Below are positions 1 to 64,000 of a stretch of DNA of 64,000 nt, in pieces; position 1 is the stretch's first letter, and every line of letters begins with the position of its first letter. The notes beneath the pieces are model-generated. The model was not told the origin of the DNA, did no database searches, and saw nothing but the letters and a program-made list of their open reading frames with translations. A program made the position numbers and the translations under genes. The stretch comes from Emiliania huxleyi CCMP1516 (lineage: Eukaryota). Location of the stretch: positions 190,815-254,814 of the forward strand of contig NW_005201327.1 of NCBI RefSeq assembly GCF_000372725.1. Reading direction: 5' to 3'.

Positions 1-1437
1 CGGCGGGGGCGGCGAGGGAGGCGGCGGGCTTGGCGGAGGCGGCGAAGGCGGAGGGGGCGAGGGCGGAGGAGGAGAGGGCGGAGGTGGAGACGGAGGCGGC
101 GGGGATGGCGGTGGAGGTGAGGGCGGCGGCGGGCTCGGGGGCGGCGGAGACGGAGGAGGAGGGGAGGGTGGCGGGGGCGACGGTGGTGGCGGGCTGGGCG
201 GTGGAGGCGATGGAGGAGGCGGGGAGGGTGGCGGCGGGGATGGCGGAGGTGGTGACGGCGGAGGCGGGCTCGGCGGCGGCGGCGACGGAGGAGGAGGGGA
301 CGGCGGCGGCGGGAACGGCGGCGGCGGGGACGGGGGAGGAGGGGAGGGTGGAGGCGGCGACGGCGGCGGTGGGGAGGGTGGAGGCGGCGACGGCGGCGGC
401 GGCGAGGGCGGCGGAGGCGAGGGCGGAGGCGGGGACGGGGGTGGCGGAGAGGGCGGAGGCGGCAAAGGTGGAGGCGGAGACGGGGGCGGCGGCGACGGGG
501 GAGGAGGGGAAGGTGGCGGCGGGGACGGCGGCGGCGGGTGCGACGGCGGTGGGCACGAGAAGTAGCTATTCTTCTGAAACTCGGCGGTGACGGCTTGAAT
601 GTCGGTGCCCTTGAAGCTGTAGCCGGGCGTTGCTATGTTGCCTAGCGTTTCGTGGCTCACCGCTCCGAAGCCGACTGCAAAGAGGACGAGCTCCGGGTTC
701 CGGTTCTTGATCAGCTCCGCCTGCCATATCGCCTCTGGCTTTCTGTATTGATAGTTGTTCGTGTTCTCCGCCTCCGAGCCGCACATCCTAGGCAAGTCGC
801 CTATGTAAGGGCCGAGAGGGCTCCCACTCGGTGTATGGGTCGAGTTGCCAAAGTCCCAGTCGACATAGCAATTCTCGATGTAGCTCTCTCCATCAGCCGG
901 GCAGCTATCTCCGGTGTCCGGGTAGTTGCGACTGCAGGTCTGCTCCCCATCGGTCAGGAGGAGCATGATCTTCGTGGCTTCAGTTCGGCCGGTACGAGTC
1001 AGCAGCTGCTCTCCGAGGAGGAGCGCGTTGGAAATAAATGTTTTCGCTGCTCGGTCCCCAGGATCGGGTTTGATGTTCGCCTTGTATGTATCATTAATGG
1101 CAGATGCAAGTGTGTTGTCGTCGTACGTGAGATTGCTGCACACGTATGTATTTGAAGCGAACTCCACAATGCCGACGTGCACGAAATTCTCGTCGACCGC
1201 CAAGTCGTTTATGATATCCGTTGCGAACTTTGCGACCCCTGGTCGACTTGAAGATTCGTCGATGCTGCCGCTGCTATCCAACACGAGAACCACGTCGGCA
1301 ACAAAGTTGCAAGCAGGTGCGCTGGGTGGCGACGGAGGGCTCGCCGACACGCTAGCGGCAAACGCAGCGACGATGATCAATTTGCGGCGGGCGTTTGACG
1401 GGCCGCCAGGAGCCTGCTGGCTTTGCGTCGCTGACAT
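1..1437 (-). CDS. Secreted von Willebrand factor A domain protein with SPPPP-rich tail (copy 1, runs off window start)
   Basis: Near-identical to 2670-3724 at offset 2287. ATG at 1437 (MSATQSQQ...), hydrophobic LIIVAAFAASVSA, DVVLVLDSSGS MIDAS motif, LLLTDG, LFAVGFG, then Ser-Pro repeats. Confidence 0.8.
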   Translation of the reverse strand, partial: MSATQSQQAPGGPSNARRKLIIVAAFAASVSASPPSPPSAPACNFVADVVLVLDSSGSIDESSSRPGVAKFATDIINDLAVDENFVHVGIVEFASNTYVCSNLTYDDNTLASAINDTYKANIKPDPGDRAAKTFISNALLLGEQLLTRTGRTEATKIMLLLTDGEQTCSRNYPDTGDSCPADGESYIENCYVDWDFGNSTHTPSGSPLGPYIGDLPRMCGSEAENTNNYQYRKPEAIWQAELIKNRNPELVLFAVGFGAVSHETLGNIATPGYSFKGTDIQAVTAEFQKNSYFSCPPPSHPPPPSPPPPSPPPPSPPPPSPPPPLPPPPSPPPPSPPPPSPPPPSPPPPSPPPPSPPPPSPPPPSPPPPSPPPPFPPPPSPPPPSPPPPSPPPPSPPPPSPPPPSPPPPSPPPPSPPPPSPPPPSPPPPSPPPPSPPPPSPPPPSPPPPSPPPPSPPPPSPPPPSPPPPSPPPPSPPPP

Positions 1438-2318
1438 TGCAGAATCTCGCCAGGAACCGCCGACATTGAATTTCGCTTCTTTTTCTGTGTTGAGTGAGGC
1501 GGCCGGCTACAGGCAAACAGAGCGCTATTGGCATTTTTTGAACAGAAAAGAATTCCTCATCGCAAACCCTGTCAGCAGATTCCTCCTCCCTCCGGGATGT
1601 ACGTAAGAGCCACATACACTGAAAAAATCTGAAGGGCCCAACTTCAACATGCCGGCATGGACAACAAAGAAGTTTACAACAAAACTCTCTCGCACGACAC
1701 TGGGCACGGTCGCCCGGCGCTGCTTGCAGCACCATGATGGCGCTAAGAGGTTCCTCTTTTCCGCGCCCCACCCGCAGGGCGCGCGATACACGACTAAGAC
1801 TATCACGGCCTGCGCACAATTCGCAGCGCTAGCCTGGATTTCTTTATCTCTGGGCGAGGGGGGCGGGGGTGCGGCATGCGCGCCTCACAGGCGCGGCACT
1901 GCGCGCGGTAGGCGAGGGCGAGGCCGGTGGCGAAGGCTGCGGCCAGCATGACCACTAGGGCGCGGATGACGATGAAGGCGATGGCGGCGCCGCAGAAGAC
2001 GCAGTCGTCCGGTGGGGTTGCAGGGGGGGCCGTCGGAGGAATTGCAGGAGGGGGCGGTGCCCCGGGTGGAATTCCTTTTTCCTTTGGGATTGCAGGGGGC
2101 GAGGGCGGCGGCGAGGGCGGCGGTGAGGGCGGGGGAGGCGACGGGGGTGGGCTCGGTGGTGGCGGCGACGGCGGTGGCGGTGAGGGCGGTGGCGGCCTCG
2201 GGTTCCACTGCGGCCTCGGGTTCCACTGCTCGTGTTTTGATGGCCTCAGGCCCTCAACGCGTGCGTGGCCGAGGACTCGGAAGTGACGGACCGGCGCGAG
2301 GTGCGCCTCCAGGCGACT

Positions 2319-2363
<45 letters not shown>

Positions 2364-2669
2364 GAGGAAGACCAAGGGCGCCTGCCGGCGACGATGAAGT
2401 AGAGGACGAGGCAGAGCGCGCAGCAGAGCAGGGAGAGCGTGGCCGCAGCGACGCCGCCGATGAGAGCAGGCGGATATCGCTTCCAGGGGGGGGGGCGCGC
2501 TTCTCTGCACACCACATGCTAGGGGGGGGGGCCCACCCCCCCAGAGGCTTCCCCACATGCTGGGGGGGGNNNNNNNNNNNNNNNNNNNNNNNNNNNNNNN
2601 NNNNNNNNNNNNNNNNNNNNNNNNNNNNNNNNNNNNNNNNNNNNNNNNNNNNNNNNNNNNNNNNNNNNN

Positions 2670-3724
2670 AGTGGCGACGGCGGCGGCGGCGATGGCGGCG
2701 GTGGCGACAGCGGAGGCGGCGACGGGGGTGGCGGAGAGGGCGGAGGCGGCAAAGGTGGAGGCGGAGACGGGGGCGGCGGCGACGGGGGAGGAGGGGAAGG
2801 TGGCGGCGGGGACGGCGGCGGCGGGTGCGACGGCGGTGGGCACGAGAAGTAGCTATTCTTCTGAAACTCGGCGGTGACGGCTTGAATGTCGGTGCCCTTG
2901 AAGCTGTAGCCGGGCGTTGCTATGTTGCCTAGCGTTTCGTGGCTCACCGCTCCGAAGCCGACTGCAAAGAGGACGAGCTCCGGGTTCCGGTTCTTGATCA
3001 GCTCCGCCTGCCATATCGCCTCTGGCTTTCTGTATTGATAGTTGTTCGTGTTCTCCGCCTCCGAGCCGCACATCCTAGGCAAGTCGCCTATGTAAGGGCC
3101 GAGAGGGCTCCCACTCGGTGTATGGGTCGAGTTGCCAAAGTCCCAGTCGACATAGCAATTCTCGATGTAGCTCTCTCCATCAGCCGGGCAGCTATCTCCG
3201 GTGTCCGGGTAGTTGCGACTGCAGGTCTGCTCCCCATCGGTCAGGAGGAGCATGATCTTCGTGGCTTCAGTTCGGCCGGTACGAGTCAGCAGCTGCTCTC
3301 CGAGGAGGAGCGCGTTGGAAATAAATGTTTTCGCTGCTCGGTCCCCAGGATCGGGTTTGATGTTCGCCTTGTATGTATCATTAATGGCAGATGCAAGTGT
3401 GTTGTCGTCGTACGTGAGATTGCTGCACACGTATGTATTTGAAGCGAACTCCACAATGCCGACGTGCACGAAATTCTCGTCGACCGCCAAGTCGTTTATG
3501 ATATCCGTTGCGAACTTTGCGACCCCTGGTCGACTTGAAGATTCGTCGATGCTGCCGCTGCTATCCAACACGAGAACCACGTCGGCAACAAAGTTGCAAG
3601 CAGGTGCGCTGGGTGGCGACGGAGGGCTCGCCGACACGCTAGCGGCAAACGCAGCGACGATGATCAATTTGCGGCGGGCGTTTGACGGGCCGCCAGGAGC
3701 CTGCTGGCTTTGCGTCGCTGACAT
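2670..3724 (-). CDS. Secreted vWA domain protein with SPPPP-rich tail (copy 2; 3' end lost in N gap)
   Basis: ORF 2519..4510 contains VADVVLVLDSSGSI, VHVGIVEFA, KIMLLLTDG and LVLFAVGFG. Probable start is the ATG at 3724. Confidence 0.8.
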
Positions 3725-3930
3725 TGCAGAATCTCGCCAGGAACCGCCGACATTGAATTTCGCTTCTTTTTCTGTGTTGAGCGAGGCGGGGTGCCGCCCG
3801 GCTACAGGCAAACAGAGCGCTATTGGCATTTTTTGAACAGAAAAGAATTCCTCATCGCAAACCCTGTCAGCAGATTCCTCCTCCCTCCGGGATGTACGTA
3901 AGAGCCACATACACTGAAAAAATCTGAAGG

Positions 3931-4510
3931 GTGGCGGCGGGCTCGGAGGCGGCGGTGAAGGAGGCGGCGGCGAGGGCGGCGGCGGCGACGGTGGTGGGGG
4001 GGACGGCGGAGGCGGCGACGGCGGCAGAGGGCTTGGCGACGGGGGGGACGGTGGCGGGGGCGAGGGCGGTGGTGGCGATGGAGGCGGCGGGCTTGGTGGC
4101 GGGGGGCTTGGGGGCGGCGGCGAGGGCGGCGGAGGCGAAGGCGGTGGCGGGCTCGGCGGCGGCGGGCTTGGTGGCGGCGGTGAGGGCGGCGGCGGCGAGG
4201 GCGGCGGCGGCGAGGGCGGCGGCGGCGACGGTGGCGGCGGCGATGGTGGCGGCGGTGAGGGTGGCGGAGGCAAGGGAGGAGGCGGGCTGGGCGGCGGAGG
4301 AGACGGAGGCGGCGGCGAGGGCGGAGGCGGCGAGGGCGGCGGCGGCGATGGGGGCGGGGGAGAGGGTGGCGCAGGTGAGGGGGGAGGCGGTGATGGAGGA
4401 GGCGGGCTCGGCGGTGGCGGCGACGGTGGCGGCGGCGACGGCGGTGGGGGAGACGGAGGCGGCGGCGAGGGGGGCGGCGGGCTGGGAGGAGGCGGGCTCG
4501 GCGCCACCAC
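3931..4510 (-). repeat. Low-complexity (SPPPP)n-coding GGC/GAG-rich tract
   Basis: Continuous imperfect 15-bp repeats. Probably the tail of another Pro-rich gene copy. Confidence 0.7.
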
Positions 4511-5251
4511 CCCCGCCTATGAACTGCACCACTCCCGATCGGGGGCGGTGCTCCGGGGGCACGCCCCCATGCACGCGGTCGCCCCCTCATATGACAGCGC
4601 ACGGGGGCGGTGCTCCGGGGACACGCCCCCATGCACGCCCCCTCATATGACAGGCACGCCTCCTCATATGAAATAACCTACGGGTATGTTCGTAAGAGCT
4701 ACATACACTGAAATGCACACCCCCGCCCGGTTGTCGCTTATTCGTTCGACCGCTTTATTGCCGCGATCAAAACTAGGTACACGCCACACACCAGACGACA
4801 TGTACTCTCCCACCCGACAACCGGCAAAACGCTGTCGTGAGCCAGCCGCTTTTGCGGCAGCCGACCGCGGAGATCGAGCGCGCCGCGTGCGCGGAGATCG
4901 ACATGGCGAGGCGGCCGTCATCCCGTACGATGCCGCTGGCGCGTCGGCGCGAGCCTGCGGCTCGCCGGAGGGCTCCACGCTCGGCGCGGCGGAGGTGCGC
5001 CGGACTGCACCACTCGCACCACCCCCGACTCGGAGCGGTGCAGTTCATATGAAACTGCGCACCGCTCCGGTGCACCGCTCCCGTGCGCAACTAGGAGCGG
5101 GGGTGGGCCAGGTGGCGTGCCCCTCTAATGGGGGGTGGCGTTCCCACGTGGGCTGCCTTCCCACGAGCTGGCCACATCTTCCTACCTAGGTACCGAGTAT
5201 CCGCTACTCGAGTAGGAGCCGGAACCCAGTTGTGGCAGTTTGCTTCGCGCG

Positions 5252-6075
5252 ATGCCTCTGGCCAACCGCCCGGCAAACGCCGTCGACATCGAATCCGACG
5301 TCTGGTGCACCATCCAGGACAGGGGAGAGGCGTTCGCCTGCCGCTGGTCCGCCACGGCGTGCACGCGCATCCCACCGCAGCTGCGGCAGTACCTCACGCC
5401 GGCCGAGTTTGAGCAGACCATGACGGCCGTAAACGCCGCCATCGACAGCACAGTTGGCAGCGGCTGCTGCAGCTACGCGGGGGTGGCGCCAAACTGCTCG
5501 AGCCGCTGCCTTGGCGTTCTCGCCGTGCTGCTGCTGCCGGTCGCCTTCACTGGCTACCTTATCATTGAGTGCCAGCTGCGGCGGATGGCGGACAGCTGCG
5601 CCAAGGCTGTGGCGGAGGCGCTGCGTCCCTGGGCCACCAAGGGGCTGAGGGTACAGGCGGCGCGCCCGAGACACTGTGGTATTGTTCACTTGAGCCGATA
5701 CCCGACTACACTGGGATCAGCACAATCACGGTACAGTCATAGCGGGGACTGACCTTGCTCCACGCCGCGCCCCACATGCACACCTTGCGTTCACACACCG
5801 CCCTCGCCGCGCAGTTCCTCCCCGGCCGCATGCCCAACAAGTACCGCGACGGGCAACGCTCGGTGATCCGCGTGCTGCTGCCGGGCAGGGCAGCTGGCGA
5901 GGCCCAGGAAATTGCGCCTGTGCAAGCGGTGCCAGTGGCCGCGGTCGCTGCGAGCGCCACGAGCCAGCCCGGCGTGTCTGGCAGGATGTCCGAGCTGAAG
6001 CGCATGCTCGATGCGGGGCTCATCACGCAGGCCGACTATGACGCGAAGAAGGCCGAGTTGCTGCGCGCCTTGTGA
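5252..6075 (+). CDS. Small membrane protein with C-terminal SHOCT-like domain (N-terminus Erf4/golgin-A7-like)
   Basis: MPLANRP... with TM segment LGVLAVLLLPVAFTGYLII, probable GC-AG intron ~5657-5814, C-terminus RMSELKRMLDAGLITQADYDAKKAELL typical of SHOCT. Confidence 0.65.
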
Positions 6076-7376
6076 GGCTGTGAGTTGGAGAGCTGTGTGT
6101 GAGACGGCCGCGTTTTTCTTCTCAGTCGTGTGGCGGCTTAGAAAAGAAATCGCAGTCCGCATCGTCATCGGCGCAGTGCCGAGAACAGTTCGGGCTTCGG
6201 CGGGCGCTGCGGCTGCACAAGGAGCTGGCCGAGCACCCGAAGACATCATCAGAGAGGTCCCTGACGGGCGTACAGGAAGACTCGTGCTTTGGCGATCTTG
6301 ACGTTTCGCAGCTGATGACGCTGCGGGCGGACTTCAACGTCAACGACGACACACCGTATAAGGTGTCCTTCAACCAGGGGGGCATCTCGTGCCCTATCAC
6401 TCCCTCAAACCAAGGCCAGTCGCTCGACCCCGAGCAGAAGAACGCCATTCTTCACAGCTACTTTGACACGGCGGCCGTGCTGGAGGTGAGGCTGGACGAC
6501 GCATACCTCGCGGGGGGATGCACATCGGAGCTTCCCTATCAAAGCCTACAAACTGATGTGCACCTGTGCACGACACAGGCCGGGGACGCCTGCAGCGCTC
6601 GGAAGACTTCACGGGCACGATGGCATCGAGACCAAGCCCCGGCCTCCCCGAGTACACGCAGCACCGCACGCGCCTGACGGGCTCGCTCGACGAGAGCTGG
6701 TGCTGGAGCCCGATCAACGGCCTCACTGCCACCGAGGCCGAGCTGAACGCCACGTGCACGCAGTTCTATGTCGACCCCGTGGACACAAACCACGCCTGCA
6801 AGCTACGCGGGCGGCTGCACGCGTGGCTGCTCGGCGTGCTATCTGGGCACGAGGGCGAACGGCGACTACGTGTGCAAAAGCACTCCGGCGCAGTATACTG
6901 TTGCCCAGGCCTGGCCTCTCGGCCTGACACCGTCAGCTCAAGCTCTGTCTGCAGCACGTCATCGATTCCTGCTGGCGAATATGACAACGCAAAACACGTA
7001 CTGTCTGCAACTCGGATTACGACAAAACCGGGGCTGAACAAGTGCCAGATTGGGCTGTGCACCCCCGCTCTCCCGTGACCGTGACCGTCCGCCATGATCG
7101 CCCCGCCCCATCGCGCAGACTCGTGTCGAGAGGCCACAGCGTCCGGCGCGCAAGAGCCGGTGCATGTGTGTGGACGGCCCCTCCCGATGTCGCGGCGCGT
7201 GTCAGTCGCGGCGCGTGCCACGAGTCCCCGCGCCCAGTCGCCATTGTTGTTAGAGGGAGGGCTCGTGAAATTCTTTTTATTATTCGTCTCGTCGCCGGAG
7301 CTAAAGTGCCTCGCCGCGGCCTCGCAGCAAGCAGAGCCGCGCCATCGCAGTACTTTTTTGCGCGTTTTTTTTCTTC

Positions 7377-7455
7377 GAGTCGCTTAGGCGGCTCCGGTGG
7401 TTCGCCTGTGACAGTGCTAGCATGCGCCAGTCCGCACCTGTGTCGAGCCTGTCTG
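7377..7455 (+). mobile_element. 3'-terminal fragment of CRE-like non-LTR retrotransposon (family 1)
   Basis: GAGTCGCTTAGGCGGCTCC matches the ORF stop region at ~37207-37227. The downstream part matches 21589-21671. Confidence 0.65.
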
Positions 7456-7511
7456 CTAAAAGAAAGAAAGAAAGCAGGACAACCCAAACGAGGGATAGGG
7501 GAGGAGGACAG

Positions 7512-7513
<2 letters not shown>

Positions 7514-7587
<74 letters not shown>

Positions 7588-7606
7588 ATAAATAAATAAA
7601 TAAATA
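7514..7606. repeat. (GA)n followed by (TAAA)n microsatellites
   Basis: Seen directly. Confidence 0.95.
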
Positions 7607-7807
7607 GAGCAGTCATCTCCAGGGAGAGATGGGCGACGCACACGAACACAGAGGGACAGTGCGCACCCCGCCCCGCTCGCAGGGCGTGCATCACACAGGT
7701 GGACTGTGAGAGAGAGAGAGAGAGAGAGAGAGTACTTTTTAAAATTCTTCATCGAAGAGGGCCCCTTCCTGGAAGTGGCTGCCTGGTGCGTCGCGCTGTG
7801 GCCGACG

Positions 7808-8970
7808 ATGTACTTGATACTGATCTCCGCCTCCGCCATCGCCCACACGCGCTTCTCCCGCCCAGCGCCGCGGCTCACCACAGCGTCACACCGGTGGTTC
7901 GCCGCTCCAGTCACGCCACGCGGAGGGGTGCCAGCGGCGTGCGACTTCTCGTCGCAGCAGCGGCTGCGCGAGGAGGCCGAGGCGCCCTTCGCCAAGGCGC
8001 GCCTCTTCGTCTGGCCGACCCTCTTTGCGGCCGCCGTCGTCGCAACCTACTTTGCCGCCACCGGCATGCTCGCCGTCGCTGTCGGGGCGCGGGAGCAGGC
8101 GGCCGGCTCGTCGCCGCTCGTCGACCTCGGCATCGACCTCACGGCCGTCGGCACGACGGGCTTCCTCTGGAAGCGCGAGCTGGATGCGCGCGACTCGAGG
8201 CTGCGCCGGATCGCCTTTGGCGCGCGCCTCGCCGCTCTGCGGGTGACGCAGCTCGGCGCAGGTGGCGGCGCCTTTGGCCAGACCGCCACTCTCGCCGACT
8301 TGCGCCGCGGGCGCGGCCAGGCGCGGCGGGTCGTCCTCGTCGCCGCCCCCTCCGACGCTCTCAAGCAGAGTCTTGCTGATGCGGCGGCGTCGGCGGCGGA
8401 GCTGCTTGCCGCAGACATCCTTGTCGTGCCGCTGCTGTCGCTGCCGCCCGGGCGCGGCGCGGCGGCGCTCGAGGCGCCGCCGCTCGAGATGCTGCAAGGG
8501 GCAGTCCCGTCGGGCGAGGTGGCGGCGACCGCGGCCGCACCCCGCACCGCGCCTCTCGGGGAGGTGAGGACGCAGCCCCCGCTGCCGTGGGTCGCGGATG
8601 CGCCTGATGCCGCGGGCAGCTGGCCGGTGGCGATGCCTCAGGCGGCGGCGCAGTGGGGGCAGGCACTCTTACCGGAGCTCGAGGCGGCGGCCAAGCAGTC
8701 GCCCACGGCGGCCGAGCGCGGGCTAACCATTGTCCTCAAGAAGAACGGCCGCGTCGGCACGCGCCGGCTCGGCACGCCGGACTGGCAGGCGAGAGGCGGC
8801 CGAGAGGCGGCCGAGGGGGAGGAGATGCGGCCGAGATGCGGCCGGAGGTGCCCAGATGCGGCCCAGATGCGGCCCACTGTGAGGGCCCCTCCCCTGTCCG
8901 GTCTTCACAGGCGCTCGTCGACGACGTGGGGGCAAGGAGGGCCGCCGGGCTCGACGTGACAAACATTTGA
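7808..8970 (+). CDS. Plastid-targeted DUF3493 / LOW PSII ACCUMULATION 1-like protein
   Basis: Bipartite-like N-terminus, RLREEAEAPFAKARLFVW motif, two TM segments, IVLKKNGRVGTRRLGTPDW. GC-AG intron 8789-8910, then ALVDDVGARRAAGLDVTNI*. Confidence 0.75.
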
Positions 8971-9529
8971 CCTCCATCCGTCCAGCTATATGGGGCGCGT
9001 CCGAGCTCTCGAGCGAGAAGGTCCCCGCCCGGCCGGATTCGGCAAGGTCGAGATGAGATTATTGTGCATTCGCTCTCTGGCGGTAATCTCGGTTTGCGCG
9101 CGAGACCCGCGCGCGCGAACATGGTCTGTGCGAGAGAGAACGTATACCTTTTTTAGACCCCTCGCAATCCTCACTCCAATGAACAAAAAACGACGCAACA
9201 AACATATGAAAAAAACAACCACAACGCCACAAGATATGAGCGGTTACGTATTTAATCGGATACTGTGTGCCTTAGACGTCCGAAAGAAACGTAGAAAGAT
9301 CAGATAGCCCCCGGCCGTGTGCAGCGAGCGGGGGGACACAGGCACCAGCAGAACCGGTCCTGCTCCTGGAGATGGAGAGGCAGAGGAGATCTATCACACA
9401 CAGACACACTCGTGACTGTGTGAAAGCGTTTACCATCCTTTGTTACACCACGTTCTTTCGTACAGCAGACGGTATCGTAGACACGTGAACGCTAACCAGG
9501 TCTTAGATTTTCGAGCACTACTACAACTA

Positions 9530-10109
9530 CTGGGCTGGGTCTTTAGGCATTGTGGGGTTGGCACTCCCATCGACTCTCATGACCTCCTGCGGTCTCTGAG
9601 ATGGACACCAGTGGGTGTGGGACCACAGCCAGGATACACTCGAAGGCTGGGTAAGCAGTAGAGGTCGATACTCGACGCGTCCCACATGGTCTGTGTCGCT
9701 GTCGGCACGCTGTCGACAGGACGTCGAGCGACACCGGTGGCAGTGCCACCCAGGAGTGGTAGGGCGGTCTCCCGTCATGAAAGAGCCACCATGTGATCCG
9801 TATGATGATTCCTGACAACCGCCTCAGTCAACTTTTGTCACAGTTCCCGCTCTGAGAGGAGCTGCGGGTCAGTTCGACAGCTGGAGCTGTGTCGCCGGCG
9901 TGCGGCGGCCTGCCTCCGGAGGTGCCTCTGAGGTGGACATTTTTTGGTCACCGGGAGAGAACGCGTTCGAATTTTCACTCCGGAACTTCAACTGAGCACG
10001 CGCACCGGCCAGGGCTACAATAGTGCCAGTGAGGCGGAGGCGCGAGTCGGAAGGCCGCGACCGTCAAGTGTCCCGTCATTTTCCTACAATCGCTGTGAAC
10101 CCAGCCACG
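9530..10109 (+). mobile_element. ~580-bp non-autonomous TA-flanked DNA transposon (Tc1/mariner-like MITE), copy 1
   Basis: TA|CTGGGCTGGGT...ACCCAGCCACG|TA with imperfect TIRs. Inverted near-identical copy at 57500-58082. Confidence 0.8.
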
Positions 10110-10153
10110 TACGAGGGAGCTTTGTTGTAAAATACTACTCTAGACTCACGTTC

Positions 10154-12738
10154 TCACGTACGGAGTGACATGTGCTCCCCCCGCCCTCTATGCTCTAAGT
10201 CCGTCGAAGAGGCGTCCGCGCTCGAGCCGAGCTGTTCTAAAGTCTGCCCTTCAGCTAGGCTTGGCCCTGCACTGACCTCTGTATGCATATCTGCCTCGGC
10301 GCTGTCGAAGCGCGAGAAGACGAAATCCGTCGCGTGCGGCCCAGCCATTTCGTACATCTCCGCCGCGCCGTCGATAGCCCCCTCGGCCATCGCACTCGTA
10401 GTAAAGTGGCCCTCCCTCGGGTACATGTCGACCTTGCCCTCGCGCGGATACTCGGGCGGGTTCGTGAAGGATTGGCCGATGAGGCCGTGTGGATGGGACC
10501 GTGTCGGGGCGCCCGCTGCGGCACTGAATCCCACGTCCAGCCGGTGGTGCGGACCTCGGACGCGATCGTAGACGGGGCGGCCCTTGACGTGGATCGTCCA
10601 GCCCCGAATCTCAAACCTTGCACTTGAGTGGCCGAGCCGAGCGGCGAACTCCTCGCACTGCTTGCTGGCCGTCGGTCCGAGCCTGAAGCGCTTACCCCCG
10701 CAGGTGCCGTTGACCATCTTCCAGCCGTAGTTGAAGTCGTTCAGCTCGGAAGCCCAGAAGGAGGCTGTGGCGCGCTTGCGCTTGATGCCGCCGACCCGCG
10801 CTACCAGGTGCACCTAGGGACGGACGTGCAATCTCACCCAACGATTCGGTGATGTTGCGGCCGCTGCAAGGTCGCCTCGGTGATGAAGGAGCCGTCAACC
10901 ACCAGCTCTCCGCCGCGTAGCTTGAAGGTGGCGTTCTCGATCTTGACGTTGCAGGCGACGTTCGGGGCGGAGAAGAAGGAGTAATAGACCCCGTGCCTGC
11001 CACGAAAGTCGGCGCGGCCGCCGTGCGCAAAGTGGAAGTGCCTGCAGAGACGGAAGAGCGGTGAGACGCCAGGATAGGTGTAGGTTAGGTGTGAGGCGCG
11101 CGATGTGGCACTGGCTGAACGGTAGTGGGCCGTTGGCATCTACGGGTGGTTACGGATCCTTGTCTGCGGAACCCTGCGGCGGCGGCGGCGGCGACGGCGG
11201 CGAAACAGGTGGGAGCCGCGGTGGTGGGGAAATTGGGGGCGAGCCAGGAGGTGACGATGGCGAGACGATTAAATGGCGAGGAGCGGCCGGTGGCGGCGTC
11301 GCTGGCGGCGGCGATGCAGGCGGCGGCGACGAGGGCGGCGGTTGCGAGGGCGGTGGCGTGAAAGGCGGTGGCGACGAGGGCGGCGACAGCGGCGGCGACG
11401 ACGGCGGCGGTGGAGAGGGCGGCGGCGGTGACGGCGGCGGCGGAGAGGGCTGGGGTGGCGAGGGCGGCGGCGGCGACGGGGGAGTCGGTGAAGGCGGCGG
11501 TGAGGATGGCGGCGGCGGCGACGGCGGCGGCTGCGATGGTGGCGGTGCTAAGGGCGGCGGTAGTGAGGGCGGCGGCGGCGACGGCGGCGGCGTCGAGGGC
11601 GGTGGTGGCGACGGGGGAGTCGGTGAAGGCGGCGGCGGAGACGGCGGCGGCGGAGACGGCGGCGGCGGAGACGGCGATGGCGCAGCCGGCGGTGGCGGGG
11701 AGGGCGGTGGCGGGGAGGGCGGCGGTTGCGAGGGCGGCGGGGCTGAAGGCGGCGGGGCCGAGGGCGGCGGTGACGAGGGCGGTGGCGGCAAGGGTGGCGG
11801 CGGTGACGGTGGAGGTGGAGAGGGCGGCGGGGCCGAGGGCGGCGGCAGTGAGGGCGGCGGCGATGATGGCGGTGGCGTCGAGGGCGGCGGCAGCGAGGGC
11901 GGCGGCAGCGAGGGCGGGGGCAGCGAGGGCGGGGGCAGCGAGGGCGGCGGCGGCGAGGGCGGCGGCAGCGAGGGCGGCGGGCTTGAGGGTGGCGGCTGCG
12001 ATGGTGGCGGCGTTGACGGCGGCGGGGCTGAGGGTGGCGGCGTCGAGGGCGGCGGCAGCGAGGGCGGGGGCAGCGAGGGCGGCGGTAGCGATGGTGGCGG
12101 CGTTGAGGGCGGCGGCAGCGAGGGCGGCGGCGTTGAGGGCGGCGGCAACGAGGGCGGCGGCAGCGAGGGCGGCGGCAGCGAGGGCGGCGGTAGCGATGGT
12201 GGCGGAGACGAGGGCGGCGGGGTCGAGGGCGGCGGCAGCGAGGGCGGCGGGCTTGAGGGTGGCGGCTGCGATGGTGGCGGCGTTGACGGCGGCGGGGCTG
12301 AGGGTGGCGGCGTCGAGGGCGGTGGCAGCGAGGGTGGCGGCGTCGATGGTGGCGGCAGCGAGGGCGGTGGCAGCGAAGGCGGCGGTAGCGATGGTGGCGG
12401 CGTTGAGGGCGGCGGCGACGAGGGTGGCGGCGTCAAGGGCGGCGGCAGCAAGGGCGAAGGCGGCGGTAGCGGGGAAAGGTCCACAAAATTCCAGGGCGTC
12501 GAGGGCGGGGGATACGACGGCGGGGGTGGGAGGGGTGGGGATGAGCGGGGAGGCGGGGGCAGTGGCGGTGGAGGGCTAGGGGGCGGCATGAGCGGTGGGG
12601 ACGGGGTTGTGGGGGCCATATTAGCTTTCGGTGGCGATGGCGGTGGTGGCGGGGACGGCGGTGGCGGCGAGGGCGGCGGTGGTGGAGACGGCGGCGGTGG
12701 CGAGGGCGGTGGAGGCGGGGACGGCGGCGGCGGCGGGG

Positions 12739-12802
<64 letters not shown>

Positions 12803-14465
12803 TTGAGAGGGCGGCGGGGGTGGCGAAGGAGGCGGTGGCGAGGGCGGTGGTGGCGGGGACGGCGGCGGCGGCGAGGGCGGCGGAGGAGGCGAGGGTGGAG
12901 GTGACGGCGGGGGGGGCGACGATACACAGATGGGGACGCCAACCCCACCCATGAGAAAGTTGCGTCCATCTGTGTAGTCGGGCCAGAGCTCAGCATTATT
13001 TGGGCCCGGCGGCGTGTCGACCTTCAAGGAAAAGTAGAATCCCTCTGAACTCGCGTCAAAGTTGAAGCAGACAAATTTTGGTACGGTGTAGCGGTAAGCC
13101 TTGCTCGAGAGGCGGCCGGATTGATGGTAGCCGTTGGTGGCGTACTCACCCGCGGCGGTGTAGTACTCACCCGCGTTGCAGGTAATGCACTGCTCCGTAG
13201 GAGGTATGGGATAGCCGTCGGGGCGAAGCTTCGGGTTGCCGCCGCAGTACAGCTCGCCCGTTTTTCCTTCTTCGCCAGATAGTCCGTCTGAAGGGCAGAT
13301 GTCGTACCTGCAGGGTTGGGCGGGGCCAGGCAGAGCATCAGGACGCTGTCGGCGTCAGGGCCGAGCTGTGGGCCAGGGACTGCGACACAGATTGCAGTCT
13401 TCGAGAAGGACGTCCTCAAAGGTGTTAGGGTTGTCGTCGATCGTCCCGCGCGTCTTCGCTCTCACCCGAGTGCACGATCGCCCGTCTAGGGTCACCTCGG
13501 TGATGTCGAGGTAGTTAGCGGTGTCAATGTTTCCGCACAGACTGGGGTATCCACAGACTCCCTGGCAGCCAGTCGTTGTGGGAGGCTTTCCATGCATATA
13601 GTACTCGTTGATGCCGCAAGCCGTAAACTGCTCAATCTCAGCGGCTGGCATTGTCGCGTCCGGGCTGGTGCAGTCATTGCTCGTCGCGTCAGGGCCGTAG
13701 CAAGTCATAAAGTCGTGGCCCGCATCAAAATCAAACACGCACCAGTCGACATTGCTCATCGCGAGCGCGGCGCCGGAATTGTGCGAATAGAAGTTCAACT
13801 TGAAGGCGGTTTCTGAGTTGAGGTCGAGGTCTATGTTCAGGAAGGCCCCGTGTATGCCCTCGCTATTCCCCCGCCCGTTCTGGCGGCTGTCAAACGGCCG
13901 GTACTCGGTCACGTTGGTCACGACCACGTCGAACCGTGTGGCCCCTCCCGTTCCATCGTAGTACGTGCCCGCGCCCTGATCGGCAATCGGGGCGGCCACG
14001 CGGTCGGCGGCACACTATGCGTCCTCTCTCTCTCGCCTTGGCCTCTACAAGCCGCACCTCGTACCGAAGCTCCTGCGCCTGACCCGAGTTCATGTTTGTG
14101 CATTGGCAGGCGCATCCGCAGGGGAAGTAACCGTCGCCGTTGGGACCACAATGTGTGTGGGTGTTGGTCGGCACAGTACAAGTAGTCTGCGTCATGCCGC
14201 CCGGAAACCCGCCAAGATTATTCACCTTCTCGGTGGCGTGCGTCAGATCAAACTCCATGCCTAATTTTTCCTGGCCGTCAGGGCATGTCTCGCGGAGGCC
14301 GTAGTCGCCCACGTCTCGAAGAATTGCAGTTGGATCGTACACCAACGGAGGAGGCGGCGGCGGGCCCGGCGGTGGCAACAACTCTGGGGGCGACGGTGGC
14401 AGTGGCGGCGACCGCGGGAAAACCAACCAGTCGTGCGCCGCCAGGCATACCGCGAGCAGATGCAT
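10154..14465 (-). CDS. Large secreted multi-exon Pro/Ser-rich protein with Cys-rich N-terminal region and C-terminal 'DPH' (VWD-like) domain
   Basis: [10 protein letters not shown] signal at 14465. Coding segments 13355-13999, 11150-13027 ([10 protein letters not shown]), then [17 protein letters not shown]...PHGLIGQSF...AMAEGAIDG. Exon joins approximate. Confidence 0.6.
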
Positions 14466-14763
14466 TGTGGCGCCGCAGCAGGGCGCACGGGGATGTGCAG
14501 GTGGCGAGAGGCCCTATGTGTGGCGGCTACAACTATGCGTTGCGGCGTGTCTCCTGTCCGAGAGCAGAGGGGCTAACTGTAGCGCGTCGGGCTTAGTGGT
14601 CGCAAGCAAGCCAAAGACCACCCGCTTTCCCGGGCCAAAATCGCCAAATCTGTATCTACATAGCTCCGTGCGGTTCCCCGGAGGTGAAGGAATAAGGATT
14701 TTACGACGTGAACGTACTCTCTCTCTCTCTCGGCGTGAATGCGCGATACATAGTACACAGAAT

Positions 14764-14837
14764 CTTACAACAAAACTCCCTCGCACAACACTGGGCACGG
14801 GACTGGCGCGCACTGGCACGAACACAGGTACACCACG
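14764..14837 (-). mobile_element. 74-bp 3'-end insert of CRE-like family 1 with 13-bp TSD
   Basis: Flanked by TAGTACACAGAAT at 14751-14763 and 14838-14850. Sequence matches the UTR after the RLE ORF at 37226 onward. Confidence 0.8.
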
Positions 14838-14906
14838 TAGTACACAGAATGAAACGAACTGTGTTCACGGCCGAACTTCAGAGTGCTCCTCAAATACCGC
14901 TCAAAC

Positions 14907-15050
14907 GGTAAGGTAAGGTAAGGTAAATTTCTCCACACACACAAAGTGGTGGGGCAAGCTAGGGGGGGACGACCCTCGCATCACCCAGACACGGGCAGGA
15001 GCCCCACGGCATTCAAAGTGTAAGCACTGGCCCGGTGCACGTGGGTGAGG
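14907..15050 (-). mobile_element. SINE-like/LINE 3'-end element with (CCTTA)n tail, copy 1
   Basis: Shares CACTTTGAATGCCGTGGGGCTCCTG...GTGTGTGGAGAA-(TTACC)n with 15698-15833 and 47263-47416. Confidence 0.7.
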
Positions 15051-15697
15051 CAGCAGCCTGCCCCTCCCTCCCTCCCGACAACCAACTCCCGCACACACAC
15101 ACAATCGCACTCTGGCCATCGAATGACTCCGAATGACTCACTGTGTGTGCTAAGACAGAATCTCCGCAGACAGCCAAAACGGGCCGTGCCGCGTTGTTGG
15201 TGCCTTCTCAAGTACTAGCATCCGGGCGCCGCACTCGAGTGGGCGGGTCACATCTATGTGGGCCCAGTGTGCGCACTAGGCGCATATGCTAGTGCTATCC
15301 TGCCCTATGGGAGGCAGAGGGGTGCAGGGAGGGGGGGGCAGAGGTAAGGTGGGGTGAGACTGGGGAGGACCTCAGAGGTCCTCCATGGGGGTGGGGTCCG
15401 GCTCGAAAAGGTCAAAGTGCTCGATGCCGGTCCCGCCATCGCCGCCGACGCCGTCGCCCTCGTCCGCCTTGGAGGCGGAGGTCGTCGGGCGGGGCGCCTC
15501 GCCCGTCGCGAACCTGCCGCTGAACACGGCGTCGGCCGGCGCCGAGGCGCCGGCAGCCGTGATCAGGTCGGCGACCTTTCGGTATCTGCAGGCCGCATCA
15601 ATTTTGCCGCGCCGGGACGGCTCGTAGAGCTCGTTGGCGAGCCAGTCCCGGGCGACCTTCGTCGCCACGGAGCCCAGAGGGACCGTGGCGTACACCA

Positions 15698-15833
15698 GGT
15701 AAGGTAAGGTAAGGTAAGGTAAACTTCTCCACGCACACGAGGTGGGGCAAGGGGGGGCAACCCTCGCGTCTCCACGTCTAACGACAGGAGCCCCACGGCA
15801 TTCAAAGTGCAAGGCCCGTTGCGCGTGGGTGGG
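15698..15833 (-). mobile_element. SINE-like element with (CCTTA)n tail, copy 2, abutting (TG)n
   Basis: Homologous to 14907-15050 and 47263-47416. Confidence 0.7.
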
Positions 15834-15834
15834 C

Positions 15835-15950
<116 letters not shown>

Positions 15951-16842
15951 ACGTCACTGCATCCTCTGCCGTTTCCTCCCGTCGCCTCTTCTTTGTTCGA
16001 ATGTTTCTCAATCCATCCTTCACGAAGCCCTCCCATGTAGCCAGCGTTCTTTGCGAATGTCTCGAAATGGCCAGCAGGCGCTGTCTGCTCGCGGCCTGTG
16101 CGGGCCGCTCGTCCTCCTCGCCCTTCTTTCGTCCTCCCGTCCCTCCCCTCCACCATGGCCTCCTCGGCACTTCTTTCCCCATCCGCCTCGCCCTGCCTTT
16201 TCGTATCGTGCCGTTCGCCCTCCATTCGGTGACCTCCATGGCCGTCCGCCTCCTTTTGGGTGGCGCTCTCGATACGGTTGCGTCAACCTCGACGTCGCTG
16301 TCGCCCTCCCCGTCCCCGCCGTCGCCCGTGCCTCGGTTCGCGTCATTGGTAGCGTCTCCGTTGTTCCCTCGTGCCCTGCCGTCGCCCTCTCTGCTCGGGC
16401 CGTTCACGATTTCGCTCCTCCTGCGTGTCGCCCCTCCGTCTCCTCCCCTGCCTTCGTCGTCATCGTCGCTGTCGCGAAAGCCCTCCGGTCCCTCGATTCC
16501 CTCGTCTATACACCAGGTCGCCGAACCCGCTGCCCCCCTCGGGAGGGAGCGAGTATGTCTAGGCGACTGAATGTTGGTGTTGTGGAGGGGACATGTGCTG
16601 ATGATCCTGTAGCCCGATTGGTTTGCTCACGGAAAAGCTTCTAATGGGGACTGGGGTCTGGGCGGTCGTTAAGGCGCCGTCCGCCGATCCCGGATCCCCG
16701 CACACGCGCTGCACACCCGGGCCCGGAAGTATTTTTTTAGGAGATCATACACGAACGATGCTTTCTCAGAAGCCGCCGCCATCGCTTACCTTCACCCGTA
16801 GGCAGATAGTCGAATCCGCGAAACACCGTATATTGCGCCGCC

Positions 16843-19800
16843 TCACGGCCGGAAGGTGGGCACCTGGCGGTCCCAGTTCCACGAGGCCTCGACGGCGACG
16901 CGGGGAAGCGCCTCCTGATAGGGGTCGGCGTCGCGCTTGCTCAGCAAATACTGCAGCGCCTCCTCGAGCTCGCGCTGCACCTGGGAGTACAGCGCGGCGC
17001 ACGCGGCCTTGTCGCGTGCGTCGACACCGCCGGTGGCGATGGGCGCGCCGAAGAGAAAGTAGTAGCGGCCCGGCAGCTTGGGCAGCGAGACCGGCGAGAC
17101 GAACCGCTCGCCGGGGCGGCCGACTGGCGCGCGCGCCGCGCCCTCCTTGACGCGGCCGCCGAGGAAGGGCAGCGCAAGCAACTCGTCCGCATCGAGCAGC
17201 ATCTCGAAACCCTCCTCCGCGCCGACGGCGGCGACGGGAACGATGGTGGCGTTGAATCTTGCGGCGACGCGCGCAAAGTCCGCCGACTCCGACGCGTCCG
17301 GCCAGAAGAGCTGGTAGCTCTCGCCCCGTTTCGTCGACTTGAAGGCCTCGCGCACGCCGCCCGGGTAGAGCAAGGTGTGCTCGCCGCGCGAGAGCAGCTT
17401 GAAGAGCGCCTTGCCCGAGACCGGCACCGCGCCGAACGTCTCAAAGTCCACCAGGCCGCCGCCGCCGCCGCCGCCGCCGCCGCCCGTGGCGGTGGCGTTG
17501 GCGCCTGCGGTGGTCCTGCTGCTGGAGAAGGCGACCGGGTGGGCGAGGGCGCGCACAAGGGCGCCGCGCTGCGCGAGGATCTCCTCCACCACGAGAGGGA
17601 GGTCCGAGAAGCCTACGTGCTGAAGACGCCAACCTCAGGGCGGGAGGACGGTCTTGTGCAGCGTCTTCAGAGCACCGCGTGAATACAACGGAGAGGAGTA
17701 CAGTGAATACAGCGGAATGCGGCCGAATACAGCGGAATACGTGTCCTCTCGGGCGCTGGTTGGAATACAAGAACACGTATTCCGCTTCTAGGCCGGGAAG
17801 CCGTACAGCTGGTGGTTGCCGACGAAGAGCACCGGAGGCACGCCCTGGGCGCGCTCCTTGAGCACCGGGGACGCGCCGGACGGCGGCGGCGGCGGCGGCC
17901 GCCGCGGCGGCGGCGCGGCGGCGGCGATGTCGTCCGCCGAGAGCGGGGGCAGGCCGCTGAGGCCGGCGACGCGGCGGCCGCCCGCCTCGGTGGAGAGAAA
18001 GACGGGCGAGACCAGGTTGCGGACGGAGCGGAGGCGCTGCGTGGCGTTGAGGATCTGCTCGGCAGAGGGCGGCGCGAAGTCGGCGACGTAGTCCTTTGGC
18101 TTGCTGCCGAGCGGCGTGCGGCCGGTGAAGCCGACGTCGCGCAAGCTTCGGGCGAGGTCGACCTACGAGGAGGACGGACTCAAGGCTGCGCGCCGCTGGA
18201 GAGGGCAGAACAGGGGAGGCGCCCTCGGGCGAGGTCGACCCTAGCTTCGAGCAGCGGCACGTGCCCCGACTCTGGCAGCGGCGAGGTGCGGCAGTTTGGC
18301 AAGCGGCGCCGCAGCCTCCTCGCTTCGTCGGTGGAGGGGAGGACCCGGTCCTTGGGGGGGGGGGGGGGAAGGGCGCGTCGGAGTCACAGCGAGCCACAGT
18401 GTGAGCAAGCGGAGAGCTCGCGGGCAATCTCGGGCAATCTCGGGCAATCTCGGGCAATCTCGGATAATCTCGGGCAATCTCGGGTCCTCTCGGGTCCTCT
18501 CGGGTCCTCTCGGCTGCTCTCGGCTGCTCTCGGCTGCTCTCGGGTCCTCTCGGGTCCTCTCGGGTCCTCTCGGCTCCTCTCGCGGTCCTCGGACGACGCA
18601 AAGACATGCACCGGAAGCCTGAGCCTCTCCAGCGGCGCCTCCTGCACGTGCGCCGCGGCGTGCAGCAGCAGCGACAAGCGGTGGGCGAGCGCCGGCAGAG
18701 GCAGCGCGTTTGGCAGCGCGCCCATCTCCGGCATCTGCTGGGCGAGCCGGGCGAGCAGAACGGGCAACCGGAGCGGCGGCGGCAGCGCCTACAGATGGGT
18801 TCGGGTACCGCGGGGTAGGGGAGGGTGGGTTCGGGTACCGCGGGGTAGAGGAGGGTGGGTTCGGGTACCGTGGGGTAGGGGAGGGTGGGTTCGGGTACCG
18901 TGGGGTAGGGGAGGGTGTGTCCGGAGCGGCGGCCGCAGCGCCTACTCAGATGCCGACAACAAGAGCTCGCACCCGACGATGCGTTGGCAGCCGCAGCGGT
19001 GCGGCAGCGGCAGCGCCTCGTCTCCTCTCCTCGCGCCGAGCTGAAGAGGGTCTCCAGAGATGGCNNNNNNNNNNNNNNNNNNNNNNNNNNNNNNNNNNNN
19101 NNNNNNNNNNNNNNNNNNNNNNNNNNNNNNNNNNNNNNNNNNNNNNNNNNNNNNNNNNNNNNNNNNNNNNNNNNNNNNNNNNNNNNNNNNNNNNNNNNNN
19201 NNNNNNNNNNNNNNNNNNNNNNNNNNNNNNNNNNNNNNNNNNNNNNNNNNNNNNNNNNNNNNNNNNNNNNNNNNNNNNNNNNNNNNNNNNNNNNNNNNNN
19301 NNNNNNNNNNNNNNNNNNNNNNNNNNNNNNNNNNNNNNNNNNNNNNNNNNNNNNNNNNNNNNNNNNNNNNNNNNNNNNNNNNNNNNNNNNNNNNNNNNNN
19401 NNNNNNNNNNNNNNNNNNNNNNNNNNNNNNNNNNNNNNNNNNNNNNNNNNNNNNNNNNNNNNNNNNNNNNNNNNNNNNNNNNNNNNNNNNNNNNNNNNNN
19501 NNNNNNNNNNNNNNNNNNNNNNNNNNNNNNNNNNNNNNNNNNNNNNNNNNNNNNNNNNNNNNNNNNNNNNNNNNNNNNNNNNNNNNNNNNNNNNNNNNNN
19601 NNNNNNNNNNNNNNNNNNNNNNNNNNNNNNNNNNNNNNNNNNNNNNNNNNNNNNNNNNNNNNNNNNNNNNNNNNNNNNNNNNNNNNNNNNNNNNNNNNNN
19701 NNNNNNNNNNNNNNNNNNNNNNNNNNNNNNNNNNNNNNNNNNNNNNNNNNNNNNNNNNNNNNNNNNNNNNNNNNNNNNNNNNNNNNNNNNNNNNNNNNNN

Positions 19801-21492
19801 NNNNNNNNNNNNNNNNNNNNNNNNNNNNNNNNNNNNNNNNNNNNNNNNNNNNNNNNNNNNNNNNNNNNNNNNNNNNNNNNNNNNNNNNNNNNNNNNNNNN
19901 NNNNNNNNNNNNNNNNNNNGGGGGGGAGGGGGGGGAGGGGGGGAGGGGGGGAGGGGGGGGAGCCTAAAGCAGGAGGACAGCTCCGAATCACCAGACGAGG
20001 CGGGCGCCGGACGGGCGGCCCTCCAGAGACCGCCGCGAAGATGGGAGTGGCGAGGGCAAAGTAGGCCGCGTCGGACAGGTTCGGAGGGAGGGCGGCGACG
20101 GCGTCGAGGAGGCGCGGCAGCTGCGCCTGTTTTTTGTTGTTGCAAACTACTCACACCAACTAGTCGGGCGACGGCGTCGAGGAGGCGGCGCAGCTGTGCC
20201 GGCCAGGAGCGACCGATGGAGGTTGCGGGGTTGACGAGGGCGACTCCGGCGAGCCTACGTGCTGAATACGCCGACATGAGGGCGTGAAGACGGTGGTATG
20301 CGGCGTATGCCGAGCAACGCAGGCATACAACGGAGAGGAATGCAGCGGAGTCCGTGTCCTCTCGAGTGCTGGTTGGGAGACATGAGCACGTATTCCGCTT
20401 CTCGTAGACGGTGGATACAGCGGAATACGGCTGAGTACGTGTCCTCTCGAGTGCTGGTTGGGAGACATGAGCACGTATTCCGCTTCTAGGCTGGCGAGCG
20501 AGGAGGGCGGCTTGCCGTCGGCCCCCTGAGGGAGCGGGCAAGAGGGTGGGTTCGGGTACCGAGGGGTATGGGAGGGTGGGTTCGGGTACCCTAAGGGAGC
20601 GGTCAAGAGGGGTCAACCACACGCGCAGAGTCGCCCACGCTGTCCTCTCAATCAGGCGCCGTGCCCCGAGACGCTTGTCCTACCGCTCCCCCCTCTGTTC
20701 GCCGACGCCCATCGCCGTCTCACGCTCTCACTTCCACCGCCGTCTCATCGCCCTTTCTCACGTCCTCACCTCTACCGCCATCCATCGCCGTCTCACGCTC
20801 TCACCTCCACCGCCATCCATCGCCGTCGCACGTTCTCACCTCTAGCACAGGAGTACGATTGGACAGTCAGTCAGTGGCTAGTCGTTCGCACGTCCTAGCA
20901 CGGACGAAGGCACACGCGCACGCGAGGACGCACACGGTGCCAGTGCAGGCGAGGCGGTGTGTGCGAGCTCTCAGGAGATACGCATCTATTGTAGATGCGC
21001 CTGAGCAACGCTGAGCGCGAGGACGCCGCCGAACGACTCACCGAGCAGGTAGATGGGCCGCCCCTCCTCCGCCTCGACCTCGCGGGTGACGGCCTCGCGT
21101 AGCGCCTCGAAGCTGGACCGGTCGTCCGGCGGTACGGCCAGCCAGCGGACGCAGAAGTCTTCTGCGAGCCCGGGAAGCTGCCGGTGGAGCGAGTAGCCCG
21201 ACAGCTCGATGCCGGGAAGGTACAGGAGGAGAGGCTTGGTCGGGTCGTCCTCGGCGGTGTGCCGCACAAACTGCGGGTCGCCGGTGACCGCAAAGTCCGC
21301 CAGCCGCGGCTCGGAGGCCATCTCCCGCCGCATCTGCGCCGTCAGGATGCTATCGCTGGCGAGCTGCAGTACCGGCGCCACGATACGCTGAATCGGCAAC
21401 GCTGCGATGTTTTGCACGCAGGGCGCTGCTGGGCGAGGGCCGAGCCGGCTAGGGGTGGCGAACGCGTGGAGCGCGGTAGTGAAGGCGAGCAT
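16843..21492 (-). CDS. Phytyl ester synthase / ELT-family protein (alpha/beta hydrolase + DGAT-type acyltransferase), multi-exon, interrupted by N gap
   Basis: Transit-like N-terminus, PLLLYLPGIELSG, IYLLGESFGG, VALVNPATS, SGHVPLLE, VLFVGNHQLYG|FSDLP, LLYPGGVREAF, GRYYFLFGAPI. Confidence 0.85.
17612..17792 (-). mobile_element. Introner family A copy 1 (forms GC-AG intron 17613-17801)
   Basis: CCTAGAAGCGGAATACG...CACGTAGG. TSD CTTCCCGG/CTTCTCGG. Splicing restores NHQLYG-FSDLPL. Confidence 0.85.
20254..20490 (-). mobile_element. Introner family A copy 2 (intron 20255-20499; internal duplication)
   Basis: Same termini. TSD CTCGCCAG/CTCGCCGG. Splicing restores KPPSS-LAGVALVNPATS. Confidence 0.85.
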
Positions 21493-21588
21493 TACACACA
21501 CATATATATACACACACATGTGTATTGTTCTCGGACTTTGCGGCCGTACACATGAGTATTGCGACGTCGCTTGATTTCTTCCGGCCTG

Positions 21589-21671
21589 GTGTGCCGGTGA
21601 TAGTACTAGCACGCGCCAGTTCGCACCTGTGTCGAGCCTGTGTGCTGTGTGAGAGAGTTGTCTTGTTTAAA
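21589..21671 (+). mobile_element. 83-bp 3'-end insert of CRE-like family 1 (variant) with 13-bp TSD
   Basis: TTCTTCCGGCCTG at 21576-21588 and 21672-21684. Body similar to 7396-7452 and 43523-43597. Confidence 0.75.
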
Positions 21672-22485
21672 TTCTTCCGGCCTGATGTCGGTGGCAGGAC
21701 GGTGGCACTCTTACCTCGAGAACCACGTCTCGCTCACGCTGAGAAAAAATCTGAAACGGCGTGCAGCAGAGTCACCGACGAGTCGGTCCGCGTGCCTCCT
21801 CGTGTCGCGCATCGTTCTCACCCATCCATAAACTCACTTTGGCCTCACTGAAGCGATGCCTCAATCCTGAATCCTCAGATTTTCGATTACGTTGCGGCGC
21901 GAACACGATGCTGGCTCTCTCGATCGCCAGCGCCGCCGCTGGAGCGCACCCCCACCGGGCGCCTCTGTTCAGCACCACGCCACTCTCACCGAGCTGCGTG
22001 GCGCTGGCTGCTGCCGCCGACCGGGGTCTGAAGAGCACGTGCTCTCTCTCAATGACATTCTAGCGATTGGTCGAGCGCTGGGCTGCGAGGGCATCCACAG
22101 ATCCCAGCTACGCCTCCCGGATGGCAAGCACTTTTGCGACCTTTGACTTTGACGGCGGTGGCATGTACAGCGTGGCGAAGGCGCGCGCGCACGCAGCCGC
22201 GGTCGAGCCAGAGGTGGAGTCCGAGCTAGCGCGCTGCTGGCAGCGCCGGCGCGCCCAGTGCGGCGATTTTGGAAGGACGATCAGGGGGACAGGTGGGGCT
22301 CTCCTGCTCCTGAGAAGGGACCTACCTACGCAAATTTAGGGGCGAACTTTTTTCTCTTCCTGTCACTTCCCACGGCCTGTATAAGGGCGTAGACGCCCTT
22401 AGCCTGTACCCCCCTAGGTACCCCCCATCGCTCCGTCGTGGTAGCTCCGTCGTGGTCGACAGCTCCATCTTCGGGACTGCAGCAC

Positions 22486-25153
22486 ATGCAGCTCTCCATC
22501 TTTGTCGCCACCTGGGGCCGCACGGCGATGATCCGCTCCAGGGGCATCGCCAGCTTTCTCGACGAGCTATCCGCTCGCGGTTTTGCAGGGGTCGAGGCGA
22601 CCGCAGAGGAGCTCGGAGCCTCTCTGAAGGAGCGGGTCGAGTACTGCCGCCTCCTCCAAGCGAGAGGGCTGAGGTTAATATACGCCGCCTACACGAGCTG
22701 GCTCGGCTACGAGGGCGCGCACCCGGGATTCACCACGCCGCCGGAGCACCTGGCGGCGCTGGATGCGGAGCTGGCCAAGGCGGCAGAGCTCGAGGCGGCG
22801 GCGCCTGGGACCCTCGCTCACATCAACATCCACGGCGGCTGCGACTCGTTTGACGAGGCGCAGGCGGACGAGTACTACAGCGGGGCCCTCCCACGGATCG
22901 ACGCCTTCCTCGCGACACACGCCCACCTGTCGACCGGCGCCCGCAGCGGCGTCTCGCACGAGTCGCACCGAGGCCGGCCCCTCTTCCACCCGACGCCGAC
23001 GCGCCGGCTGCTGGCCAAGCACGGGCGCGACCGGCTGAAGCTGACGCTGGATGTGTCCCACTGGCACGTCTCTAGCGAGCGGATCGTCGGGTTTGCGCCT
23101 ACCACCAACAGGCCCGACCCGGAGGCTCTGCCAGTTGTGAGCGTGAGCAGCGTCTCTTCACACCTCTAGCTGTGAACAGGCCCGACCCGGAGGCTCTGCC
23201 AGCTGTGAGCGTGAGCAGCGTCTCTTCACACCTCTAGCTGTGAACAGGCCCGACCCGGAGGCTCTGCCAGCTGTGAGCGTGAGCAGCGTCTCTTCACACC
23301 TCTAGCCGTGAACAGGCCCGACCCCGAGGCGCTCGGCGCGGCGAACGTGGAGTGGGGCGCGGCCGAGGCCGCGCTGGCGGAGGCGGCGAGGAGGGAGGAG
23401 GAGGTTCCTCCCGGTGTGGCGGCAGAGAGGCGCTGGCTGCACGGGGAGGCGTACCTCGCCGTCGAGCACGTCCACGCACGCATCGGCAGCGGGCAAAGCG
23501 CGCAGACGCCCCCGGGCGAAGACGCGGACTGGAACGCGGTGCGGCGGACCGAGATGTAGCCGCGACGTAGCCACAAGAGCAGGCAGAACGGTCTGGGTCA
23601 CGCAGGACAGCCGAGAAGTGCGTCCAGCCGGACTGTCTGCAGCGCGGTGCGCCCAGGCCGAGCAGTCTCTCTTCCCACGTCAGCGCCGTGAACAGGTGCG
23701 CGCGCACGTCGCGATGTGGAGGACGGTCTGGGGCAACCTCTCCGCCTCGGGGGCGAGAGAGGCGATCGTGACGCCCGAGTACGGGCCTGGCTACTTCACG
23801 GGCCAGAGCTGCGTCACCAAGGAGTGGTCCCCCGAGGCGCTGTGGGCGCAGACCCTCGCCGCTTCGGCGCACCTGCGAGAGGAGTTTGCGGCGTGGGAGG
23901 CTGGCCGCCCACCGACCGGCCAGGGGCCCTCGCCCGCCCTCGCGGACCTCCCCGCCCCTCCCCCTCCCCTCCCCGCACGCGTCTGCACCCTCCCCACCAT
24001 CGACGTGTCGCGCTTCGTGGCTGGCGGCGCCGCCGAGCGGGCGAGCCTGGCCGAGGAGTGGAAGGTGTCCGTGACATGTCCGTGACATGTCCGTGACGTG
24101 TCCCGTAGGCGAGCCTGGCCGAGGAGTGGGACGCCGCCTTCTCGGGCGTCGGCTTCTGCCAGCTCGTCGGGTACGAGTCCCTCCTCCCCGCCTCCGCCAT
24201 CGCCGCGCTGCGCGAGGCAGCGACCGTCTTCTTCGAGACCGAGTCGCGCGAGGTGAAGATGCGCTCGCACATCGACGGGCTCCTCGGCTATTTGGCCATC
24301 GGCGAGGAGAATGTCGCCGCCACCGTCGGCGCTGCCAACCGGGTGGCGGATAAGGTCGAGGGCCTCAACTTCTCGGGCTACGGAAGCGAGCTCAACGGCT
24401 CGCGAGGCTGGCGGTCGCGCGACCCGTGCGAGGTGCCTTGGCTCGAGGAGCCCTTCGCGCGCGCGCTGCCCGAACGGTTACGGCAAGCGGCGGCGGAGTA
24501 CTGGAAGGCGGCGACGGCGCTGATGCACGTCCTGCTCGAGCTCTCCGCGCTCGCGCTCGGGCTCGAGGCGAGCCACTTTGGTCCCTACTATGCTGAGCCC
24601 GGCTGCACGCTTCGCCTCGCGTACTACCCTCCCGGCCCGGGCGAGGAGGGGCAGCTGCGGTATGGCGAGCACACCGACTACGAGGGCTTCACCATCCTGC
24701 AGCGGCCCGTGGAGGGGGGCGGCGAGGGCAACGGCGGGCTCGAGGTGCAGCACCCGTCCGCTAGGCTGCTGGCCAGGACGTGTCCACTGACATGTCCACC
24801 GACATGTCCGGGTCCGACAGGTGCAAGACCCGCGCACGGGCTCCTGGGCGGGGGTCCCCTCGCTGCCCGACACGCTGACCATCAACATCGGCGACCTGAT
24901 GGCGCGCTGGACGAACGACCGCTGGCGAGCGACGAGGCACCGCGTGCCGGCGCCTACCGCGGGCAGCGCCGCCGCCGCGTGCGGCCGGTTGAGCTTGGTG
25001 TACTTCACCGGCCCCAACCCGAGTATGCCGGTGCATTGCCTGCCGTCAGCCAAGTGCGACTGCGAGAATCCGAAGTACCCGTCGATCACGCTCGAGGAGA
25101 ATGTGCAGGCCAAGTTGCTCGCCGCACAGCGCGGCGCCGCCGACGGCGCGTGA
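22486..25153 (+). CDS. Fusion of xylose-isomerase/AP-endonuclease-2-like TIM barrel and 2OG-Fe(II) dioxygenase (DIOX_N + 2OG-FeII_Oxy)
   Basis: GFAGVE, SHESHRGR, LTLDVSHW, HVHARIG, TPEYGP, then in the same exon LPTIDVSRF, followed by GFCQL, LRLAYYP, GEHTDY, INIGDLMARWTND, HRV, RLSLVYF. Four inferred introns. Confidence 0.8.
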
Positions 25154-25423
25154 GGGCTGGATGCGGGTGTGGCGGGTCGCGGGTGCACACTATGTACTAT
25201 AAGTTGTGACGAGACGTATCTCGTTTTACCAGTAGCCACTAGCCAGGCGTCTGGTTATTGTGTACCAGCTTTGCGGTACGGGGCGTAAAGCCGCACGAAT
25301 ACACTGATTTCGAGCCGTATATTCTCACGGAAAAAACAGACGCGTCTGAGAGCGATGATCTTGTTCAATGCCACATTTTTTGCTATGTGCTTTTACTGCT
25401 AACGCTCTCGCCGCTCGGTCTCA

Positions 25424-25830
25424 TCAGTCGGGCTTGGCATGCGGCCGGCGGAACTCCATCGCCGAGTCGACCAGCGCCCCATGGCGGATGGAGAGCAAGT
25501 CGGAGACATAGTACATGCGCGGACACCACGGCCACGCCTCGCCTCGCTTGGGCAGCTCGTCGATCGACCGCTGAATGTAGCCGGCCCCGAAGTCGAGCAA
25601 GTCGTGCCGCTCCATCGCCGGGTCGAGCGGTCGGCGCGCGGGACCTGACCGAGGGTTGGGCGGAGGCAACTTGGAGGCAGCTAGGGTGATAGAAGGTACA
25701 GAGGTCGGTGTCGTGCAGTCTCTTGCTCAACACATGCACATGCACATGTACATGTACATGTTGTTGTTGTTGAGCCGCTCGCGTCCATGAAGTTGAGGAT
25801 GCGGCACACATACTCAGAGACGATGTTGTC
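25424..25830 (-). pseudogene. C-terminal fragment of EthA/AlmA-type flavin (Baeyer-Villiger) monooxygenase
   Basis: SEYVCRILNFMD...LLDFGAGYIQRSIDELPKRGEAWPW...DLLSIRHGALVD. No N-terminal FAD-binding part upstream. Confidence 0.6.
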
Positions 25831-26305
25831 CCTCACAGAGCGCGTGGCGTGAAGAGGAGCTCCAGCGGACTGGAGGCAGGGGCTACCTCGCATATAAGAT
25901 GGAGCGCAACACAAAGGTCAACCAACTTGGACAGCTGGCGTTCGAGATCTTGCCGAGCATTCTGAACGACGGCTATGTTGATTCGCGCGACATTGAGGCG
26001 CTCCGCAATCAGAAGGGTGTCGCTGTCGGCGAGTGGAGCGTGGAGCCGCTCCAGCAGCTCCGCGACACGGGCGCGTGCTCCTACCTCATGGCGCTGCGGG
26101 CTCGGCGGCGGCAGTAGAGGGAGGGGCCGAGGGACCATACCCCCCCACCCCTGTCGATGCCTAGTCTTGGGCGGTCAGGGCCAATTAACCATACCACACC
26201 CCGCAAAAAGTTGGAACCCAGACTCGAGTCTTTCGCCGCTCCCGCCTCGGACCTGCCTCACCGCTGCGTTGCCGGCGTCGCGCGCCCTCCTGGCGGTCCG
26301 CATAT

Positions 26306-27546
26306 ATGCTCGAGCGCGTGCAGACGGCCGTGGTCGGCGGCGGCGTCGTGGGTCTCGCCGTCGCTCGTGCGCTGTCTCGCTCGGGCCGAGAGGTGCTCCT
26401 CCTGGAGTCAGAGAGCCTGACCGGCTCGGGCACGTCGTCTCGCAACTCGGAGGTCGTGCACGCCGGCATCTACTACACCGCAGGCTCGCTGAAGGCGCGT
26501 GCCTGCGTCGAGGGCCGGAGAGCGCTCTACTCCTTCTGCGAGGCGTACGCCGTGCCGTACTCGCGATGCGGCAAGCTGCTGGTTGCCACCGAGGAGGGAG
26601 AGCTCGCCCAGCTGGACGCGGTCGCGGAGAAGGCGCGCGCCAACGGGCTGAGCGGCAGCGGCGAGGCTCTCGTCCGCCTGACCTCCGCAGAGGCGGCGCG
26701 GCTGGAGCCAGAGGTGCGCTGTGTGGGCGCGCTGCACTCGCCCTCGACAGGCATCGTCGACAGCCACGCCTTGATGACGGCGCTGCTGGCGGATGCAGAG
26801 CGGCACGGGGCGACGCTAGCGCTCGGCAGCAGCGTGGTGGGGGGAGAGTGCGGTGGCAGCGATGCCGTGGCGGGCTGCGGCGCCGGGGGGCGCGTGCTGC
26901 TTCGTACAGCCGACGGCACCCAGCTCGCATGTGACGAGGTCGTCAACTGTGCGGGACACGGCGCGCCGCGACTCGCCGCCGCCTTGGGGGGGATGCCGCG
27001 CTCGCACGTGCCGGCGGCTCACTTCGCCAAGGGAACCTACTTCGCCCTGAGTGGACGGCCGAGCCCCTTCCGCGGCCTCGTCTACCCGCTGCCGCAGCAG
27101 GCGGGGCTCGGCGTGCACGCCACCGTCGACCTCGCGGGCCGCTGCCGCTTTGGGCCGGACGTCGAGTGGACGAGCAACGCGGAGGACGTGCAGGTGGACC
27201 CGACCCGCGCGGCGGCATTCTACGCCGAGGTGCGAAAGTACTGGCCGGATCTGCCCGACGGCGGCCTGGTGCCAGACTACGCGGGCGTGCGACCAAAGGC
27301 GAGAGCTGAAAGCCTGGCTGGCTGTCTGGACTGCTGCGAAGAGGCTGCCTGTTTCACAGCCTCTCGGTGTGAACACAGGTGAGCGGCCGCGGCGAGCCGT
27401 CGGCGGATTTTGTGCTGAGCGGGCCGTCGGAGCACGGCGTGGCGGGCTTGGTCCACCTCTTTGGGATCGAGTCGCCGGGCCTGACCGCCTCGCTTGCCCT
27501 CGCGCGCTTGTGCGTCGAGAGCCTCGACCGAGAGAGTGTGAGATAG
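26306..27546 (+). CDS. L-2-hydroxyglutarate dehydrogenase-like FAD oxidoreductase (LhgO family)
   Basis: [55 protein letters not shown] intron, [17 protein letters not shown]. Stop at 27546. Confidence 0.88.
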
Positions 27547-28464
27547 AGCCGTAAAAGAAGCTCCTTTTCAGGCTTTGTTTCATGTCGGACAGGCTAGACC
27601 TACGGGGTGTGTAGGGTGAGTTGACCAGGGGTTGTGCGCCGGGCCCTCCTGCTCGGCTCCAGCGAGTAGACAAGTGTTACCATCAACAGAGGAGAAGGAT
27701 ATGACCTCAGGGCTGATGTGACCAAGCGCTGGTAGCGTGGTTTAACCTCACACCCATGGTCTCACAGTGTGCCGGCAGTCGCCGAGCAGTGTCGCTCACA
27801 CAAGCCGCAGCACAAGTGACTGAGGGCCAGTGAGGGCGAGCCCATCGCTGTCACAGCTGTGGCAGCCGCACAGTAGGCTGTGTCAACTGTGCAGAGTGTG
27901 TGAGCAGCAGAGGAGCTGCTCTCCAGGCTTCTGTCGCAAAGAGCTGCATGCCACCGAAAGCATTGTCGAGGTTCGCCGAGCGCGGCGCAGGTTGGAGGAC
28001 ACCGTCACCGACGAGCGCGTTGGACTTTTCACTCCGGACAAAGACGGGGACACAGCGGACGGTGCGGGGTGTGTCCCCGTCATAGCGGCGAGGCGCGGGA
28101 CCGTCTGTGGCGAAGTGGGTCGCGTCCTCCGATATTGTTCAACCCAGCATCCACACCCTTTAAAAAGTAACGTACGTAGAGCTAGAGGGACTTTATTTCC
28201 CCGGAAAGAAAAAGAAAACGGAGGCGGACATCCCATTTCCAAACATGAAACAAGGGCTGGGAGGACGAGGAGGACAGACGTCTTTATTGCCACGCGCCAA
28301 ACAATCCCGCTCTCATCTCGCGCATCTGCGCACCAATCAGCATCAGCAGCAAGTCCATATCGCCACACGCGACTTCGGGTCGGCCTCAAAGGGGTCGGTG
28401 CCCACGTGCAGCAGGAGGGGTGCGAGAAGCGGGAGCGGCATTCGTTTTGTTGCCAGCCGCGTCC

Positions 28465-29104
28465 TCATACCCCCAAGCGCTCCGGCGCCCACGCCTCGAC
28501 CCTCTTGGGCAGCAGCTGGTTCGACAGGTCCTCTCCGTGGCCTAGGCAGCCGTGGCCGCCATGACCCCAGGTGAAGACGGCGCCGTCGGCGGTGCAAGCG
28601 ATGCAGTGGAATGCTCCAGCCGACACAGCGACGACGCGCTGGCCAGCAAAGGCCTCGACCTTCTTGGGCTGCCACTGATGCGCCGGGTCGCCGTGGCCCA
28701 GCCGGCCCCAGTCTCCATCGCCCCAGCTCCAGACGGCGCCGTCGGCGGTGAGGGCGATGCTGTGGCTGCCTCCAGCCGACACAGCGACGACGCGCCGCCC
28801 GACCAAGGCCTCGATCTTCTTCGGCAGCGGCTGGTCCTGCCGGTCGCCGTGGCCCAACTTGCCAGAGCCTCCACCACCCCAGCTCCAGACGGCGCCATCG
28901 GCAGTGAGCGCGAGGCTGTGGGTCTCTCCAGCCGACGCAACGATCACGCGCCGCCCAGCCAAGGCCTCGATCTTCTTCGGCAGCGGCTGACTCTGGTAGT
29001 CGCCGTGGCCCAACCGGCCAAAGCCTCCCTGGCCCCAGCTCCAAACGGCGCCATCGGCGGTGAGGGCGAGGCTGTGGCCGCTCGCACCCGACACAGCGAC
29101 GACG
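28465..29104 (-). pseudogene. 5'-truncated RCC1-repeat coding fragment (paralogue of 50662-52347)
   Basis: Repeats HSLALTADGAVWSWG..G.LGHGD. Begins abruptly after a copy of the U-box gene linker (GAGCTGGCGGCGGCGCTCGAGGAGAGC). Confidence 0.65.
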
Positions 29105-29213
29105 CCGTGCTCTCCTCGAGCGCCGCCGCCAGCTCCGCCGCCTCCGCCACCGCCAGTGCTGACTCATCCTCAGTCAGGCCGACGGTGGCGGGCGGCGCAA
29201 GCGTTGCGCTCTG

Positions 29214-30943
29214 TTAGCATGCGTTCGCCTCTTCCCACTCACGAATCTGCCGGCGCAGCGTGTGGTTGGGGGCGAGGAAGCTGTGCACGAGCGCCTCGCC
29301 CGTCATCGGGCTCGTCGACTTGGTCGCGAGCCAGCGCTCCATCGCCGACCGCTCGTACGAATGCCCGTCCGCCGCCATCACCGGGTCACTCATGAGCTCG
29401 GTCGTGATCGGGCAGATGAAGTCGGCCGGCGGCTCCTCCTCCCTCGGAGCCGGCGCCTCTGCGGCCGATGACGGCCCTTGCGCCTCCGCCGCCCGCCTCT
29501 CCTCCTCCAGCCTCGCGCTCTCCTCGAGCGCCGCCGCCAGCTCCGCCTCCTCTGCCGCCATCAGCGCCTCGGCACGAGCGGCGGCATGTCGCATCGCCTC
29601 CGCCTCTGCAGCCGCTCTCTCCGCCTCCCTCGCCGCTGCCTCCGCCTCCGCCTCCGCATGCTCCTCGAGGGCGCGCACGCACTTGGCGAGGCCCTTCGCC
29701 TTGGCAAAACACAGCGCCGTGTCTCCAGCCGCCGTGCGCAGCGTCGCGTCGGCGCCCGCCCGCAGCAGGCGACACACGATGGCGGAGTGGTCGGATATGG
29801 AGGCAAACATCAGCGCGGTGCAGCCGCCGCTGTTCTGCAGGTTGATCTCCGCGCCGTGCCGAATCAGCAAGTCAACCACCCGCTCGTGACCGTTGATGGC
29901 GGCGTACATCAGTGCGGTGCCGCCGCCGCTGCTCTGCATGTTGATCTCCGCGCCGTGCCGAATCAGCAGCTCGACCACCCGCTCGTGACCGTTCTCGGCG
30001 GCGTTCATCAGTGCGGAGCCGCCTTTGCTGTCCTGCTGGTTGATATCCGCGCCGTGCCGGAGCAGCAACTCGACCACCCGCTCGTGACCGTTGCCGGCGG
30101 CGTAAATCAGCGCGGTGCCGCCGTCGCTGCTGTTCTGCAGATTGATCTCCGCGCCGCGCTGCAGCAGCAACTCGACCACCCGCTCGTGGTCGTTTCCGGC
30201 GGCGATGTGCAGCAACGTGAAGCCCGCACTATCTAACGCGTTCGCCTGCCCGCCGCTGTCAAGCCACGCCAGCAGCGCCGCCTCTTCGCCTCGCGCAGCC
30301 CTACCCCTCTGCGCCGCAGCGCGCGCCGCGCGCCGCGCGCGCCCGCCCGCCGCTCACGCTCTGCCTGCTCCGCCGCCCGCCCCGCCGCCGCCTCGGCAGC
30401 CGCTCGCCACTCTCGCGACCTCTCTGCCTCCTCCCTCGCACGCTGCTCCGCCTGCTCCGCCTTTGCCGCAAGCCTGGCTTTCCGATCCTCCGCCCTCCGC
30501 GCCGCCTCAAACGCCAAGTTCTCTTGCTTCTGCCGCTGCAGCTCCGCCTCGCGCTTGCTGATCACTTTGCTTGCCATCTTGGCGGCTGCCTCTCGCCGCT
30601 GCTGCTGCTTGACCTCGGGTCGGGGCCTGAGAGAGCACAGCCATGCCCACAATCCGACGAGAAGCCGCACGAGCAACTGCTGCAAACGCGAGAGCCCGAT
30701 CGGCGGCTGCGAGTCGCCGACTGCCGGAAGCAACCGAGACCCGCCGTCGAGGACGGCCACGCCGCCGCCAACGCCGCCGCCGCCGCCCCCTCCTGCGCCG
30801 CCCTTCTTCTTGCCCTTCTTCTTCTTCCCCACACCGTCTCCGCCGCTGTTCGCCAACTTCGCCGCCGCCGCCGCCGACGACGACGCCTGCTCCTCGACGA
30901 TCAGCTCCGCCTGTTGACACCCACGAGTGTGAAGAGAGGCCAT
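29214..30943 (-). CDS. Coiled-coil + ankyrin repeats + U-box E3 ubiquitin ligase
   Basis: Several TALxxAAxNGHERVVELLL ankyrin repeats and PADFICPITTELMSDPVMAADGHSYERSAMERWL U-box. Joined to upstream ORF via a probable short GC-AG intron near 30300-30350. Confidence 0.8.
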
Positions 30944-31134
30944 TCACGGCAGCGGCATTCGCTCTCCAGCAGCCGGCTGCCTGCAGGCTCTCGGCAAGCT
31001 TGGCCGCCAGCTCTGCGTCCGCTTTGCTCTGAAGCGTGCGGGCGAGGCGGGCATCCCGCTCCTATGAGGAGATGTGGGGGAGATATGTCCGGTGCAATGT
31101 CAGGGTGTCGTACCGCATTTTACTTAATCTCACA

Positions 31135-31192
31135 CTGCTGAATACAGCTGAATACGTGTCCTCTCGAGTGCTAGATACGTATTCAGCTTCTA
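31135..31192 (-). mobile_element. Truncated remnant of introner family A
   Basis: GAATACGTGTCCTCTCGAGTGCT...ACGTATTCAGCTTCTA matches the family A 5' end. Confidence 0.65.
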
Positions 31193-31569
31193 CTTTCTCG
31201 CTCCGATGCCACCGACTCTGGCTTCTCCGATGATACCGCCTCGGCGCCGCTCGAGCCGGGCACGCCCTTTGGCGAGAGAGCTGAGTCGTACCCAAGCGCA
31301 CGCAGATCGGCCCACGTGTCCTCCGGCCGCGCCATCGTCTGCAGCTGCATCATCTCGAGAAAGCCGCGGCGCGTGAGCCTGCCCTGCCCGTTCGTGGTGA
31401 ACTCGCCCACCTGCGAGAGCTCCGCCTCGCCGAACTCCTCGCCGCCGTTGCACGTGCGCGCGAAAGACTGAAGTTCTGCCGTCGACCAGGCGCCGTCCAC
31501 GTCGGCGTCGAAGCGGCAGAAGACCTCGCCCAGCGCCGCTTCGAGCGGAGGAACGAGCCAGTCGTCCAC
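31183..31569 (-). CDS. EF-hand-containing protein fragment (start not evident)
   Basis: VFCRFDADVDGAWSTAEL and GRLTRRGFLEM...TWADLRALGYD. Confidence 0.55.
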   Translation of the reverse strand: MDDWLVPPLEAALGEVFCRFDADVDGAWSTAELQSFARTCNGGEEFGEAELSQVGEFTTNGQGRLTRRGFLEMMQLQTMARPEDTWADLRALGYDSALSPKGVPGSSGAEAVSSEKPESVASERESRS

Positions 31570-32018
31570 GTCGAAGTGCGACGCCGATTTTTCTTCTTCC
31601 AGGAGTAAAATCGCGGCGCGCGTCCTGTCCGAGCCTGACTGTTGTTCATCTTTCTACATACATACATGGCGCGCCGGTCGTGGTGTCGAACGCTGGCCCT
31701 CCCCCTCTGCTGCTTGTCCGTGCCTCTGCTCCGCCTCCTCCGCGAGAGCTCAATGGCACCCGAGTTCACCAACGACGACGGATTCATCACGTGGGCCCGG
31801 CGTTCCAAGGAGGTCATCTATCGGGTGCCGCGGGCGCTGCGATGGTTCGTGCTTACTGCCCGGGAATTGCCAGCTCGCGAGAGCCGAGAGCAGGCGCCCG
31901 CCGGCAAGCGGGTCATGACGCTTGACGGCTTGTGAGAGTTGTGTCTTCTTTTGGTTTTGATTGATCGTGTGGTTATAAACGCAGCAGCTGCTTCGCCAGG
32001 GCGTTTCTGGCCCCGGCG

Positions 32019-33133
32019 CTACTTGGGCCCATGCGCCGTGTAGCTCGCTCCCTGGTCCAAGCCCTCGCGGCCGGGCATGTCCGCGCTGTACGACCGCCAG
32101 TAGCAAAAGGCGCTCCCGCGAGTCAGCTCCCACGCCGCGTCAAAAGCGGCGCGCACTGGCGGGGGAAGCTCGGCGGCCTTGGCCATCTCGCACGCCTCGA
32201 GGTTCGCCTCCAGCTGGGCGAGCGAGGAGGCGCCGATCAGCAGCCCGTCCGTCTGGGCCAGCGCAGAGTGGCGCAACAGCCAGCAAAACGTCGCCTGCAG
32301 CAGCGGCAAGCCCGCCTCGCCGCAAGCCGCCTCGATGGCGGCTAGCGCCTGCGGGACAGGCTCGCGGACGTGTCATGGACGCGTCCCTGTCCAGGCGGCG
32401 CGCTCGGTGGCCGCGCGCGCGCGTCAAAGTTGGGCGGCGTGTAGAAGCGGGGCAGGTAGTTTGGATTGTTCTTGAAGCGGCCCGCGGGCACGTCGCCGCC
32501 TCGCTTGTGCGCGCCGCTCAACAGACCCGCCGCGAGCGGGTTGAATGCGACGAAGGAGCAGCCGTGCTCGCGCAGCAGCGGCAGCAGCTCCAACTCAACC
32601 GCGCGGTTGAGAGGGTTGTACAGCCCTTGGTACACGCTCGGCTTGGTCAGCCCGTGCTCGGCGCACAGCGCAAAGGCGCGCGCAACCTCGGACGCGTGGT
32701 AGTTAGACATGCCGACGGCGCACACCCGCCCCTCCTGCACCATCGTGTGCGCCTCGCGCAGCGACTCGAGGAGCGCCGCCTCCGTGTCGGGCTGGTGAAG
32801 GTAGTACTCTGCTAGCGACTCCACGCCAATCGCAGCCAGCGACGCGTCGAGCTGCTTCCGCATGCCCGCCGCTGTGAGCCCGCCGGGCTGCGATGGCGCC
32901 GCCTTGCTGCCGACGAGCAGGTCGGCCGACACGCAGCTGCGGCAGCTGCGTAGGGCACGGCCGAGCATCGGCTCCGTCTCGCCAGCCGCGTAGATGCGCG
33001 CGGTGTCGACGTGCCGCCCGCCTGCGGAAGCAAAGCGCTCGAGGAACTGCAGCGCGACCCTGTCGTCGACGGGTGCGCTGGCCTGGTTCCAGGCGAAAGT
33101 CATGGTTCCGAGGTACAGGCGAGGGAGGCGCAT
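32019..33133 (-). CDS. Aldo-keto reductase, AKR7 (aflatoxin B1 aldehyde reductase)-like
   Basis: LYLGTMTF, VDTARIY, YYLHQPD, GMSNY, VYQGLYN, FNPLAAGLL. GC-AG intron 32349-32422, then IGASSLAQLEANL. Confidence 0.9.
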
Positions 33134-34604
33134 GGTCGATCGCTCGCGACAGAGTGAAAGCCGCGGAGGTTGAGGCTAGAATTCTACGTCGAGAGCCAAC
33201 CGCGCGCGGCCGTCGACCGGCAAGCCGTGCGACTGTCTTTGTTTGAAGTAAAAAGTCGAATCAGAGCGCCGTCGGCGTTGTCCTGAGTTTTCTCCCCTGG
33301 ACCGCCCGTCCGGCACCGCTCCGGGACGCACGCCGGCGAAGCACCATCAAGCTGCTGTACGGCCCCGGAATCGCCTCCCCTGGCTTAGCTAAAGTGAGAG
33401 TTATTGTGCACGTGGTCAGCCTCTACAATATATGTATGTAAAAGAGGAATGCAGAAGATTGGACAGGGGAGGGACGCGTCCAAGGGGGGAACGGAGGCTT
33501 GGGATTTTGCATCTCGGCTGCATCCATGGGCCAGGGAGGCGAATGTAGACAGTGAGCGGCTGACGTCCTCGCGGGCGTGGCTGAGTACAGCCGACACTAC
33601 GTGCTGCGGCAGCCCGCGGAGTCGCAGGAGGCGCGGTGGAGCGGCTGCGCTTGGACGCGACGGCGAGGCTGGCCGGGCACGCTGTCGTCGAGAAAGGCAC
33701 GCACGTCGAGATCCTGGGTTCGCAGAGGAGGGTTCGTGTGGATGCGGTCGAGTACGACGGCTACCCGGACGCCGAGCGTCTCCTCTCGTTAGAGGAAGAG
33801 ACGTGGCTAGGCAGGTGACGCTCGGCGCCGGCAGCGCGGCCCCTAATACCAGCGGCGAGGCGAGCTCACTGGAGAGCGTGAGCCGTGGCGTGTGTGCGGG
33901 AGCCGCAGTGCGGAGAGAGCAAGCGCGAGACCGAGAGACGGTATATGTGATTTGTGTGTCGTCGATCTTGGAATTGTGAATTGGAGACGACTCTCGCAGT
34001 GACTTCAGACTTGGATCTCTCCGATGCCCGCGCCCCGGCGGCGGGGGCTGTGACTCTGAGGCAACTGGCAGTGCCTATCAGAGAGTGCCCAACAGCCCGA
34101 CAAATCACCTACCTGACAGCACCTGACAGCCTGACAGCCAGGGCTCAGGGTGGGGCGGTTGTGGGGGCTACGGAGATATTAGTCAGAGTACAGCAGGCGG
34201 CGAGTGCAGCCTTGTCCGAATATCTTATTAATCTTTAATGATCATTTGGGGAGGTCTTCTTTGAGCTGTTGCCATTGCACTTAGGAGGAGGTGCATGGCT
34301 GGGGCTGGATCCAACATGCTTGTACGAGTACACGCGTATGTAAAGCTGCTTGCGGTGACTACATGGATCATGTCTTCTTGGTATTTCTTGTTTGCCACAA
34401 AATCAAAAAGAAAACAAAAAACGAAAACAAAGATTTTGTAATACGATACAAACGGCCTCTTTTTTGCCAAGATCTTTATAGAAGAAAACTGACGGAAAGA
34501 AAAAACACCGCGGGGACCCACTTCCCCCCCCTTCCCGAAATTCAGAAATCAGTGCCAAAACTCACGAGACCTCGATACTAACAAAGACTACGATACAAGA
34601 GGTG

Positions 34605-35171
34605 CTATGTCCCGCCTGAACTCTGGCTATCACTGTATAGAAAGGAGACCGAGACCGAGTTCTCCTCGTAGAGCACGCCGTGCGCCCAGAGGCTGGGCAC
34701 AAACAAGACGTCGCCAGCCTGTTGCGTGCACTCCAGCTGGCGGCCGAGCTGACCGCGGCGCGCAGGCTCAAAGTCATCAAAGAAGTGGGCGTTGCTGTAC
34801 GATGCGTCGGCAGGAGGGTATAGGAACCACCGCTTCCGGCCGTGCAGCAATGCGCTCACCGCCATGTAGTGGAAGTGGAGGGAGGTGCCGGAGAAGGGCG
34901 AGCCCACGTTGATCTGGTAGTTGTTGAGCACCGCCATGCCGCGCGCGAGCTCGCTCACCCAGCCAGTGACGGGCTGCAGGTCTAGTAGCTCCAGGGTGTG
35001 ATTATGCAGGTGCGCGTGCGGCGCCCATCGCGCCTCGACAACGGTATCCGGCGAGAGGGTGGAGTCCGAAGCGTGCTGGCTGAGCTTGTGCTGCTCTCCG
35101 TTTTGGATGGCTTCAAACTCCGTACACTGACACTTTACCTCCCAGAGCTCGTCCCGGTCCGCCACGGCCAT
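34605..35171 (-). CDS. JmjC/cupin-8 domain protein (exon or fragment)
   Basis: GSPFSGTSLHFH...GRKRWFLYPP...CTQQAGDVLFVPSLWAHGV. Confidence 0.7.
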   Translation of the reverse strand: MAVADRDELWEVKCQCTEFEAIQNGEQHKLSQHASDSTLSPDTVVEARWAPHAHLHNHTLELLDLQPVTGWVSELARGMAVLNNYQINVGSPFSGTSLHFHYMAVSALLHGRKRWFLYPPADASYSNAHFFDDFEPARRGQLGRQLECTQQAGDVLFVPSLWAHGVLYEENSVSVSFLYSDSQSSGGT

Positions 35172-35302
35172 CCTCGGCCTCCGGAGGGCCCCCGGCCGCG
35201 GCGCGGTGCGGCGGCGTCACAAATCCGACGGCAGAGCACCGGGACGCGGTCGGGGGATCTGAGGTCCAGTGAGGCGTATGCATTCATGCCTATCCAGGGC
35301 TA

Positions 35303-36064
35303 TCACCTGGACCTATCAACAGGCGCCTGCGGCGCCGTGGTCAGGAGCTGCTGTTCACGCCGGTCCACACTTTCATAGTGGACAGTAGTGTTCCGAGGGC
35401 AAGGGAGAGAGCGCGGAGGAGAGCTGGACCAGTCGCGCTCCCACGCACGGCTGCACGCGGCGTCCGGGAGCTGTTTGTCGCGACGAGCATGGTGGAGAAG
35501 CCAGGTGGAGAAGCCCAATGTTCGTTCTAGCGGAGTGTGAGGGAACCGTGGGCTGATCATATTGGCCCATTGTGGATGCTTATTCATGTGGCGCATGTGA
35601 TCAAACTGCGAGAGGACATGGCTTCGTGGCGAGCGGAGCATGGTGACCCGAAGACCATCTCCTGCAAAGGCTGCAATGCACGACTCGCCAGTGATGAACT
35701 TGGCTGTGGTGACAACCTCTCCTAGCTGCCTGCCCAGTTCCGTGCCGGCGCATTTCGCAATGTGCACCAGCTTCACCACCGCCGCCGCGTCGCCGACTTC
35801 ATCGTGGAACGTGCGGATGGCGGCTGGAGCGTTTTGTGAAGCGCTTTGCAGGGCTTCCGGGAGCATCTCACTTGACAGGACGGTAAATCCAAAAAGGAAA
35901 GTGGGGTCTCGCACAGCGCTCTCGCTCTTCGCTGCGGCCGCGGCCGCGGCCTGCCTGTTGGCGGTGCCGGTGCGCGCCCCGCAGCGTTTGACTTTTACCA
36001 GTGTTGGTACATTGTAATTACTGACTTTGGAGGCCTGGTTCTCGAGACTGTAACGTCCACCCAT
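35303..36064 (-). CDS. Sulfotransferase-family-like domain (fragment or exon)
   Basis: LVHIAKCAGT (5'-PSB-like) and TMLRSPRSHVLSQF (3'-PB-like). Confidence 0.5.
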   Translation of the reverse strand: MGGRYSLENQASKVSNYNVPTLVKVKRCGARTGTANRQAAAAAAAKSESAVRDPTFLFGFTVLSSEMLPEALQSASQNAPAAIRTFHDEVGDAAAVVKLVHIAKCAGTELGRQLGEVVTTAKFITGESCIAAFAGDGLRVTMLRSPRSHVLSQFDHMRHMNKHPQWANMISPRFPHTPLERTLGFSTWLLHHARRDKQLPDAACSRAWERDWSSSPPRSLPCPRNTTVHYESVDRREQQLLTTAPQAPVDRSR

Positions 36065-36123
36065 ACCGCGTTGGTGTCCCAGTCGTTGGTCGGACTGTGT
36101 TTCGCCTTCCCATCAATCAATCA
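36055..36123 (+). mobile_element. Short 3'-end copy of (TCAA)n-tailed retroelement family
   Basis: CGTCCACCCATACCGCGTTGG...CGCCTTCCCATCAATCAATCA, the reverse complement of 44290-44354. Confidence 0.75.
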
Positions 36124-36809
36124 CGCCCTTGTCTCTCTCCCTTTTCTCTCTCCCTTGTACGTTCCGAGACATTTGTACCTGATGATACGATAGATTGCCA
36201 TATTAGGCAACGACCCAGATTCAGCAACGGCCGTTTTATTCCGTTTTGGCCGATCGCCCAGAGCCGTTTCAGGCCAAAAATAGGCATTTTCGGCTCTAGA
36301 CGGCGCCAACGCTTTCATTGAGCGATCCTCACACTGATTATAAAGCGCACGTGACCTACCCGGACCGTTTCGCGCGATTCGGACTCAGCAATGCCAGGAT
36401 GTCTGGGCGCACCGGCGCGTCGGTGGCAGTGGGATCGCACGCGTTCACCAGAGCCGCCGACGCGTCGAGCAGCGCGGCTCTGAGGCGGCGTTGCGGAAGC
36501 GGAGGACGTCAGTGTGCTCCGGCCTACCCTAAAGACCAAATATACCACATTCCCAACGCGTTTGAACGTCCTCTAGCGTCCACACGTGGCTGGGACACGC
36601 CTTCCTCGCGTCCCGCGGGTTCCCCAGCAGCAGCCGACGCGTCGACGAGCAGCGCGGCTCTGAGGCGGCGTTGGGGAATCCGAGGAACGCGTCGATGCAA
36701 AGGCCTCGTCGGGCTTCCGTTCACTCTACATTCACACACATTATTGTTCACTGCGCCCCACTCTACTTCGCCTTCTCCCTCGCCCACCTCCCTGCCCATT
36801 TTCAGGCGA

Positions 36810-37278
36810 TGTCAAGGTTGTCTGCCCCCTCACCAACGGCGGGGAGCATGGTCGGAAGGGCGCTTTTGTCGCCTTCGGCAGGGCGGCGATCGCCGCATAC
36901 CGTCCTATGGCGGCGAGTATCGCTACGCCAGGGAGGACAAGGACGTCGACGTGCGGCTGCTGCTGTTCGAGTCGTTCGGTGGGTTCGGGAGGATCCTCTG
37001 GGATGCGGCGAACGTGCTGCAGAACAAGCTGACGCGGGCCCAGTACCTCGATGAGGTGACTTGGACCACCAAGAGCTGGCTGGGGCTGCAGAAGCAGCGC
37101 ATCTCAGTCGTTCTTCACACGGCCATCGCAGAGCAGATTGTGAATGAGCTTGCCTGCGGCGAGGGCGGTCGAGTGCACGGAGCTAAGTGCCTCGCCACCC
37201 TCGCAGGAGTCGCTTAGGCGGCTCCCGTGGTGTACCTGTGTTAGTGCCAGTGCGCGCCAGTCCCGTGCCCAGTTGTGT
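36810..37278 (+). mobile_element. 5'-truncated CRE-like non-LTR retrotransposon (RLE C-terminus + 3' UTR), family 1
   Basis: VRLLLFESFGGFG...SWLGLQKQRISVVLHTAIA resembles the E-x-F-G ... QRLSV C-terminus of RLE LINEs. The UTR recurs as short inserts. Confidence 0.7.
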
Positions 37279-39117
37279 GATTCAAGGTCCGTCGGCCTCT
37301 TTTGACCGCGGCGTTAGAGAGAGTCTTTGCTTGTCATGCCTTTTGAGAGAGAGAGAGAGAGAATTCTTGATACGAAACCACGACGACACACACCAGTCGA
37401 CTCGCATCGGTTGCCTCCATGAACGGCGGAGCTATTCTCGCGCCCACACCACACCTGGCTCCAACGTGGACACGCCCATAGCTGGGGACACTACTAGGTC
37501 ACGCATGGCATCACAGAAGTTTTATCTCTGGGCCCCGAAAGGCATCTCTAGCAGTGTCGTTACGCATGCCCCCTCCCATCCTGGGCGCATGCGCCTCACG
37601 TCTCGCCAGAGCATAAGCCCTTGGCGTGTGGCGAGACGAGTTTTTCGCCATGCAGCGAGCAGCAAGCCGCCCGCCACAAACAGCCGGAGGCATCGCCACG
37701 GCACTGGCTGCGCCGCGCTCCCGCACCCGTCGACGAAGCTCCCCCCGCGGAAGACCGCGCGTAGCGACGCCTTGACGATCGAGATGAGCGCGCTCGAGGC
37801 TCGCCCACCTACTGCCCCTGAGAGTTGGTTACTGAGTGGGATCAGCTCCCCCCCTTGGGATCGAAGCCGCCACAACCTCACACCCAACATCTCAGGCGGG
37901 ATCAGAAGGGGACTCCACACCGGACACCGCCCGGGCACAGCCCCCCTACCCGTCGGATCGCACAGGGCCCCCTAGGAGCAGCCCACACACAATCTCGCAT
38001 CGGCAGATTGCGCCTGAGTCAGGCAGACAGCAGACAAGGAGAGGAGAGAGGAGAGAGAGAGAGAGAGGAGAGAGGAGAGGGTGAGGGTGTGTGCACACGT
38101 GAGGAGAGGGAGGGTGTCTGTGGTGGGCTATAGTCATACTACGTGGTTAGAACCACGCGCCCCTCAGGAGCTTAAGGTAGAGCTGAGCGTCCAAGACGCC
38201 TCGGTGCCACCCACCGGCGTGAAGACCATCCGGATCTATCGGGTTCGCCCTCCGGACGGACCCGTCCCCGCGATGGCCCACGGTCCTCCGTCGCCTGGTT
38301 GACCCCCTGCCTCCCGGTTGAACCCCCAGTCCTCGTAGTCCATCATGAAATAAACTCAAAGATCCACCACAGCCACCACCCTCCGCCTCCACCGTCGAGC
38401 CGCGATCGCTGCCGCCCGCGACGCCGCCCGCCGCGTCAGATTGCCGCGACACGCGCCTCGAGTCCAGTCGGAGAGCCGCGCCGCATCAGCAGCAGCATCA
38501 GCACCAGCACCACCAGCACCACCAGCACCACCAGCACCAGAGAGAGGCGCAACCTGCCCGACGCCACCCGCCGTGTCAGCTGCTCCCAACGCGCGTCTCG
38601 AGCCGAGTCGCAGAGCCGCGCCGCGCCAGCAGCAGCATATGCACCAGCTTCAGCAACATCACCACCACCAGCAGCACCAGAGAGACAGTGCAGTGTGACA
38701 GCAGCGCACAAGCGCTCGCAGAGCGGCGCGCAGCGCCGCGCACGCCACGCCGCGGGCGGTCCGACGAGCGCAGCGTACGTCGGCCGCGAGCCGCGTCACC
38801 AGCCGTCTCGCGAGAGAGCGGCGCCGCCGCGTGCGCGCAGCAGCCGCCGCGGCAGAGGCGAGCCGCGGCGACGTCCGCACTAACGGATAACTGCCATTGG
38901 CGGTTTTAACTCTCTCTCTCTCTCTCTCTCATGCCTTTTGCCTTCTCAGTGGCTTCTCGAGGTTCTCGAGCTCTGGCGCTCCCGCTCCTGGCCGGTGTGA
39001 TTACACCGACACGTATGTCTCTGTAGAGGAAAAGAAACTCGCGTCTCTCTTGCGTCACTTTGTGCCCGCCGCCTTAAATTTCTTTTTGCCGAGCCTGCTT
39101 GGGCACTTAGACTAGTG

Positions 39118-41476
39118 ATGGCGCCCAAGCGGCAGCGCAGCGCAGCACCAGCTGCAGCGCCTGTCCACACCGGCCGTGTCGTACTCGATGTCGGCGGCAC
39201 TCGCTTCGTTTCATCGCGCTCGACGCTCGAGGGTGCCTCCTCCTACTTTCGCTCACTCCTCGTGCGGTGGAGCCCGGTGCGCCAACACAGACGCCGCAAG
39301 CTGCCTGGCGTGCACTCTGAGACCGCTCTGCCATCCCTCCTTATCACCGTGCGGCACGCGAGGATTGCCGTGCCGCCGCTCCACGTCCGCACGCGTCTCT
39401 CCTGCAGGCGACGCCGGACGATCCGATCTTCCTCGACTGCGACGCCGACGCGTTTGGCGTGCTGCTCTCGCACATGCGCGTGCCGTCATGCGTGCTGCTG
39501 CCGCCCGGCGACGTCGGCCTCGCCACCCGCGTGTTGCTGCTCGCTGAGTACCTCGGCCTCGACGGATTTCTCACGGCGATCAAGGCGAGGGCCTACTCGC
39601 ACATGCACAGCAGCTGCAGCACCGCCACCGACGCCGCAGCGGCCACAGCCTTCGACGAGGAGGCGGGAGGCCTGCAGCAGGCCATCGATAAGCGGCTGCT
39701 GCCGGCTCGCTTCTTCGCGCCGGAGCCGCCGCCGCCGCCGCCACCGCCAGAGGCCACCGAGCCGCAGCAGCTCCTCGCCGCGCCGGGCGCTTTTCTTTTT
39801 TTGACGGCGGGCGGCATGTCGTTGTTAGGCGACCGTTCAGACGCTCATCCCGGCGGCAGGCTTCACCGCAATCTTCGCAGACGACGAGATCGACCTCGAC
39901 GACGATCTCCCGCAGGATCTCCCGACACCTCCCCACACCTCCCCATCTCTCGCCATATCTCGCCAGATCTCCCCAGATCTCCCCAGATCTCCGGCCGCAG
40001 GTGCACTCGGTGCACCGCGTGGTCTCGCTCGCTCTGGTGCAGCTGGCCGACGGCAGCCGCGAGGTGGACGCGCTGATCCAGCCAAACAACAACGAGCTTG
40101 AGCCGCGCGGAGGAGAGCGCACGAGGTCGCAGATGGTGCTGGCCTCTGAGCACGCGCGCGACATCCCGTGGGTGCACTGGGTGCTGCGCCCCCACCCTAC
40201 GGCCACAGGACCGAACCCACGCTGGGTTCGAGACCCTGGAGTGTATGGTACTAGGTGCTCAGCCCCACCCTACGGCCACAGGACCGAACCCACGCTGGGT
40301 TCGAGACCCTGGAGTGTATGGTACCAGGTGCTCAGCCCGGCGCGGCTGCCCTCCCTCCTCTCGATTGCGCCCGGTACCGTCCGTGGCCGCTGGGTCACTC
40401 CCTCCCTACGAGCGGGCCGAGCTGTGAACGGCGTCTCTTCACGGCTGCAGCTGTGAACAGGTGAAGCCGGGTCACTCCCTCCCTTCCAGCGGGCCGAGCT
40501 GTGAACGGCGTCTCTTCACGGCTGCAGGTGTGAACAGGTGAAGCCCGCGTTCGAGCAGGCCGACTTGGGCAGGGCGATCGAGATCGCACACGGCGCGGTG
40601 ACGGTGGGCGGCGTGCGGCGGCGCGTGGACTGGGAGGGGGAGGTTCCCGGCGATTTGGCCGGTACCATACACACCGTCACGAGCGAGTGCGGTGTGAACG
40701 GCGTCTCTTCACGGCTGCAGCTGTGAGCAGGCACCATACACACCGTCACGAGCGAGTGCGGTGTGAACGGCGTCTCTTCACGGCTGCAGCTGTGAGCAGG
40801 CACCATACACACCGTCACGAGCGAGTGCGGTGTGAACGGCGTCTCTTCACGGCTGCTGCTGTGAGCAGGCACCATACACACCGTCACGAGCGAGTGCCGC
40901 GGCGACGTGATCGTCCGGCGGGCCGATGACACCTACAGCTGCTTTTGCAACCCGAGCGCCGCGCCCACCGACGCCGCCGAGGCCGACATCGCCTTTGCCG
41001 AGGTGATGGGCCCGACTTGTCGGGACGGAATCTCGCGCAATCTCGGGGTGATCTCGTGCAATCTCGCCAGGTGATGGACCCGACGTCGGAATCTCGCGCA
41101 ATCTCGGGGTGATCTCGTGCAATCTCGCCAGGTGATGGACCCGACGTCGGAATCTCGCGCAATCTCGGGGTGATCTCGTTCAATCTCGCCAGGTGATGGA
41201 CCCGACTTCGGGACGGAATCTCGCGCAATCTCGGGGTGATCTCGTGCAATCTCGCCAGGTGATGGACCCCACGTCGGGCGGCGACTCGCTGCGGGCGCGC
41301 TTTCTCGTGCCGGTGACGGGCGTCGGGCGTCGGGACGGAATCTCGCGCAATCTCGGGGTGATCTCGTGCAATCTCGTTAGGTGACGGGCTCGGGCGTCGG
41401 GACGGAGAAGGAGCTGACGCTGGCCGACGTGCGCAACATCGCGATGGGCGAGCGGCGCGTCTGCGGCGTCACCTAA
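39118..41476 (+). CDS. BTB/POZ (KCTD-type) domain protein, multi-exon
   Basis: VVLDVGGTRFVSSRSTL...YFRSLL, IFLDCDADAFGVLLSHMR, LLAEYLGLDG. Downstream exons inferred across repeat-filled introns to TAA at 41476. Confidence 0.7.
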
Positions 41477-42044
41477 GGCAGAGGTACGTCGACGTATTTC
41501 TTTTTCTAGGCGAGCGGCGTTTCTACGGCTTCACGGGCGTGGCACGAGCGTGACAGCCACTGCCGCCGCGGGCCGCGCACACGCGCGATGCCATTCACCT
41601 TCCCGCCTCCGCGACTTCGTCGTATGTGGACCGGAGGCTTGCCGGTGCATTTGCAGTGGCATTTGCCGAGTGAGCGCGAGCCGCATTAGTGGCCATGGGC
41701 TCAGCAGCCGCGAGCGAGCAGCGCACGAGGTAGCGCTTTTTTATGTATGTAAAGAGGGACGGCTCGATTGGTCATTCTCATTGGACGGAGCGGGTGGACG
41801 CGACCACAAGGGGGGGGACCTCCGCGGGGCTCCGGCAGCCTCCGGGGCGACGCCGACGCGGCTGCTTTTGGGTTGTAAATAAATAAATAAAATGCGAAAC
41901 GGACACCACTACTGTGAGATTCGAGTGAGATGGTGTAAATCTAAAAAGGAACAGGTCCCCGCCCGTGAAGTAAAAACGGCGGTTTGATTGGGATTTTGCA
42001 CATCCGCAGCTGCATCCAATGGCGCTTGGCGGATGGCTGAGCCC

Positions 42045-42170
42045 TGGCTGTCAGGCTGTCAGGTGCTGTCAGGTGATCTGTCGGGCTGTCGGGCAGCTGT
42101 CAGGCACTGTCAGGTGCCTCTGTCAGACCAGCTGTCGGGTGCTGTCAGTGCTGTCGGGTGCTGTCGGGTG
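42045..42170. repeat. CTGTCAGG/CTGTCGGG short tandem repeat (related tract inverted at ~34090-34145)
   Basis: Seen directly. Confidence 0.7.
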
Positions 42171-42229
42171 CGTGTCTGGGTGTGTGAATCGGACGGCGAG
42201 GGGGGCGGAGGGGCGTGAGTGAGTGAGTG

Positions 42230-42343
<114 letters not shown>

Positions 42344-43517
42344 GCGGAGGGGCTCCCCGGGCCCCGGGGGGGGGGGGGCGTGTCACATCGACACCGAAAC
42401 ACAAGATTGCAGCCTTCGATTGGGCAGGTGTGCCGCCTTTCCCCTCGCCTCGCCGCCTCGCCCAGCGCGACGCGGCGCGAGGTGAGTGCTGGTCGCGCGC
42501 AAAGCGCTGCCGCTTCGCCCACAACCAAAGACTGCAGCGAGCCCGCGTCTGCCCGCCGTGCTGCGACCGCCGCGAGAGCGGCTCGTTCCGAGGCTCGAGC
42601 GACGCGAATCTGGAACAGTCGTATCGCGGGTGGAGCGCTGCCGCGCGCGCGGCCGGGTCGCCTCCATGCCTACTTCGCTCCCGCCCAAAAGGAGCCCGCA
42701 CCCTGCTCATCCCGTTTTATGCTGCGGACGCTCGCCCGCCGCCGCCTGCGCCCTCGCAGATCCAAACCAACGTGAGCGAGGCGGGCGTGCCGCGGTGGAT
42801 CCTTGGTGCTGAGCCTCAAGCTGCGTGAGCTGCGAGTAGGTGCGGCCCTCCTGAGCCTGCGACTAGCGAGCGAGATGCCCGGGATTACCCGAGATCGCTT
42901 CGAGACGGTATGGCACTTGCGCACTCTAGCACTCACCTGATCCTCCGTATCTCATCAGCCGAGATTGCCCGAGATTGCACCTTCAATTTCGTTGATTTAA
43001 TGCCGAGTCCCCAGATTCGTCCAACAGGTCTAGTCTTCGTGCAGATGATAGCAGCGCGGATCGTGATAGAGATGGACGACGGCATTGGCGATGATAGATT
43101 TGCGACGGTGGTGCCGGAAGTTCCAGTTCCAGAAGCAGTTCCAGCGATTCCAGACGACATTCTTCGCTTGATAATGCAATTCAAGCATGCGAACTTCAAA
43201 AAGAGGTTCGCTGCGGAACATTGGCCCCGAAGGATGCAAATGTTGGCAAGGAAAGAAGCGGAAAGGAGAAAACATGAGGAGAAGAAGGCCATTTGCCAGA
43301 TGAAGTGCGCTTGTGTCTGGTTCATTGTCGCCTGTGGTGTCGTTCTCGCACTGTTCCTCTGTGGGTGTTAGAGTTGTTTGGGCTAAAAATCTCTTTACTC
43401 GAGAATATTCCTCATCGTACATCTCGATCGACACCTAAACACCTTCCCTCACCTTTCAGTCCTTTTCGACTCACGACTGACTGAAACTGAGTCTCTTTGC
43501 ATCAAATTTCTTTGCAC

Positions 43518-43606
43518 GACACTGGTGTACCTGTGTTAGTGCCAGTGCGCGCCAGTCCCGTGCCCAGTGTCGTGCGAGGGAGTTTTGTTGTAAAATTGTA
43601 AATTCT
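43518..43606 (+). mobile_element. Short 3'-end insert of CRE-like family 1 with ~8-bp TSD
   Basis: CTTTGCAC at 43510-43517 and 43607-43614. Body near-identical to 14764-14837 (rc). Confidence 0.75.
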
Positions 43607-44262
43607 CTTTGCACCGTCCGACTTCGTCGCTGTCAGTCTTTTCTCGACTGTCGTGTGCGAAGAAACAGTCTGGCCACACTTAGTAAAACTTTGGGGTCCC
43701 GAGACCGGGACCCACCCGGGACCGCCGCGCAGCAGCGCAGCGCGCGCAGCGCGCGGTTGGGTTGTTGCACGAGTATATGGGCCACGATGTCTCGCTCGAG
43801 GTTCTCGAGGTGGATATCCTTTGGCCGCGTTGGGTAGCGAGGATTGGTGTATAAACCCGAGCCACGGAGGCGTGTTTTCTGGCGGCCGACCGTCAGTGCA
43901 CGGAGTTGCCACTTCTCCGACTGCCCCGGCTAGTTCCCGAGGTCGTCGGGTGTGACCCCTTCGTCCCCCGAGACCTAGCGCGGGTGGGTTGGAGGGGGCG
44001 CGCCCCGTTCCTCTCAAATATGAGGGGTTTTGACTCCTACCGGCTCCTGACGCTATCCCTGGCAGCTGTAATGACCAGGATCAGTAGTGTTGTGATAGAG
44101 TCTCGCCCATACTAGCGCAGGAGCTGCCACGCTCGCGCCCGGACCGTCCCCTTCTGGGGCCGGTTCCGCAGCCCGCGAGAGCCGACAGCGGGATGGTAGA
44201 GGACTGGGGGATAGTCGAGAATAACGCGCCCGGACAGCCCACCGGACCCATCGGGTGCTGGA

Positions 44263-44770
44263 ATTGATTGATTGCTTGCTTGCTTGATTGATTGATGGGA
44301 AGGCGAAACACAGTCCGACCAACGACTGGGACACCAACGCGGTATGGGTGGACGCTAGACGGGCGATGACGGTCACACAGGAGCGACACACAGAACCACA
44401 AGACAAGACACTCAGCCGAACTGACTGCCACACATCCTGAGCGAACTTCCCTAGTCACCCGCGGCCGGACTCCATCCGGCACGCGTCGCTGGGCGCTCAG
44501 AGCTGCGTCCCCTGCTCGCCACCCCGACGCCCAAGGCGCCCGAGCGAACGACAGGCGGCACGCGAAGACGGGTTGCAATCCCGCCGACCGCCAGGCCGCG
44601 GGATGATGAGTGCGTGGTCTTGTAGTGGGTCTCGGAAGCTCTCCTCTCGGGCTAGGAGCCAGCCCCTCTCCCTTGCCCTCGGAACACTGTGTCCGAGTCG
44701 AGGCGTGTGCTTGCCGGTCGACGGCCGCGCGCGGTTGGCATTGTGACGAGGGTTGCGCGCGGCCGCGGCG
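44263..44770 (-). mobile_element. (TCAA)n-tailed retroelement 3' region (LINE UTR or SINE), ~500 bp
   Basis: Near-identical to 56995-57480 and 45352-45608. Ends in TCAA/GCAA tandem tail. Confidence 0.75.
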
Positions 44771-45274
44771 CGCCCGCCATGGTTCGGCGCGGCGCGCCTA
44801 CCAGCGGCAATTGTCGAGGCACGGGAACGCTTACCCGGGGTCATCCTCTGAGCCTGGTCGTCGGCGCCGCGATGCCACGGCGGCGCATTCGACGTCGTCG
44901 GCGCGCTGCCCCGCGGTGAGCCCCGCCGCACGTGGCGACGGCCGCAGGTTGGCCCGGTGCAGCGCGCCCTGGCCGCAGACTGAAGAACGGCCACGAGGGG
45001 TGTGTGATGTGCGGTGCGGGGTGTGAGGGGGCAGCGTCTTTGTGTGTGCGCGCGCGCGCCGCTGCCGGGAAAGAGCGGGGCCCTCGGGGTACGCCTCGCC
45101 CGGCCCCCTCCGAGGGGGTCGTGATCTGAACTGGAGAGGGGGGGGGGGTCGGCCTTGAGAGCGTACGGGTGCTCTCACCGCGCCAGAGGCTCTGCCTCCC
45201 CTCTCGGGGATTAAACTGAGGGATAGGGGCGGGGATCCTCCCTCTTCCCGCCATCGATGCCGGGGCTCAACCAC

Positions 45275-45608
45275 ACACCGATTCATTATCTTTTGTCCGT
45301 CCCGCCGCCCGCCGCGCGGCCAGACTCCACATCACCTCAATGTAAACGAACATTGATGGGAAGGCGAAACACAGTCCGACCAACGACTGGGACACCAACG
45401 CGGTATGGGTGGACGCTAGACGGGCGATGACGGTCACACAGGAGCGACACACAGAACCACAAGACAAGACACTCAGCCGAACTGACTGCCACACATCCTG
45501 AGCGAACTTCCCTAGTCACCCGCGGCCGGACTCCATCCGGCACGCGTCGCTGGGCGCTCAGAGCTGCGTCCCCTGCTCGCCACCCCGACGCCCAAGGCGC
45601 CCGAGCGA
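45275..45608 (-). mobile_element. (TCAA)-family copy plus shared 3' flank
   Basis: Matches 56917-57255, including ~80 bp beyond the tail position. Confidence 0.7.
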
Positions 45609-45624
45609 ATCGCGCAAGCGTACT

Positions 45625-46032
45625 GTGGGTGGATTGAGAAGTACGGCTGGTGGATCCGCCCAAATCGTACCGTGGGTGGATTGTACGTGGGTGGATTGTA
45701 CTGCCGGTGGATTGAGAGTTCCGCTGGGTGGATTGAGGCGATGTCCGCTGGGTGGATTGAGATTTGTTCGTCCGGTGGATTGTACGTGGGTGGATTGAGA
45801 ACGTACGGCTGGTGGATCCGCCCAAATCGTACCGTGGGTGGATTGTACGTGGGTGGATTGTACTGCCGGTGGATTGAGAGTTCCGCTGGGTGGATCGAGG
45901 CGATGTCCGCTCGGCGGATTGAGAAGTGTTGGGCCAGTGGATTGAGGAGTGTTGGGCCAGTGGATTGAGGAGTGTTGGGCCAGTGGATTGAGGAGTGTTC
46001 GGCCGGTGGATTGAGGAGTGTTGCGCCAGTGA
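45625..46032. repeat. GGTGGATTG-based compound minisatellite (two ~160-bp units and ~24-bp units)
   Basis: Many GGTGGATTG/GTGGATTGAG motifs with higher-order duplication. Confidence 0.8.
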
Positions 46033-46072
46033 AATCCTACCACACCCATCGAGGCCACCAACCCTGCCGGGA

Positions 46073-47194
46073 ATGCTCGTCTCGTCCCTGCTCGCCGAGG
46101 CGCTGCTGGCCCGCCCGGTATGGCCCGCGCCGGCTGGCACCCGCACCGCCCGCGCCGGATGCGCGCCGACCGCGCGCCTCTTCTCCGAGGAGTGGATGGG
46201 TCGGCTCGGCACCGCGACTGCCTCCAAGGCGAAGCGCGCAGAGCGGCTGCCGGCGTCGGCACTGGCGCCCGGCTGCGTGCTGGTGGCGGAGCCGGGCTCG
46301 TTCGACCACTACTTTCTCGAGTCGCTCGTCCTCCTCCTCGAGCACGGCCCCGCCGGCAGCCGCGGCGTGCTGCTCAACCACGAGACTCCGTGGCAGGTCA
46401 GCCACGATGGATAGGAGGCGACCGAGACACGACCCGGGCGCGGTTTGGAAAGGCCGCTCAGCGATGGGCAGAGCGGCCACGCGCTGGAGCGACACACGCG
46501 ACACACAGACGCACAGACAAGACCACCTCTTCCAGCAGCGCTGCCAAGAAAGCGTCGCGGACGCAGCGCTCGATTTGCAGAGGTCTCTCTGTCTTCGGCC
46601 CGTCCTGAAACCGTGCTCCTCCTGTGGCAGGTGGACGAGATGGGGCCCGCGGCAGCCCTCGGCCCGTTCGCCGCCAACCCGCTCTTCCTGGGCGGCGACG
46701 CGGGCGCGGACACGATGGTGGTGGTGGTGGTGGTGCAATAAAGGCGCCTCTGCCGACCCAGGAACCTCTGAGGCCTAGGCGCAGACACGATGGTGATGGT
46801 GCATGGCGAGGCGCACCTTCCGGGCGCCCGCGAGGTCGGGCGAGGTGTCCATGTCGGCGGCGTGGCGGCGGCGGTGCGGGCATGGTGGGGGCGGGCCCAC
46901 CCCCTCTCAGGTTGAGTGGTCTTGTGATCTGCTCTCTGCCTGATTCAACCGGCCAGGTGCGCGCGGTGGAGGAGGGCGCGCTGCCCACGTCGCGGTTCAA
47001 GTTCTTCTACAAGAGCGTCGAGTTTCTGCCCGGGGCCCTCGACGCGCAGGTGGCGGACGACCTCTTCTCCCTGGCTGCTCTGTCGCCCGCCTGGTTGTAC
47101 GGCCAGGCAGGGCAGCGGTCGATGTGGGCAGAGGTGTGGCCGGACACAGACACAGACACACACACACAGACACACACACACACACACACACACA

Positions 47195-47262
<68 letters not shown>

Positions 47263-48004
47263 GCTCACCCACGCGCACTGGGCCTTGCACTTTGGATGCC
47301 GTGGGGCGCTCCTGCCTGTCTAGACGTGGAGTCGCGAGGGTCGCCCGGGCCCTAGCCCCACCACCTCGTGTGTGTGGAGAAGCTTCCCTTCCTTCCCTTC
47401 CCTTCCCTTCCCTTAGGTGAGGCAGGCAATCTCCGAGAGCTCGGGGCCGGGCAGCGGCGGCGGCGGAAGCGGGGGGGAGTGGGCAGGGGGCGGGGGCATG
47501 CCCGCCGAACAGGCGCGCTGCTGCTGTTACGTCTTCGGTCCCCCGCGGGAAGCCCCGCGCATAGGACAACAACGTCTGTCCCACACACGCACAGGCGCGC
47601 ACATACGTCATGCTCGGGCACCCCCCACAGTGTAGTGGTGTGAGCACACAAGTACTAGCAGAGTGCGAGCAGGCGCGCGCGCGGGCAAAGCACGACGACG
47701 AGCTCAAGGCGTACGTGGCGACGCTGCAGGCGGAGGCGGCGGCGGAGGAGGCGGCAGCGGCCGCCAAGGCGGCGGCGGAGGCGGCGTTTGCGGCGGAGGC
47801 GGCGCCGCCGAGTGCCGCGGCGGCGGAGGTGGCGGCGGCGGAGGTGGTGCCGGCGGAGGAGGCGACGGCGGCGGCGACGGAGGCGGCGGCAGCGGCGGGG
47901 GAGGGGGAGGCGGGGGAGGGGGAGGCTGCGGCGGCGGCGGCGACGGAGTGGCTTGCGGCGCGTGGAATCGTCGCGCCCCCCGCCAAGCAAACACGCGAGG
48001 GCGG

Positions 48005-48072
<68 letters not shown>

Positions 48073-48327
48073 CACAGGGTTCGAGCGCGTCGCAGCTGGC
48101 GGAGGTGCTTGAGTACCGGCGCTACATGGGGAACGACCAGTGGCGGGTGCGGTGGCGCGGCGACGGGGGCGAGAGCCGTGGGCGGAGGGACGCGTGCCGG
48201 CGGCGTCCTCCTTCTTGAGACTCGCATCGTTCTCCCCGCAGGCGAGAGCTGGGAGCGGTGGGCGGTCCTCGACGGCGAGGCGCTGCGGGAGCGGGCGGCG
48301 GCGCTGAGGGAAGAGCGGCGCGGGTAG
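46073..48327 (+). CDS. Plastid-targeted DUF179/AlgH (UPF0301) family protein with C-terminal chromo-like segment
   Basis: GCVLVAEP...YFLESLVLLLEHG...GVLLNH, LFLGGD, RFKFFYK, EVLEYRRYMGNDQWRVRW...ESWE. About six introns. Confidence 0.75.
47263..47416 (+). mobile_element. (CCTTA)n-tail SINE-like copy 3, forming the 3' part of intron 47134-47416
   Basis: Homologous to 14907-15050 and 15698-15833. The tail CCCTTCCCTTAG ends at the acceptor. Confidence 0.7.
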
Positions 48328-48566
48328 AGTCAGGCTCAGCGTCAAAAAGAGTGGACCGACGAGCGTGCTCGCAAGAGCCGTGCTCAGTTTTATACGTTCG
48401 GCTGTTGACTGTTGGTGTTGCAAACACACGCGCGGCTAGCCACGCTGGCTCCCCCAACGGTCGCCCTCAACCGCTCTCCTCCCGCTGAAGAGACCCTGCG
48501 CCCACGCCCCACCCCACGTGCCACGAGCCGTCGACGCGCGTCGGCGGCGATGAAAACGCGCAGATC

Positions 48567-49628
48567 TCAGACTCTCGTGTCCTCCTCGTCGCGCCGCCTC
48601 GGCTTGCCGCCAAAGCAGCCGCACGACGCCATCAGGTTGAAGGCCCACGCAACCTTGCACAGCACAAAAGACAGGATGAGGACTGACGGAGGGAGGCCGT
48701 GCTGCAGGCTCCACGCGGCGAGGAACGCGGTCAGGCCGATCAGCGACCAGTAGGTGACTGCGATCCACCGCCGCGCCGGCCCGCTGCAGAGGGTGTTCCC
48801 GCAGTACTTTCGCGGCCCAAAGAAGAAGACCATGGCCTGGATGCCTACGTGTTCAATACGCCAGCCTTAGGGGGGGAAGACGGTACTGTGCAGCGTTCTC
48901 AGAGCACCGTACAGTGAATACGGCGGACTACAGCGGACTACAGCGGAGTACGTGTCCTCTCGAGCGCTGCTTGGGATACAAGAATACGTATTCCGCTTCT
49001 AGGACAGGATGCCCGCCACTGCACCGATGGCGAAGACGACCAGGAAGGCCTCCACGCCGACCAGCGAGAGAAAGACGACGTCGAGGATCGCGCAGAGAGC
49101 GGAGACGCACACGCAGGTCATCATCCCAAACCACGGGTCGACGCCGCAGCAGCGGTCGCGCCTCGGCTCCGCCTCTGCCTCGGCCTTCCGCCCCGGCTGC
49201 CGCTGCTGCGGCTGCGGCGGCGGCTGAAGCGCTCGCGCACTCCCACTCTCCCGCGCTGCGGTGCCGCGACCGCGAGCGGCGCCCAGCTGCTGACTGCTGC
49301 GACCGAGGGCGGCGCTCCTTGCCCGGTCGAGCGCCGCCCGCGAGCCACTCGAGCTCCGGGCGCGCTCGAGCGCGGCGGCGGACCGCGCAGACGGCGCCGA
49401 CGCCATCTCCGTTGTGCGCTGCGACTGCGGTGCTGCCCACGCTGGCAGCTGCGGCTCTGGCGCCGGCTGCGGCTCGCGCGCCGGTGGCGCCGGCTGCGGC
49501 TCTGGCGCCGGCTGCGCCGGCTGCAGCTGCGCCGACGGCGAGCTGAATGGGTTCGCTGCTTGGCGGAGCGACGACCACTCGCTAGCGGCTGCTTCACCGG
49601 TGGCCGCGTTGCTGGTCTTGCGAGGCAT
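48567..49628 (-). CDS. SFT2/Got1-like multi-pass vesicle-transport membrane protein
   Basis: MPRKTSN..., four hydrophobic segments, FFFGPRKY...RRWIAVTYW. Contains a family A introner. Confidence 0.6.
48844..49003 (-). mobile_element. Introner family A copy 3 (intron 48845-49012)
   Basis: Same termini. TSD CATCCTGT/CATCCAGG. Splicing restores AVAG-IQAMVFF. Confidence 0.8.
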
Positions 49629-49806
49629 CAGAGAGAGTCTCTGAACCTGAGGCTGTCCACAAGTAGAGCACCGCTTCCCTCGCGGCAATGGGCGAAAGAA
49701 AAATATTACCCTAAAAAAGAAAGCTCGCCGGGCTCTGCCCGTTGCCGAACCAAAGCCCCGCCACCGACACCGACTCTTTCGCGGCCCCGGTCCGGCGCAT
49801 TCGCCG

Positions 49807-50391
49807 ATGGACGACGCCGCCCTCATGGACCTCGCCCTCTCGGAGGCCGCGGCCGCCCTCGAGGCGGGCGAGGTACCTGTCGGCTGCGTCTTTGCGCACC
49901 CGGCGCGCGGTGTCATCGGCAGAGGCCGCAACAACACCGTGGCGTCGCGGAACGGCACGCGGCACGCCGAGCTCGAGGCGATCGACCGGATGCTCGACGT
50001 CGACGGCGTGCCGCCCGAGTCGGTCGCCGAGTGCACGCTGTACGTCACCGTCGAGCCGTGCCTGATGTGCGCGTCGGCGCTGCGGCAGCTGCGCGTGTCG
50101 CGCGTGGTGTTCGGCGCGGCGAACGACAAGTTTGGCGGCTGCGGCTCCGTGCTCTCCCTGCACGCCGACGGCGGAGCGAGCGCCGCTGGCGACCCGCCCT
50201 ACCCCGCCGTGGGCGGCGTGAGGAAGGCAGAGGCGGTGGCGCTGCTGCGGCTCTTTTACGCGCAGGAGAACCAGAATGCACCGCAGCCGCAGAAGCGCAC
50301 GCGCAAGCAGCTCGAGCTCGGCGCCGAGGCGGCGAGGGAAACGCAGCGCCTGCCCGGGAGCGAGCGAGGAGGGAGAGAACCAGACTCGTAG
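49807..50391 (+). CDS. ADAT2: tRNA-specific adenosine-34 deaminase catalytic subunit
   Basis: GEVPVGCVF, NGTRHAELEAID, LYVTVEPCLMCASAL, NDKFGGCGSV, FYAQENQNAP. Confidence 0.9.
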   Translation: MDDAALMDLALSEAAAALEAGEVPVGCVFAHPARGVIGRGRNNTVASRNGTRHAELEAIDRMLDVDGVPPESVAECTLYVTVEPCLMCASALRQLRVSRVVFGAANDKFGGCGSVLSLHADGGASAAGDPPYPAVGGVRKAEAVALLRLFYAQENQNAPQPQKRTRKQLELGAEAARETQRLPGSERGGREPDS

Positions 50392-50661
50392 TGTGCCTCT
50401 TGCTCGGGCCTCTTGCTGCTTTTGGCCTAGTAAAAAGTACCCAGCACCAGGGGTGTGAATGGGAGGTGCACACGCGCCTCACGCGCTCACGGTGTCCCTC
50501 ACGCGCACGCGGCACGGCTGCGCTCCACGCACTCGGACCGGACACGGTTCACGGAGCCGCCATGCAGTCGCCGTTCCTCGACCCGCGCGCTCCCCGGGCC
50601 CCCCTCCGCGCGTGCAGACGTCTAGGCACACGCAAATGGCCACGCCGCCTCGCGCGTCCTC

Positions 50662-52347
50662 TCACCGTCCTGGCGCCCACGCCTCGATCTTCTTGGGCAG
50701 CAGCTGGTTCGACAAGTCCTCTCCGTGGCCTAGGCAGCTGTCGTTGCCCTTGCCCCAGGCAAAGACGGCGTCGGCAGTAGTGGCGAGGCTGTGCCATGCT
50801 CCCGCCGACACAGCGACGACTCGCTGGCCAGCTACGGCCTCGATCTTCTTTGGCAGCAGCTGGCACTGCTCGTCGCCGTGGCCCAACCGGCCTTCGCCTC
50901 CACCGCCCCAGCTCCAGACGCCGCCGTCGGCGGTGATGACGAGGCTGTGCACGCCTCCAGCCGAGACAGCAACGGCGCGCTGGCCAGCAAAGGCCTCGAT
51001 CTTCTTGGGCAGCAGCTGGTCCTGCTGGTCGCCGTGGCCCAGCTGGCCACCGTCACCACGGCCCCAGCTCCAGACAGCTCCGTCGGCGGTGAGGGCGAGG
51101 CTGTGCACGCCTCCAGCCGACACAGCGACGACGCGCCGCCCAGCAAAGGCCTCGATCTTCTTTGGCAGCAGCTGGTGCTGCTGGTTGCCGTGGCCCAACC
51201 TGCCTTGGTGTCCCCAGCCCCAGCTCCAGACGGCTCCGTCGGCGGTGAGGGCGAGGTTGTGGTACAGCCCAGCCGACACAGCGACGACGCGCTGGCCAGC
51301 AAAAGCCTCGACCTTCTTGGGCAGCAGCTGGCGCTGCTCGTCGCCGTGGCCCAGCTGGCCACCGTCACCACGGCCCCAGCTCCAGACGGCTCCGTCGGCG
51401 GTGAGGGCGAGGTTGTGGTACAGCCCAGCCGACACAGCGACGACGCGCTGGCCAGCCAACGCCTCGATCTTCTTTGGCTGCCACTCGGTCTGCGCGTCGC
51501 CGTGGCCCAACCGACCAAAGCCTTCACAGCCCCAGCTCCAGAGGGCGCCGTCGGCGGCGAGGGCGAGGCTGTGGGTGTCTCCAGCCGACACGCTCACGGC
51601 GCGCTCGCCGCCCAGCGTCGAAGGGAGGAGGGTCGGCGTGTTGAGCTGCGTCACGCCCTCGCCGTGGCCGAGTAGTCCCGGCGTCCAGCTCTCAGCCTTG
51701 CCGCACGACGAGAGCCGCCCCTCGCCGTCCATGAAGAGGCTGTGAGACTGGCCTGCCGCCGCCCTCACCGGCGGGTTGGACTCGCGCAACAAGGCAGAGT
51801 AGCACAGCCACCGCACGGCGCAGCCCTCGCCCTCTGGCTGCGCCGGCAGCTCGAAGCCGCGCTCTTGCGCCCACAAGCGGATGGCCTCCACCGCAAGCGA
51901 GGCGTGAAAGAGCAGCGAGACGGCCGCGACGCGAGCGATGTCGACGGGGCTATCGCAGCGAGAGAGGACGCGCTCGAGGAGGTCCGTGGGGAGGTCGAGC
52001 AGGCGGGCGGGTGGCGGCGTGTCCGGCGAGGGGGCAGCGGTGGAGGCGGTGGCGAGGCGGCGGGGCAGACATGCGAGGAAAAGAAAAAGCGCGCGCCCCA
52101 GCGTAGAGGGCCTCGTTAGCCCTCTTTTTGGTATATTAAAAAGAAAAGGTCGTTTGGGCCAACGGTGTGGCGAGCCAAAATGGTGATGTCCGAGGCGCTG
52201 CGCTAGGCTCAGAGCGAGTTCGCGCTGCGCTAGGCTCAGACGGCGAGTTCGCGCTGGCCGCTGCGCTAGGCTCACAGACGGAGACGGCGAGCGGGAGTGC
52301 GCTGCGATAGCGAGGGAGGGCGAGACGATCGAGTGGTCCCGTACCAT
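50662..52347 (-). CDS. F-box-like + RCC1-repeat protein (start uncertain)
   Basis: LLDLPTDLLERVL followed by about seven RCC1 repeats. Confidence 0.8.
   Translation of the reverse strand: MVRDHSIVSPSLAIAAHSRSPSPSVSLAQRPARTRRLSLAQRELALSLAQRLGHHHFGSPHRWPKRPFLFNIPKRGLTRPSTLGRALFLFLACLPRRLATASTAAPSPDTPPPARLLDLPTDLLERVLSRCDSPVDIARVAAVSLLFHASLAVEAIRLWAQERGFELPAQPEGEGCAVRWLCYSALLRESNPPVRAAAGQSHSLFMDGEGRLSSCGKAESWTPGLLGHGEGVTQLNTPTLLPSTLGGERAVSVSAGDTHSLALAADGALWSWGCEGFGRLGHGDAQTEWQPKKIEALAGQRVVAVSAGLYHNLALTADGAVWSWGRGDGGQLGHGDEQRQLLPKKVEAFAGQRVVAVSAGLYHNLALTADGAVWSWGWGHQGRLGHGNQQHQLLPKKIEAFAGRRVVAVSAGGVHSLALTADGAVWSWGRGDGGQLGHGDQQDQLLPKKIEAFAGQRAVAVSAGGVHSLVITADGGVWSWGGGGEGRLGHGDEQCQLLPKKIEAVAGQRVVAVSAGAWHSLATTADAVFAWGKGNDSCLGHGEDLSNQLLPKKIEAWAPGR
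52093..52147 (+). mobile_element. Very short 3'-end copy of CRE-like family 2 (stem-loop + A-rich tail)
   Basis: CCAGCGTAGAGGGCCTCGTTAGCCCTCTTTTTGGTATATTAAAAAG matches 54650-54701. Confidence 0.75.
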
Positions 52348-52457
52348 GCGGAATCGACCCTATCCAGTGCTTTCAAGTGCTCAAGAAAGAAAAGGACCGA
52401 CTCAGACAGCTGAGACAGCGGACAGCGGTGCAGATGGACAGGTCTCTCAGGTGACAG

Positions 52458-53115
52458 CTGAGGGAGGGTGTAGATAGAGGATGTAGAGTGTAGAGCGCTG
52501 TAGAGCTGTAGAGATGTCTGTGGTATGCCTCACGGCTGCGACTGGCCGGCGCCTTGGCGCGTCAGCTCGGCTCGGCGCAGCGTAGCGATAGTGGCCAGCG
52601 CAACTCGCCTGGACTCAACGCTCAGCCAGGAGCTCCCGCACGCGCTGGCGCGAGTCATGGCGCATGCAACGCGTCTGAATGCTCGCTTCGCCTCGCGCAA
52701 ATGCGACCGTCCTCGCAGCCGACAGTCCACCGCCTGCTAAAGAAGCACTGCGACGAATGCGGCACCCGCGACGCATGGCAGGCTGGTCATGACGCAGTTA
52801 TAGGGTGTTGTGTGCCGTCAGAGTGACTCTCTGTGTGTCAGGGATAGTCAGGGCCGTCCATCAGAGCTCCAGTAAGCTCGGAGACACCCCATTAGTGCGA
52901 CTCGACCTCTTTGAGTCACTGCCTTCCCGGCGGTTTGGCTGTAGAGCCTCTACAACAAACTCTACAACAAAATCGCGCTCTACATCGCTCTACAACGCAC
53001 CCGCCTCGTCACGCGGCGGATGTAGAGCTCTACAGCTCTACAGCGCTCCAGAGCGCTCTACATCTCTACAGCTCTACAGCGCTCTACACTCTACATCCTC
53101 TACACCCTCCCTCAG
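52458..53115. mobile_element. 658-bp non-autonomous DNA transposon with ~56-bp TIRs and 8-bp TSD
   Basis: CTGAGGGAGGGTGTAGA...TCTACACCCTCCCTCAG flanked by GGTGACAG (52450-52457, 53116-53123). CTCTACA subterminal repeats. Confidence 0.85.
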
Positions 53116-53339
53116 GGTGACAGGTGTGTGCACGGACACACTCAGACGGACGCAGCAGTGGACCGGGCCGCGTGCTGCCGTGTGCACCGAGTTCCGAAGG
53201 ACCGCGTGGTCCGCGCCGCCACGCCGGCCGCGGCCGCGAGAGTCGCGAACGCCGGTGCACGCGCCAGAGCCCAGAGGAGCGGCGGCGCCCCCGCGTGCGC
53301 GGCCTGCGTGCGGCGCGGTGTACGTCTCTCTTCGCGCAG

Positions 53340-53650
53340 GGGCTCCCTTATCTTTGACAAGTGCGCCATCGTTCCAATGATGGCCGCCATGCTCGTCTCG
53401 ATGGTCGAGTCGGTTGGAGACTACTACGCCGCCGCGCAGCTCGCGGGCGCCCCGCCGCCGTCGGGTCCCGTCATCTCGCGCGGCCTCGCCGGCGAGGGGT
53501 GGGGTCTCATTCTCTGCGGCCTCATCGGCACCGGCAACGGCACCACCTCGTACGGCGAGAACATCGGCGCGCTCGGCGTCACCAAGGTTGGCTCGCGCGC
53601 CGTTGTGCAAGCGGGCGCGTGCACGATGATCATCATGGGCTGCTTCCCCA
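53340..53650 (+). pseudogene. Intronless internal fragment of a nucleobase-ascorbate transporter paralogue
   Basis: IFDKCAIVPMMAAMLVSMVESVGDYYA...SYGENIGALGVTKVGSR...CFP, closely similar to 59900-60290 (rc) but lacking intron 60053-60128. Confidence 0.85.
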
Positions 53651-54701
53651 CCGCGACGATTCACCATTCGGCCTGGAGGGAGATGCATGCGGCGGCGGGC
53701 CGCGCAGGGAGGAGGGAGCAGGTGCGGTTTGTCTCGGCGAGCCAGTTCGGCGCGGGCGCGTTTTTGAACGCGATCCCGACCCGCGCGCACTTCCGTCTGC
53801 CCTCGTACGTGCTGCGCTTCGCGCTGCAGCGCCGCTTCGGATTACACCTGTCGATGATGACGGACGTCATGGCGGACGGCATCTACAGCCAGCACGGTCT
53901 GCCCTTTGACGCCCTTGGCGACGTGGCGCAGAACGACGGCGCGGCGGGCCACCAGACGCGGCACAAGGAGGTCCTCCTGGACCTTGTCGAGCTGCTGCGG
54001 GGCAAGCTGGGGCGCGGCGCGGTGGAGCACGAGTTTCACTGCGAGCACAGCACTACGAGGACGGACTTGTACATTTACCAGGGCGTGATTGGGGACCTGC
54101 CCTGCATCGGCGACACGAAGATCTTTGCCGGTGTGCCGTCGGACCCCTCGGGGGTGGGGCGCATGGGGGCGTTTGTCGCTTGCGGCAACACGCTGCCACG
54201 CGCCCGCGAGACGGTTCTGGGCGTGGAGGGCGGGGACAGGGGTGGGAGGGTGGGGATGTGGGACCCGCGGACGGGGACCGGGACGGTCGAGGCTGTCAAG
54301 GGCCAGTACACGGACGCAGAGGGGAAGTGCCGCGTGGAGGCGCTGCTCTTCGAGGAGTTCGGCGCAATGAGCGCGGGGGTGGAGGAGCTGCTGATGCGGG
54401 TGGCTAAGGTGGCGGGCCGGAAGCTCACGTGGTGGCAGTACGACCAGACGTCGTGGTCGGCGCGCGAATGGATGCCGTTTGCGCTGCAGCGACTGTCGGT
54501 GCAGCTCTGGACGGCGCTCGCGGACGAGGCACAGCGCGCCATTGGTGCGGCGTCGCGCGACCGCGAGGGACCGCGGGGGGGGGGGGGGGCTAGCGGGATG
54601 GGGGGTTCTAAGGGGAAGGGAGCGGGGGGCGCCCAGTAGGGCGCCGGCGCCCCAGCGTAGAGGGCCTCGTGTAGCCCTCCTTTTGGTATATTTAAAAGAA
54701 A
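53651..54701 (+). mobile_element. 5'-truncated CRE-like non-LTR retrotransposon (RLE domain + 3' stem-loop), family 2
   Basis: GAFLNAIP...RRFGL...TRHKEV...RTDL...DTK...ALLFEEFG...QRLSVQL, stop 54639, then hairpin and A-rich tail. Confidence 0.75.
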
Positions 54702-55314
54702 TGGTGGACGGAAAGTCGAGGTCGGGCCTCGAGAGCTGCCTTCCTGCTCTCTTGCGCCGCCAATGATCGCTCTTCAGCCCTCGCCGTCGCGTGCGCGTGT
54801 CGTCTCGTGCTCCGTCGCTTTGGCGCTCTCGCTGACCGCCGTCGTGCTGGTCCTCGCGCGGAGCTCCGCCATCGCCGCAGGCGCCATCGCCGTCTCTGCC
54901 GACGTCCCCGCCTCCACCATGTCCGCCTCTGCCCTCACCGGCGGCATGGTGAAAGGCACCGTCGAGGCCGACCGTGCCGGCTTGCCCACGGGCCGTGGCA
55001 TGAAAACAAACGCCTCCGAGTCCAGCGGCCGTGGCACCACCACGCGCGATCCTGGCTGCGGCCTCCAACCCCTGCCAGAGCTCCTTGGATGTGCCACGCT
55101 GGCTCCTTGGATGTGCCGTTGCGCGAGCTTTTGCTGCCTTTCCGACTGCATCGACTACCCCGCCGCTTGCGGCGGCTGCAGTTTCTGCTGAGACGGAATG
55201 ACCAATGCGACTATCCTGGATGATTGGCAGGCCAATCTGGTCGTGGCGCTCGATGCCGGCGCTCCTCCGAGATCTCGCCTTCGTCGCCGTGACATCCGCA
55301 TGCTGCGGACACCG

Positions 55315-55500
55315 CCGCCCGTACTCTCTTCTCTCTCCTACCCTTTGGCCAGGCGGGGGCGTGCATTCGCTCTCCACTACACCACTGGTTGGCCGTGGCG
55401 GTGGCCGCCCGTACTCTCTTCTCTCTCCTACCCTTTGGCCAGGGGGGGGCGTGCATTCGCTCTCCACTAGTTGGCCGTGGCGGTGGCCGCGCGTACTCTC
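55315..55500. repeat. ~90-bp tandem duplication
   Basis: CCGCCCGTACTCTCTTCTCTCTCCTACCCTTTGGCCAGG...GTTGGCCGTGGCGGTGGCCG occurs twice. Confidence 0.8.
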
Positions 55501-56916
55501 GCGTTCTCGGCTCCCACGCTCTGCCATGTGCGCTTCGTAGAGTCTCGGCCTGTCTGGTCTGGTCTCTCTCCGGGCACTGGGCTCTGCGTCTGGTCTGCGG
55601 GGTGGCAAGGCATGGCTAGATATCATGTGGCGGGCCGCCTACGGTAGGCCCCTGTGATCGGAGGTAGAAAAAAAACGGTTCATGTTCATGTTACAAAAAC
55701 AAACACGATCGAGTAACCGCTTATCTCCTCCACTCCGCGCGGCAGGCTTCACCCGCTACCGCGCCTACCCTCGGGCTCGGCTCGAACACAACCCATTTTG
55801 GGGCGCACCTGGGGCATCAACCATGTCTATATGCACAGGCGATTTGCTGCATGTGCAATACGGCCATGATAGAGCGAGGGGTGAGTGCGAGCGCGCGGGA
55901 CTAGGCGGAGTACTTGCGATGGCGGTGGCGGGTGACGGTCCCAGCAAGGGGTGACAGGCGAAAGGCGGCACGATAAATCGGGGACCAGGGTCAGGGTAGG
56001 GAGTTATCAGCTCGGCTCTATCTTATATGCCCACTCAACTGGAACGCGATTGTAGTAGGGTCTCTCCGATTCTGGTGCCAATAAATAAATAAAACGGACT
56101 CACCAAACAAGGGGTGGGAGAAGGACAGGGTCCCCACCTGCGCGAGCAGGATCTTGTAAGGACGATTCTGGTGCCAACTTCATAATAAAAGATAGGGCAT
56201 CTAAGCGGGTGCAGCACCCGCGCCGGTCGCCGCACCCGCACCAGCAGGCGCCGCGCTGGCCGTCCCCGCGCGGGTGGCTCCGATGGCCGCCGCGCCGGCC
56301 GCCCCGCGGGCCTCCACACCGGCGAGGTCCTCCATCGGCATCGCCGTGCCGGCGGGTGCCCCTCCAGTCAGTGGGTGCCACCGCTCCGGTGGTCGCCTCG
56401 CCGGTGGTCGCCTCGAGCGGGTTGGCCGGCTGCGCCGGCCAATCTCTCTCTCAATCTCGGTCGAAGCGGCCCCAGCAGCGCCGCCTGCGCCGCCGTCTGC
56501 TCCTCCGCCGTCCTCCGCCTCTTCTCCTTCGGCGCATCGGCCCACCCCTGGTGCTGCTCGGCGCGCCGCTCGCCCTTCTCGAGCCTCTCCCTCTTCGTGG
56601 GCGGACGGGCGTACGCGAACAGCTCGTCGGCGTCGCCCGCCGCCGCCCGCCTTTCCGCGGGCACGGTGCGCACCGCCTCCGCCGTCCACGCCTTCCGCAA
56701 CGCCGCGCCCCGGCCTTCGCCGAGCCGCTGGAATGGTCCGCCGCCGTCGGTGTTCGCCGCCGCCGCGGCCCAGGCCGCCGCGGTCAGCGCCGCGCCCTGA
56801 CCGACAAACGCGCACAGCGGATCCGGCATCTGGCCCACCGCCTGCCTCGCCCCGCGGTGGCCAGACCCTCTCTTCCACCCTTTGTTTGTGCAATCGCGCT
56901 TGTTACGCCGGATCGC

Positions 56917-57480
56917 ACACCGATTCATTATCTTTTGTCCGTCCCGCCGCCCGCCGCGCGGCCAGACTCCACATCACCTCAATGTAAACGAACATTGATT
57001 GGAAGGCGAAACACAGTCCGACCAACGACTGGGACACCTCCAACGCGGTATGGGTGGACGCAGGACGGGCGATGACGGTCACACAGGAGCGACACACAGA
57101 ACCACAAGACAAGACACTCAGCCAACGGGGCGGCTGCCACACATCCTGAGCGAACTTCCCTAGTCACCCGCGGCCGGACTCCATCCGGCACGCGTCGCTG
57201 GGCGCTCAGAGCTGCGTCCCCTGCTCGCCACCCCAACGCCCAAGGCGCCCGAGTGAACGACAGGCGGCACGCGAAGACTGGTTGCAATCCGGCCGACCGC
57301 CAGGCCGCGGGATGATGCGTGCGTGGTCTTGTAGTGGCTCTCGGAAGCTCTCCTCTCGGGCTAGGAGCCAGCCCCTCTCCCTTGCCCCCGGAACACTGTG
57401 TCCGAGTCGAGGCGTGTGCTTGCCGGTCGACGGCCGCGCGCGGTTGGCATTGTGACGAAGGTTGCGCGCGGCCGCGGCGG
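56917..57480 (-). mobile_element. (TCAA)-family retroelement copy
   Basis: Near-identical to 44290-44770 and 45275-45608. Confidence 0.75.
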
Positions 57481-57499
57481 ACTGTGACTGGGCGGTGTA

Positions 57500-58082
57500 C
57501 GTGGCTGGGTTCACAGCGATTGTAGGAAAAATGGGGGGACCAACTCACGGTCGCGGCCTTCCGACTCGCGCCTCCGCCTCACTGGCACTATTGCAGCCCT
57601 GGCCGGTGCGCGTGCAGAGTTGAAGTTCCCGAGTAAAAATTCGAACGCGTTCTCTCCCGGTGACCAAAAAATGTCCACCTCAGAGGCACCTCCGGAGGCA
57701 GGCCGCCGCACGCCGGCGACACAGCTCCAGCTATCGAACTGACCCTCAGCTCCTCTCAGAGCGGGAACTGTGACGAAAGTTGACTGAGTCGGTTGTCAGG
57801 AATAATCATACGGATCACATGGTGGCTCTTTCATGACGGGAGACGCCCGACCACTCCTGGGTGGCACTGCCACCGGTGTCGCTCGACGTCCTGTCGACAG
57901 CGTGCCGACAGCGACACAGACCATGTGGGACGCGTCGAGTATCGACCTCTACTGCTTACCCAGCCTTCGAGTGTATCCTGGCTGTGGTCCCACACCCACT
58001 GGTGTCCATCTCAGAGACCGCAGGAGGTCATGAGGGTCGATGGGAGTGCCAACCCCACAATGCCTATAAAAACCCAGCCCAG
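57500..58082 (-). mobile_element. TA-flanked MITE copy 2
   Basis: Reverse complement of 9530-10109. TA at 57498-57499 and 58083-58084. Confidence 0.8.
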
Positions 58083-58686
58083 TAACACCGGCATGTGTCT
58101 TTTGTTGTGTGACGAGAGGGGACTTTAGCAACCCATCAAACAAATCAAACACAGTTGACAATTTTGCTTTTTGGCACTCGCGCGCTTGCTTTTTTATATA
58201 CACTCTCCAAGGCGCTGCAATTTTGGGGGCCTCTAACCCTGTTCACGCGCGCAAGAGGGAAGAGCGCCGAGGTACGGAAATGGAAGCCAGGTGAGTCCGT
58301 GAGAGCAAATGGCGTCACGCTCACGCCTCACCGTGGTGGTTCACGCCTCGGAGTGACGCACAACAGATCTAGAGATAGAGACGAGAAAATGCATCCTCTG
58401 ACCTCTCACATTACGCACAAACCGGTCGCGCGTTCTCGACACAGCACACACACGTATCATGTGCCATTGTACACAAGTGTGCAAGCCCCCCCCACCCACC
58501 CACCCACCCACGAAAAACGTACCAGTACACGCTCCCTCTTGCTGGACCGGGCACACACAGTCCGAGGCGCGAGGGCAAGCGTCGTCTACATCTTGAGGCA
58601 CACTCGAAGGCGCGTCGCGTAACTGCGTGCGCACCCCGTAGGAGACGCGGTAGCAGCTCTCCTAGATGCCTTTCGGCGGCGCGGGC

Positions 58687-59002
58687 TCACGCCTCTTGCT
58701 TTGTGATCGCGGGACGAAAGGCGGGAATGAAGGGGCAGCACATCTCGCAAAGGTCTCCGGAGCTCGACATCGGCCCCTCCGGAGGCACCTCTGGCCACGT
58801 CAGCTTGTGCGGCTTCTCGGTGACGGACTCGACGGCGTCGAGGTAGGAGCAGTTGCGGAAGATGGCGGCGAGGTTGAACGACCCCCACTTGGGGAGGCCT
58901 GAGGCGGGATACACAGGGCTCGCACGGGTAGGAGTGAGACTCTCCCCGCATCCACATCTCGCCTCTACGTCTCGAGACACATCTCGGCACATACATCTCG
59001 GC

Positions 59003-59035
<33 letters not shown>

Positions 59036-61327
59036 ACGTCTTCGGTCCCCGCGGTAGGCCCCGCGATCTCGGCACATCTCGGCTGTATCTCGGGCGGCTG
59101 CCCCCACCGTACACCGAAGTGAACTCAGGGTCCGTGTGGCCGCCCTTGCGAGTCGAGTCCCACGCCGTCATGCCTGTGGAGCGGGAGGGGCTGGGGTGGA
59201 GGGGCGGGGGGCGGGTGGTGGGCAACCTTAAGTGAGGCGCCTCCCATCTCTCCTGGTGTACGGGTGTGGCGGCTGTCCCGAAGTCTCAAGAGTGGGGGGG
59301 GATGGGTGGCGGGGGGGAGGTGGGGGGCTAAGAGTGGTAGACTCCCGCGCCTCGCTCCGCGCGCGTGCCCGGGATGAGGTTGTCCAGGAGGACACCCGCG
59401 AGCAGCGAGACGATCATCGTGTTGCTAAAGAAGACCTGGGACACCGAGAGATGTGGCCGAGATGTCGCCGAGTTCTGGCCGAGATGGAGAGCCGAGATGG
59501 AGAGCCGAGATGGAGCCGAGATCAGCCGTGATCAAGCCGATGTGGCCGAGATGTCGCCGCCGAGCTGCCGGGCGGCCGCAGTTGCCGCCTTTGTGTTTTG
59601 GGCGTCCGAGCACGGCTCGCCCCACGGGCCGGTGTTGGCAAAGTAGCCGGCGGGCCCGCCCAGCGCGAGGCCTACAAATAACGAAACTCTGTGCTAGGAG
59701 ACGGGTACGAAGGGGGCTCGGGTCCCCGCCCAGCGAAAGGCCGTTGTAGATGCAGAAGCCGAGGATGAACAGGTTGCGCGACGAGTTGAGGTCGACGTGC
59801 TGGAGCTGCGCGAGGCCGCAGGAGCAGATGAGGCCGAACAGGCACATGTAGAGACCGCCCACGAGCCAGCCAGGCATCGCGGCGAACACGGCGCCAAACT
59901 TGGGGAAGCAGCCCATGAAGATCATCGTGCACGCGCCCGCTTGCACAACGGCGCGCGAGCCAACCTTGGTGACGCCGAGCGCGCCGATGTTCTCGCCGTA
60001 CGAGGTGGTGCCGTTGCCGGTGCCGATGAGGCCGCAGAGAATGAGGCCCCACCTACGCGTGCCACAGCCGCAGCTCTGCGGACAAGCTTCAGAAGACCGG
60101 CCACAGAGGGCACTGCTAGCACACGCGCCCTTCTCCTGCGAGGCCGCGCGAGATGACGGGACCCGACGGCGGCGGGGCGCCCGCGAGCTGCGCGGCGGCG
60201 TAGTAGTCTCCGATCGACTCGACCATCGAGACGAGCATGGCGGCGATCATGGGCAGGATGGCGCACTTGTCGAAGATGGGCGCGCCCCACTGACCCGGGT
60301 ACGGCCACCTGAACCACTTCGAGTCCTCGATGACCTGGCTCGACGTCTTGCAGATCGCGTAGCGCCCGCCGAGGTAATCGTCGTCCATGCCGCCGGCCGC
60401 CTGCGCGATGGCACCGATACCCCACGCCACCATCACGGTCCACAGCACCGGGAAGAGCGCAAAGATCTTGATGCTCGCTCCCCCGATCTTGAGGTTGACG
60501 AAGCCGAGGAGCTGCGAGAAGACTACCATGCAGATAATGACCGCCGCGGCATATCCTTCGCAGCCGGGCACGGGCAACGGACGTTGGAAGTTCCCGTTAA
60601 TGTTTGGGGCAGTATACAGCCCGAGCCCAACCATGCACACGGTCGGGGCGATCGTGAGCGGCGAGATGAAGCGCGTGAGCAGGCCGAGCACGCCCGAGTA
60701 GCCAAGAGCAACCTGGATGAAGCCGCACGTCAGGATGGCGCCTTGGATGCGGCGCATCGTCTGCTCGAACTGCTCCTCCGCGCCGATCTCTCCGGAGGCG
60801 ACCATCGCCCTGACCTGGCCGATGACGGCAAAGGTGGGGCTCAAGAAGGCAAACGAGCCGCCCTGCACGATGGGCAGCCGGTCCCCGATGGTGGTCTGAA
60901 GGAGTGTGTTGCAGCCGGAAACGAAGAAGATGGTGCAGATAACCTCGGCCATCTGCGTCGGCGTGCCGCCCATCTCCGGCACGATGAGGAGGGGGATGAG
61001 GGCCGTGGCGCCGAGCATGGTGAGGTAGTGCTGCGGCGGAGGCGGGGAATGGTGAGGCGGTACCAGAGGAAGGCGGCTTGCGCGGAGCGGCGGGATACCT
61101 GGAATCCGAGGATGACGCCGAGGTAGGCGGGAGGCACGTCACTGACGGTGTACAGCATGCCGCCATTCTTTGCCTGTGAGGAGGAGCAGGAGTCGCCGCG
61201 GCTCGGATCGGCGTCAAGCGGCGGCGGCGGCGGCGGTGAGTATTGAGCATACGGCGGCCGCACTACGCGAGTGGTGCAGCGTGTGTGTGCGCACCTTCTG
61301 TTTGAATGACTTGTCCATGACTTCCAT
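58687..61327 (-). CDS. Nucleobase-ascorbate transporter (NAT/NCS2, SLC23-like), multi-exon
   Basis: GFQ|HYLTMLG, LLQTTIGDRLPIVQGGSFAF, ESIGDYYA, SYGENIGALGVTKVGSR signature, VDLNSSRNLFILG, LDNLIPG. Confidence 0.92.
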
Positions 61328-61705
61328 GTCAATAGCAAAGCTCGGCCCTACGAACTCAGGCGTCAAATAGCAAAGCTCGGCCCTACGAACTCAGGCGGGC
61401 TTGCAGCTGTGAATGATAGCAAAGCTCGTCCCGGCTAGGGACTTGGAGATCCAGCCGGCTCGAGGGCGACTGTTGCCGATGCGAAAGCGAGAGCCCCAGC
61501 GGCAGCCTGAAACAAAGGCCGAGCCTCCCCAGCCGGGAGAGGCGAACTTGTAGCCGCCACGCCTCGGTTCGCCGTCGAGGCGAGCGAGGGTGGAGGCGGC
61601 TGACTCTACAGTCGAGATTTGCACACCCCGTTGTATACATGTTCGCGCTGCATTTTGTGCGCGGACTTGTATCCGGCGGGCGCTTTGCACACCCCGGTTG
61701 TATAC

Positions 61706-62581
61706 ATGTTCGCGCTGCTAGTCGCAGGGCCCGCTGCTCCGACAATCGGCGCGCGCGCGGCCGCGAACGACGAGACTCCCGCTGGCGACAACCAGCGCAA
61801 CGTTCTTCGCCACCAAGCCCGTTCCGGCCTCTTTGCGTCCACCCCCTCACCCGTCGGCGCTAGCATATTGGGGGGGGCAACCTCGGACACACCAGCCCCC
61901 TGCCCGGGCAGCCTGCCCGACTCGTGCCCCTCTGGCTACCAAAGTGTGGTGGCTGGGTGTTACCAGGCCCCTGCTTGCCCAGCCGGTTCAGAAGAGATCT
62001 TGACGATCTGCTACGCCAGCTGCCCAAGCGGCTACACGGTGAGCCTTGATATCTTTTGCAAGAGCATCCCGGCCCATTGGTATGATATTCCGCATTCCGT
62101 CAGCAGACCGAAAGTGCCAAAGACCAATGGCGTCGGTCTTAAAGCGTTCGAGTGCCCCCCTGGCACCCGGCTTGCGGGCGCCAAGGCCATTGGTATTAGC
62201 GTGGGCTACTGCTACCAAGACTCGTGCTTCGATCAAACCATCGGGGGTGAGGTGGTCAACGCTGTTGGAGACATCGGCTCGCTATTCACCAGCTCGTACG
62301 CCAACTACGAGAACATCGAAAAGATTGAGGAGTGCCTCAAGGCGAATATGAACAACTTTGCGGACCCCTGGCCGGGCATCGAGACGGCGGTCAAGCAGAT
62401 GTTCTCAAGCACGACTGGCTTCATCAGCATCGGCTACGACGCCTTCCACTCTTTCGTCGAGCCCTCCCTGCAAACGGGGTTGCTGGACGTCGACACCTTC
62501 GTTGGCTTCCTCACATCGAGCTACAGGGTCTCAGTTACAGCCTTGGGCGCGACGGCCGGTGATAATGCCAACCTCACGTAG
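61706..62581 (+). CDS. Secreted Cys-rich protein of unknown function
   Basis: MFALLVAG..., repeated CPxGY / CY motifs, no introns. Confidence 0.5.
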   Translation: MFALLVAGPAAPTIGARAAANDETPAGDNQRNVLRHQARSGLFASTPSPVGASILGGATSDTPAPCPGSLPDSCPSGYQSVVAGCYQAPACPAGSEEILTICYASCPSGYTVSLDIFCKSIPAHWYDIPHSVSRPKVPKTNGVGLKAFECPPGTRLAGAKAIGISVGYCYQDSCFDQTIGGEVVNAVGDIGSLFTSSYANYENIEKIEECLKANMNNFADPWPGIETAVKQMFSSTTGFISIGYDAFHSFVEPSLQTGLLDVDTFVGFLTSSYRVSVTALGATAGDNANLT

Positions 62582-63072
62582 AAACCATCACATTCACACT
62601 AGATTCCGCCGCAATCCTTGAGGTTGTTAGTCGAATATATCCACATGGCTCAAGGGATTTTATCCCTTTTGGTTTGGAGATTCGTGTTTTGGTTTCGGGT
62701 TTTGGGTAAAACGTGTTCGTGTATACTGTACGGAACTCGCTTCAGCGCGATGCGGCCCCTTGGCTCCACTCCTATGCGGTGAGCCTCTAATCGGCCCTAC
62801 GAACTCAGTCAGGCGGGCTTGCAGTTGTGAATGATAGCAAAAGTTCGGCCGCGCGTGGTAGGCCGCAAGACGACCGAAGGCCTCTGGTACCCCTGCCCTG
62901 CTGATGTGGATCAAAATCGAGCGGATCGCCGCCTTTGGTACCCCAAGGTGGGCTGCACCACGCGCTCTACGCGCTCTACCCTGGGGTGCCGGCGCATTTT
63001 GGTTGAGTCGGATGACAAGAAAGAGAAAAACTCGCGCCTGAAGGACAGACTCCATACCCCCGATACCCGCGA

Positions 63073-64000
63073 ATGGCCGCCAGCTCCGACAACGCCGGCA
63101 ACGCCAGCGCCGAAGGCCCATCTCTCCGCACAGTCGTCTGCGGCCTCTCCCTGCCGTCGTGCGTCTTCAACTCGTCAAACCCGTTCGCAACATCACTCGA
63201 GGACCTCCAGGCGCTCGACGCCTCCGCCGCCGGCGCCGTCGCCACGCGCACCGCGTGCCCCGGCTTTGTGCACGATGAGGCTACGATGAAGTGGGCCTCG
63301 CCTGACGGCGCAAACACGATCAACTGCCTCGGCTACTCGCCGCTCCCGTTCGAGTACTACACGGGCTGCCTGCCGCAGCTCTCCGGCGCCAAGCCCTGCT
63401 GGCTCTCCATCTCTGGCAGCGCGGAGGAGGTTGGTGCGATGGTGCGCGAGGCTGCAGCGCTGGCACCGTCCCTGCCAGGCGGCCTCGCGGTGGAGATCAA
63501 CCTCTCGTGCCCAAACATCGCCGGCAAGCCTCCCCTCGCGTACGACTTTGACGCGCTGCGAAACTACCTCGGCACCGTCTTTGCTGCCGGGCCGCCGCCG
63601 CCGACCCTCGCGGTCGGCGTCAAGATGATGCCGAGTTCTTATTAGTAGTAGCATCATCATCACCATCTTCTTCTTCTTCTAGGTCGGCGTCAAGACGACG
63701 CCCTATTTCTACGACGCGCAGTACACCGGCGCCGCCGCCGTGCTGAACGGCTGCCCGCACCTGTCCTTTGTCACCGCCATCAACACGGTCGGCAACGGCC
63801 TCTACGTCGACGTCGCCACAGAGGCGCCCCTCCTCGCTCCCAGCTGCTACGGCGGGCTGGGCGGCGCCGCGGTGCACGCCGTCGCCCTCGGCAACTCACA
63901 CCATGAGCTATCAACACCATTAGCTATCATGACTCATAACAGGTGCACGCCATCGCCCTCGGCAACTCACACCATGAGCTATCAACACCATTAGCTATCA
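63073..64000 (+). CDS. Class 1A dihydroorotate dehydrogenase-like flavoprotein (possibly dihydrouracil oxidase clade), 3' end outside window
   Basis: INCLGYSP, LSISG, EINLSCPNIAGKP, intron 63613-63682, GVKTTPY, FVTAINTVGNGL, GGLGG. Confidence 0.85.

Follow-up and report, generated by a model that had tools for sequence, protein, structure and literature searches.

Each insertion of the repeat that we call family A very probably created a new intron in the genome of Emiliania huxleyi, by the route taken by DNA-transposon introners. Family A is a dispersed, non-coding repeat with a full-length unit of 181 bp, which ends in inverted repeats that are imperfect and is flanked by target duplications of 8 bp. 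Three copies lie in the window, a 64-kb stretch of contig NW_005201327.1 of strain CCMP1516, all on the minus strand, sense to their hosts and spread over two genes (Table 1). A previous, sequence-only reading of this DNA had placed all three correctly, though a fourth, degraded relative escaped it, and had interpreted them as insertions that become introns. This interpretation is supported by the splice registers, the restoration of codons, the dispersal of the family, the 8-bp duplication and an empty site that has no intron.

Architecture of the element

The three copies measure 181, 237 and 160 bp, are 69-87% identical to one another in local alignments and have both termini in common. Each is flanked by an imperfect 8-bp duplication that is preceded by a host G. 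When the window was resampled four times with an order-1 model, the family HMM gave no match at E<=1. That all copies of the window lie on one strand is paralleled in 7/7 loci with more than one copy. The summed contig depth of DNA runs is ~200-fold higher over the elements than over flanking exons, a hint only and not a copy number.

Table 1. Family A copies, their predicted or RNA-verified introns and their host genes in the window.
Feature	Positions	Strand	Basis or remarks
Host gene 1, alpha/beta-hydrolase + acyltransferase, phytyl ester synthase type	16843-21492	-	N gap 19065-19919; 5' end approximate
Copy 1, full-length 181-bp element	17612-17792	-	HMM 1-181, E 4e-59; predicted branch A at 17635
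Copy 1, exon-side 8-bp duplication	17604-17611	-	7/8 vs 17793-17800
Intron 1, 189 nt, GC-AG	17613-17801	-	Host G + intron-side duplication 17793-17800 + element minus last G
Copy 2, 237 bp	20254-20490	-	Sequence alignment + HMM; extra length is an internal duplication of ~85 bp
Copy 2, exon-side 8-bp duplication	20246-20253	-	7/8 vs 20491-20498
Intron 2, 245 nt, GC-AG	20255-20499	-	RNA joint 20247->20493; sole G[TCA]..AG register
Fourth, degraded relative, 3' half replaced	31061-31194	-	HMM 3-75, E 1.4e-10
Host gene 2, predicted membrane protein	48566-49628	-	No family assigned; frame open after splicing; X11 + X9 RNA contigs over both exons
Copy 3, 160 bp, 21-bp internal deletion	48844-49003	-	Sequence alignment + HMM
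Copy 3, exon-side 8-bp duplication	48836-48843	-	6/8 vs 49004-49011
Intron 3, 168 nt, GC-AG	48845-49012	-	RNA joint 48838->49007; sole G[TCA]..AG register

The degraded relative has a 6/8 duplication (31053-31060 and 31195-31202) with A as its first base, and is predicted from its sequence to form a GA-AG intron (31062-31203) in an EF-hand gene. The frame is open with the GA donor but not with an inner GT donor, and the surrounding gene has an EF-hand_7 Pfam match below the cut-off.

Removal from RNA

Copies 2 and 3 are likely to be spliced as introns. The sequence-only reading had called for RNA junctions at all three introns, and contigs of two studies (X11 and X9) skip exactly 245 bases at copy 2 and exactly 168 bases at copy 3, joints that are absent from the DNA runs (X2 and X4 for copy 2, X2 for copy 3). 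The GC..AG register is the only one of the form G[TCA]..AG that is compatible with each joint, and the duplicate that is retained in RNA is the exon-side one. For copy 1, it is likewise the exon-side duplicate that agrees with homologues: the spliced peptide, YGFSDLPL, matches P0001, P0008 and P0009 without an indel, and use of the intron-side duplicate would put proline in place of serine. An RNA joint for copy 1 would be provided by record 24 of X9, a run that was taken as RNA by guess and that also skips four other introns of host gene 1. Unspliced, copies 1 and 3 would bring an immediate stop and copy 2 a frame shift. The protein is unchanged because the last G of the element replaces the lost host G, and the proposal of scarless GC-AG introns that restore the original codons is supported by RNA joints at copies 2 and 3 and indirectly at copy 1.

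The RNA evidence consists of contigs from other strains rather than of matched DNA and RNA, and in contigs splicing is indistinguishable from an empty allele. The joints might, then, stem from strains without the element, and the insertions might disrupt the genes of this assembly. The chance of this is very small: the same sites are occupied by the element in wild-population DNA (X2, X4, L064, L102), the flanking frames are conserved while the intron-side duplicate drifts, and an enrichment of G just ahead of the duplication, described below, would have no reason.

Both RNA-verified introns consist of exactly a G, the duplicate and the element minus one base. No space remains for an older intron, such as would be expected had ordinary MITEs inserted into introns or proto-splice sites that were already present. 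The frequency of G one position further upstream as well, as at ordinary exon ends (-10, 23/37), and the later insertion of 10-mer repeats in some copies would be in keeping with that history. It is largely refuted, and very improbable as a result, because the corresponding site of a homologue that lacks the element is intron-less, as the sequence-only reading would require. This is a carboxylesterase paralogue (L027:1238-1344) that aligns to the L042 site over 85/107 identical positions with no gap and has a single copy of the 8-mer. Only one of 52 empty-site queries found such an empty homologue, a paralogue, and there was no empty allele or polymorphic insertion among the metagenome loci or in two DNA runs. 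Pairwise identity among 22 copies averages 76% and reaches at most 91%; judged from these sequences, the family appears old rather than active.

Family-wide survey

Further copies were collected by an exact 17-mer scan of metagenome contigs, so the conservation of the 5' end is subject to ascertainment. Family A is present in 71/103 of the resulting loci; of the 32 others, 31 are chance matches and one (L068) is cut by the contig end. The same scan gave 0 matches in viral contigs and 16 loci in prokaryote genomes, all limited to the pattern itself and attributable to chance. Counting the four of the window, there are 70 distinct sites with unrelated flanks, at which the element is 106-246 bp long with a mode of 181.

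The sequence-only reading had described 8-bp duplications that begin with C. The 8-bp register is indeed sharp, with an identity of 0.76, and registers of 3-7 and 9-12 bp give 0.22-0.37. The duplications of the window are imperfect, however, and across the family the first base of the duplication is C in 31/37 well-kept sites, A in four and T in two. At least 6/8 positions agree in 37/52 two-ended sites (shuffled pairing: mean 2.1, max 8), and 15/52 are perfect. Another 15 of the 52 fall below 6/8, several of which fit a register of 9-10 bases or a small indel. A 9-bp duplication (G plus the eight) would fit the same letters, but it puts the termini out of register and is less parsimonious. 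Two single sites, the first copy of L029 and L076, do fit a 9-bp duplication.

Position -9 is G in 35/37 well-kept sites, whereas its mirror, +9, is C in 14/37 (Fisher p 2.4e-7), an asymmetry that shows the G not to be a symmetric target preference. Because duplications start with C, A or rarely T, the predicted introns are GC-AG and GA-AG and rarely GT-AG: the donors are GC in 30, GA in four and GT in one (n=35), and GC or GA in 34/37 well-kept copies. Within the target, T is found at position 2 in 16/37 (p 1.4e-4), A at position 7 in 14/37 (p 6e-4) and A at position 8 in 0/37 (p 0.004).

The inverted termini are flush with the duplication and match at mostly 9-13 of 17 positions (range 4-15) in 34 non-compound copies, with nearly symmetric ends in L033 and L093. 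A branch-like CT[ACG]A is found at 32/37 sense ends and 1/37 antisense ends. Its A is invariant and lies between the two most variable columns of the alignment, although other columns are invariant too, and the assignment of this A as the branch point is suggestive only. Because the 3' end of each element was set at the nearest YAGG, the acceptor count is in part built in.

A sense-strand Pfam match above the cut-off adjoins the element in 10/31 sites tested, with host domains that include XPG_I, SNF2, carboxylesterase, Sir2, MetRS, NIR_SIR and carboxyl transferase. A crude codon model (1742 codons) called antisense in 7/37 sites, but lacks the power to give the orientation of individual sites. 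One intron, L093, is probably in reverse orientation; its host has neither Pfam nor PDB support.

Proposed mechanism

The introner route may be pictured in five steps. A transposase would first cut the target with an 8-bp stagger; its preferred sites would be of the form nTnnnnAn, with A disfavoured at position 8 and T, by symmetry, at position 1. As read from its sequence, the inserted element would bring an acceptor in its YAG-G end and, on one strand only, a branch-like CTNA motif ~22-25 nt upstream. The G before the target and the first duplicated base would then serve as donor, the upstream duplicate leaving with the intron and the last G of the element restoring the exon; for two copies this step is based on the RNA joints, and for the rest it is predicted. 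GC and GA donors would be left because T is rare at target position 1, the target is 68% G+C and GG is unusable. Selection would mostly have purged insertions that lacked the G before the target or that lay in the orientation without the branch motif. Finally, the copies would date from an old burst and now be decaying like ordinary introns.

Spread via RNA, by reverse splicing or target-primed reverse transcription and perhaps with the machinery of a second intron class (see below), would take the place of a DNA transposase. The strong sense bias and the failure to find a transposase would suit such a history, as would the interior of the element, an array of ~10-nt GTATTC units resembling the 10-mer fillers of other introns, and the eight sites at which a duplicated 5' end is joined to 10-mer filler. 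It is nevertheless highly unlikely in view of the fixed 8-bp duplication with its palindromic T2/A7 preference, the flush inverted termini, the small number of 5'-truncated copies and the probable reverse-orientation intron. Nor is a conserved RNA fold apparent in an alignment of 28 copies (covariation term -0.27), and there is no Rfam match. A structured RNA, group II-derived or of another Rfam family, was rejected on the same grounds, even though copy 1 folds at z -2.8.

Transposon class

Family A probably belongs to the non-autonomous DNA transposons of the cut-and-paste kind, and a hAT-type transposase is likely to have mobilized it in the past. The terminal motif of hAT elements is CAG/TAG, and the P-element target also has T2/A7 symmetry. 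The ends of family A begin CCTA and lack the hAT motif, and this start, together with the target symmetry shared with the P element, would suit a DNA-transposon introner moved by another superfamily with 8-bp duplications (P, Merlin or similar). Such a mover differs from the preferred explanation in the first step only, its probability is counted within that of the introner route, and we regard it as a rather unlikely, though serious, candidate. Agreement with hAT extends to the 8-bp duplication, the short, imperfect 17-bp termini, the subterminal motif arrays and the non-coding interior, all as described for hAT MITEs (PMC10368747; Mar, PMC3517528), and to the target sites, which follow the nTnnnnAn preference given for Hermes (PMC10368747). 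The arrays comprise 4-9 GTATTC-like units (<=1 mismatch) per copy on one strand and 1-3 on the other, ~10 nt apart.

Unlike hAT MITEs, family A has termini that begin CC, its surviving copies are predicted to be introns for the most part, and no partner transposase was found: there is none among the 142 ORFs of the window, no hAT transposase came from the viral and prokaryote 17-mer scans, and no kilobase-long copy bounded by family A termini occurs among the metagenome loci examined. Family A works like a hAT MITE but is not filed as one.

GC donors and a second intron class

In E. huxleyi, GC donors have been reported at ~56-65% of junctions and GA donors at ~4%, which the report attributes to high genomic G+C (PMC4028052). 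Family A offers a countable mechanism for part of the GC donors, in which the second base of the donor is whatever the insertion duplicated, and it offers an origin for GA-AG introns. The sequence-only reading rightly called it one route to abundant GC donors; it is one among at least two, and a second, unrelated class is probably commoner. Its introns are ~70 bases long, and their first 9-36 bases duplicate sequence of the exon that follows.

We put forward tentatively, as somewhat less probable than not, a wider proposal: that the GC/GA donor majority of E. huxleyi was left by large-scale intron gain with exon-copied donors, and does not reflect GT drift under high G+C. Family A, with its fixed 8-bp duplication and avoidance of T at position 1, and the commoner ~70-nt class, whose duplications are 9-36 nt long and whose 3'-anchored fillers are shared, would both have contributed. 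If this were true, most introns of E. huxleyi would be young insertions. Family A would also matter for the gene models of the species, since those of JGI are described as mostly mis-setting GC and GA donors (PMC4028052), and this may be why it is absent from an annotation-based introner survey.

Comparison with known introners

DNA-transposon introners of Aureococcus anophagefferens were reportedly described by Huff, Zilberman and Roy in 2016. Family A resembles the introners of this alga, elements of ~200 nt with duplications and inverted termini that carry one splice site, co-opt the other and leave the mRNA unchanged (PMC9860276). Family 4 of A. anophagefferens is entered with TSD Y, TIR Y and an average length of 200 (Gozashti 2022, Supplementary Table 6, PMC9860276), and an 8-bp TSD is given for an Aureococcus sp. 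family (PMC9860276, Fig. 2F legend). The two differ in their donors, which on annotated models of family 4 are 96% GT and 3% GC, as against the GC and GA majority of family A. They differ also in that 54% of family-4 copies lie in genes and nearly every well-kept copy of family A is a predicted intron, the families being set apart here by description, not sequence.

For E. huxleyi CCMP1516 itself, the same survey records five introner families with 653 copies, mostly in genes (Gozashti 2022, PMC9860276, Supplementary Tables 5 and 6). Their rows give average lengths of 37 or 70, TSD and TIR as '?' or 'N', GC donors at 0-50% and no GA (PMC9860276). Family A introns, which mostly measure ~190 nt and have evident TSD and TIR, are unlike all five, compared again by description and not sequence, and we infer that these rows better fit the short (~70-base) class. 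No earlier description of family A was found among the matches listed in the literature searched, which mostly excluded subscription papers.

Introner family 1 of Symbiodinium microadriaticum likewise has inverted termini; it brings a 3' splice site of its own and recruits the 5' one at the duplication (PMC9860276). Its duplication is 4 bp as against 8 bp. In family A, the boundary of the duplication falls within the donor, whose G lies outside and whose second base lies inside, and the last G of the element restores the exon. The mechanism is that of known introners, the parallel which the sequence-only reading had drawn, in a family that fits no E. huxleyi row among the five examined from the 2022 survey.

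Copies in the window and their probable removal from RNA

In the window (~65% G+C, with N gaps), copies 1–3 of family A lie where the sequence-only reading had placed them, and a degraded fourth relative is present (see table). The three copies are 69–87% identical to one another in local alignments, and each is flanked by 8-mers (matching at 7/8, 7/8, and 6/8 positions, respectively), with a G directly before the upstream 8-mer. The family HMM gave zero matches at E ≤ 1 in four order-1 resamples of the window. One phytyl-ester-synthase-like gene hosts copies 1 and 2 (nearest named full-length match by identity, Prymnesium parvum, 69%), and copy 3 sits in a different gene, one with no family assignment. 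A deaminase ORF at 49807–50340 agrees with EMIHUDRAFT_219331 of E. huxleyi CCMP1516 at 118 of 120 aligned residues, a 20-residue gap in the latter model excepted, which identifies the source as E. huxleyi or a close relative.

Location of family A copies and of putative introns of the second class (L, metagenome contig loci matched by an exact 17-mer)
Feature	Location	Strand	Remarks
Copy 1	17612–17792	-	181 bp
Copy 2	20254–20490	-	237 bp; ~85 bp duplicated internally
Copy 3	48844–49003	-	160 bp; 21-bp deletion
Fourth relative	31061–31194	-	degraded; HMM E 1.4e-10
Second class	24041–24108	+	putative intron
Second class	41448–41509	+	putative intron
Second class	63613–63682	+	putative intron
Second class	18163–18239	-	putative intron, RNA-supported
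Second class	20127–20199	-	putative intron, RNA-supported
Second class	L015, L028, L029, L030, L046, L062, L069, L075, L092		putative introns

Contigs of the RNA run X11 and of X9, a run from another study taken as RNA by guess, join 20247 to 20493 at copy 2 (245 skipped) and 48838 to 49007 at copy 3 (168 skipped). The copy 2 joint was found in neither of the DNA runs X2 and X4, nor the copy 3 joint in X2; the metatranscriptome X14 is without coverage of the gene of copy 3. Within the allowed slide, each joint permits a single register that combines an AG acceptor with a G[TCA] donor, namely 20255–20499 and 48845–49012, the very introns proposed from sequence. The contigs alone are compatible with splicing or with an empty allele; wild DNA carries the element at these window sites (X2, X4, and loci L064 and L102), and copies 2 and 3 are likely spliced out. 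At copy 1, 147 letters of other sequence in record 24 of X9 (depth 12.7) are followed by a match that starts again at 17797, and at 17596, 12 letters from a piece end, there is a variant with equal depth; together the two would fit a 189-base skip. Splicing had been predicted to be scarless, as is borne out by copy 1, which when spliced reads VLFVGNHQLYGFSDLPLVVEE and is identical, gap-free, to the homologous protein P0001 from NHQLYG onward, and by copy 2, where LAGVALVNPATS is restored. Left unspliced, copies 1 and 3 bring an immediate stop and copy 2 a frame shift.

When 52 in-silico empty sites were queried, a spanning nucleotide match was obtained for one: a carboxylesterase paralogue in L027 runs across the insertion point of L042 gap-free (85/107), with a single copy of the 8-mer. 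At this one site, in a paralogue, there is no intron where the element is missing; an intron there would have spoken against the earlier proposal.

The family in metagenome contigs

Of the 103 loci that the exact 17-mer picked out in metagenome contigs, 71 contain the family by HMM (E < 1e-4) and 32 do not. Together with the four copies of the window, the 71 represent 70 distinct sites, and both ends could be called in 52. The 3' end was placed at the nearest YAGG and the duplication was not used for placing; when the k bases on one side of the element were compared with the k bases on the other, identity was 0.76 at k = 8 and 0.22–0.37 at all other k from 3 to 12, which upholds the 8-bp duplication first read from the window. 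It matches at ≥6/8 positions in 37 of the 52 sites, perfectly in 15 (shuffled mean, 2.1), and at <6/8 in the other 15, several of them due to small indels or secondary insertions. Element length has its mode at 181 bp. Pairwise identity is 76% (61–91%) among 22 near-full-length copies, separate records of an identical site are mostly 95–100% alike, and no presence/absence polymorphism was found among the loci examined. Judged by such sequence comparisons, the burst appears to be old and the insertion sites look fixed.

Variants also occur. In a compound subfamily (L014, two copies; L023; L029, second copy; L052; L058; L067; L079), a second copy of the element's initial 13 bases stands 42–60 bases outward, separated from it by 10-mer repeats, and it is this outer end that the 8-bp duplication adjoins (matching 8/8 in L067 and L079). 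L093:137–317 and L033:2063–2223 have near-symmetric termini and are probably the ancestral form; L093 is apparently spliceable in reverse orientation. Elsewhere (L032/L037, L061/L071, L079, L088, and window 31061–31194), the 3' half is replaced or lengthened by simple repeats, with a YAG-G kept at a distance and the duplication still present in decayed form; these are introners becoming unrecognisable introns.

Donors, target preference, and orientation

G precedes the duplication at 35 of 37 clean sites, whereas its mirror counterpart, a C directly after the duplication, is seen at just 14 (p 2.4e-7), so the G does not come from a symmetric target preference; selection for a splice donor would account for it. 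Both exceptions are compatible with splicing as well: in L048 a GT stands two bases farther from the element, and its two sides match Sir2 profile positions 1–14 and 17–96, and L093, in a candidate host gene, is seemingly inserted in reverse, with G at the mirror position. Predicted donors are GC 30, GA 4, and GT 1 at clean sites, and GC 42, GA 12, GT 2, GG 1, and other 9 once every site that has a 5' flank is counted (66 in all). Duplications start with C at 31 of the 37 clean sites, with A at 4, and with T at 2.

The target has T at position 2 in 16/37 (background 17%), and A at position 7 in 14/37 (background 15%); the counts at position 8 are G 16, C 13, T 8, and A 0. Under a symmetric preference, the counts expected at position 1 would be the complement of these, C 16, G 13, A 8, and T 0; with GG removed, C would be about twice A and T almost absent, near what is observed. 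On this ground, GC dominance would stem mainly from the taste of the transposase. Either terminus could provide an acceptor, and the orientation bias is therefore likely explained by a CT[ACG]A motif, with invariant A, found 18–40 nt from the 3' end in 32/37 copies in sense and 1/37 in antisense.

A second class of putative introns

Family A bears on the abundance of GC donors in E. huxleyi. At the window's density of four copies per 63 kb, a 168-Mb assembly would contain roughly 10,000, a loose upper guide since the window was chosen for its copies; ~73,000 donors have been counted (PMC4028052). In host gene 1, which harbours copies 1 and 2, family A supplies 2 of at least 7 RNA-supported introns, and in 4 of the 5 remaining ones the first bases (~8, 15, 20, and 34) nearly repeat those that open the next exon.

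Across 179 kb (window and 57 loci), we scanned for simple direct repeats of ≥10 bases, 60–80 apart. With both strands included, 26 of the 203 repeats carry G[TCA]..YAG at their left border, against 2 at the right border, 1–15 with other dinucleotides replacing AG, and 0–2 of 18–32 in order-3 resamples. Donors of the 26 candidates are GC 18, GT 5, and GA 3. These putative introns of 62–77 nt comprise a copy of the next exon's start (duplications of 8–36 bases), then a filler of 10–11-mer repeats or a shared motif, several fillers being common to unrelated genes; RNA support within this size range is confined to 18163–18239 and 20127–20199, and a strict test leaves 7 in the window. The class is distinct from family A and seems to be the more common of the two. 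Its duplications vary in length and its filler is anchored at the 3' end, a combination suggestive of target-primed synthesis; the 37/70-nt families of Gozashti 2022 may be its counterpart.

Tandem stacks of 2–5 short intron-like units at a single exon position (window 23112–23315, 40731–40868, and 41071–41380, plus strand; L007:393–614, L061:3109–3312 (-), and L093:370–513 (-)) look as if insertion or duplication had recurred at one site. A filler of ~37–45 bases, 92–100% alike in unrelated genes (window 23135–23179, 23257–23315, and 40829–40868 (+), and near 30911 (-); L028:1532–1581, L030:573–623, L069:741–776, and L092:212–263), appears to be a separate short introner family. An RNA-supported GA-AG intron of 237 nt at 18351–18587 (-) has a 10-mer-repeat filling, a 5/8 match of its start to the next exon, and no family A similarity by HMM.

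Transposon class and relation to known introners

No transposase was found among 142 window ORFs of ≥156 residues, no long bounded copy in the metagenome loci examined, and neither a conserved RNA fold nor an Rfam match for family A. The CC start of family A is at odds with the end motif of hAT elements. On three counts, its anatomy agrees with that of hAT-type MITEs as described in PMC10368747 and PMC3517528. That family A is a DNA-transposon-type introner is well supported, as is the prediction that it gives mostly GC-AG and some GA-AG introns.

Other window repeats (15697–15947/47150–47408 with 14907–15047; 9528–10112/57497–58084; 44291–44770/56994–57479; 53339–53650/59901–60288) are 75–99% alike, a long CA run ends one, and no transposase domain was found in the window ORFs scanned. 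A 1.26-kb direct duplication (386–1636/2673–3931, 98.9%), with a VWA domain in both copies, flanks a 100-N gap and may reflect two alleles or an artefact of assembly. RCC1-repeat ORFs at 28468–29163 (-) and 50665–52359 (-) are ~80% alike and have no obvious introns.

DNA-transposon introners were reportedly described in Aureococcus by Huff et al. in 2016. No description of family A was found in the literature searched, and it is probably undescribed. The survey of Gozashti et al. contains five families for E. huxleyi, of average length 37 or 70, with TSD/TIR not called and no GA donors (PMC9860276 supplement); by their tabulated descriptions, none fits family A. The survey could have missed it, because its method requires similarity to start within ten intronic bases (PMC9860276) and that of family A starts at intronic base 10, and because JGI models mostly mis-set GC donors (PMC4028052). 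Like the introners of Symbiodinium, family A brings the 3' splice site along and co-opts a 5' site at the duplication, and it shares the 8-bp duplication of those of Aureococcus (PMC9860276): the mechanism is of a kind already known, and the family itself is probably new.

What the first reader, a model, noticed from the sequence alone, without database searches (positions are those of the whole stretch)
18148..64000. Pervasive intron architecture: copy of next exon's start + short insert ending in AG (candidate undescribed intron-generating process)
In seven genes the first bases of the intron duplicate the first bases of the following exon, with variable length. Cases: 18163-18239 (15 bp exact), ~18790-18940 (21), 23112-23315 (~15), 24041-24108 (21 exact), 24745-24820 (10/12), 40181-40327 (~11), 40662-40868 (28/29), 41003-41380 (~27, diverged), 46704-46778 (~22), 48169-48241 (8), 59672-59741 (15/17), 63613-63682 (18/20) and 63872 onward (23/24). 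The donor is whatever GT or GC begins the duplicated exon sequence. The 40-60 bp insert supplies the AG. Variable-length duplications do not fit a cut-and-paste transposase but do fit staggered-cut repair or TPRT, like the tiny retro-inserts in this same window. That mechanistic link is inference.
Basis: partly seen in the sequence, partly recalled or inferred. Interest (0 to 1): 0.9.

Follow-up and report, generated by a model that had tools for sequence, protein, structure and literature searches.

The report
Algal introns built from exon copies
In the bloom alga Emiliania huxleyi many short introns begin with a 15-35 letter copy of the next exon's start followed by about 40 letters of filler, some of it copied from other introns, which likely records new introns being made by DNA-break repair and would help explain why most of its introns start with GC.

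Summary
The architecture is real, is removed from mRNA, and extends beyond this window. Eleven of the 13 cited cases pass a shuffled control; two are within chance; three needed their boundaries or comparison corrected. One 39-nt filler recurs in three window introns and in 122 marine metagenome loci. There, 82 of 115 sites carry the exon-start copy (0.95% of shuffled pairs), in units of 59-79 nt. Donors are GC, GT or GA, like the published E. huxleyi spectrum. Fillers come in many classes. Some are copied from neighbouring or distant introns, carrying scraps of the source's own duplication, once inverted (42/42) and once whole. Two paralog pairs show empty sites. Corrections: target sites are G|GY or AG|GY, the AG often comes from the duplication, and only 6 of 16 RNA-supported window introns show it. 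Best reading (0.55, inferred): staggered or template-switch break repair with intron-templated filler creates introns without a transposase. Rivals are reverse-transcriptase capture and renewal of old introns. No enzyme or within-species gain was shown. I found no description in ten literature searches. The scan's index holds single related cases in other genomes, none in this one.

The parts
18163..18239 (-). 77-nt GT-AG intron, 15/15 copy of exon start, unique filler
   Evidence: no RNA laid
18789..19016 (-). compound intron: unit 18942-19016 (17/20, unique filler) then unit 18789-18941 (about 20/21, 30-mer array filler); two events at one site (inferred)
   Evidence: no RNA laid
20127..20199 (-).
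   Evidence: no RNA laid
23112..23315 (+). three tandem 68-nt units, 16/18 copy plus the 39-nt filler family
   Evidence: splice inferred from contig coordinates
24041..24108 (+). 68-nt GC-AG intron, 21/21 copy, 11-mer array filler, in a 2OG-Fe(II) oxygenase gene
   Evidence: (inferred from coordinates)
24745..24820 (+). 76-nt GT-AG intron, spliced; copy 10/12 is at chance level; filler of the same 11-12-mer kind as 24041
40181..40327 (+). two tandem 73-74-nt units; copy 9/11 is at chance level
40394..40537 (+). spliced intron with two units of the 39-nt filler family; no significant copy at the donor
40662..40868 (+). three tandem 69-nt units, 28/29 copy plus the 39-nt filler family
41003..41258 (+). 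four units of 61-68 nt; filler shared with intron 41313 including part of that intron's duplication (local copy, inferred)
41313..41380 (+). 68-nt GT-AG intron, 26-27-nt copy, 10-mer array filler
   Evidence: RNA 4 of 4 runs
41448..41509 (+).
   Evidence: 62-nt RNA skip in 4 of 4 runs
46704..46778 (+). 75-nt GC-AG intron, 21/23 copy
   Evidence: no RNA laid
48169..48241 (+). 73-nt GC-AG intron, 17/21 copy
   Evidence: no RNA laid
59672..59741 (-). 70-nt GC-AG intron, 15/17 copy, in a xanthine/uracil permease gene
   Evidence: 70-nt RNA skip in 1 of 4 runs
63613..63682 (+). 70-nt GT-AG intron, 18/20 copy, in a dihydroorotate dehydrogenase-like gene
   Evidence: RNA 4 of 4 runs
63872..64000 (+). 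at least two tandem 71-nt units; the 24-nt copy stands once in mRNA; exon lies beyond the window

Best explanation
These are spliceosomal introns of about 68 nt made of a 15-36 nt duplication of the exon site plus about 40 nt of filler, likely created new by DNA-break repair that copies filler from other introns. Shown: the duplication, its removal from mRNA, the narrow unit length, the G|GY or AG|GY site, and fillers that match other introns in either orientation. Inferred steps: (1) a staggered break or replication template switch exposes about 25-30 nt of exon; (2) the free end pairs by a few bases with another intron, often a neighbour, about 40 nt before its acceptor; (3) synthesis runs to the AG|G and returns to the start of the target stretch, duplicating it; (4) products whose duplication starts with GC, GT or GA, or contains AG|G, splice precisely and survive; (5) the direct repeats then allow tandem expansion, repeat events at the same site and probably precise loss. 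Each product can serve as the next template, so the pattern would spread without a transposase.
For: 82 of 115 independent metagenome sites carry the copy, against 0.95% of 1365 shuffled pairs and 0 of 109 same-locus upstream controls; units 59-79 nt. Bounded repeats peak at 60-79 nt spacing and 97 of 195 there are intron-shaped. Coding phase is continuous after exact removal in 35 of 47 informative sites, against 6 if retained. Mismatches fall about evenly on codon positions, 44 of 64 non-synonymous, as for an untranslated copy. Local templating: 6 of 31 non-tandem same-contig pairs share 5 or more bases upstream of the filler core, against 0.63% of 11422 cross-contig pairs. L039 holds a 42/42 inverted copy of the intron 24 nt downstream, with AG from the target. 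L054 holds the whole L071 intron including L071's own duplication. Empty sites in paralogs: L096 lacks the L109 unit, L117 lacks an L121 intron. Units of the same size occur where no new intron is made (L121 antisense unit, L075, window 20524).
Against: No enzyme, break or intermediate was identified. No filled and empty alleles of one locus were shown: L033 and L119 (96.5% identical) differ at one site but L119 ends before the structure resolves. Empty paralog sites could be losses. Two trehalose-phosphate synthase paralogs (52% amino-acid identity over 58 residues) share one intron position, each with its own copy, which fits renewal of an old intron. Family fillers alone are no closer to their own contig than to others (mean percentile 0.48, 29 cases). 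Extended target-source similarity holds in only 3 of 8 linked pairs. The 115 sites were chosen by a filler motif, so 71% is not a genome rate; 10 of 16 RNA-supported window introns lack a significant copy. About five of the 82 compare tandem units rather than a true exon. The junction-microhomology count was weak (12 of 41 overlap by at least one base, no null).
Confidence: 0.55

Rival explanations
1. A non-LTR retrotransposon reverse transcriptase nicks the exon, primes on the 3' end of excised intron RNA or pre-mRNA from the same or another gene, copies about 40 nt and leaves a long target-site duplication.
For: Fixed 3' end at AG, variable 5' end and variable duplication match target-primed reverse transcription (established knowledge). 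The inverted inserts seen (L039, L102, L121) begin at or within about 3 nt of the complement of the source acceptor. A TTACC-tailed element sits in intron-like positions with 5-17 nt duplications. Local bias fits nascent RNA.
Against: The 39-nt family has no tail. Fillers include AT-rich and 10-11-mer arrays with no single parent. At L102 and L033 the match runs a few bases into the source's exon, which points to DNA or unspliced template. The candidate retroelement fragment has no Pfam match.
Confidence: 0.2
2. The introns are old and their 5' ends, or the whole intron, are overwritten: spliced RNA or cDNA templates the exon start into the intron, or a new unit is added at an existing acceptor and the old part is lost.
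For: One position shared by two synthase paralogs, each with its own copy. Repeat events with different fillers at one site: window 18789-19016, L102, L020 (2 of 77 examined). Constant length fits replacement.
Against: Empty sites in paralogs. Duplications that straddle the junction or copy mostly the upstream exon end. Inverted and distant fillers. A rough estimate gives about 0.6 shared positions by chance in that region (my calculation, not a call).
Confidence: 0.15
3. The 39-nt filler is a classical MITE-type introner moved by a DNA transposase, with the donor taken from its target-site duplication.
For: Dispersed family; both ends carry a nearly self-complementary 10-mer (consensus); E. 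huxleyi is listed as introner-bearing (PMC9860276 supplement).
Against: Near-perfect duplications span 14-42 nt against 3-8 nt for introners in the passages read. The 5' end varies and carries neighbours' sequence. Unrelated fillers give the same architecture.
Confidence: 0.06
4. Assembly artefact or chance similarity in GC-rich DNA.
For: The draft E. huxleyi assembly is reported to hold repeats, duplications and holes (PMC4028052 passages); two cited cases are at chance level.
Against: RNA skips the units; an intron-retaining contig spans 63871-63959; separate metagenome contigs repeat the pattern and near-identical pairs share it.
Confidence: 0.02

Closest known systems
[quoted passage not shown]
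   Same: Direct repeat of adjacent exon bases at the opposite end of a new intron, with an inserted segment.
   Different: Daphnia repeats are 4-12 bp and filler source is mostly unknown; here 15-36 nt, filler traceable to other introns, and unit length is narrow.
Introners that take the 5' splice site from the TSD (Symbiodinium 4 nt, Polarella 4 or 8 nt, Aureococcus-like; 10.1101/2020.10.14.339549 part 1 of 4; 10.1101/2022.06.06.494994 passages)
   Same: Donor recruited from duplicated target, acceptor carried by the insert, GC and GA donors, either orientation.
   Different: Fixed short TSD and one element with defined ends, against long variable duplications, variable 5' ends and many unrelated fillers.
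Tandem genomic duplication of AGGT (review PMC3443670 passages; potato case PMC4974935 abstract)
   Same: Both splice sites can come from a duplicated AG|G site (L109, L039).
   Different: Here only 15-36 nt are duplicated and about 40 nt of foreign filler make up the intron.
Amphioxus 'mirages' (PMC3087553 passages)
   Same: Tandem units spanning an intron-exon boundary, unstable in number, not disturbing splicing.
   Different: Mirages amplify an existing boundary; here one unit is the whole intron and starts at the donor.
E. huxleyi introner families in Gozashti et al. (PMC9860276 supplement rows; PMC12130899 supplement rows)
   Same: Same species; families of about 70 nt; one family of 5 called 'co-opt 5', carry 3'' with '10bp terminal direct repeats'.
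   Different: TSD is scored '?', 'N', 2 or 4 nt; no long duplication is recorded in the rows seen. I could not compare their sequences, so overlap with the 39-nt family is untested.

Membership tests
DNA-transposon (MITE-type) introner | Sequence-similar introns at unrelated sites | tested here: met
   Only for the 3' 39 nt: 122 loci.
DNA-transposon (MITE-type) introner | Short fixed-length target-site duplication | tested here: not met
   14-42 nt in 34 near-perfect cases.
DNA-transposon (MITE-type) introner | Defined ends with terminal inverted repeats | tested here: inconclusive
   8/10 inverted match of a self-complementary 10-mer, but the 5' end is variable.
DNA-transposon (MITE-type) introner | One splice site co-opted from the duplication | tested here: met
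   Donor starts the copy; GC 45, GT 26, GA 6 of 82.
Tandem genomic duplication (AGGT model) | Duplicated segment contains AG|G | tested here: inconclusive
   AG before the donor in 43 of 105; met in a subset only.
Tandem genomic duplication (AGGT model) | Intron consists wholly of duplicated exon sequence | tested here: not met
   24-61 nt of non-exon filler.
Break-repair intron gain | Direct repeat at both junctions around inserted DNA | tested here: met
Break-repair intron gain | Recent gain shown by filled and empty alleles | tested here: inconclusive
   Empty sites only in paralogs; L033/L119 unresolved.
Non-LTR retro-insertion (TPRT) | Variable TSD, fixed 3' end, truncated 5' end | tested here: met
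Non-LTR retro-insertion (TPRT) | 3' poly(A) or simple-repeat tail | tested here: not met
   Family consensus ends at the acceptor AG.
Non-LTR retro-insertion (TPRT) | Partner reverse transcriptase | not testable with these tools
   No whole genome held; candidate fragment has no Pfam match.
Mirage minisatellite | Tandem units spanning intron end and exon start | tested here: met
   For expanded introns only: 7 of 77 loci; window 23112, 40662, 41003, 63872.

The most novel reading that the evidence does not exclude
E. huxleyi has a self-templating intron factory with no mobile element: each intron of the form copy-filler-AG-copy is the repair template for the next, hands on its roughly 68-nt geometry, and has produced a large share of the alga's short introns and its GC-AG majority.
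Probability: 0.35. Interest if true: 0.92.

Novelty: new variant of a known kind. Interest (0 to 1): 0.8.

Why it matters
The source of most newly gained introns is unknown (PMC4202315 passages). Here each intron keeps a dated stamp (divergence of the copy from its exon) and sometimes a traceable parent, so gain, renewal and precise loss could be measured across a genome. It offers a cause for the reported 56-65% GC donors of E. huxleyi, so far attributed to GC content (PMC4028052 passages): donors drawn from G|G[C/T/A] exon sites give GC 45, GT 26, GA 6 of 82. Introner searches that need end-to-end similarity would miss most such introns. It also warns that read aligners and gene predictors can misplace these junctions.

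Tried and rejected
No whole genome is held, so no genome-wide count. The first scan with other-dinucleotide controls was uninformative because protein repeats swamp it (AG 19.4 hits per 1000 sites, CA 23.6). The filler motif found nothing in viral contigs. Folding six window stretches gave z from -1.91 to 0.79, no shared structure. The opposite-strand control on L047 is uninformative because repeats read both ways (12 against 15). Orientation by coding model was ambiguous: sense better in 66 of 81, and most of the other 15 scored poorly both ways; most apparent antisense readings are sense introns read backwards. L068 looked antisense but its coding score favours sense. The mirror control (intron end against upstream exon end) scored at most 5 in 16 window introns. 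In-register target-source similarity was only partly supported (3 of 8, p=0.015, partly circular). Eleven near-duplicate loci were dropped, seven before and ten; one search removed duplicates by exon start. Extending L119 was not possible. An exact motif of a second intron family matched none of 122 loci. PMC2784329 passages do not describe the pattern; PMC13508280 has no 'intron' in its main text; PMC11782384 reports 4-30 bp repeats near splice sites without Emiliania. Not seen: Huff et al. 2016 (not held), the 2013 genome paper and its supplements (not looked up), and files 13-14 of PMC12130899; these may bear on novelty. The 'CRE-like' label for 53641-54636 and the polymerase-theta idea are recalled, not from a call.

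Full report
Setting. The window is eukaryotic, about 65% GC, with two N gaps. A window ORF is 95% identical to a protein named from Emiliania huxleyi CCMP1516, so I infer E. huxleyi or a close Gephyrocapsa; the strain is unknown. No whole genome is held.

Observation. Anchored alignment supports 11 of 13 cases after correction; 24745 and 40181 are at the chance ceiling. 41003-41380 is two introns: 4 of 4 RNA runs skip only 41313-41380. 18790-18940 is the second unit of a compound intron 18789-19016. The 63872 comparison was between tandem units, but RNA carries the 24 nt once. RNA also removes 24745, 41448, 63613 and 59672. Among 16 RNA-supported or RNA-inferred window introns, 6 score 8 or more against 0 of 240 shuffled pairs; only 1 of the 10 not already flagged does. 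The pattern is common, not universal.

Test outside the window. A 39-nt filler recurs in introns 23112, 40394 and 40662. At 115 distinct sites, 82 have a copy of the downstream sequence just upstream of the filler (score 10 or more), against 0.95% of 1365 shuffled pairs and 0 of 109 same-locus controls. Units are 59-79 nt. Near-perfect copies are 14-42 nt, mostly 22-34. Donors are GC 45, GT 26, GA 6 of 82, close to the published 56/40/4% (PMC4028052 passages). Exact removal keeps the coding phase in 35 of 47 informative sites, against 6 if retained. Differences between copy and exon fall about evenly on codon positions.

Beyond one family. In the same loci plus the window, bounded direct repeats peak at 60-79 nt spacing, and 97 of 195 there have AG|G[TCA] geometry; 69 rows at 58-82 nt spacing fell outside the family expression, a few being family sites read backwards. 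Fillers include AT-rich tracts, 10-11-mer arrays and unique sequence. One trehalose-phosphate synthase gene (L047, Pfam PF00982) has 14 scored units in 3.5 kb, with exon frames chaining where checked; two of the 14 look mis-bounded. Sites are proto-splice-like: G at -1 in 94 of 105 and AG in 43 of 105, against 30% and 6%. In 43 of 130 repeats the first possible splice point lies 4 or more bases inside the duplication and 13 have none; some of these are mis-bounded family sites. So the unit is a target duplication plus filler, and the AG may come from either.

Where filler comes from. Six of 31 non-tandem same-contig pairs share at least 5 bases upstream of the filler core, against 0.63% of cross-contig pairs. 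The shared bases are often part of the other intron's own exon copy (L031, L042; window 41003 against 41313). L039 has a 42/42 inverted copy of the next intron, 24 nt away. L054 carries the whole L071 intron at an unrelated site, and L104/L121 and L100/L117 are linked across contigs. For non-family fillers 10 of 52 match their own contig better than all sampled others (about 2 expected), though some are tandem copies; family fillers show no such excess. Three of 8 linked pairs also have similar exon starts, partial support for templates handing on their geometry.

Are they new introns? L096 lacks a 67-nt unit present in its 86% identical paralog L109, and L117 lacks an L121 intron. L033 and L119 differ at one site but L119 ends too soon. 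Against this, synthase paralogs L018 and L047 share one position, each with its own copy, and second events at existing acceptors occur. Gain is likely, not proven.

Mechanism. I favour break repair or replication template switching with intron-templated filler (0.55). It accounts for long variable duplications, mixed fillers, both orientations, local bias and carried-over scraps. Reverse-transcriptase capture of intron RNA (0.2) fits the fixed 3' end and a tailed element with 5-17 nt duplications, but no enzyme was found. Renewal of old introns (0.15) explains some sites. A MITE introner fails on duplication length. The narrow length may reflect selection for a spliceable size, but similar-sized units where no new intron arises hint at a mechanistic part; that rests on few cases.

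Known systems. Break-repair gains in Daphnia have 4-12 bp repeats. Introners have 3-8 nt TSDs in the passages read. Tandem duplication and mirages lack foreign filler. Published surveys list 653 E. huxleyi introner copies in five families with TSD '?' or 'N' and later three families with TSD of 2, 4 or none. Ten literature searches returned no description of this architecture; the library lacks most subscription papers. The scan's index had no note on this genome or sequence and single related cases elsewhere.

Verdict. Real, spliced, widespread in this alga, and a new variant of known intron-gain routes, with the mechanism inferred. Interest 0.8.

Noticed in passing
window 17612-17792, 20257-20490, 48845-49001 (minus strand); L007, L051, L054, L075: A second, roughly 180-nt repeated intron-like family with a GC donor and shared ends, 72-83% alike across loci; a candidate classical introner.
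   Followed up: partly
window about 47134-47416 (+), 15697-15950 (-); L041, L061, L001: Element with a TTACC/CTTCC-type tail that ends in AG at intron-like positions, flanked by 5-17 nt duplications; not RNA-tested.
   Followed up: partly
window 53641-54636 and 36762-37215: Open frames resembling C-terminal ends of CRE-like retroelements (label recalled); the first is 95% identical to an E. huxleyi hypothetical protein, no Pfam match.
   Followed up: partly
window 53341-53650: Fragment of a permease paralog that lacks the 60053-60128 intron of the intact gene and abuts the retroelement-like frame.
   Followed up: no
window 47509-47600: About 70-nt insert between 10-nt direct repeats, related to 59004-59066.
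   Followed up: partly
window 20524-20611: 23-nt repeat at 65-nt spacing with the same 30-mer filler as intron 18789 and no splice placement.
   Followed up: partly
L096 and L109: The shared intron is 65 of 68 identical while the aligned region averages 86%, hinting at gene conversion.
   Followed up: no
L040 780-1071 (-): Two-unit intron whose second unit is a copy of the L033/L119 intron.
   Followed up: partly
window 28480-29106 and 50650-51735: Two RCC1-like repeat genes (label recalled) with 156-nt units that mimic the pattern in naive scans.
   Followed up: no

What the first reader, a model, noticed from the sequence alone, without database searches (positions are those of the whole stretch)
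23112..40868. Insert family B (…CGTCTCTTCAC…GTGA(A/G)CAG) forming tandemly amplified introns in two genes
The same ~40-50 bp insert ends introns 23112-23315 (3 x 68 bp), 23539-23695, 40394-40537 (2 units) and 40662-40868 (3 x 69 bp). Each repeat unit is host-exon duplicate + insert, so every unit has its own donor and acceptor. The array looks CRISPR-like but the variable part is local exon sequence. It could allow recursive splicing or copy-number change by unequal crossover between the duplicates.
Basis: partly seen in the sequence, partly recalled or inferred. Interest (0 to 1): 0.75.

Follow-up and report, generated by a model that had tools for sequence, protein, structure and literature searches.

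The report
Introns born from duplicated exon starts
In the bloom-forming alga Emiliania huxleyi, a 40-base sequence found at more than a hundred places ends short introns whose first 20-35 bases repeat the start of the next exon; these introns were likely made by copying the tail of an existing, often neighbouring, intron into an exon, and some then likely grew into tandem arrays, which offers a testable route by which new introns arise.

Summary
Confirmed, and wider than reported. The host is Emiliania huxleyi. The ~39-nt insert occurs at 110 distinct sites in a capped metagenome scan. At 84 of 110 it follows a 20-36-nt duplicate of the downstream exon start, which supplies the GC/GT/GA donor; the insert supplies the AG. 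Sites are in sense orientation (59 of 66), and removing the unit restores the frame (50 of 66). Transcript-labelled proteins read straight across both gene-2 arrays. Inner array units are exon/intron hybrids, as unequal exchange predicts, and other samples likely hold one unit. Unrelated inserts share the architecture. Neighbouring introns carry pieces of each other's exon duplicate (4 of 24 pairs, background 0.47%), which points to local copying of intron tails rather than a MITE. E. huxleyi introners are already listed in supplements (Gozashti 2022, 2025); their fam24 is probably this family, with a 2-nt TSD and unknown mechanism. I did not find the long duplication, neighbour copying or arrays described in ten searches. 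Recursive splicing is unsupported. This scan earlier noted one similar single intron in another genome (e1-9966787).

The parts
22486..25154 (+). Gene 1: xylose-isomerase-like TIM barrel fused to a DIOX_N/2OG-Fe(II) oxygenase part, about 720 aa after four introns are removed
   Evidence: Stop-free model; weak Pfam hits, with only the 2OG-FeII_Oxy hit in the last exon above its cut-off; first exon 99% identical to EMIHUDRAFT_195881
23112..23315 (+). Family-B array intron, 3 x 68 nt, GC..AG; each unit is about 18 nt of exon duplicate plus the insert
   Evidence: relatives P0003, P0004 and P0007 run through the junction without insertion; any retained unit gives a stop after aa 227
23539..23695 (+). 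Single family-B intron, GT..AG, 157 nt, duplicate decayed and extra sequence inside
   Evidence: P0007 and P0008 align across the junction
24041..24108 (+). 68-nt intron of the same build (22 of 24 nt exon duplicate) with a different insert (11-nt repeats); the next intron 24745-24820 carries the same repeat type
   Evidence: modelled, no transcript seen
30911..30980 (-). Tenth, diverged family-B copy ending a predicted 70-nt GC..AG intron upstream of an ankyrin/U-box coding region; duplicate largely decayed
   Evidence: the same site was found in a metagenome contig (L114); splicing not shown
39118..41560 (+). Gene 2: BTB/POZ-like protein of about 419 aa with nine introns, four of them tandem arrays (the end coordinate is approximate)
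   Evidence: P0015 (MMETSP transcript label) and P0019, P0021, P0023 match the spliced model; RNA contig joints at the first and third introns; weak BTB_2 hit below cut-off
40181..40327 (+). Two-unit array intron with an unrelated insert ('family C'), 74 + 73 nt
   Evidence: spliced in P0012 and P0015; one-unit versions in P0010, P0011, P0022, two-unit in P0013
40394..40537 (+). Family-B array intron, 67 + 77 nt, GT..AG; the second unit is 8-10 nt of fresh exon copy plus a copy of the whole first unit
   Evidence: spliced in P0012, P0015, P0017, P0021, P0023
40662..40868 (+). Family-B array intron, 3 x 69 nt; about 29-nt exon duplicate; first unit GT, inner units GC like the exon
   Evidence: spliced in P0012, P0015, P0019 and others; the first unit in six other database proteins resembles the window's last unit
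41003..41258 (+). Four-unit array intron with 10-nt-repeat insert; units 1 and 4 carry 11 nt that match the exon duplicate of the next intron
   Evidence: spliced in P0015
41313..41380 (+). 68-nt intron, likely source of the 41003 insert (same 42-nt tail apart from 2 nt)
   Evidence: spliced in P0015
41448..41509 (+). 62-nt intron with exon duplicate (20 of 24 nt) and a T-rich unrelated filler, found by the de novo scan
   Evidence: P0015, P0019, P0021, P0022 and P0023 end in the spliced reading

Best explanation
These are spliceosomal introns of Emiliania huxleyi, each built from a 20-36-nt duplicate of the next exon's start (giving the GC/GT/GA donor) and a ~40-nt insert ending in CAG (giving the acceptor); they likely arose when the 3' tail of an existing intron, often the neighbouring one, was copied into an exon, and arrays likely grew afterwards by unequal exchange between the two exon copies. 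Shown: the architecture, dispersal to more than 100 sites, sense orientation, exact splicing of the gene-2 arrays, the hybrid make-up of inner units, and carry-over of exon-derived bases between neighbouring introns. Inferred steps: (1) a break or stalled synthesis about 27 nt past a G|G[CTA] site; (2) a template switch, helped by a few matching bases, onto the tail of another intron, copied through its AG; (3) return to the G|G[CTA] site, which duplicates the exon segment; (4) selection keeps products that splice exactly and reach about 65-75 nt; (5) misalignment of duplicate and exon adds or removes whole units without changing the mRNA. Whether the template is DNA or the transcript/excised intron is not resolved; I put it at about even odds. 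Family B is one successful tail lineage among many, and the arrays are likely neutral.
For: Duplicate at 84 of 110 sites, threshold at the 99th percentile of 2000 cross-pairings; reverse-complement control 2 of 110. The base after CAG, not part of the search pattern, is G in 103 of 110. Sense 59 of 66 and frame restored 50 of 66, with a model right on 32 of 33 held-out windows. Pfam hits 7 of 75 sense against 1 of 75 antisense, the one being a bacterial sequence joined at a contig end. Spliced proteins. The 5' edge of the insert is ragged (0-10 nt) while the 3' end is fixed. Adjacent sites share 7 or more nt upstream of the core in 4 of 24 pairs against 0.47% of 8356 background pairs, all four 121-177 nt apart. 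In L041 and at window 41003/41313 the shared bases derive from the neighbour's exon. Neighbour pairs are on the same strand in 29 of 31. Unrelated inserts have the same build: 49 AG hits, 6.9 per 1000, against 1.4-4.1 per 1000 for eight control dinucleotides. Inner units switch from exon-type to intron-type bases.
Against: 20 of 24 adjacent pairs show no carry-over, and neighbour similarity overall is modest (p about 0.01, pairs not independent). Gene conversion between two existing neighbouring introns would also give carry-over. Dispersal across the genome needs long-range events that local copying alone does not explain. 26 of 110 sites have no detectable duplicate; some look decayed, some are probably chimeric contigs, some may be whole-intron moves. 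The search pattern included the AG tail, so the fixed 3' end is partly built into the search. Junction overlap at the 5' edge is not consistently positive. No empty allele of any site was seen, so gain rests on relatives at about 65% protein identity.
Confidence: 0.6

Rival explanations
1. Family B is a non-autonomous mobile element (SINE-like, moved by target-primed reverse transcription by a non-LTR or Penelope-type enzyme that cuts the two strands 20-36 nt apart), and each insert family is a separate element.
For: One consensus at more than 100 unrelated sites, with recurring identical copies. A ragged 5' edge, fixed 3' end and variable duplication are what such enzymes leave (recalled knowledge; long duplications of about 22-49 nt for CRE/SLACS-clade elements are also recalled, not checked). 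The catalogue of 2025 treats an apparently matching family as an introner.
Against: No A-tail or other 3' tail; the element is only about 39 nt. Dozens of unrelated fillers, many unique, share the build. Exon-derived bases pass between neighbours. No reverse transcriptase or transposase family was hit in 128 of the 143 window ORFs of 170 aa or more that were scanned, which says little for the genome.
Confidence: 0.25
2. Generic repair of staggered double-strand breaks captures filler DNA (the Daphnia model), and shared inserts arise later by gene conversion among introns.
For: Direct repeats flank 33 new Daphnia introns (PMC4202315, passages). Many fillers here are unique or low-complexity. 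Conversion would explain neighbour carry-over.
Against: The Daphnia repeats are 4-12 nt, here the median is about 26. Young sites with near-perfect duplicates already carry the full family-B insert (45 of 84), so the insert came with the event.
Confidence: 0.1
3. The arrays are functional devices for recursive or stepwise splicing, or for regulation by intron retention.
For: Every inner junction is CAG|GC or CAG|GT. P0017 reads from the exon into a unit-2-type sequence of the 41003 array, which fits use of an inner acceptor. Intron retention is common in this species (PMC4028052, passages).
Against: Only 17 of 131 sites are arrays. Unit number appears to vary between samples. No partial product of a family-B array was seen among the gene-2 proteins read. 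Any retained unit gives a stop. P0017 may come from an allele with other units.
Confidence: 0.04
4. The arrays are assembly stutter of single-unit introns.
For: Proteins from other assemblies imply one unit at 40662 and 40181. Some metagenome contigs are visibly mis-joined at the insert.
Against: Units carry private bases, and inner units are exon/intron hybrids. Arrays occur at 17 of 131 sites in independent assemblies. P0013 holds two family-C units. A contig in runs X1 and X6 starts at 23295, where a 31-letter graph would branch if a further unit followed (an inference).
Confidence: 0.03

Closest known systems
E. huxleyi CCMP1516 introner families in Gozashti et al. 2022 (PMC9860276, Suppl. 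Tables 5-6: 653 elements, 5 families) and 2025 (PMC12130899, file sd07: fam24); supplement rows seen
   Same: fam24 is listed as 5 introns of about 70 nt, with '10bp terminal direct repeats', co-opting the 5' site and carrying the 3' site, class unknown. Family 3 of 2022 has mean length 70 and 158 copies. Family B has this length, a 10-nt direct repeat at both ends of the insert and this splice-site logic, so it is probably the same family.
   Different: Their TSD call is '?' (2022) or 2 nt (2025); here the duplicate is 20-36 nt. The rows say nothing on arrays or neighbour copying, and neither main text mentions huxleyi (for 2022 the preprint text). Identity is unproven: the insert motif was not found in either supplement (the 2022 file is cut).
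MITE-type introners of Micromonas, Aureococcus, Symbiodinium and Polarella (10.1101/2020.10.14.339549 part 1 of 4 read; PMC11282704 passages)
   Same: [quoted passage not shown]
   Different: Those have fixed 3-8-nt TSDs and mostly terminal inverted repeats. Here the duplication is variable and 3-8 times longer, makes up about 40% of the intron, and the insert has direct, not inverted, ends.
[quoted passage not shown]
   Same: A duplicated exon segment supplies a splice site; direct repeats flank the new intron.
   Different: In pure duplication the whole intron is exon copy, whereas here a foreign intron tail is inserted. In Daphnia the repeats are 4-12 nt and the fillers mostly have no known source; here the filler is a recurrent family traceable in some cases to the neighbouring intron.

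Membership tests
Introner (broad sense: family of similar introns made by insertion) | Similar sequence in many introns of unrelated genes | tested here: met
Introner (broad sense) | Removed by splicing with the reading frame restored | tested here: met
   Transcript-labelled proteins across 40394 and 40662; frame restored at 50 of 66 other sites. For gene 1 only relatives' proteins show it; one search found no spliced E. huxleyi product besides the database model P0002.
Introner (broad sense) | Recent gain: intron absent from orthologues or polymorphic | tested here: inconclusive
   P0003 appears to run into an intron of its own further on yet crosses junction 23112 uninterrupted, which suggests absence in that relative; its DNA was not seen, and no empty allele in E. 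huxleyi was found
Introner (broad sense) | Mobilised as a transposable element by an identifiable enzyme | not testable with these tools
   No genome held; no such family hit in the 128 window ORFs scanned
MITE / DNA-transposon introner | Terminal inverted repeats | tested here: not met
   The ends are direct repeats; the internal inverted arms fold no better than shuffles in 5 of 6 stretches and do not covary
MITE / DNA-transposon introner | Short TSD of fixed length | tested here: not met
   Duplicate 16-42 nt, median 26, in 38 young sites; the two longest are cut-off arrays
Non-LTR / SINE-type insertion | Variable TSD with ragged 5' end and fixed 3' end | tested here: met
   the fixed 3' end is partly imposed by the search pattern
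Non-LTR / SINE-type insertion | 3' poly(A) or simple-repeat tail | tested here: not met
   The insert ends in CAG, followed directly by the exon
Non-LTR / SINE-type insertion | Derived from a structured RNA or with an autonomous partner | tested here: inconclusive
   No Rfam match at E up to 1 in 22400-41600; partner not searchable without the genome
Intron gain by pure tandem genomic duplication | The whole intron is a copy of adjacent exon sequence | tested here: not met
   About 39-45 nt of each unit is foreign to the host exon
CRISPR array | Constant repeats with distinct foreign spacers and cas genes nearby | tested here: not met
   The variable parts are copies of the local exon, the same within an array; no cas family hit in the 128 ORFs scanned; eukaryotic host
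Recursive splicing | Inner AG|GY junctions present | tested here: met
Recursive splicing | Intermediates or lariats at inner junctions | tested here: inconclusive
   Only contigs and database proteins were available; none for family B, one ambiguous case for the 41003 array (P0017)

The most novel reading that the evidence does not exclude
E. huxleyi makes most of its new introns by one element-independent process: any spliced intron's 3' tail can be copied, from RNA, into a nearby exon of the same gene at a cut staggered by about 27 nt. Introns thus beget introns in chains along a gene, 'introner families' here are lineages of intron tails rather than transposons, and the long duplications make each intron an expandable array.
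Probability: 0.25. Interest if true: 0.88.

Novelty: new variant of a known kind. Interest (0 to 1): 0.63.

Why it matters
How new spliceosomal introns arise is an open question, and about 72% of catalogued introner families have no assigned mechanism (PMC12130899, passage). Here each young intron keeps a record of its birth: a long exon duplicate that dates it against its own exon, an insert that can be traced to a donor intron, and junction bases. This is in a cultured, much-sequenced alga, so donor-recipient chains, empty alleles and DNA-versus-RNA templates can be tested directly. The rule would also help explain the species' unusual GC-donor majority (PMC4028052), since donors are taken from GC-rich exon sequence, and why its gene models are often wrong. 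For example, the database model P0002 stops inside intron 23539 and lacks seven residues at junction 23112.

Tried and rejected
Whole-genome search: no genome is held. Viral-contig scan: 3 matches, not examined further and taken as chance. Laying four runs on 22400-41600 was swamped by repeats; only two gene-2 joints, neither at a family-B intron, were among the 15 shown, with 413 not shown. No read-level view of the arrays was obtained, so inner-junction use and unit numbers remain open. Hairpin covariation of the insert: not supported (mean 1.73 pairs against 1.79 shuffled). Folding: z between -0.9 and +1.2 for five stretches, -3.7 for one unit plus exon, so no conserved structure is claimed. 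The first codon-model run had mis-set training boundaries and gave 54 of 66 and 46 of 66; two repair runs crashed; one search is the corrected run. The de novo duplicate scan of the window alone was dominated by Gly-rich repeats and showed weak enrichment (11 against 6-10 per 1000). A rolling-circle origin of arrays was rejected because inner units begin with exon-type, not first-unit-type, bases wherever this is informative at the 5' end. The search with gene-1 exon 2 returned only P0002. Read et al. 2013 (Nature genome paper) is not held and may describe these introns; I recall that it mentions tandem repeats in introns. von Dassow 2009 passages gave no description of the build. Ten paper searches (listings only unless cited as read) found no description of it. 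Earlier scan notes by sequence and by place: nothing.
Full report
Observation. The four stretches are as described. The motif pair matches 9 times against 0 in 100 shuffles. A tenth, diverged copy lies on the minus strand at 30911-30980, upstream of a minus-strand ankyrin/U-box coding region. The insert is about 39 nt: a 10-nt word, a CGTCTCTTCAC core, a variable 10-nt middle, and the same 10-nt word again, ending in CAG. The window is 64% GC, and the first exon of gene 1 is 99% identical to an E. huxleyi CCMP1516 protein. GC donors are the majority in this species (PMC4028052, passages).

These are real introns. Removing 23112-23315, 23539-23695 and two further introns gives a stop-free frame of about 720 codons; keeping one, two or three units of the first array stops it after residue 227. 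Relatives at 65-67% identity (P0003, P0004, P0007) cross the first junction without insertion, and P0007 and P0008 cross the second. No spliced E. huxleyi product of gene 1 was found apart from the database model P0002, which is mis-modelled at both junctions. For gene 2, P0015 (MMETSP transcript label), P0021 and P0023 read exactly across 40181-40327, 40394-40537, 40662-40868, 41003-41258, 41313-41380 and 41448-41509. P0019 does so from 40662 on, and P0012 across the first three (15 of 23 and 8 of 8 cluster members were listed). RNA contigs of two studies join across two upstream introns of this gene, one with a GA donor.

The family is dispersed. The 138 matches reduce to 110 distinct sites with enough flank. 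The base after CAG, not in the pattern, is G in 103 of 110 (GC 52, GT 43, GA 8). At 84 of 110 the sequence before the insert repeats the sequence after it, above the 99th percentile of 2000 cross-pairings; the controls gave 2 of 110 and 6 of 104. Projected donors are GC 37, GT 30, GA 8 and other 9. Unit length has a median of 69 (10-90%: 65-74). In 38 young sites the duplicate is 16-42 nt, median 26. Arrays and short flanks were dropped for the next test, leaving 66 of the 84 sites. A codon model trained on window genes (32 of 33 held-out windows correct) of 66 sense and finds the frame continuous after removal of the unit in 50 of 66. Pfam on the downstream flanks of the first 75 of 84 eligible sites hit 7 in sense and 1 in antisense; that one is a bacterial cytochrome b gene mis-joined to an array at a contig end. 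The 26 sites without a duplicate include decayed copies, expanded introns and probable chimeric contigs.

The architecture is not special to family B. In the window, other predicted introns of 62-77 nt have the same build with unrelated fillers; one of them, 41448-41509, was then confirmed by transcript proteins. In 176 kb of fetched loci, 49 non-B duplicates of 58-82 nt end in AG: 6.9 per 1000 sites against 1.4-4.1 for eight other dinucleotides. Not every intron shows it; 39277-39407 and 39916-40000 do not.

Neighbours copy each other. With a relaxed pattern there are 161 copies at 131 sites; 29 of 31 neighbour pairs are on one strand, and their variable parts are somewhat more alike than chance (p about 0.01). 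Four of 24 adjacent pairs share 7-10 nt just 5' of the core, against 0.47% of 8356 background pairs, and all four are 121-177 nt apart. In L041 the shared bases are exon duplicate at one site and foreign at the other. In the window, units 1 and 4 of the 41003 array carry 11 nt that belong to the exon duplicate of intron 41313, followed by the same 42-nt tail. Introns 23112/23539, 24041/24745 and 40394/40662 are also pairs that share an insert type. This is best read as copying of an intron's 3' part into a nearby exon, though gene conversion between existing neighbours is not excluded.

Arrays. Seventeen of 131 sites have two or more units (short-read assemblies may collapse others). Where first unit and exon differ, inner units carry exon-type bases first and intron-type bases after. 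This holds at window 40662, 40181 and 41003 and at L022, L081, L111 and one L021 unit (which has one late exon-type base). At 23112, L082, L097 and L123 only intron-type bases show, which fits an early exchange point; L024 and L071 are uninformative; L006, L013, L039 and a second L021 unit do not fit and look mis-joined. This is the pattern expected from unequal exchange or slippage between duplicate and exon. In six database proteins the first unit after the 40538 exon ends like the window's last unit. Family C appears with one unit (P0010, P0011, P0022) or two (P0013). So unit number probably varies between strains, unless assemblers collapsed the repeats. Two alleles differing by about 50 nt of intron were reported for another gene of this species (PMC2784329, passage). 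Contig ends at 23134 (X6) and 23295 (X1, X6) fit a multi-unit array in other DNA (inference). Retaining any unit is non-productive, and no inner-junction product of a family-B array was seen.

Mechanism. I favour (0.6) template-switch copying of an intron tail between two copies of a ~27-nt exon segment, filtered by selection for exact splicing, followed by neutral expansion; DNA or RNA template is unresolved. A dedicated retro-mobilised element is the main rival (0.25). Generic break repair with later conversion (0.1), functional recursive splicing (0.04) and assembly stutter (0.03) follow.

Comparison. It works like an introner that carries the 3' site and takes the 5' site from its target duplication (10.1101/2022.06.06.494994, passages; 10.1101/2020.10.14.339549, part 1 of 4). 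It fails the MITE tests: no terminal inverted repeats and no fixed short TSD. Supplement rows list E. huxleyi introner families; fam24 (about 70 nt, 10-bp terminal direct repeats, co-opt 5' and carry 3', TSD 2 nt, class unknown) is probably family B, though no sequence was there to check. Tandem-duplication and break-repair routes of intron gain are known (PMC3443670 and PMC4202315, passages), but with all-exon introns or 4-12-nt repeats. Ten searches found no account of the long duplication, neighbour carry-over or arrays. The 2013 genome paper and its supplements could not be read and may bear on this.

Verdict. Real, spliced, dispersed; a new variant of introner-like intron gain, with a family that is probably already catalogued but an anatomy and likely mechanism that I did not find described. 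Interest 0.63.

Noticed in passing
window 39916-40000 (+): Intron with a GA donor and 10-nt repeats; an RNA contig joint in runs X10 and X12 fits it and P0012/P0015 read across it.
   Followed up: partly
window 39753-39828 (+): 76-nt GC..AG intron inferred from P0012 and P0011; its start resembles the next exon only weakly.
   Followed up: partly
window 18163-18239, 18942-19016, 20127-20199, 59672-59741 (-); 46704-46778, 63613-63682, 63872-63942 (+): Further predicted 70-77-nt introns with a downstream-exon duplicate and unique fillers; splicing not checked.
   Followed up: partly
window 32015-33133 (-): Aldo-keto reductase gene whose single intron is joined across in an RNA contig; exact boundaries ambiguous.
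   Followed up: partly
window 1-560, 3930-4500, 11290-12920 (+): Long Gly-rich 15-nt-period coding-like repeats, three related blocks.
   Followed up: no
window 28468-29163 and 50665-52359 (-): Two RCC1-repeat regions with 156-nt period; very high summed contig depth at 28169-28809 suggests a large gene family.
   Followed up: no
L024, L025: The 'family C' insert of window 40181-40327 recurs at other loci with their own exon duplicates, so it is a second dispersed tail family.
   Followed up: partly
L007: Chimeric contig: an algal family-B array joined to a bacterial cytochrome b gene through a shared stretch of about 17 nt. The insert is a likely source of mis-joins in short-read assemblies.
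   Followed up: yes
L084, L050: The insert itself varies by a ~29-nt period: an extra partial period in L084 and an internally shortened form in L050.
   Followed up: no
P0012, P0029, P0030, P0033: A gene-2 variant about 95% identical that leaves the window's sequence after the 40869 exon start and has another C-terminus: a paralogue, an allele or a chimeric transcript.
   Followed up: no
P0003, P0042: In a related organism the gene-1 orthologue seems to run into a tandem-repeat intron at a different position, which hints at independent gain of repeat-filled introns there.
   Followed up: no
window 2570-2669 and 19065-19919: Two assembly gaps (N runs).
   Followed up: no
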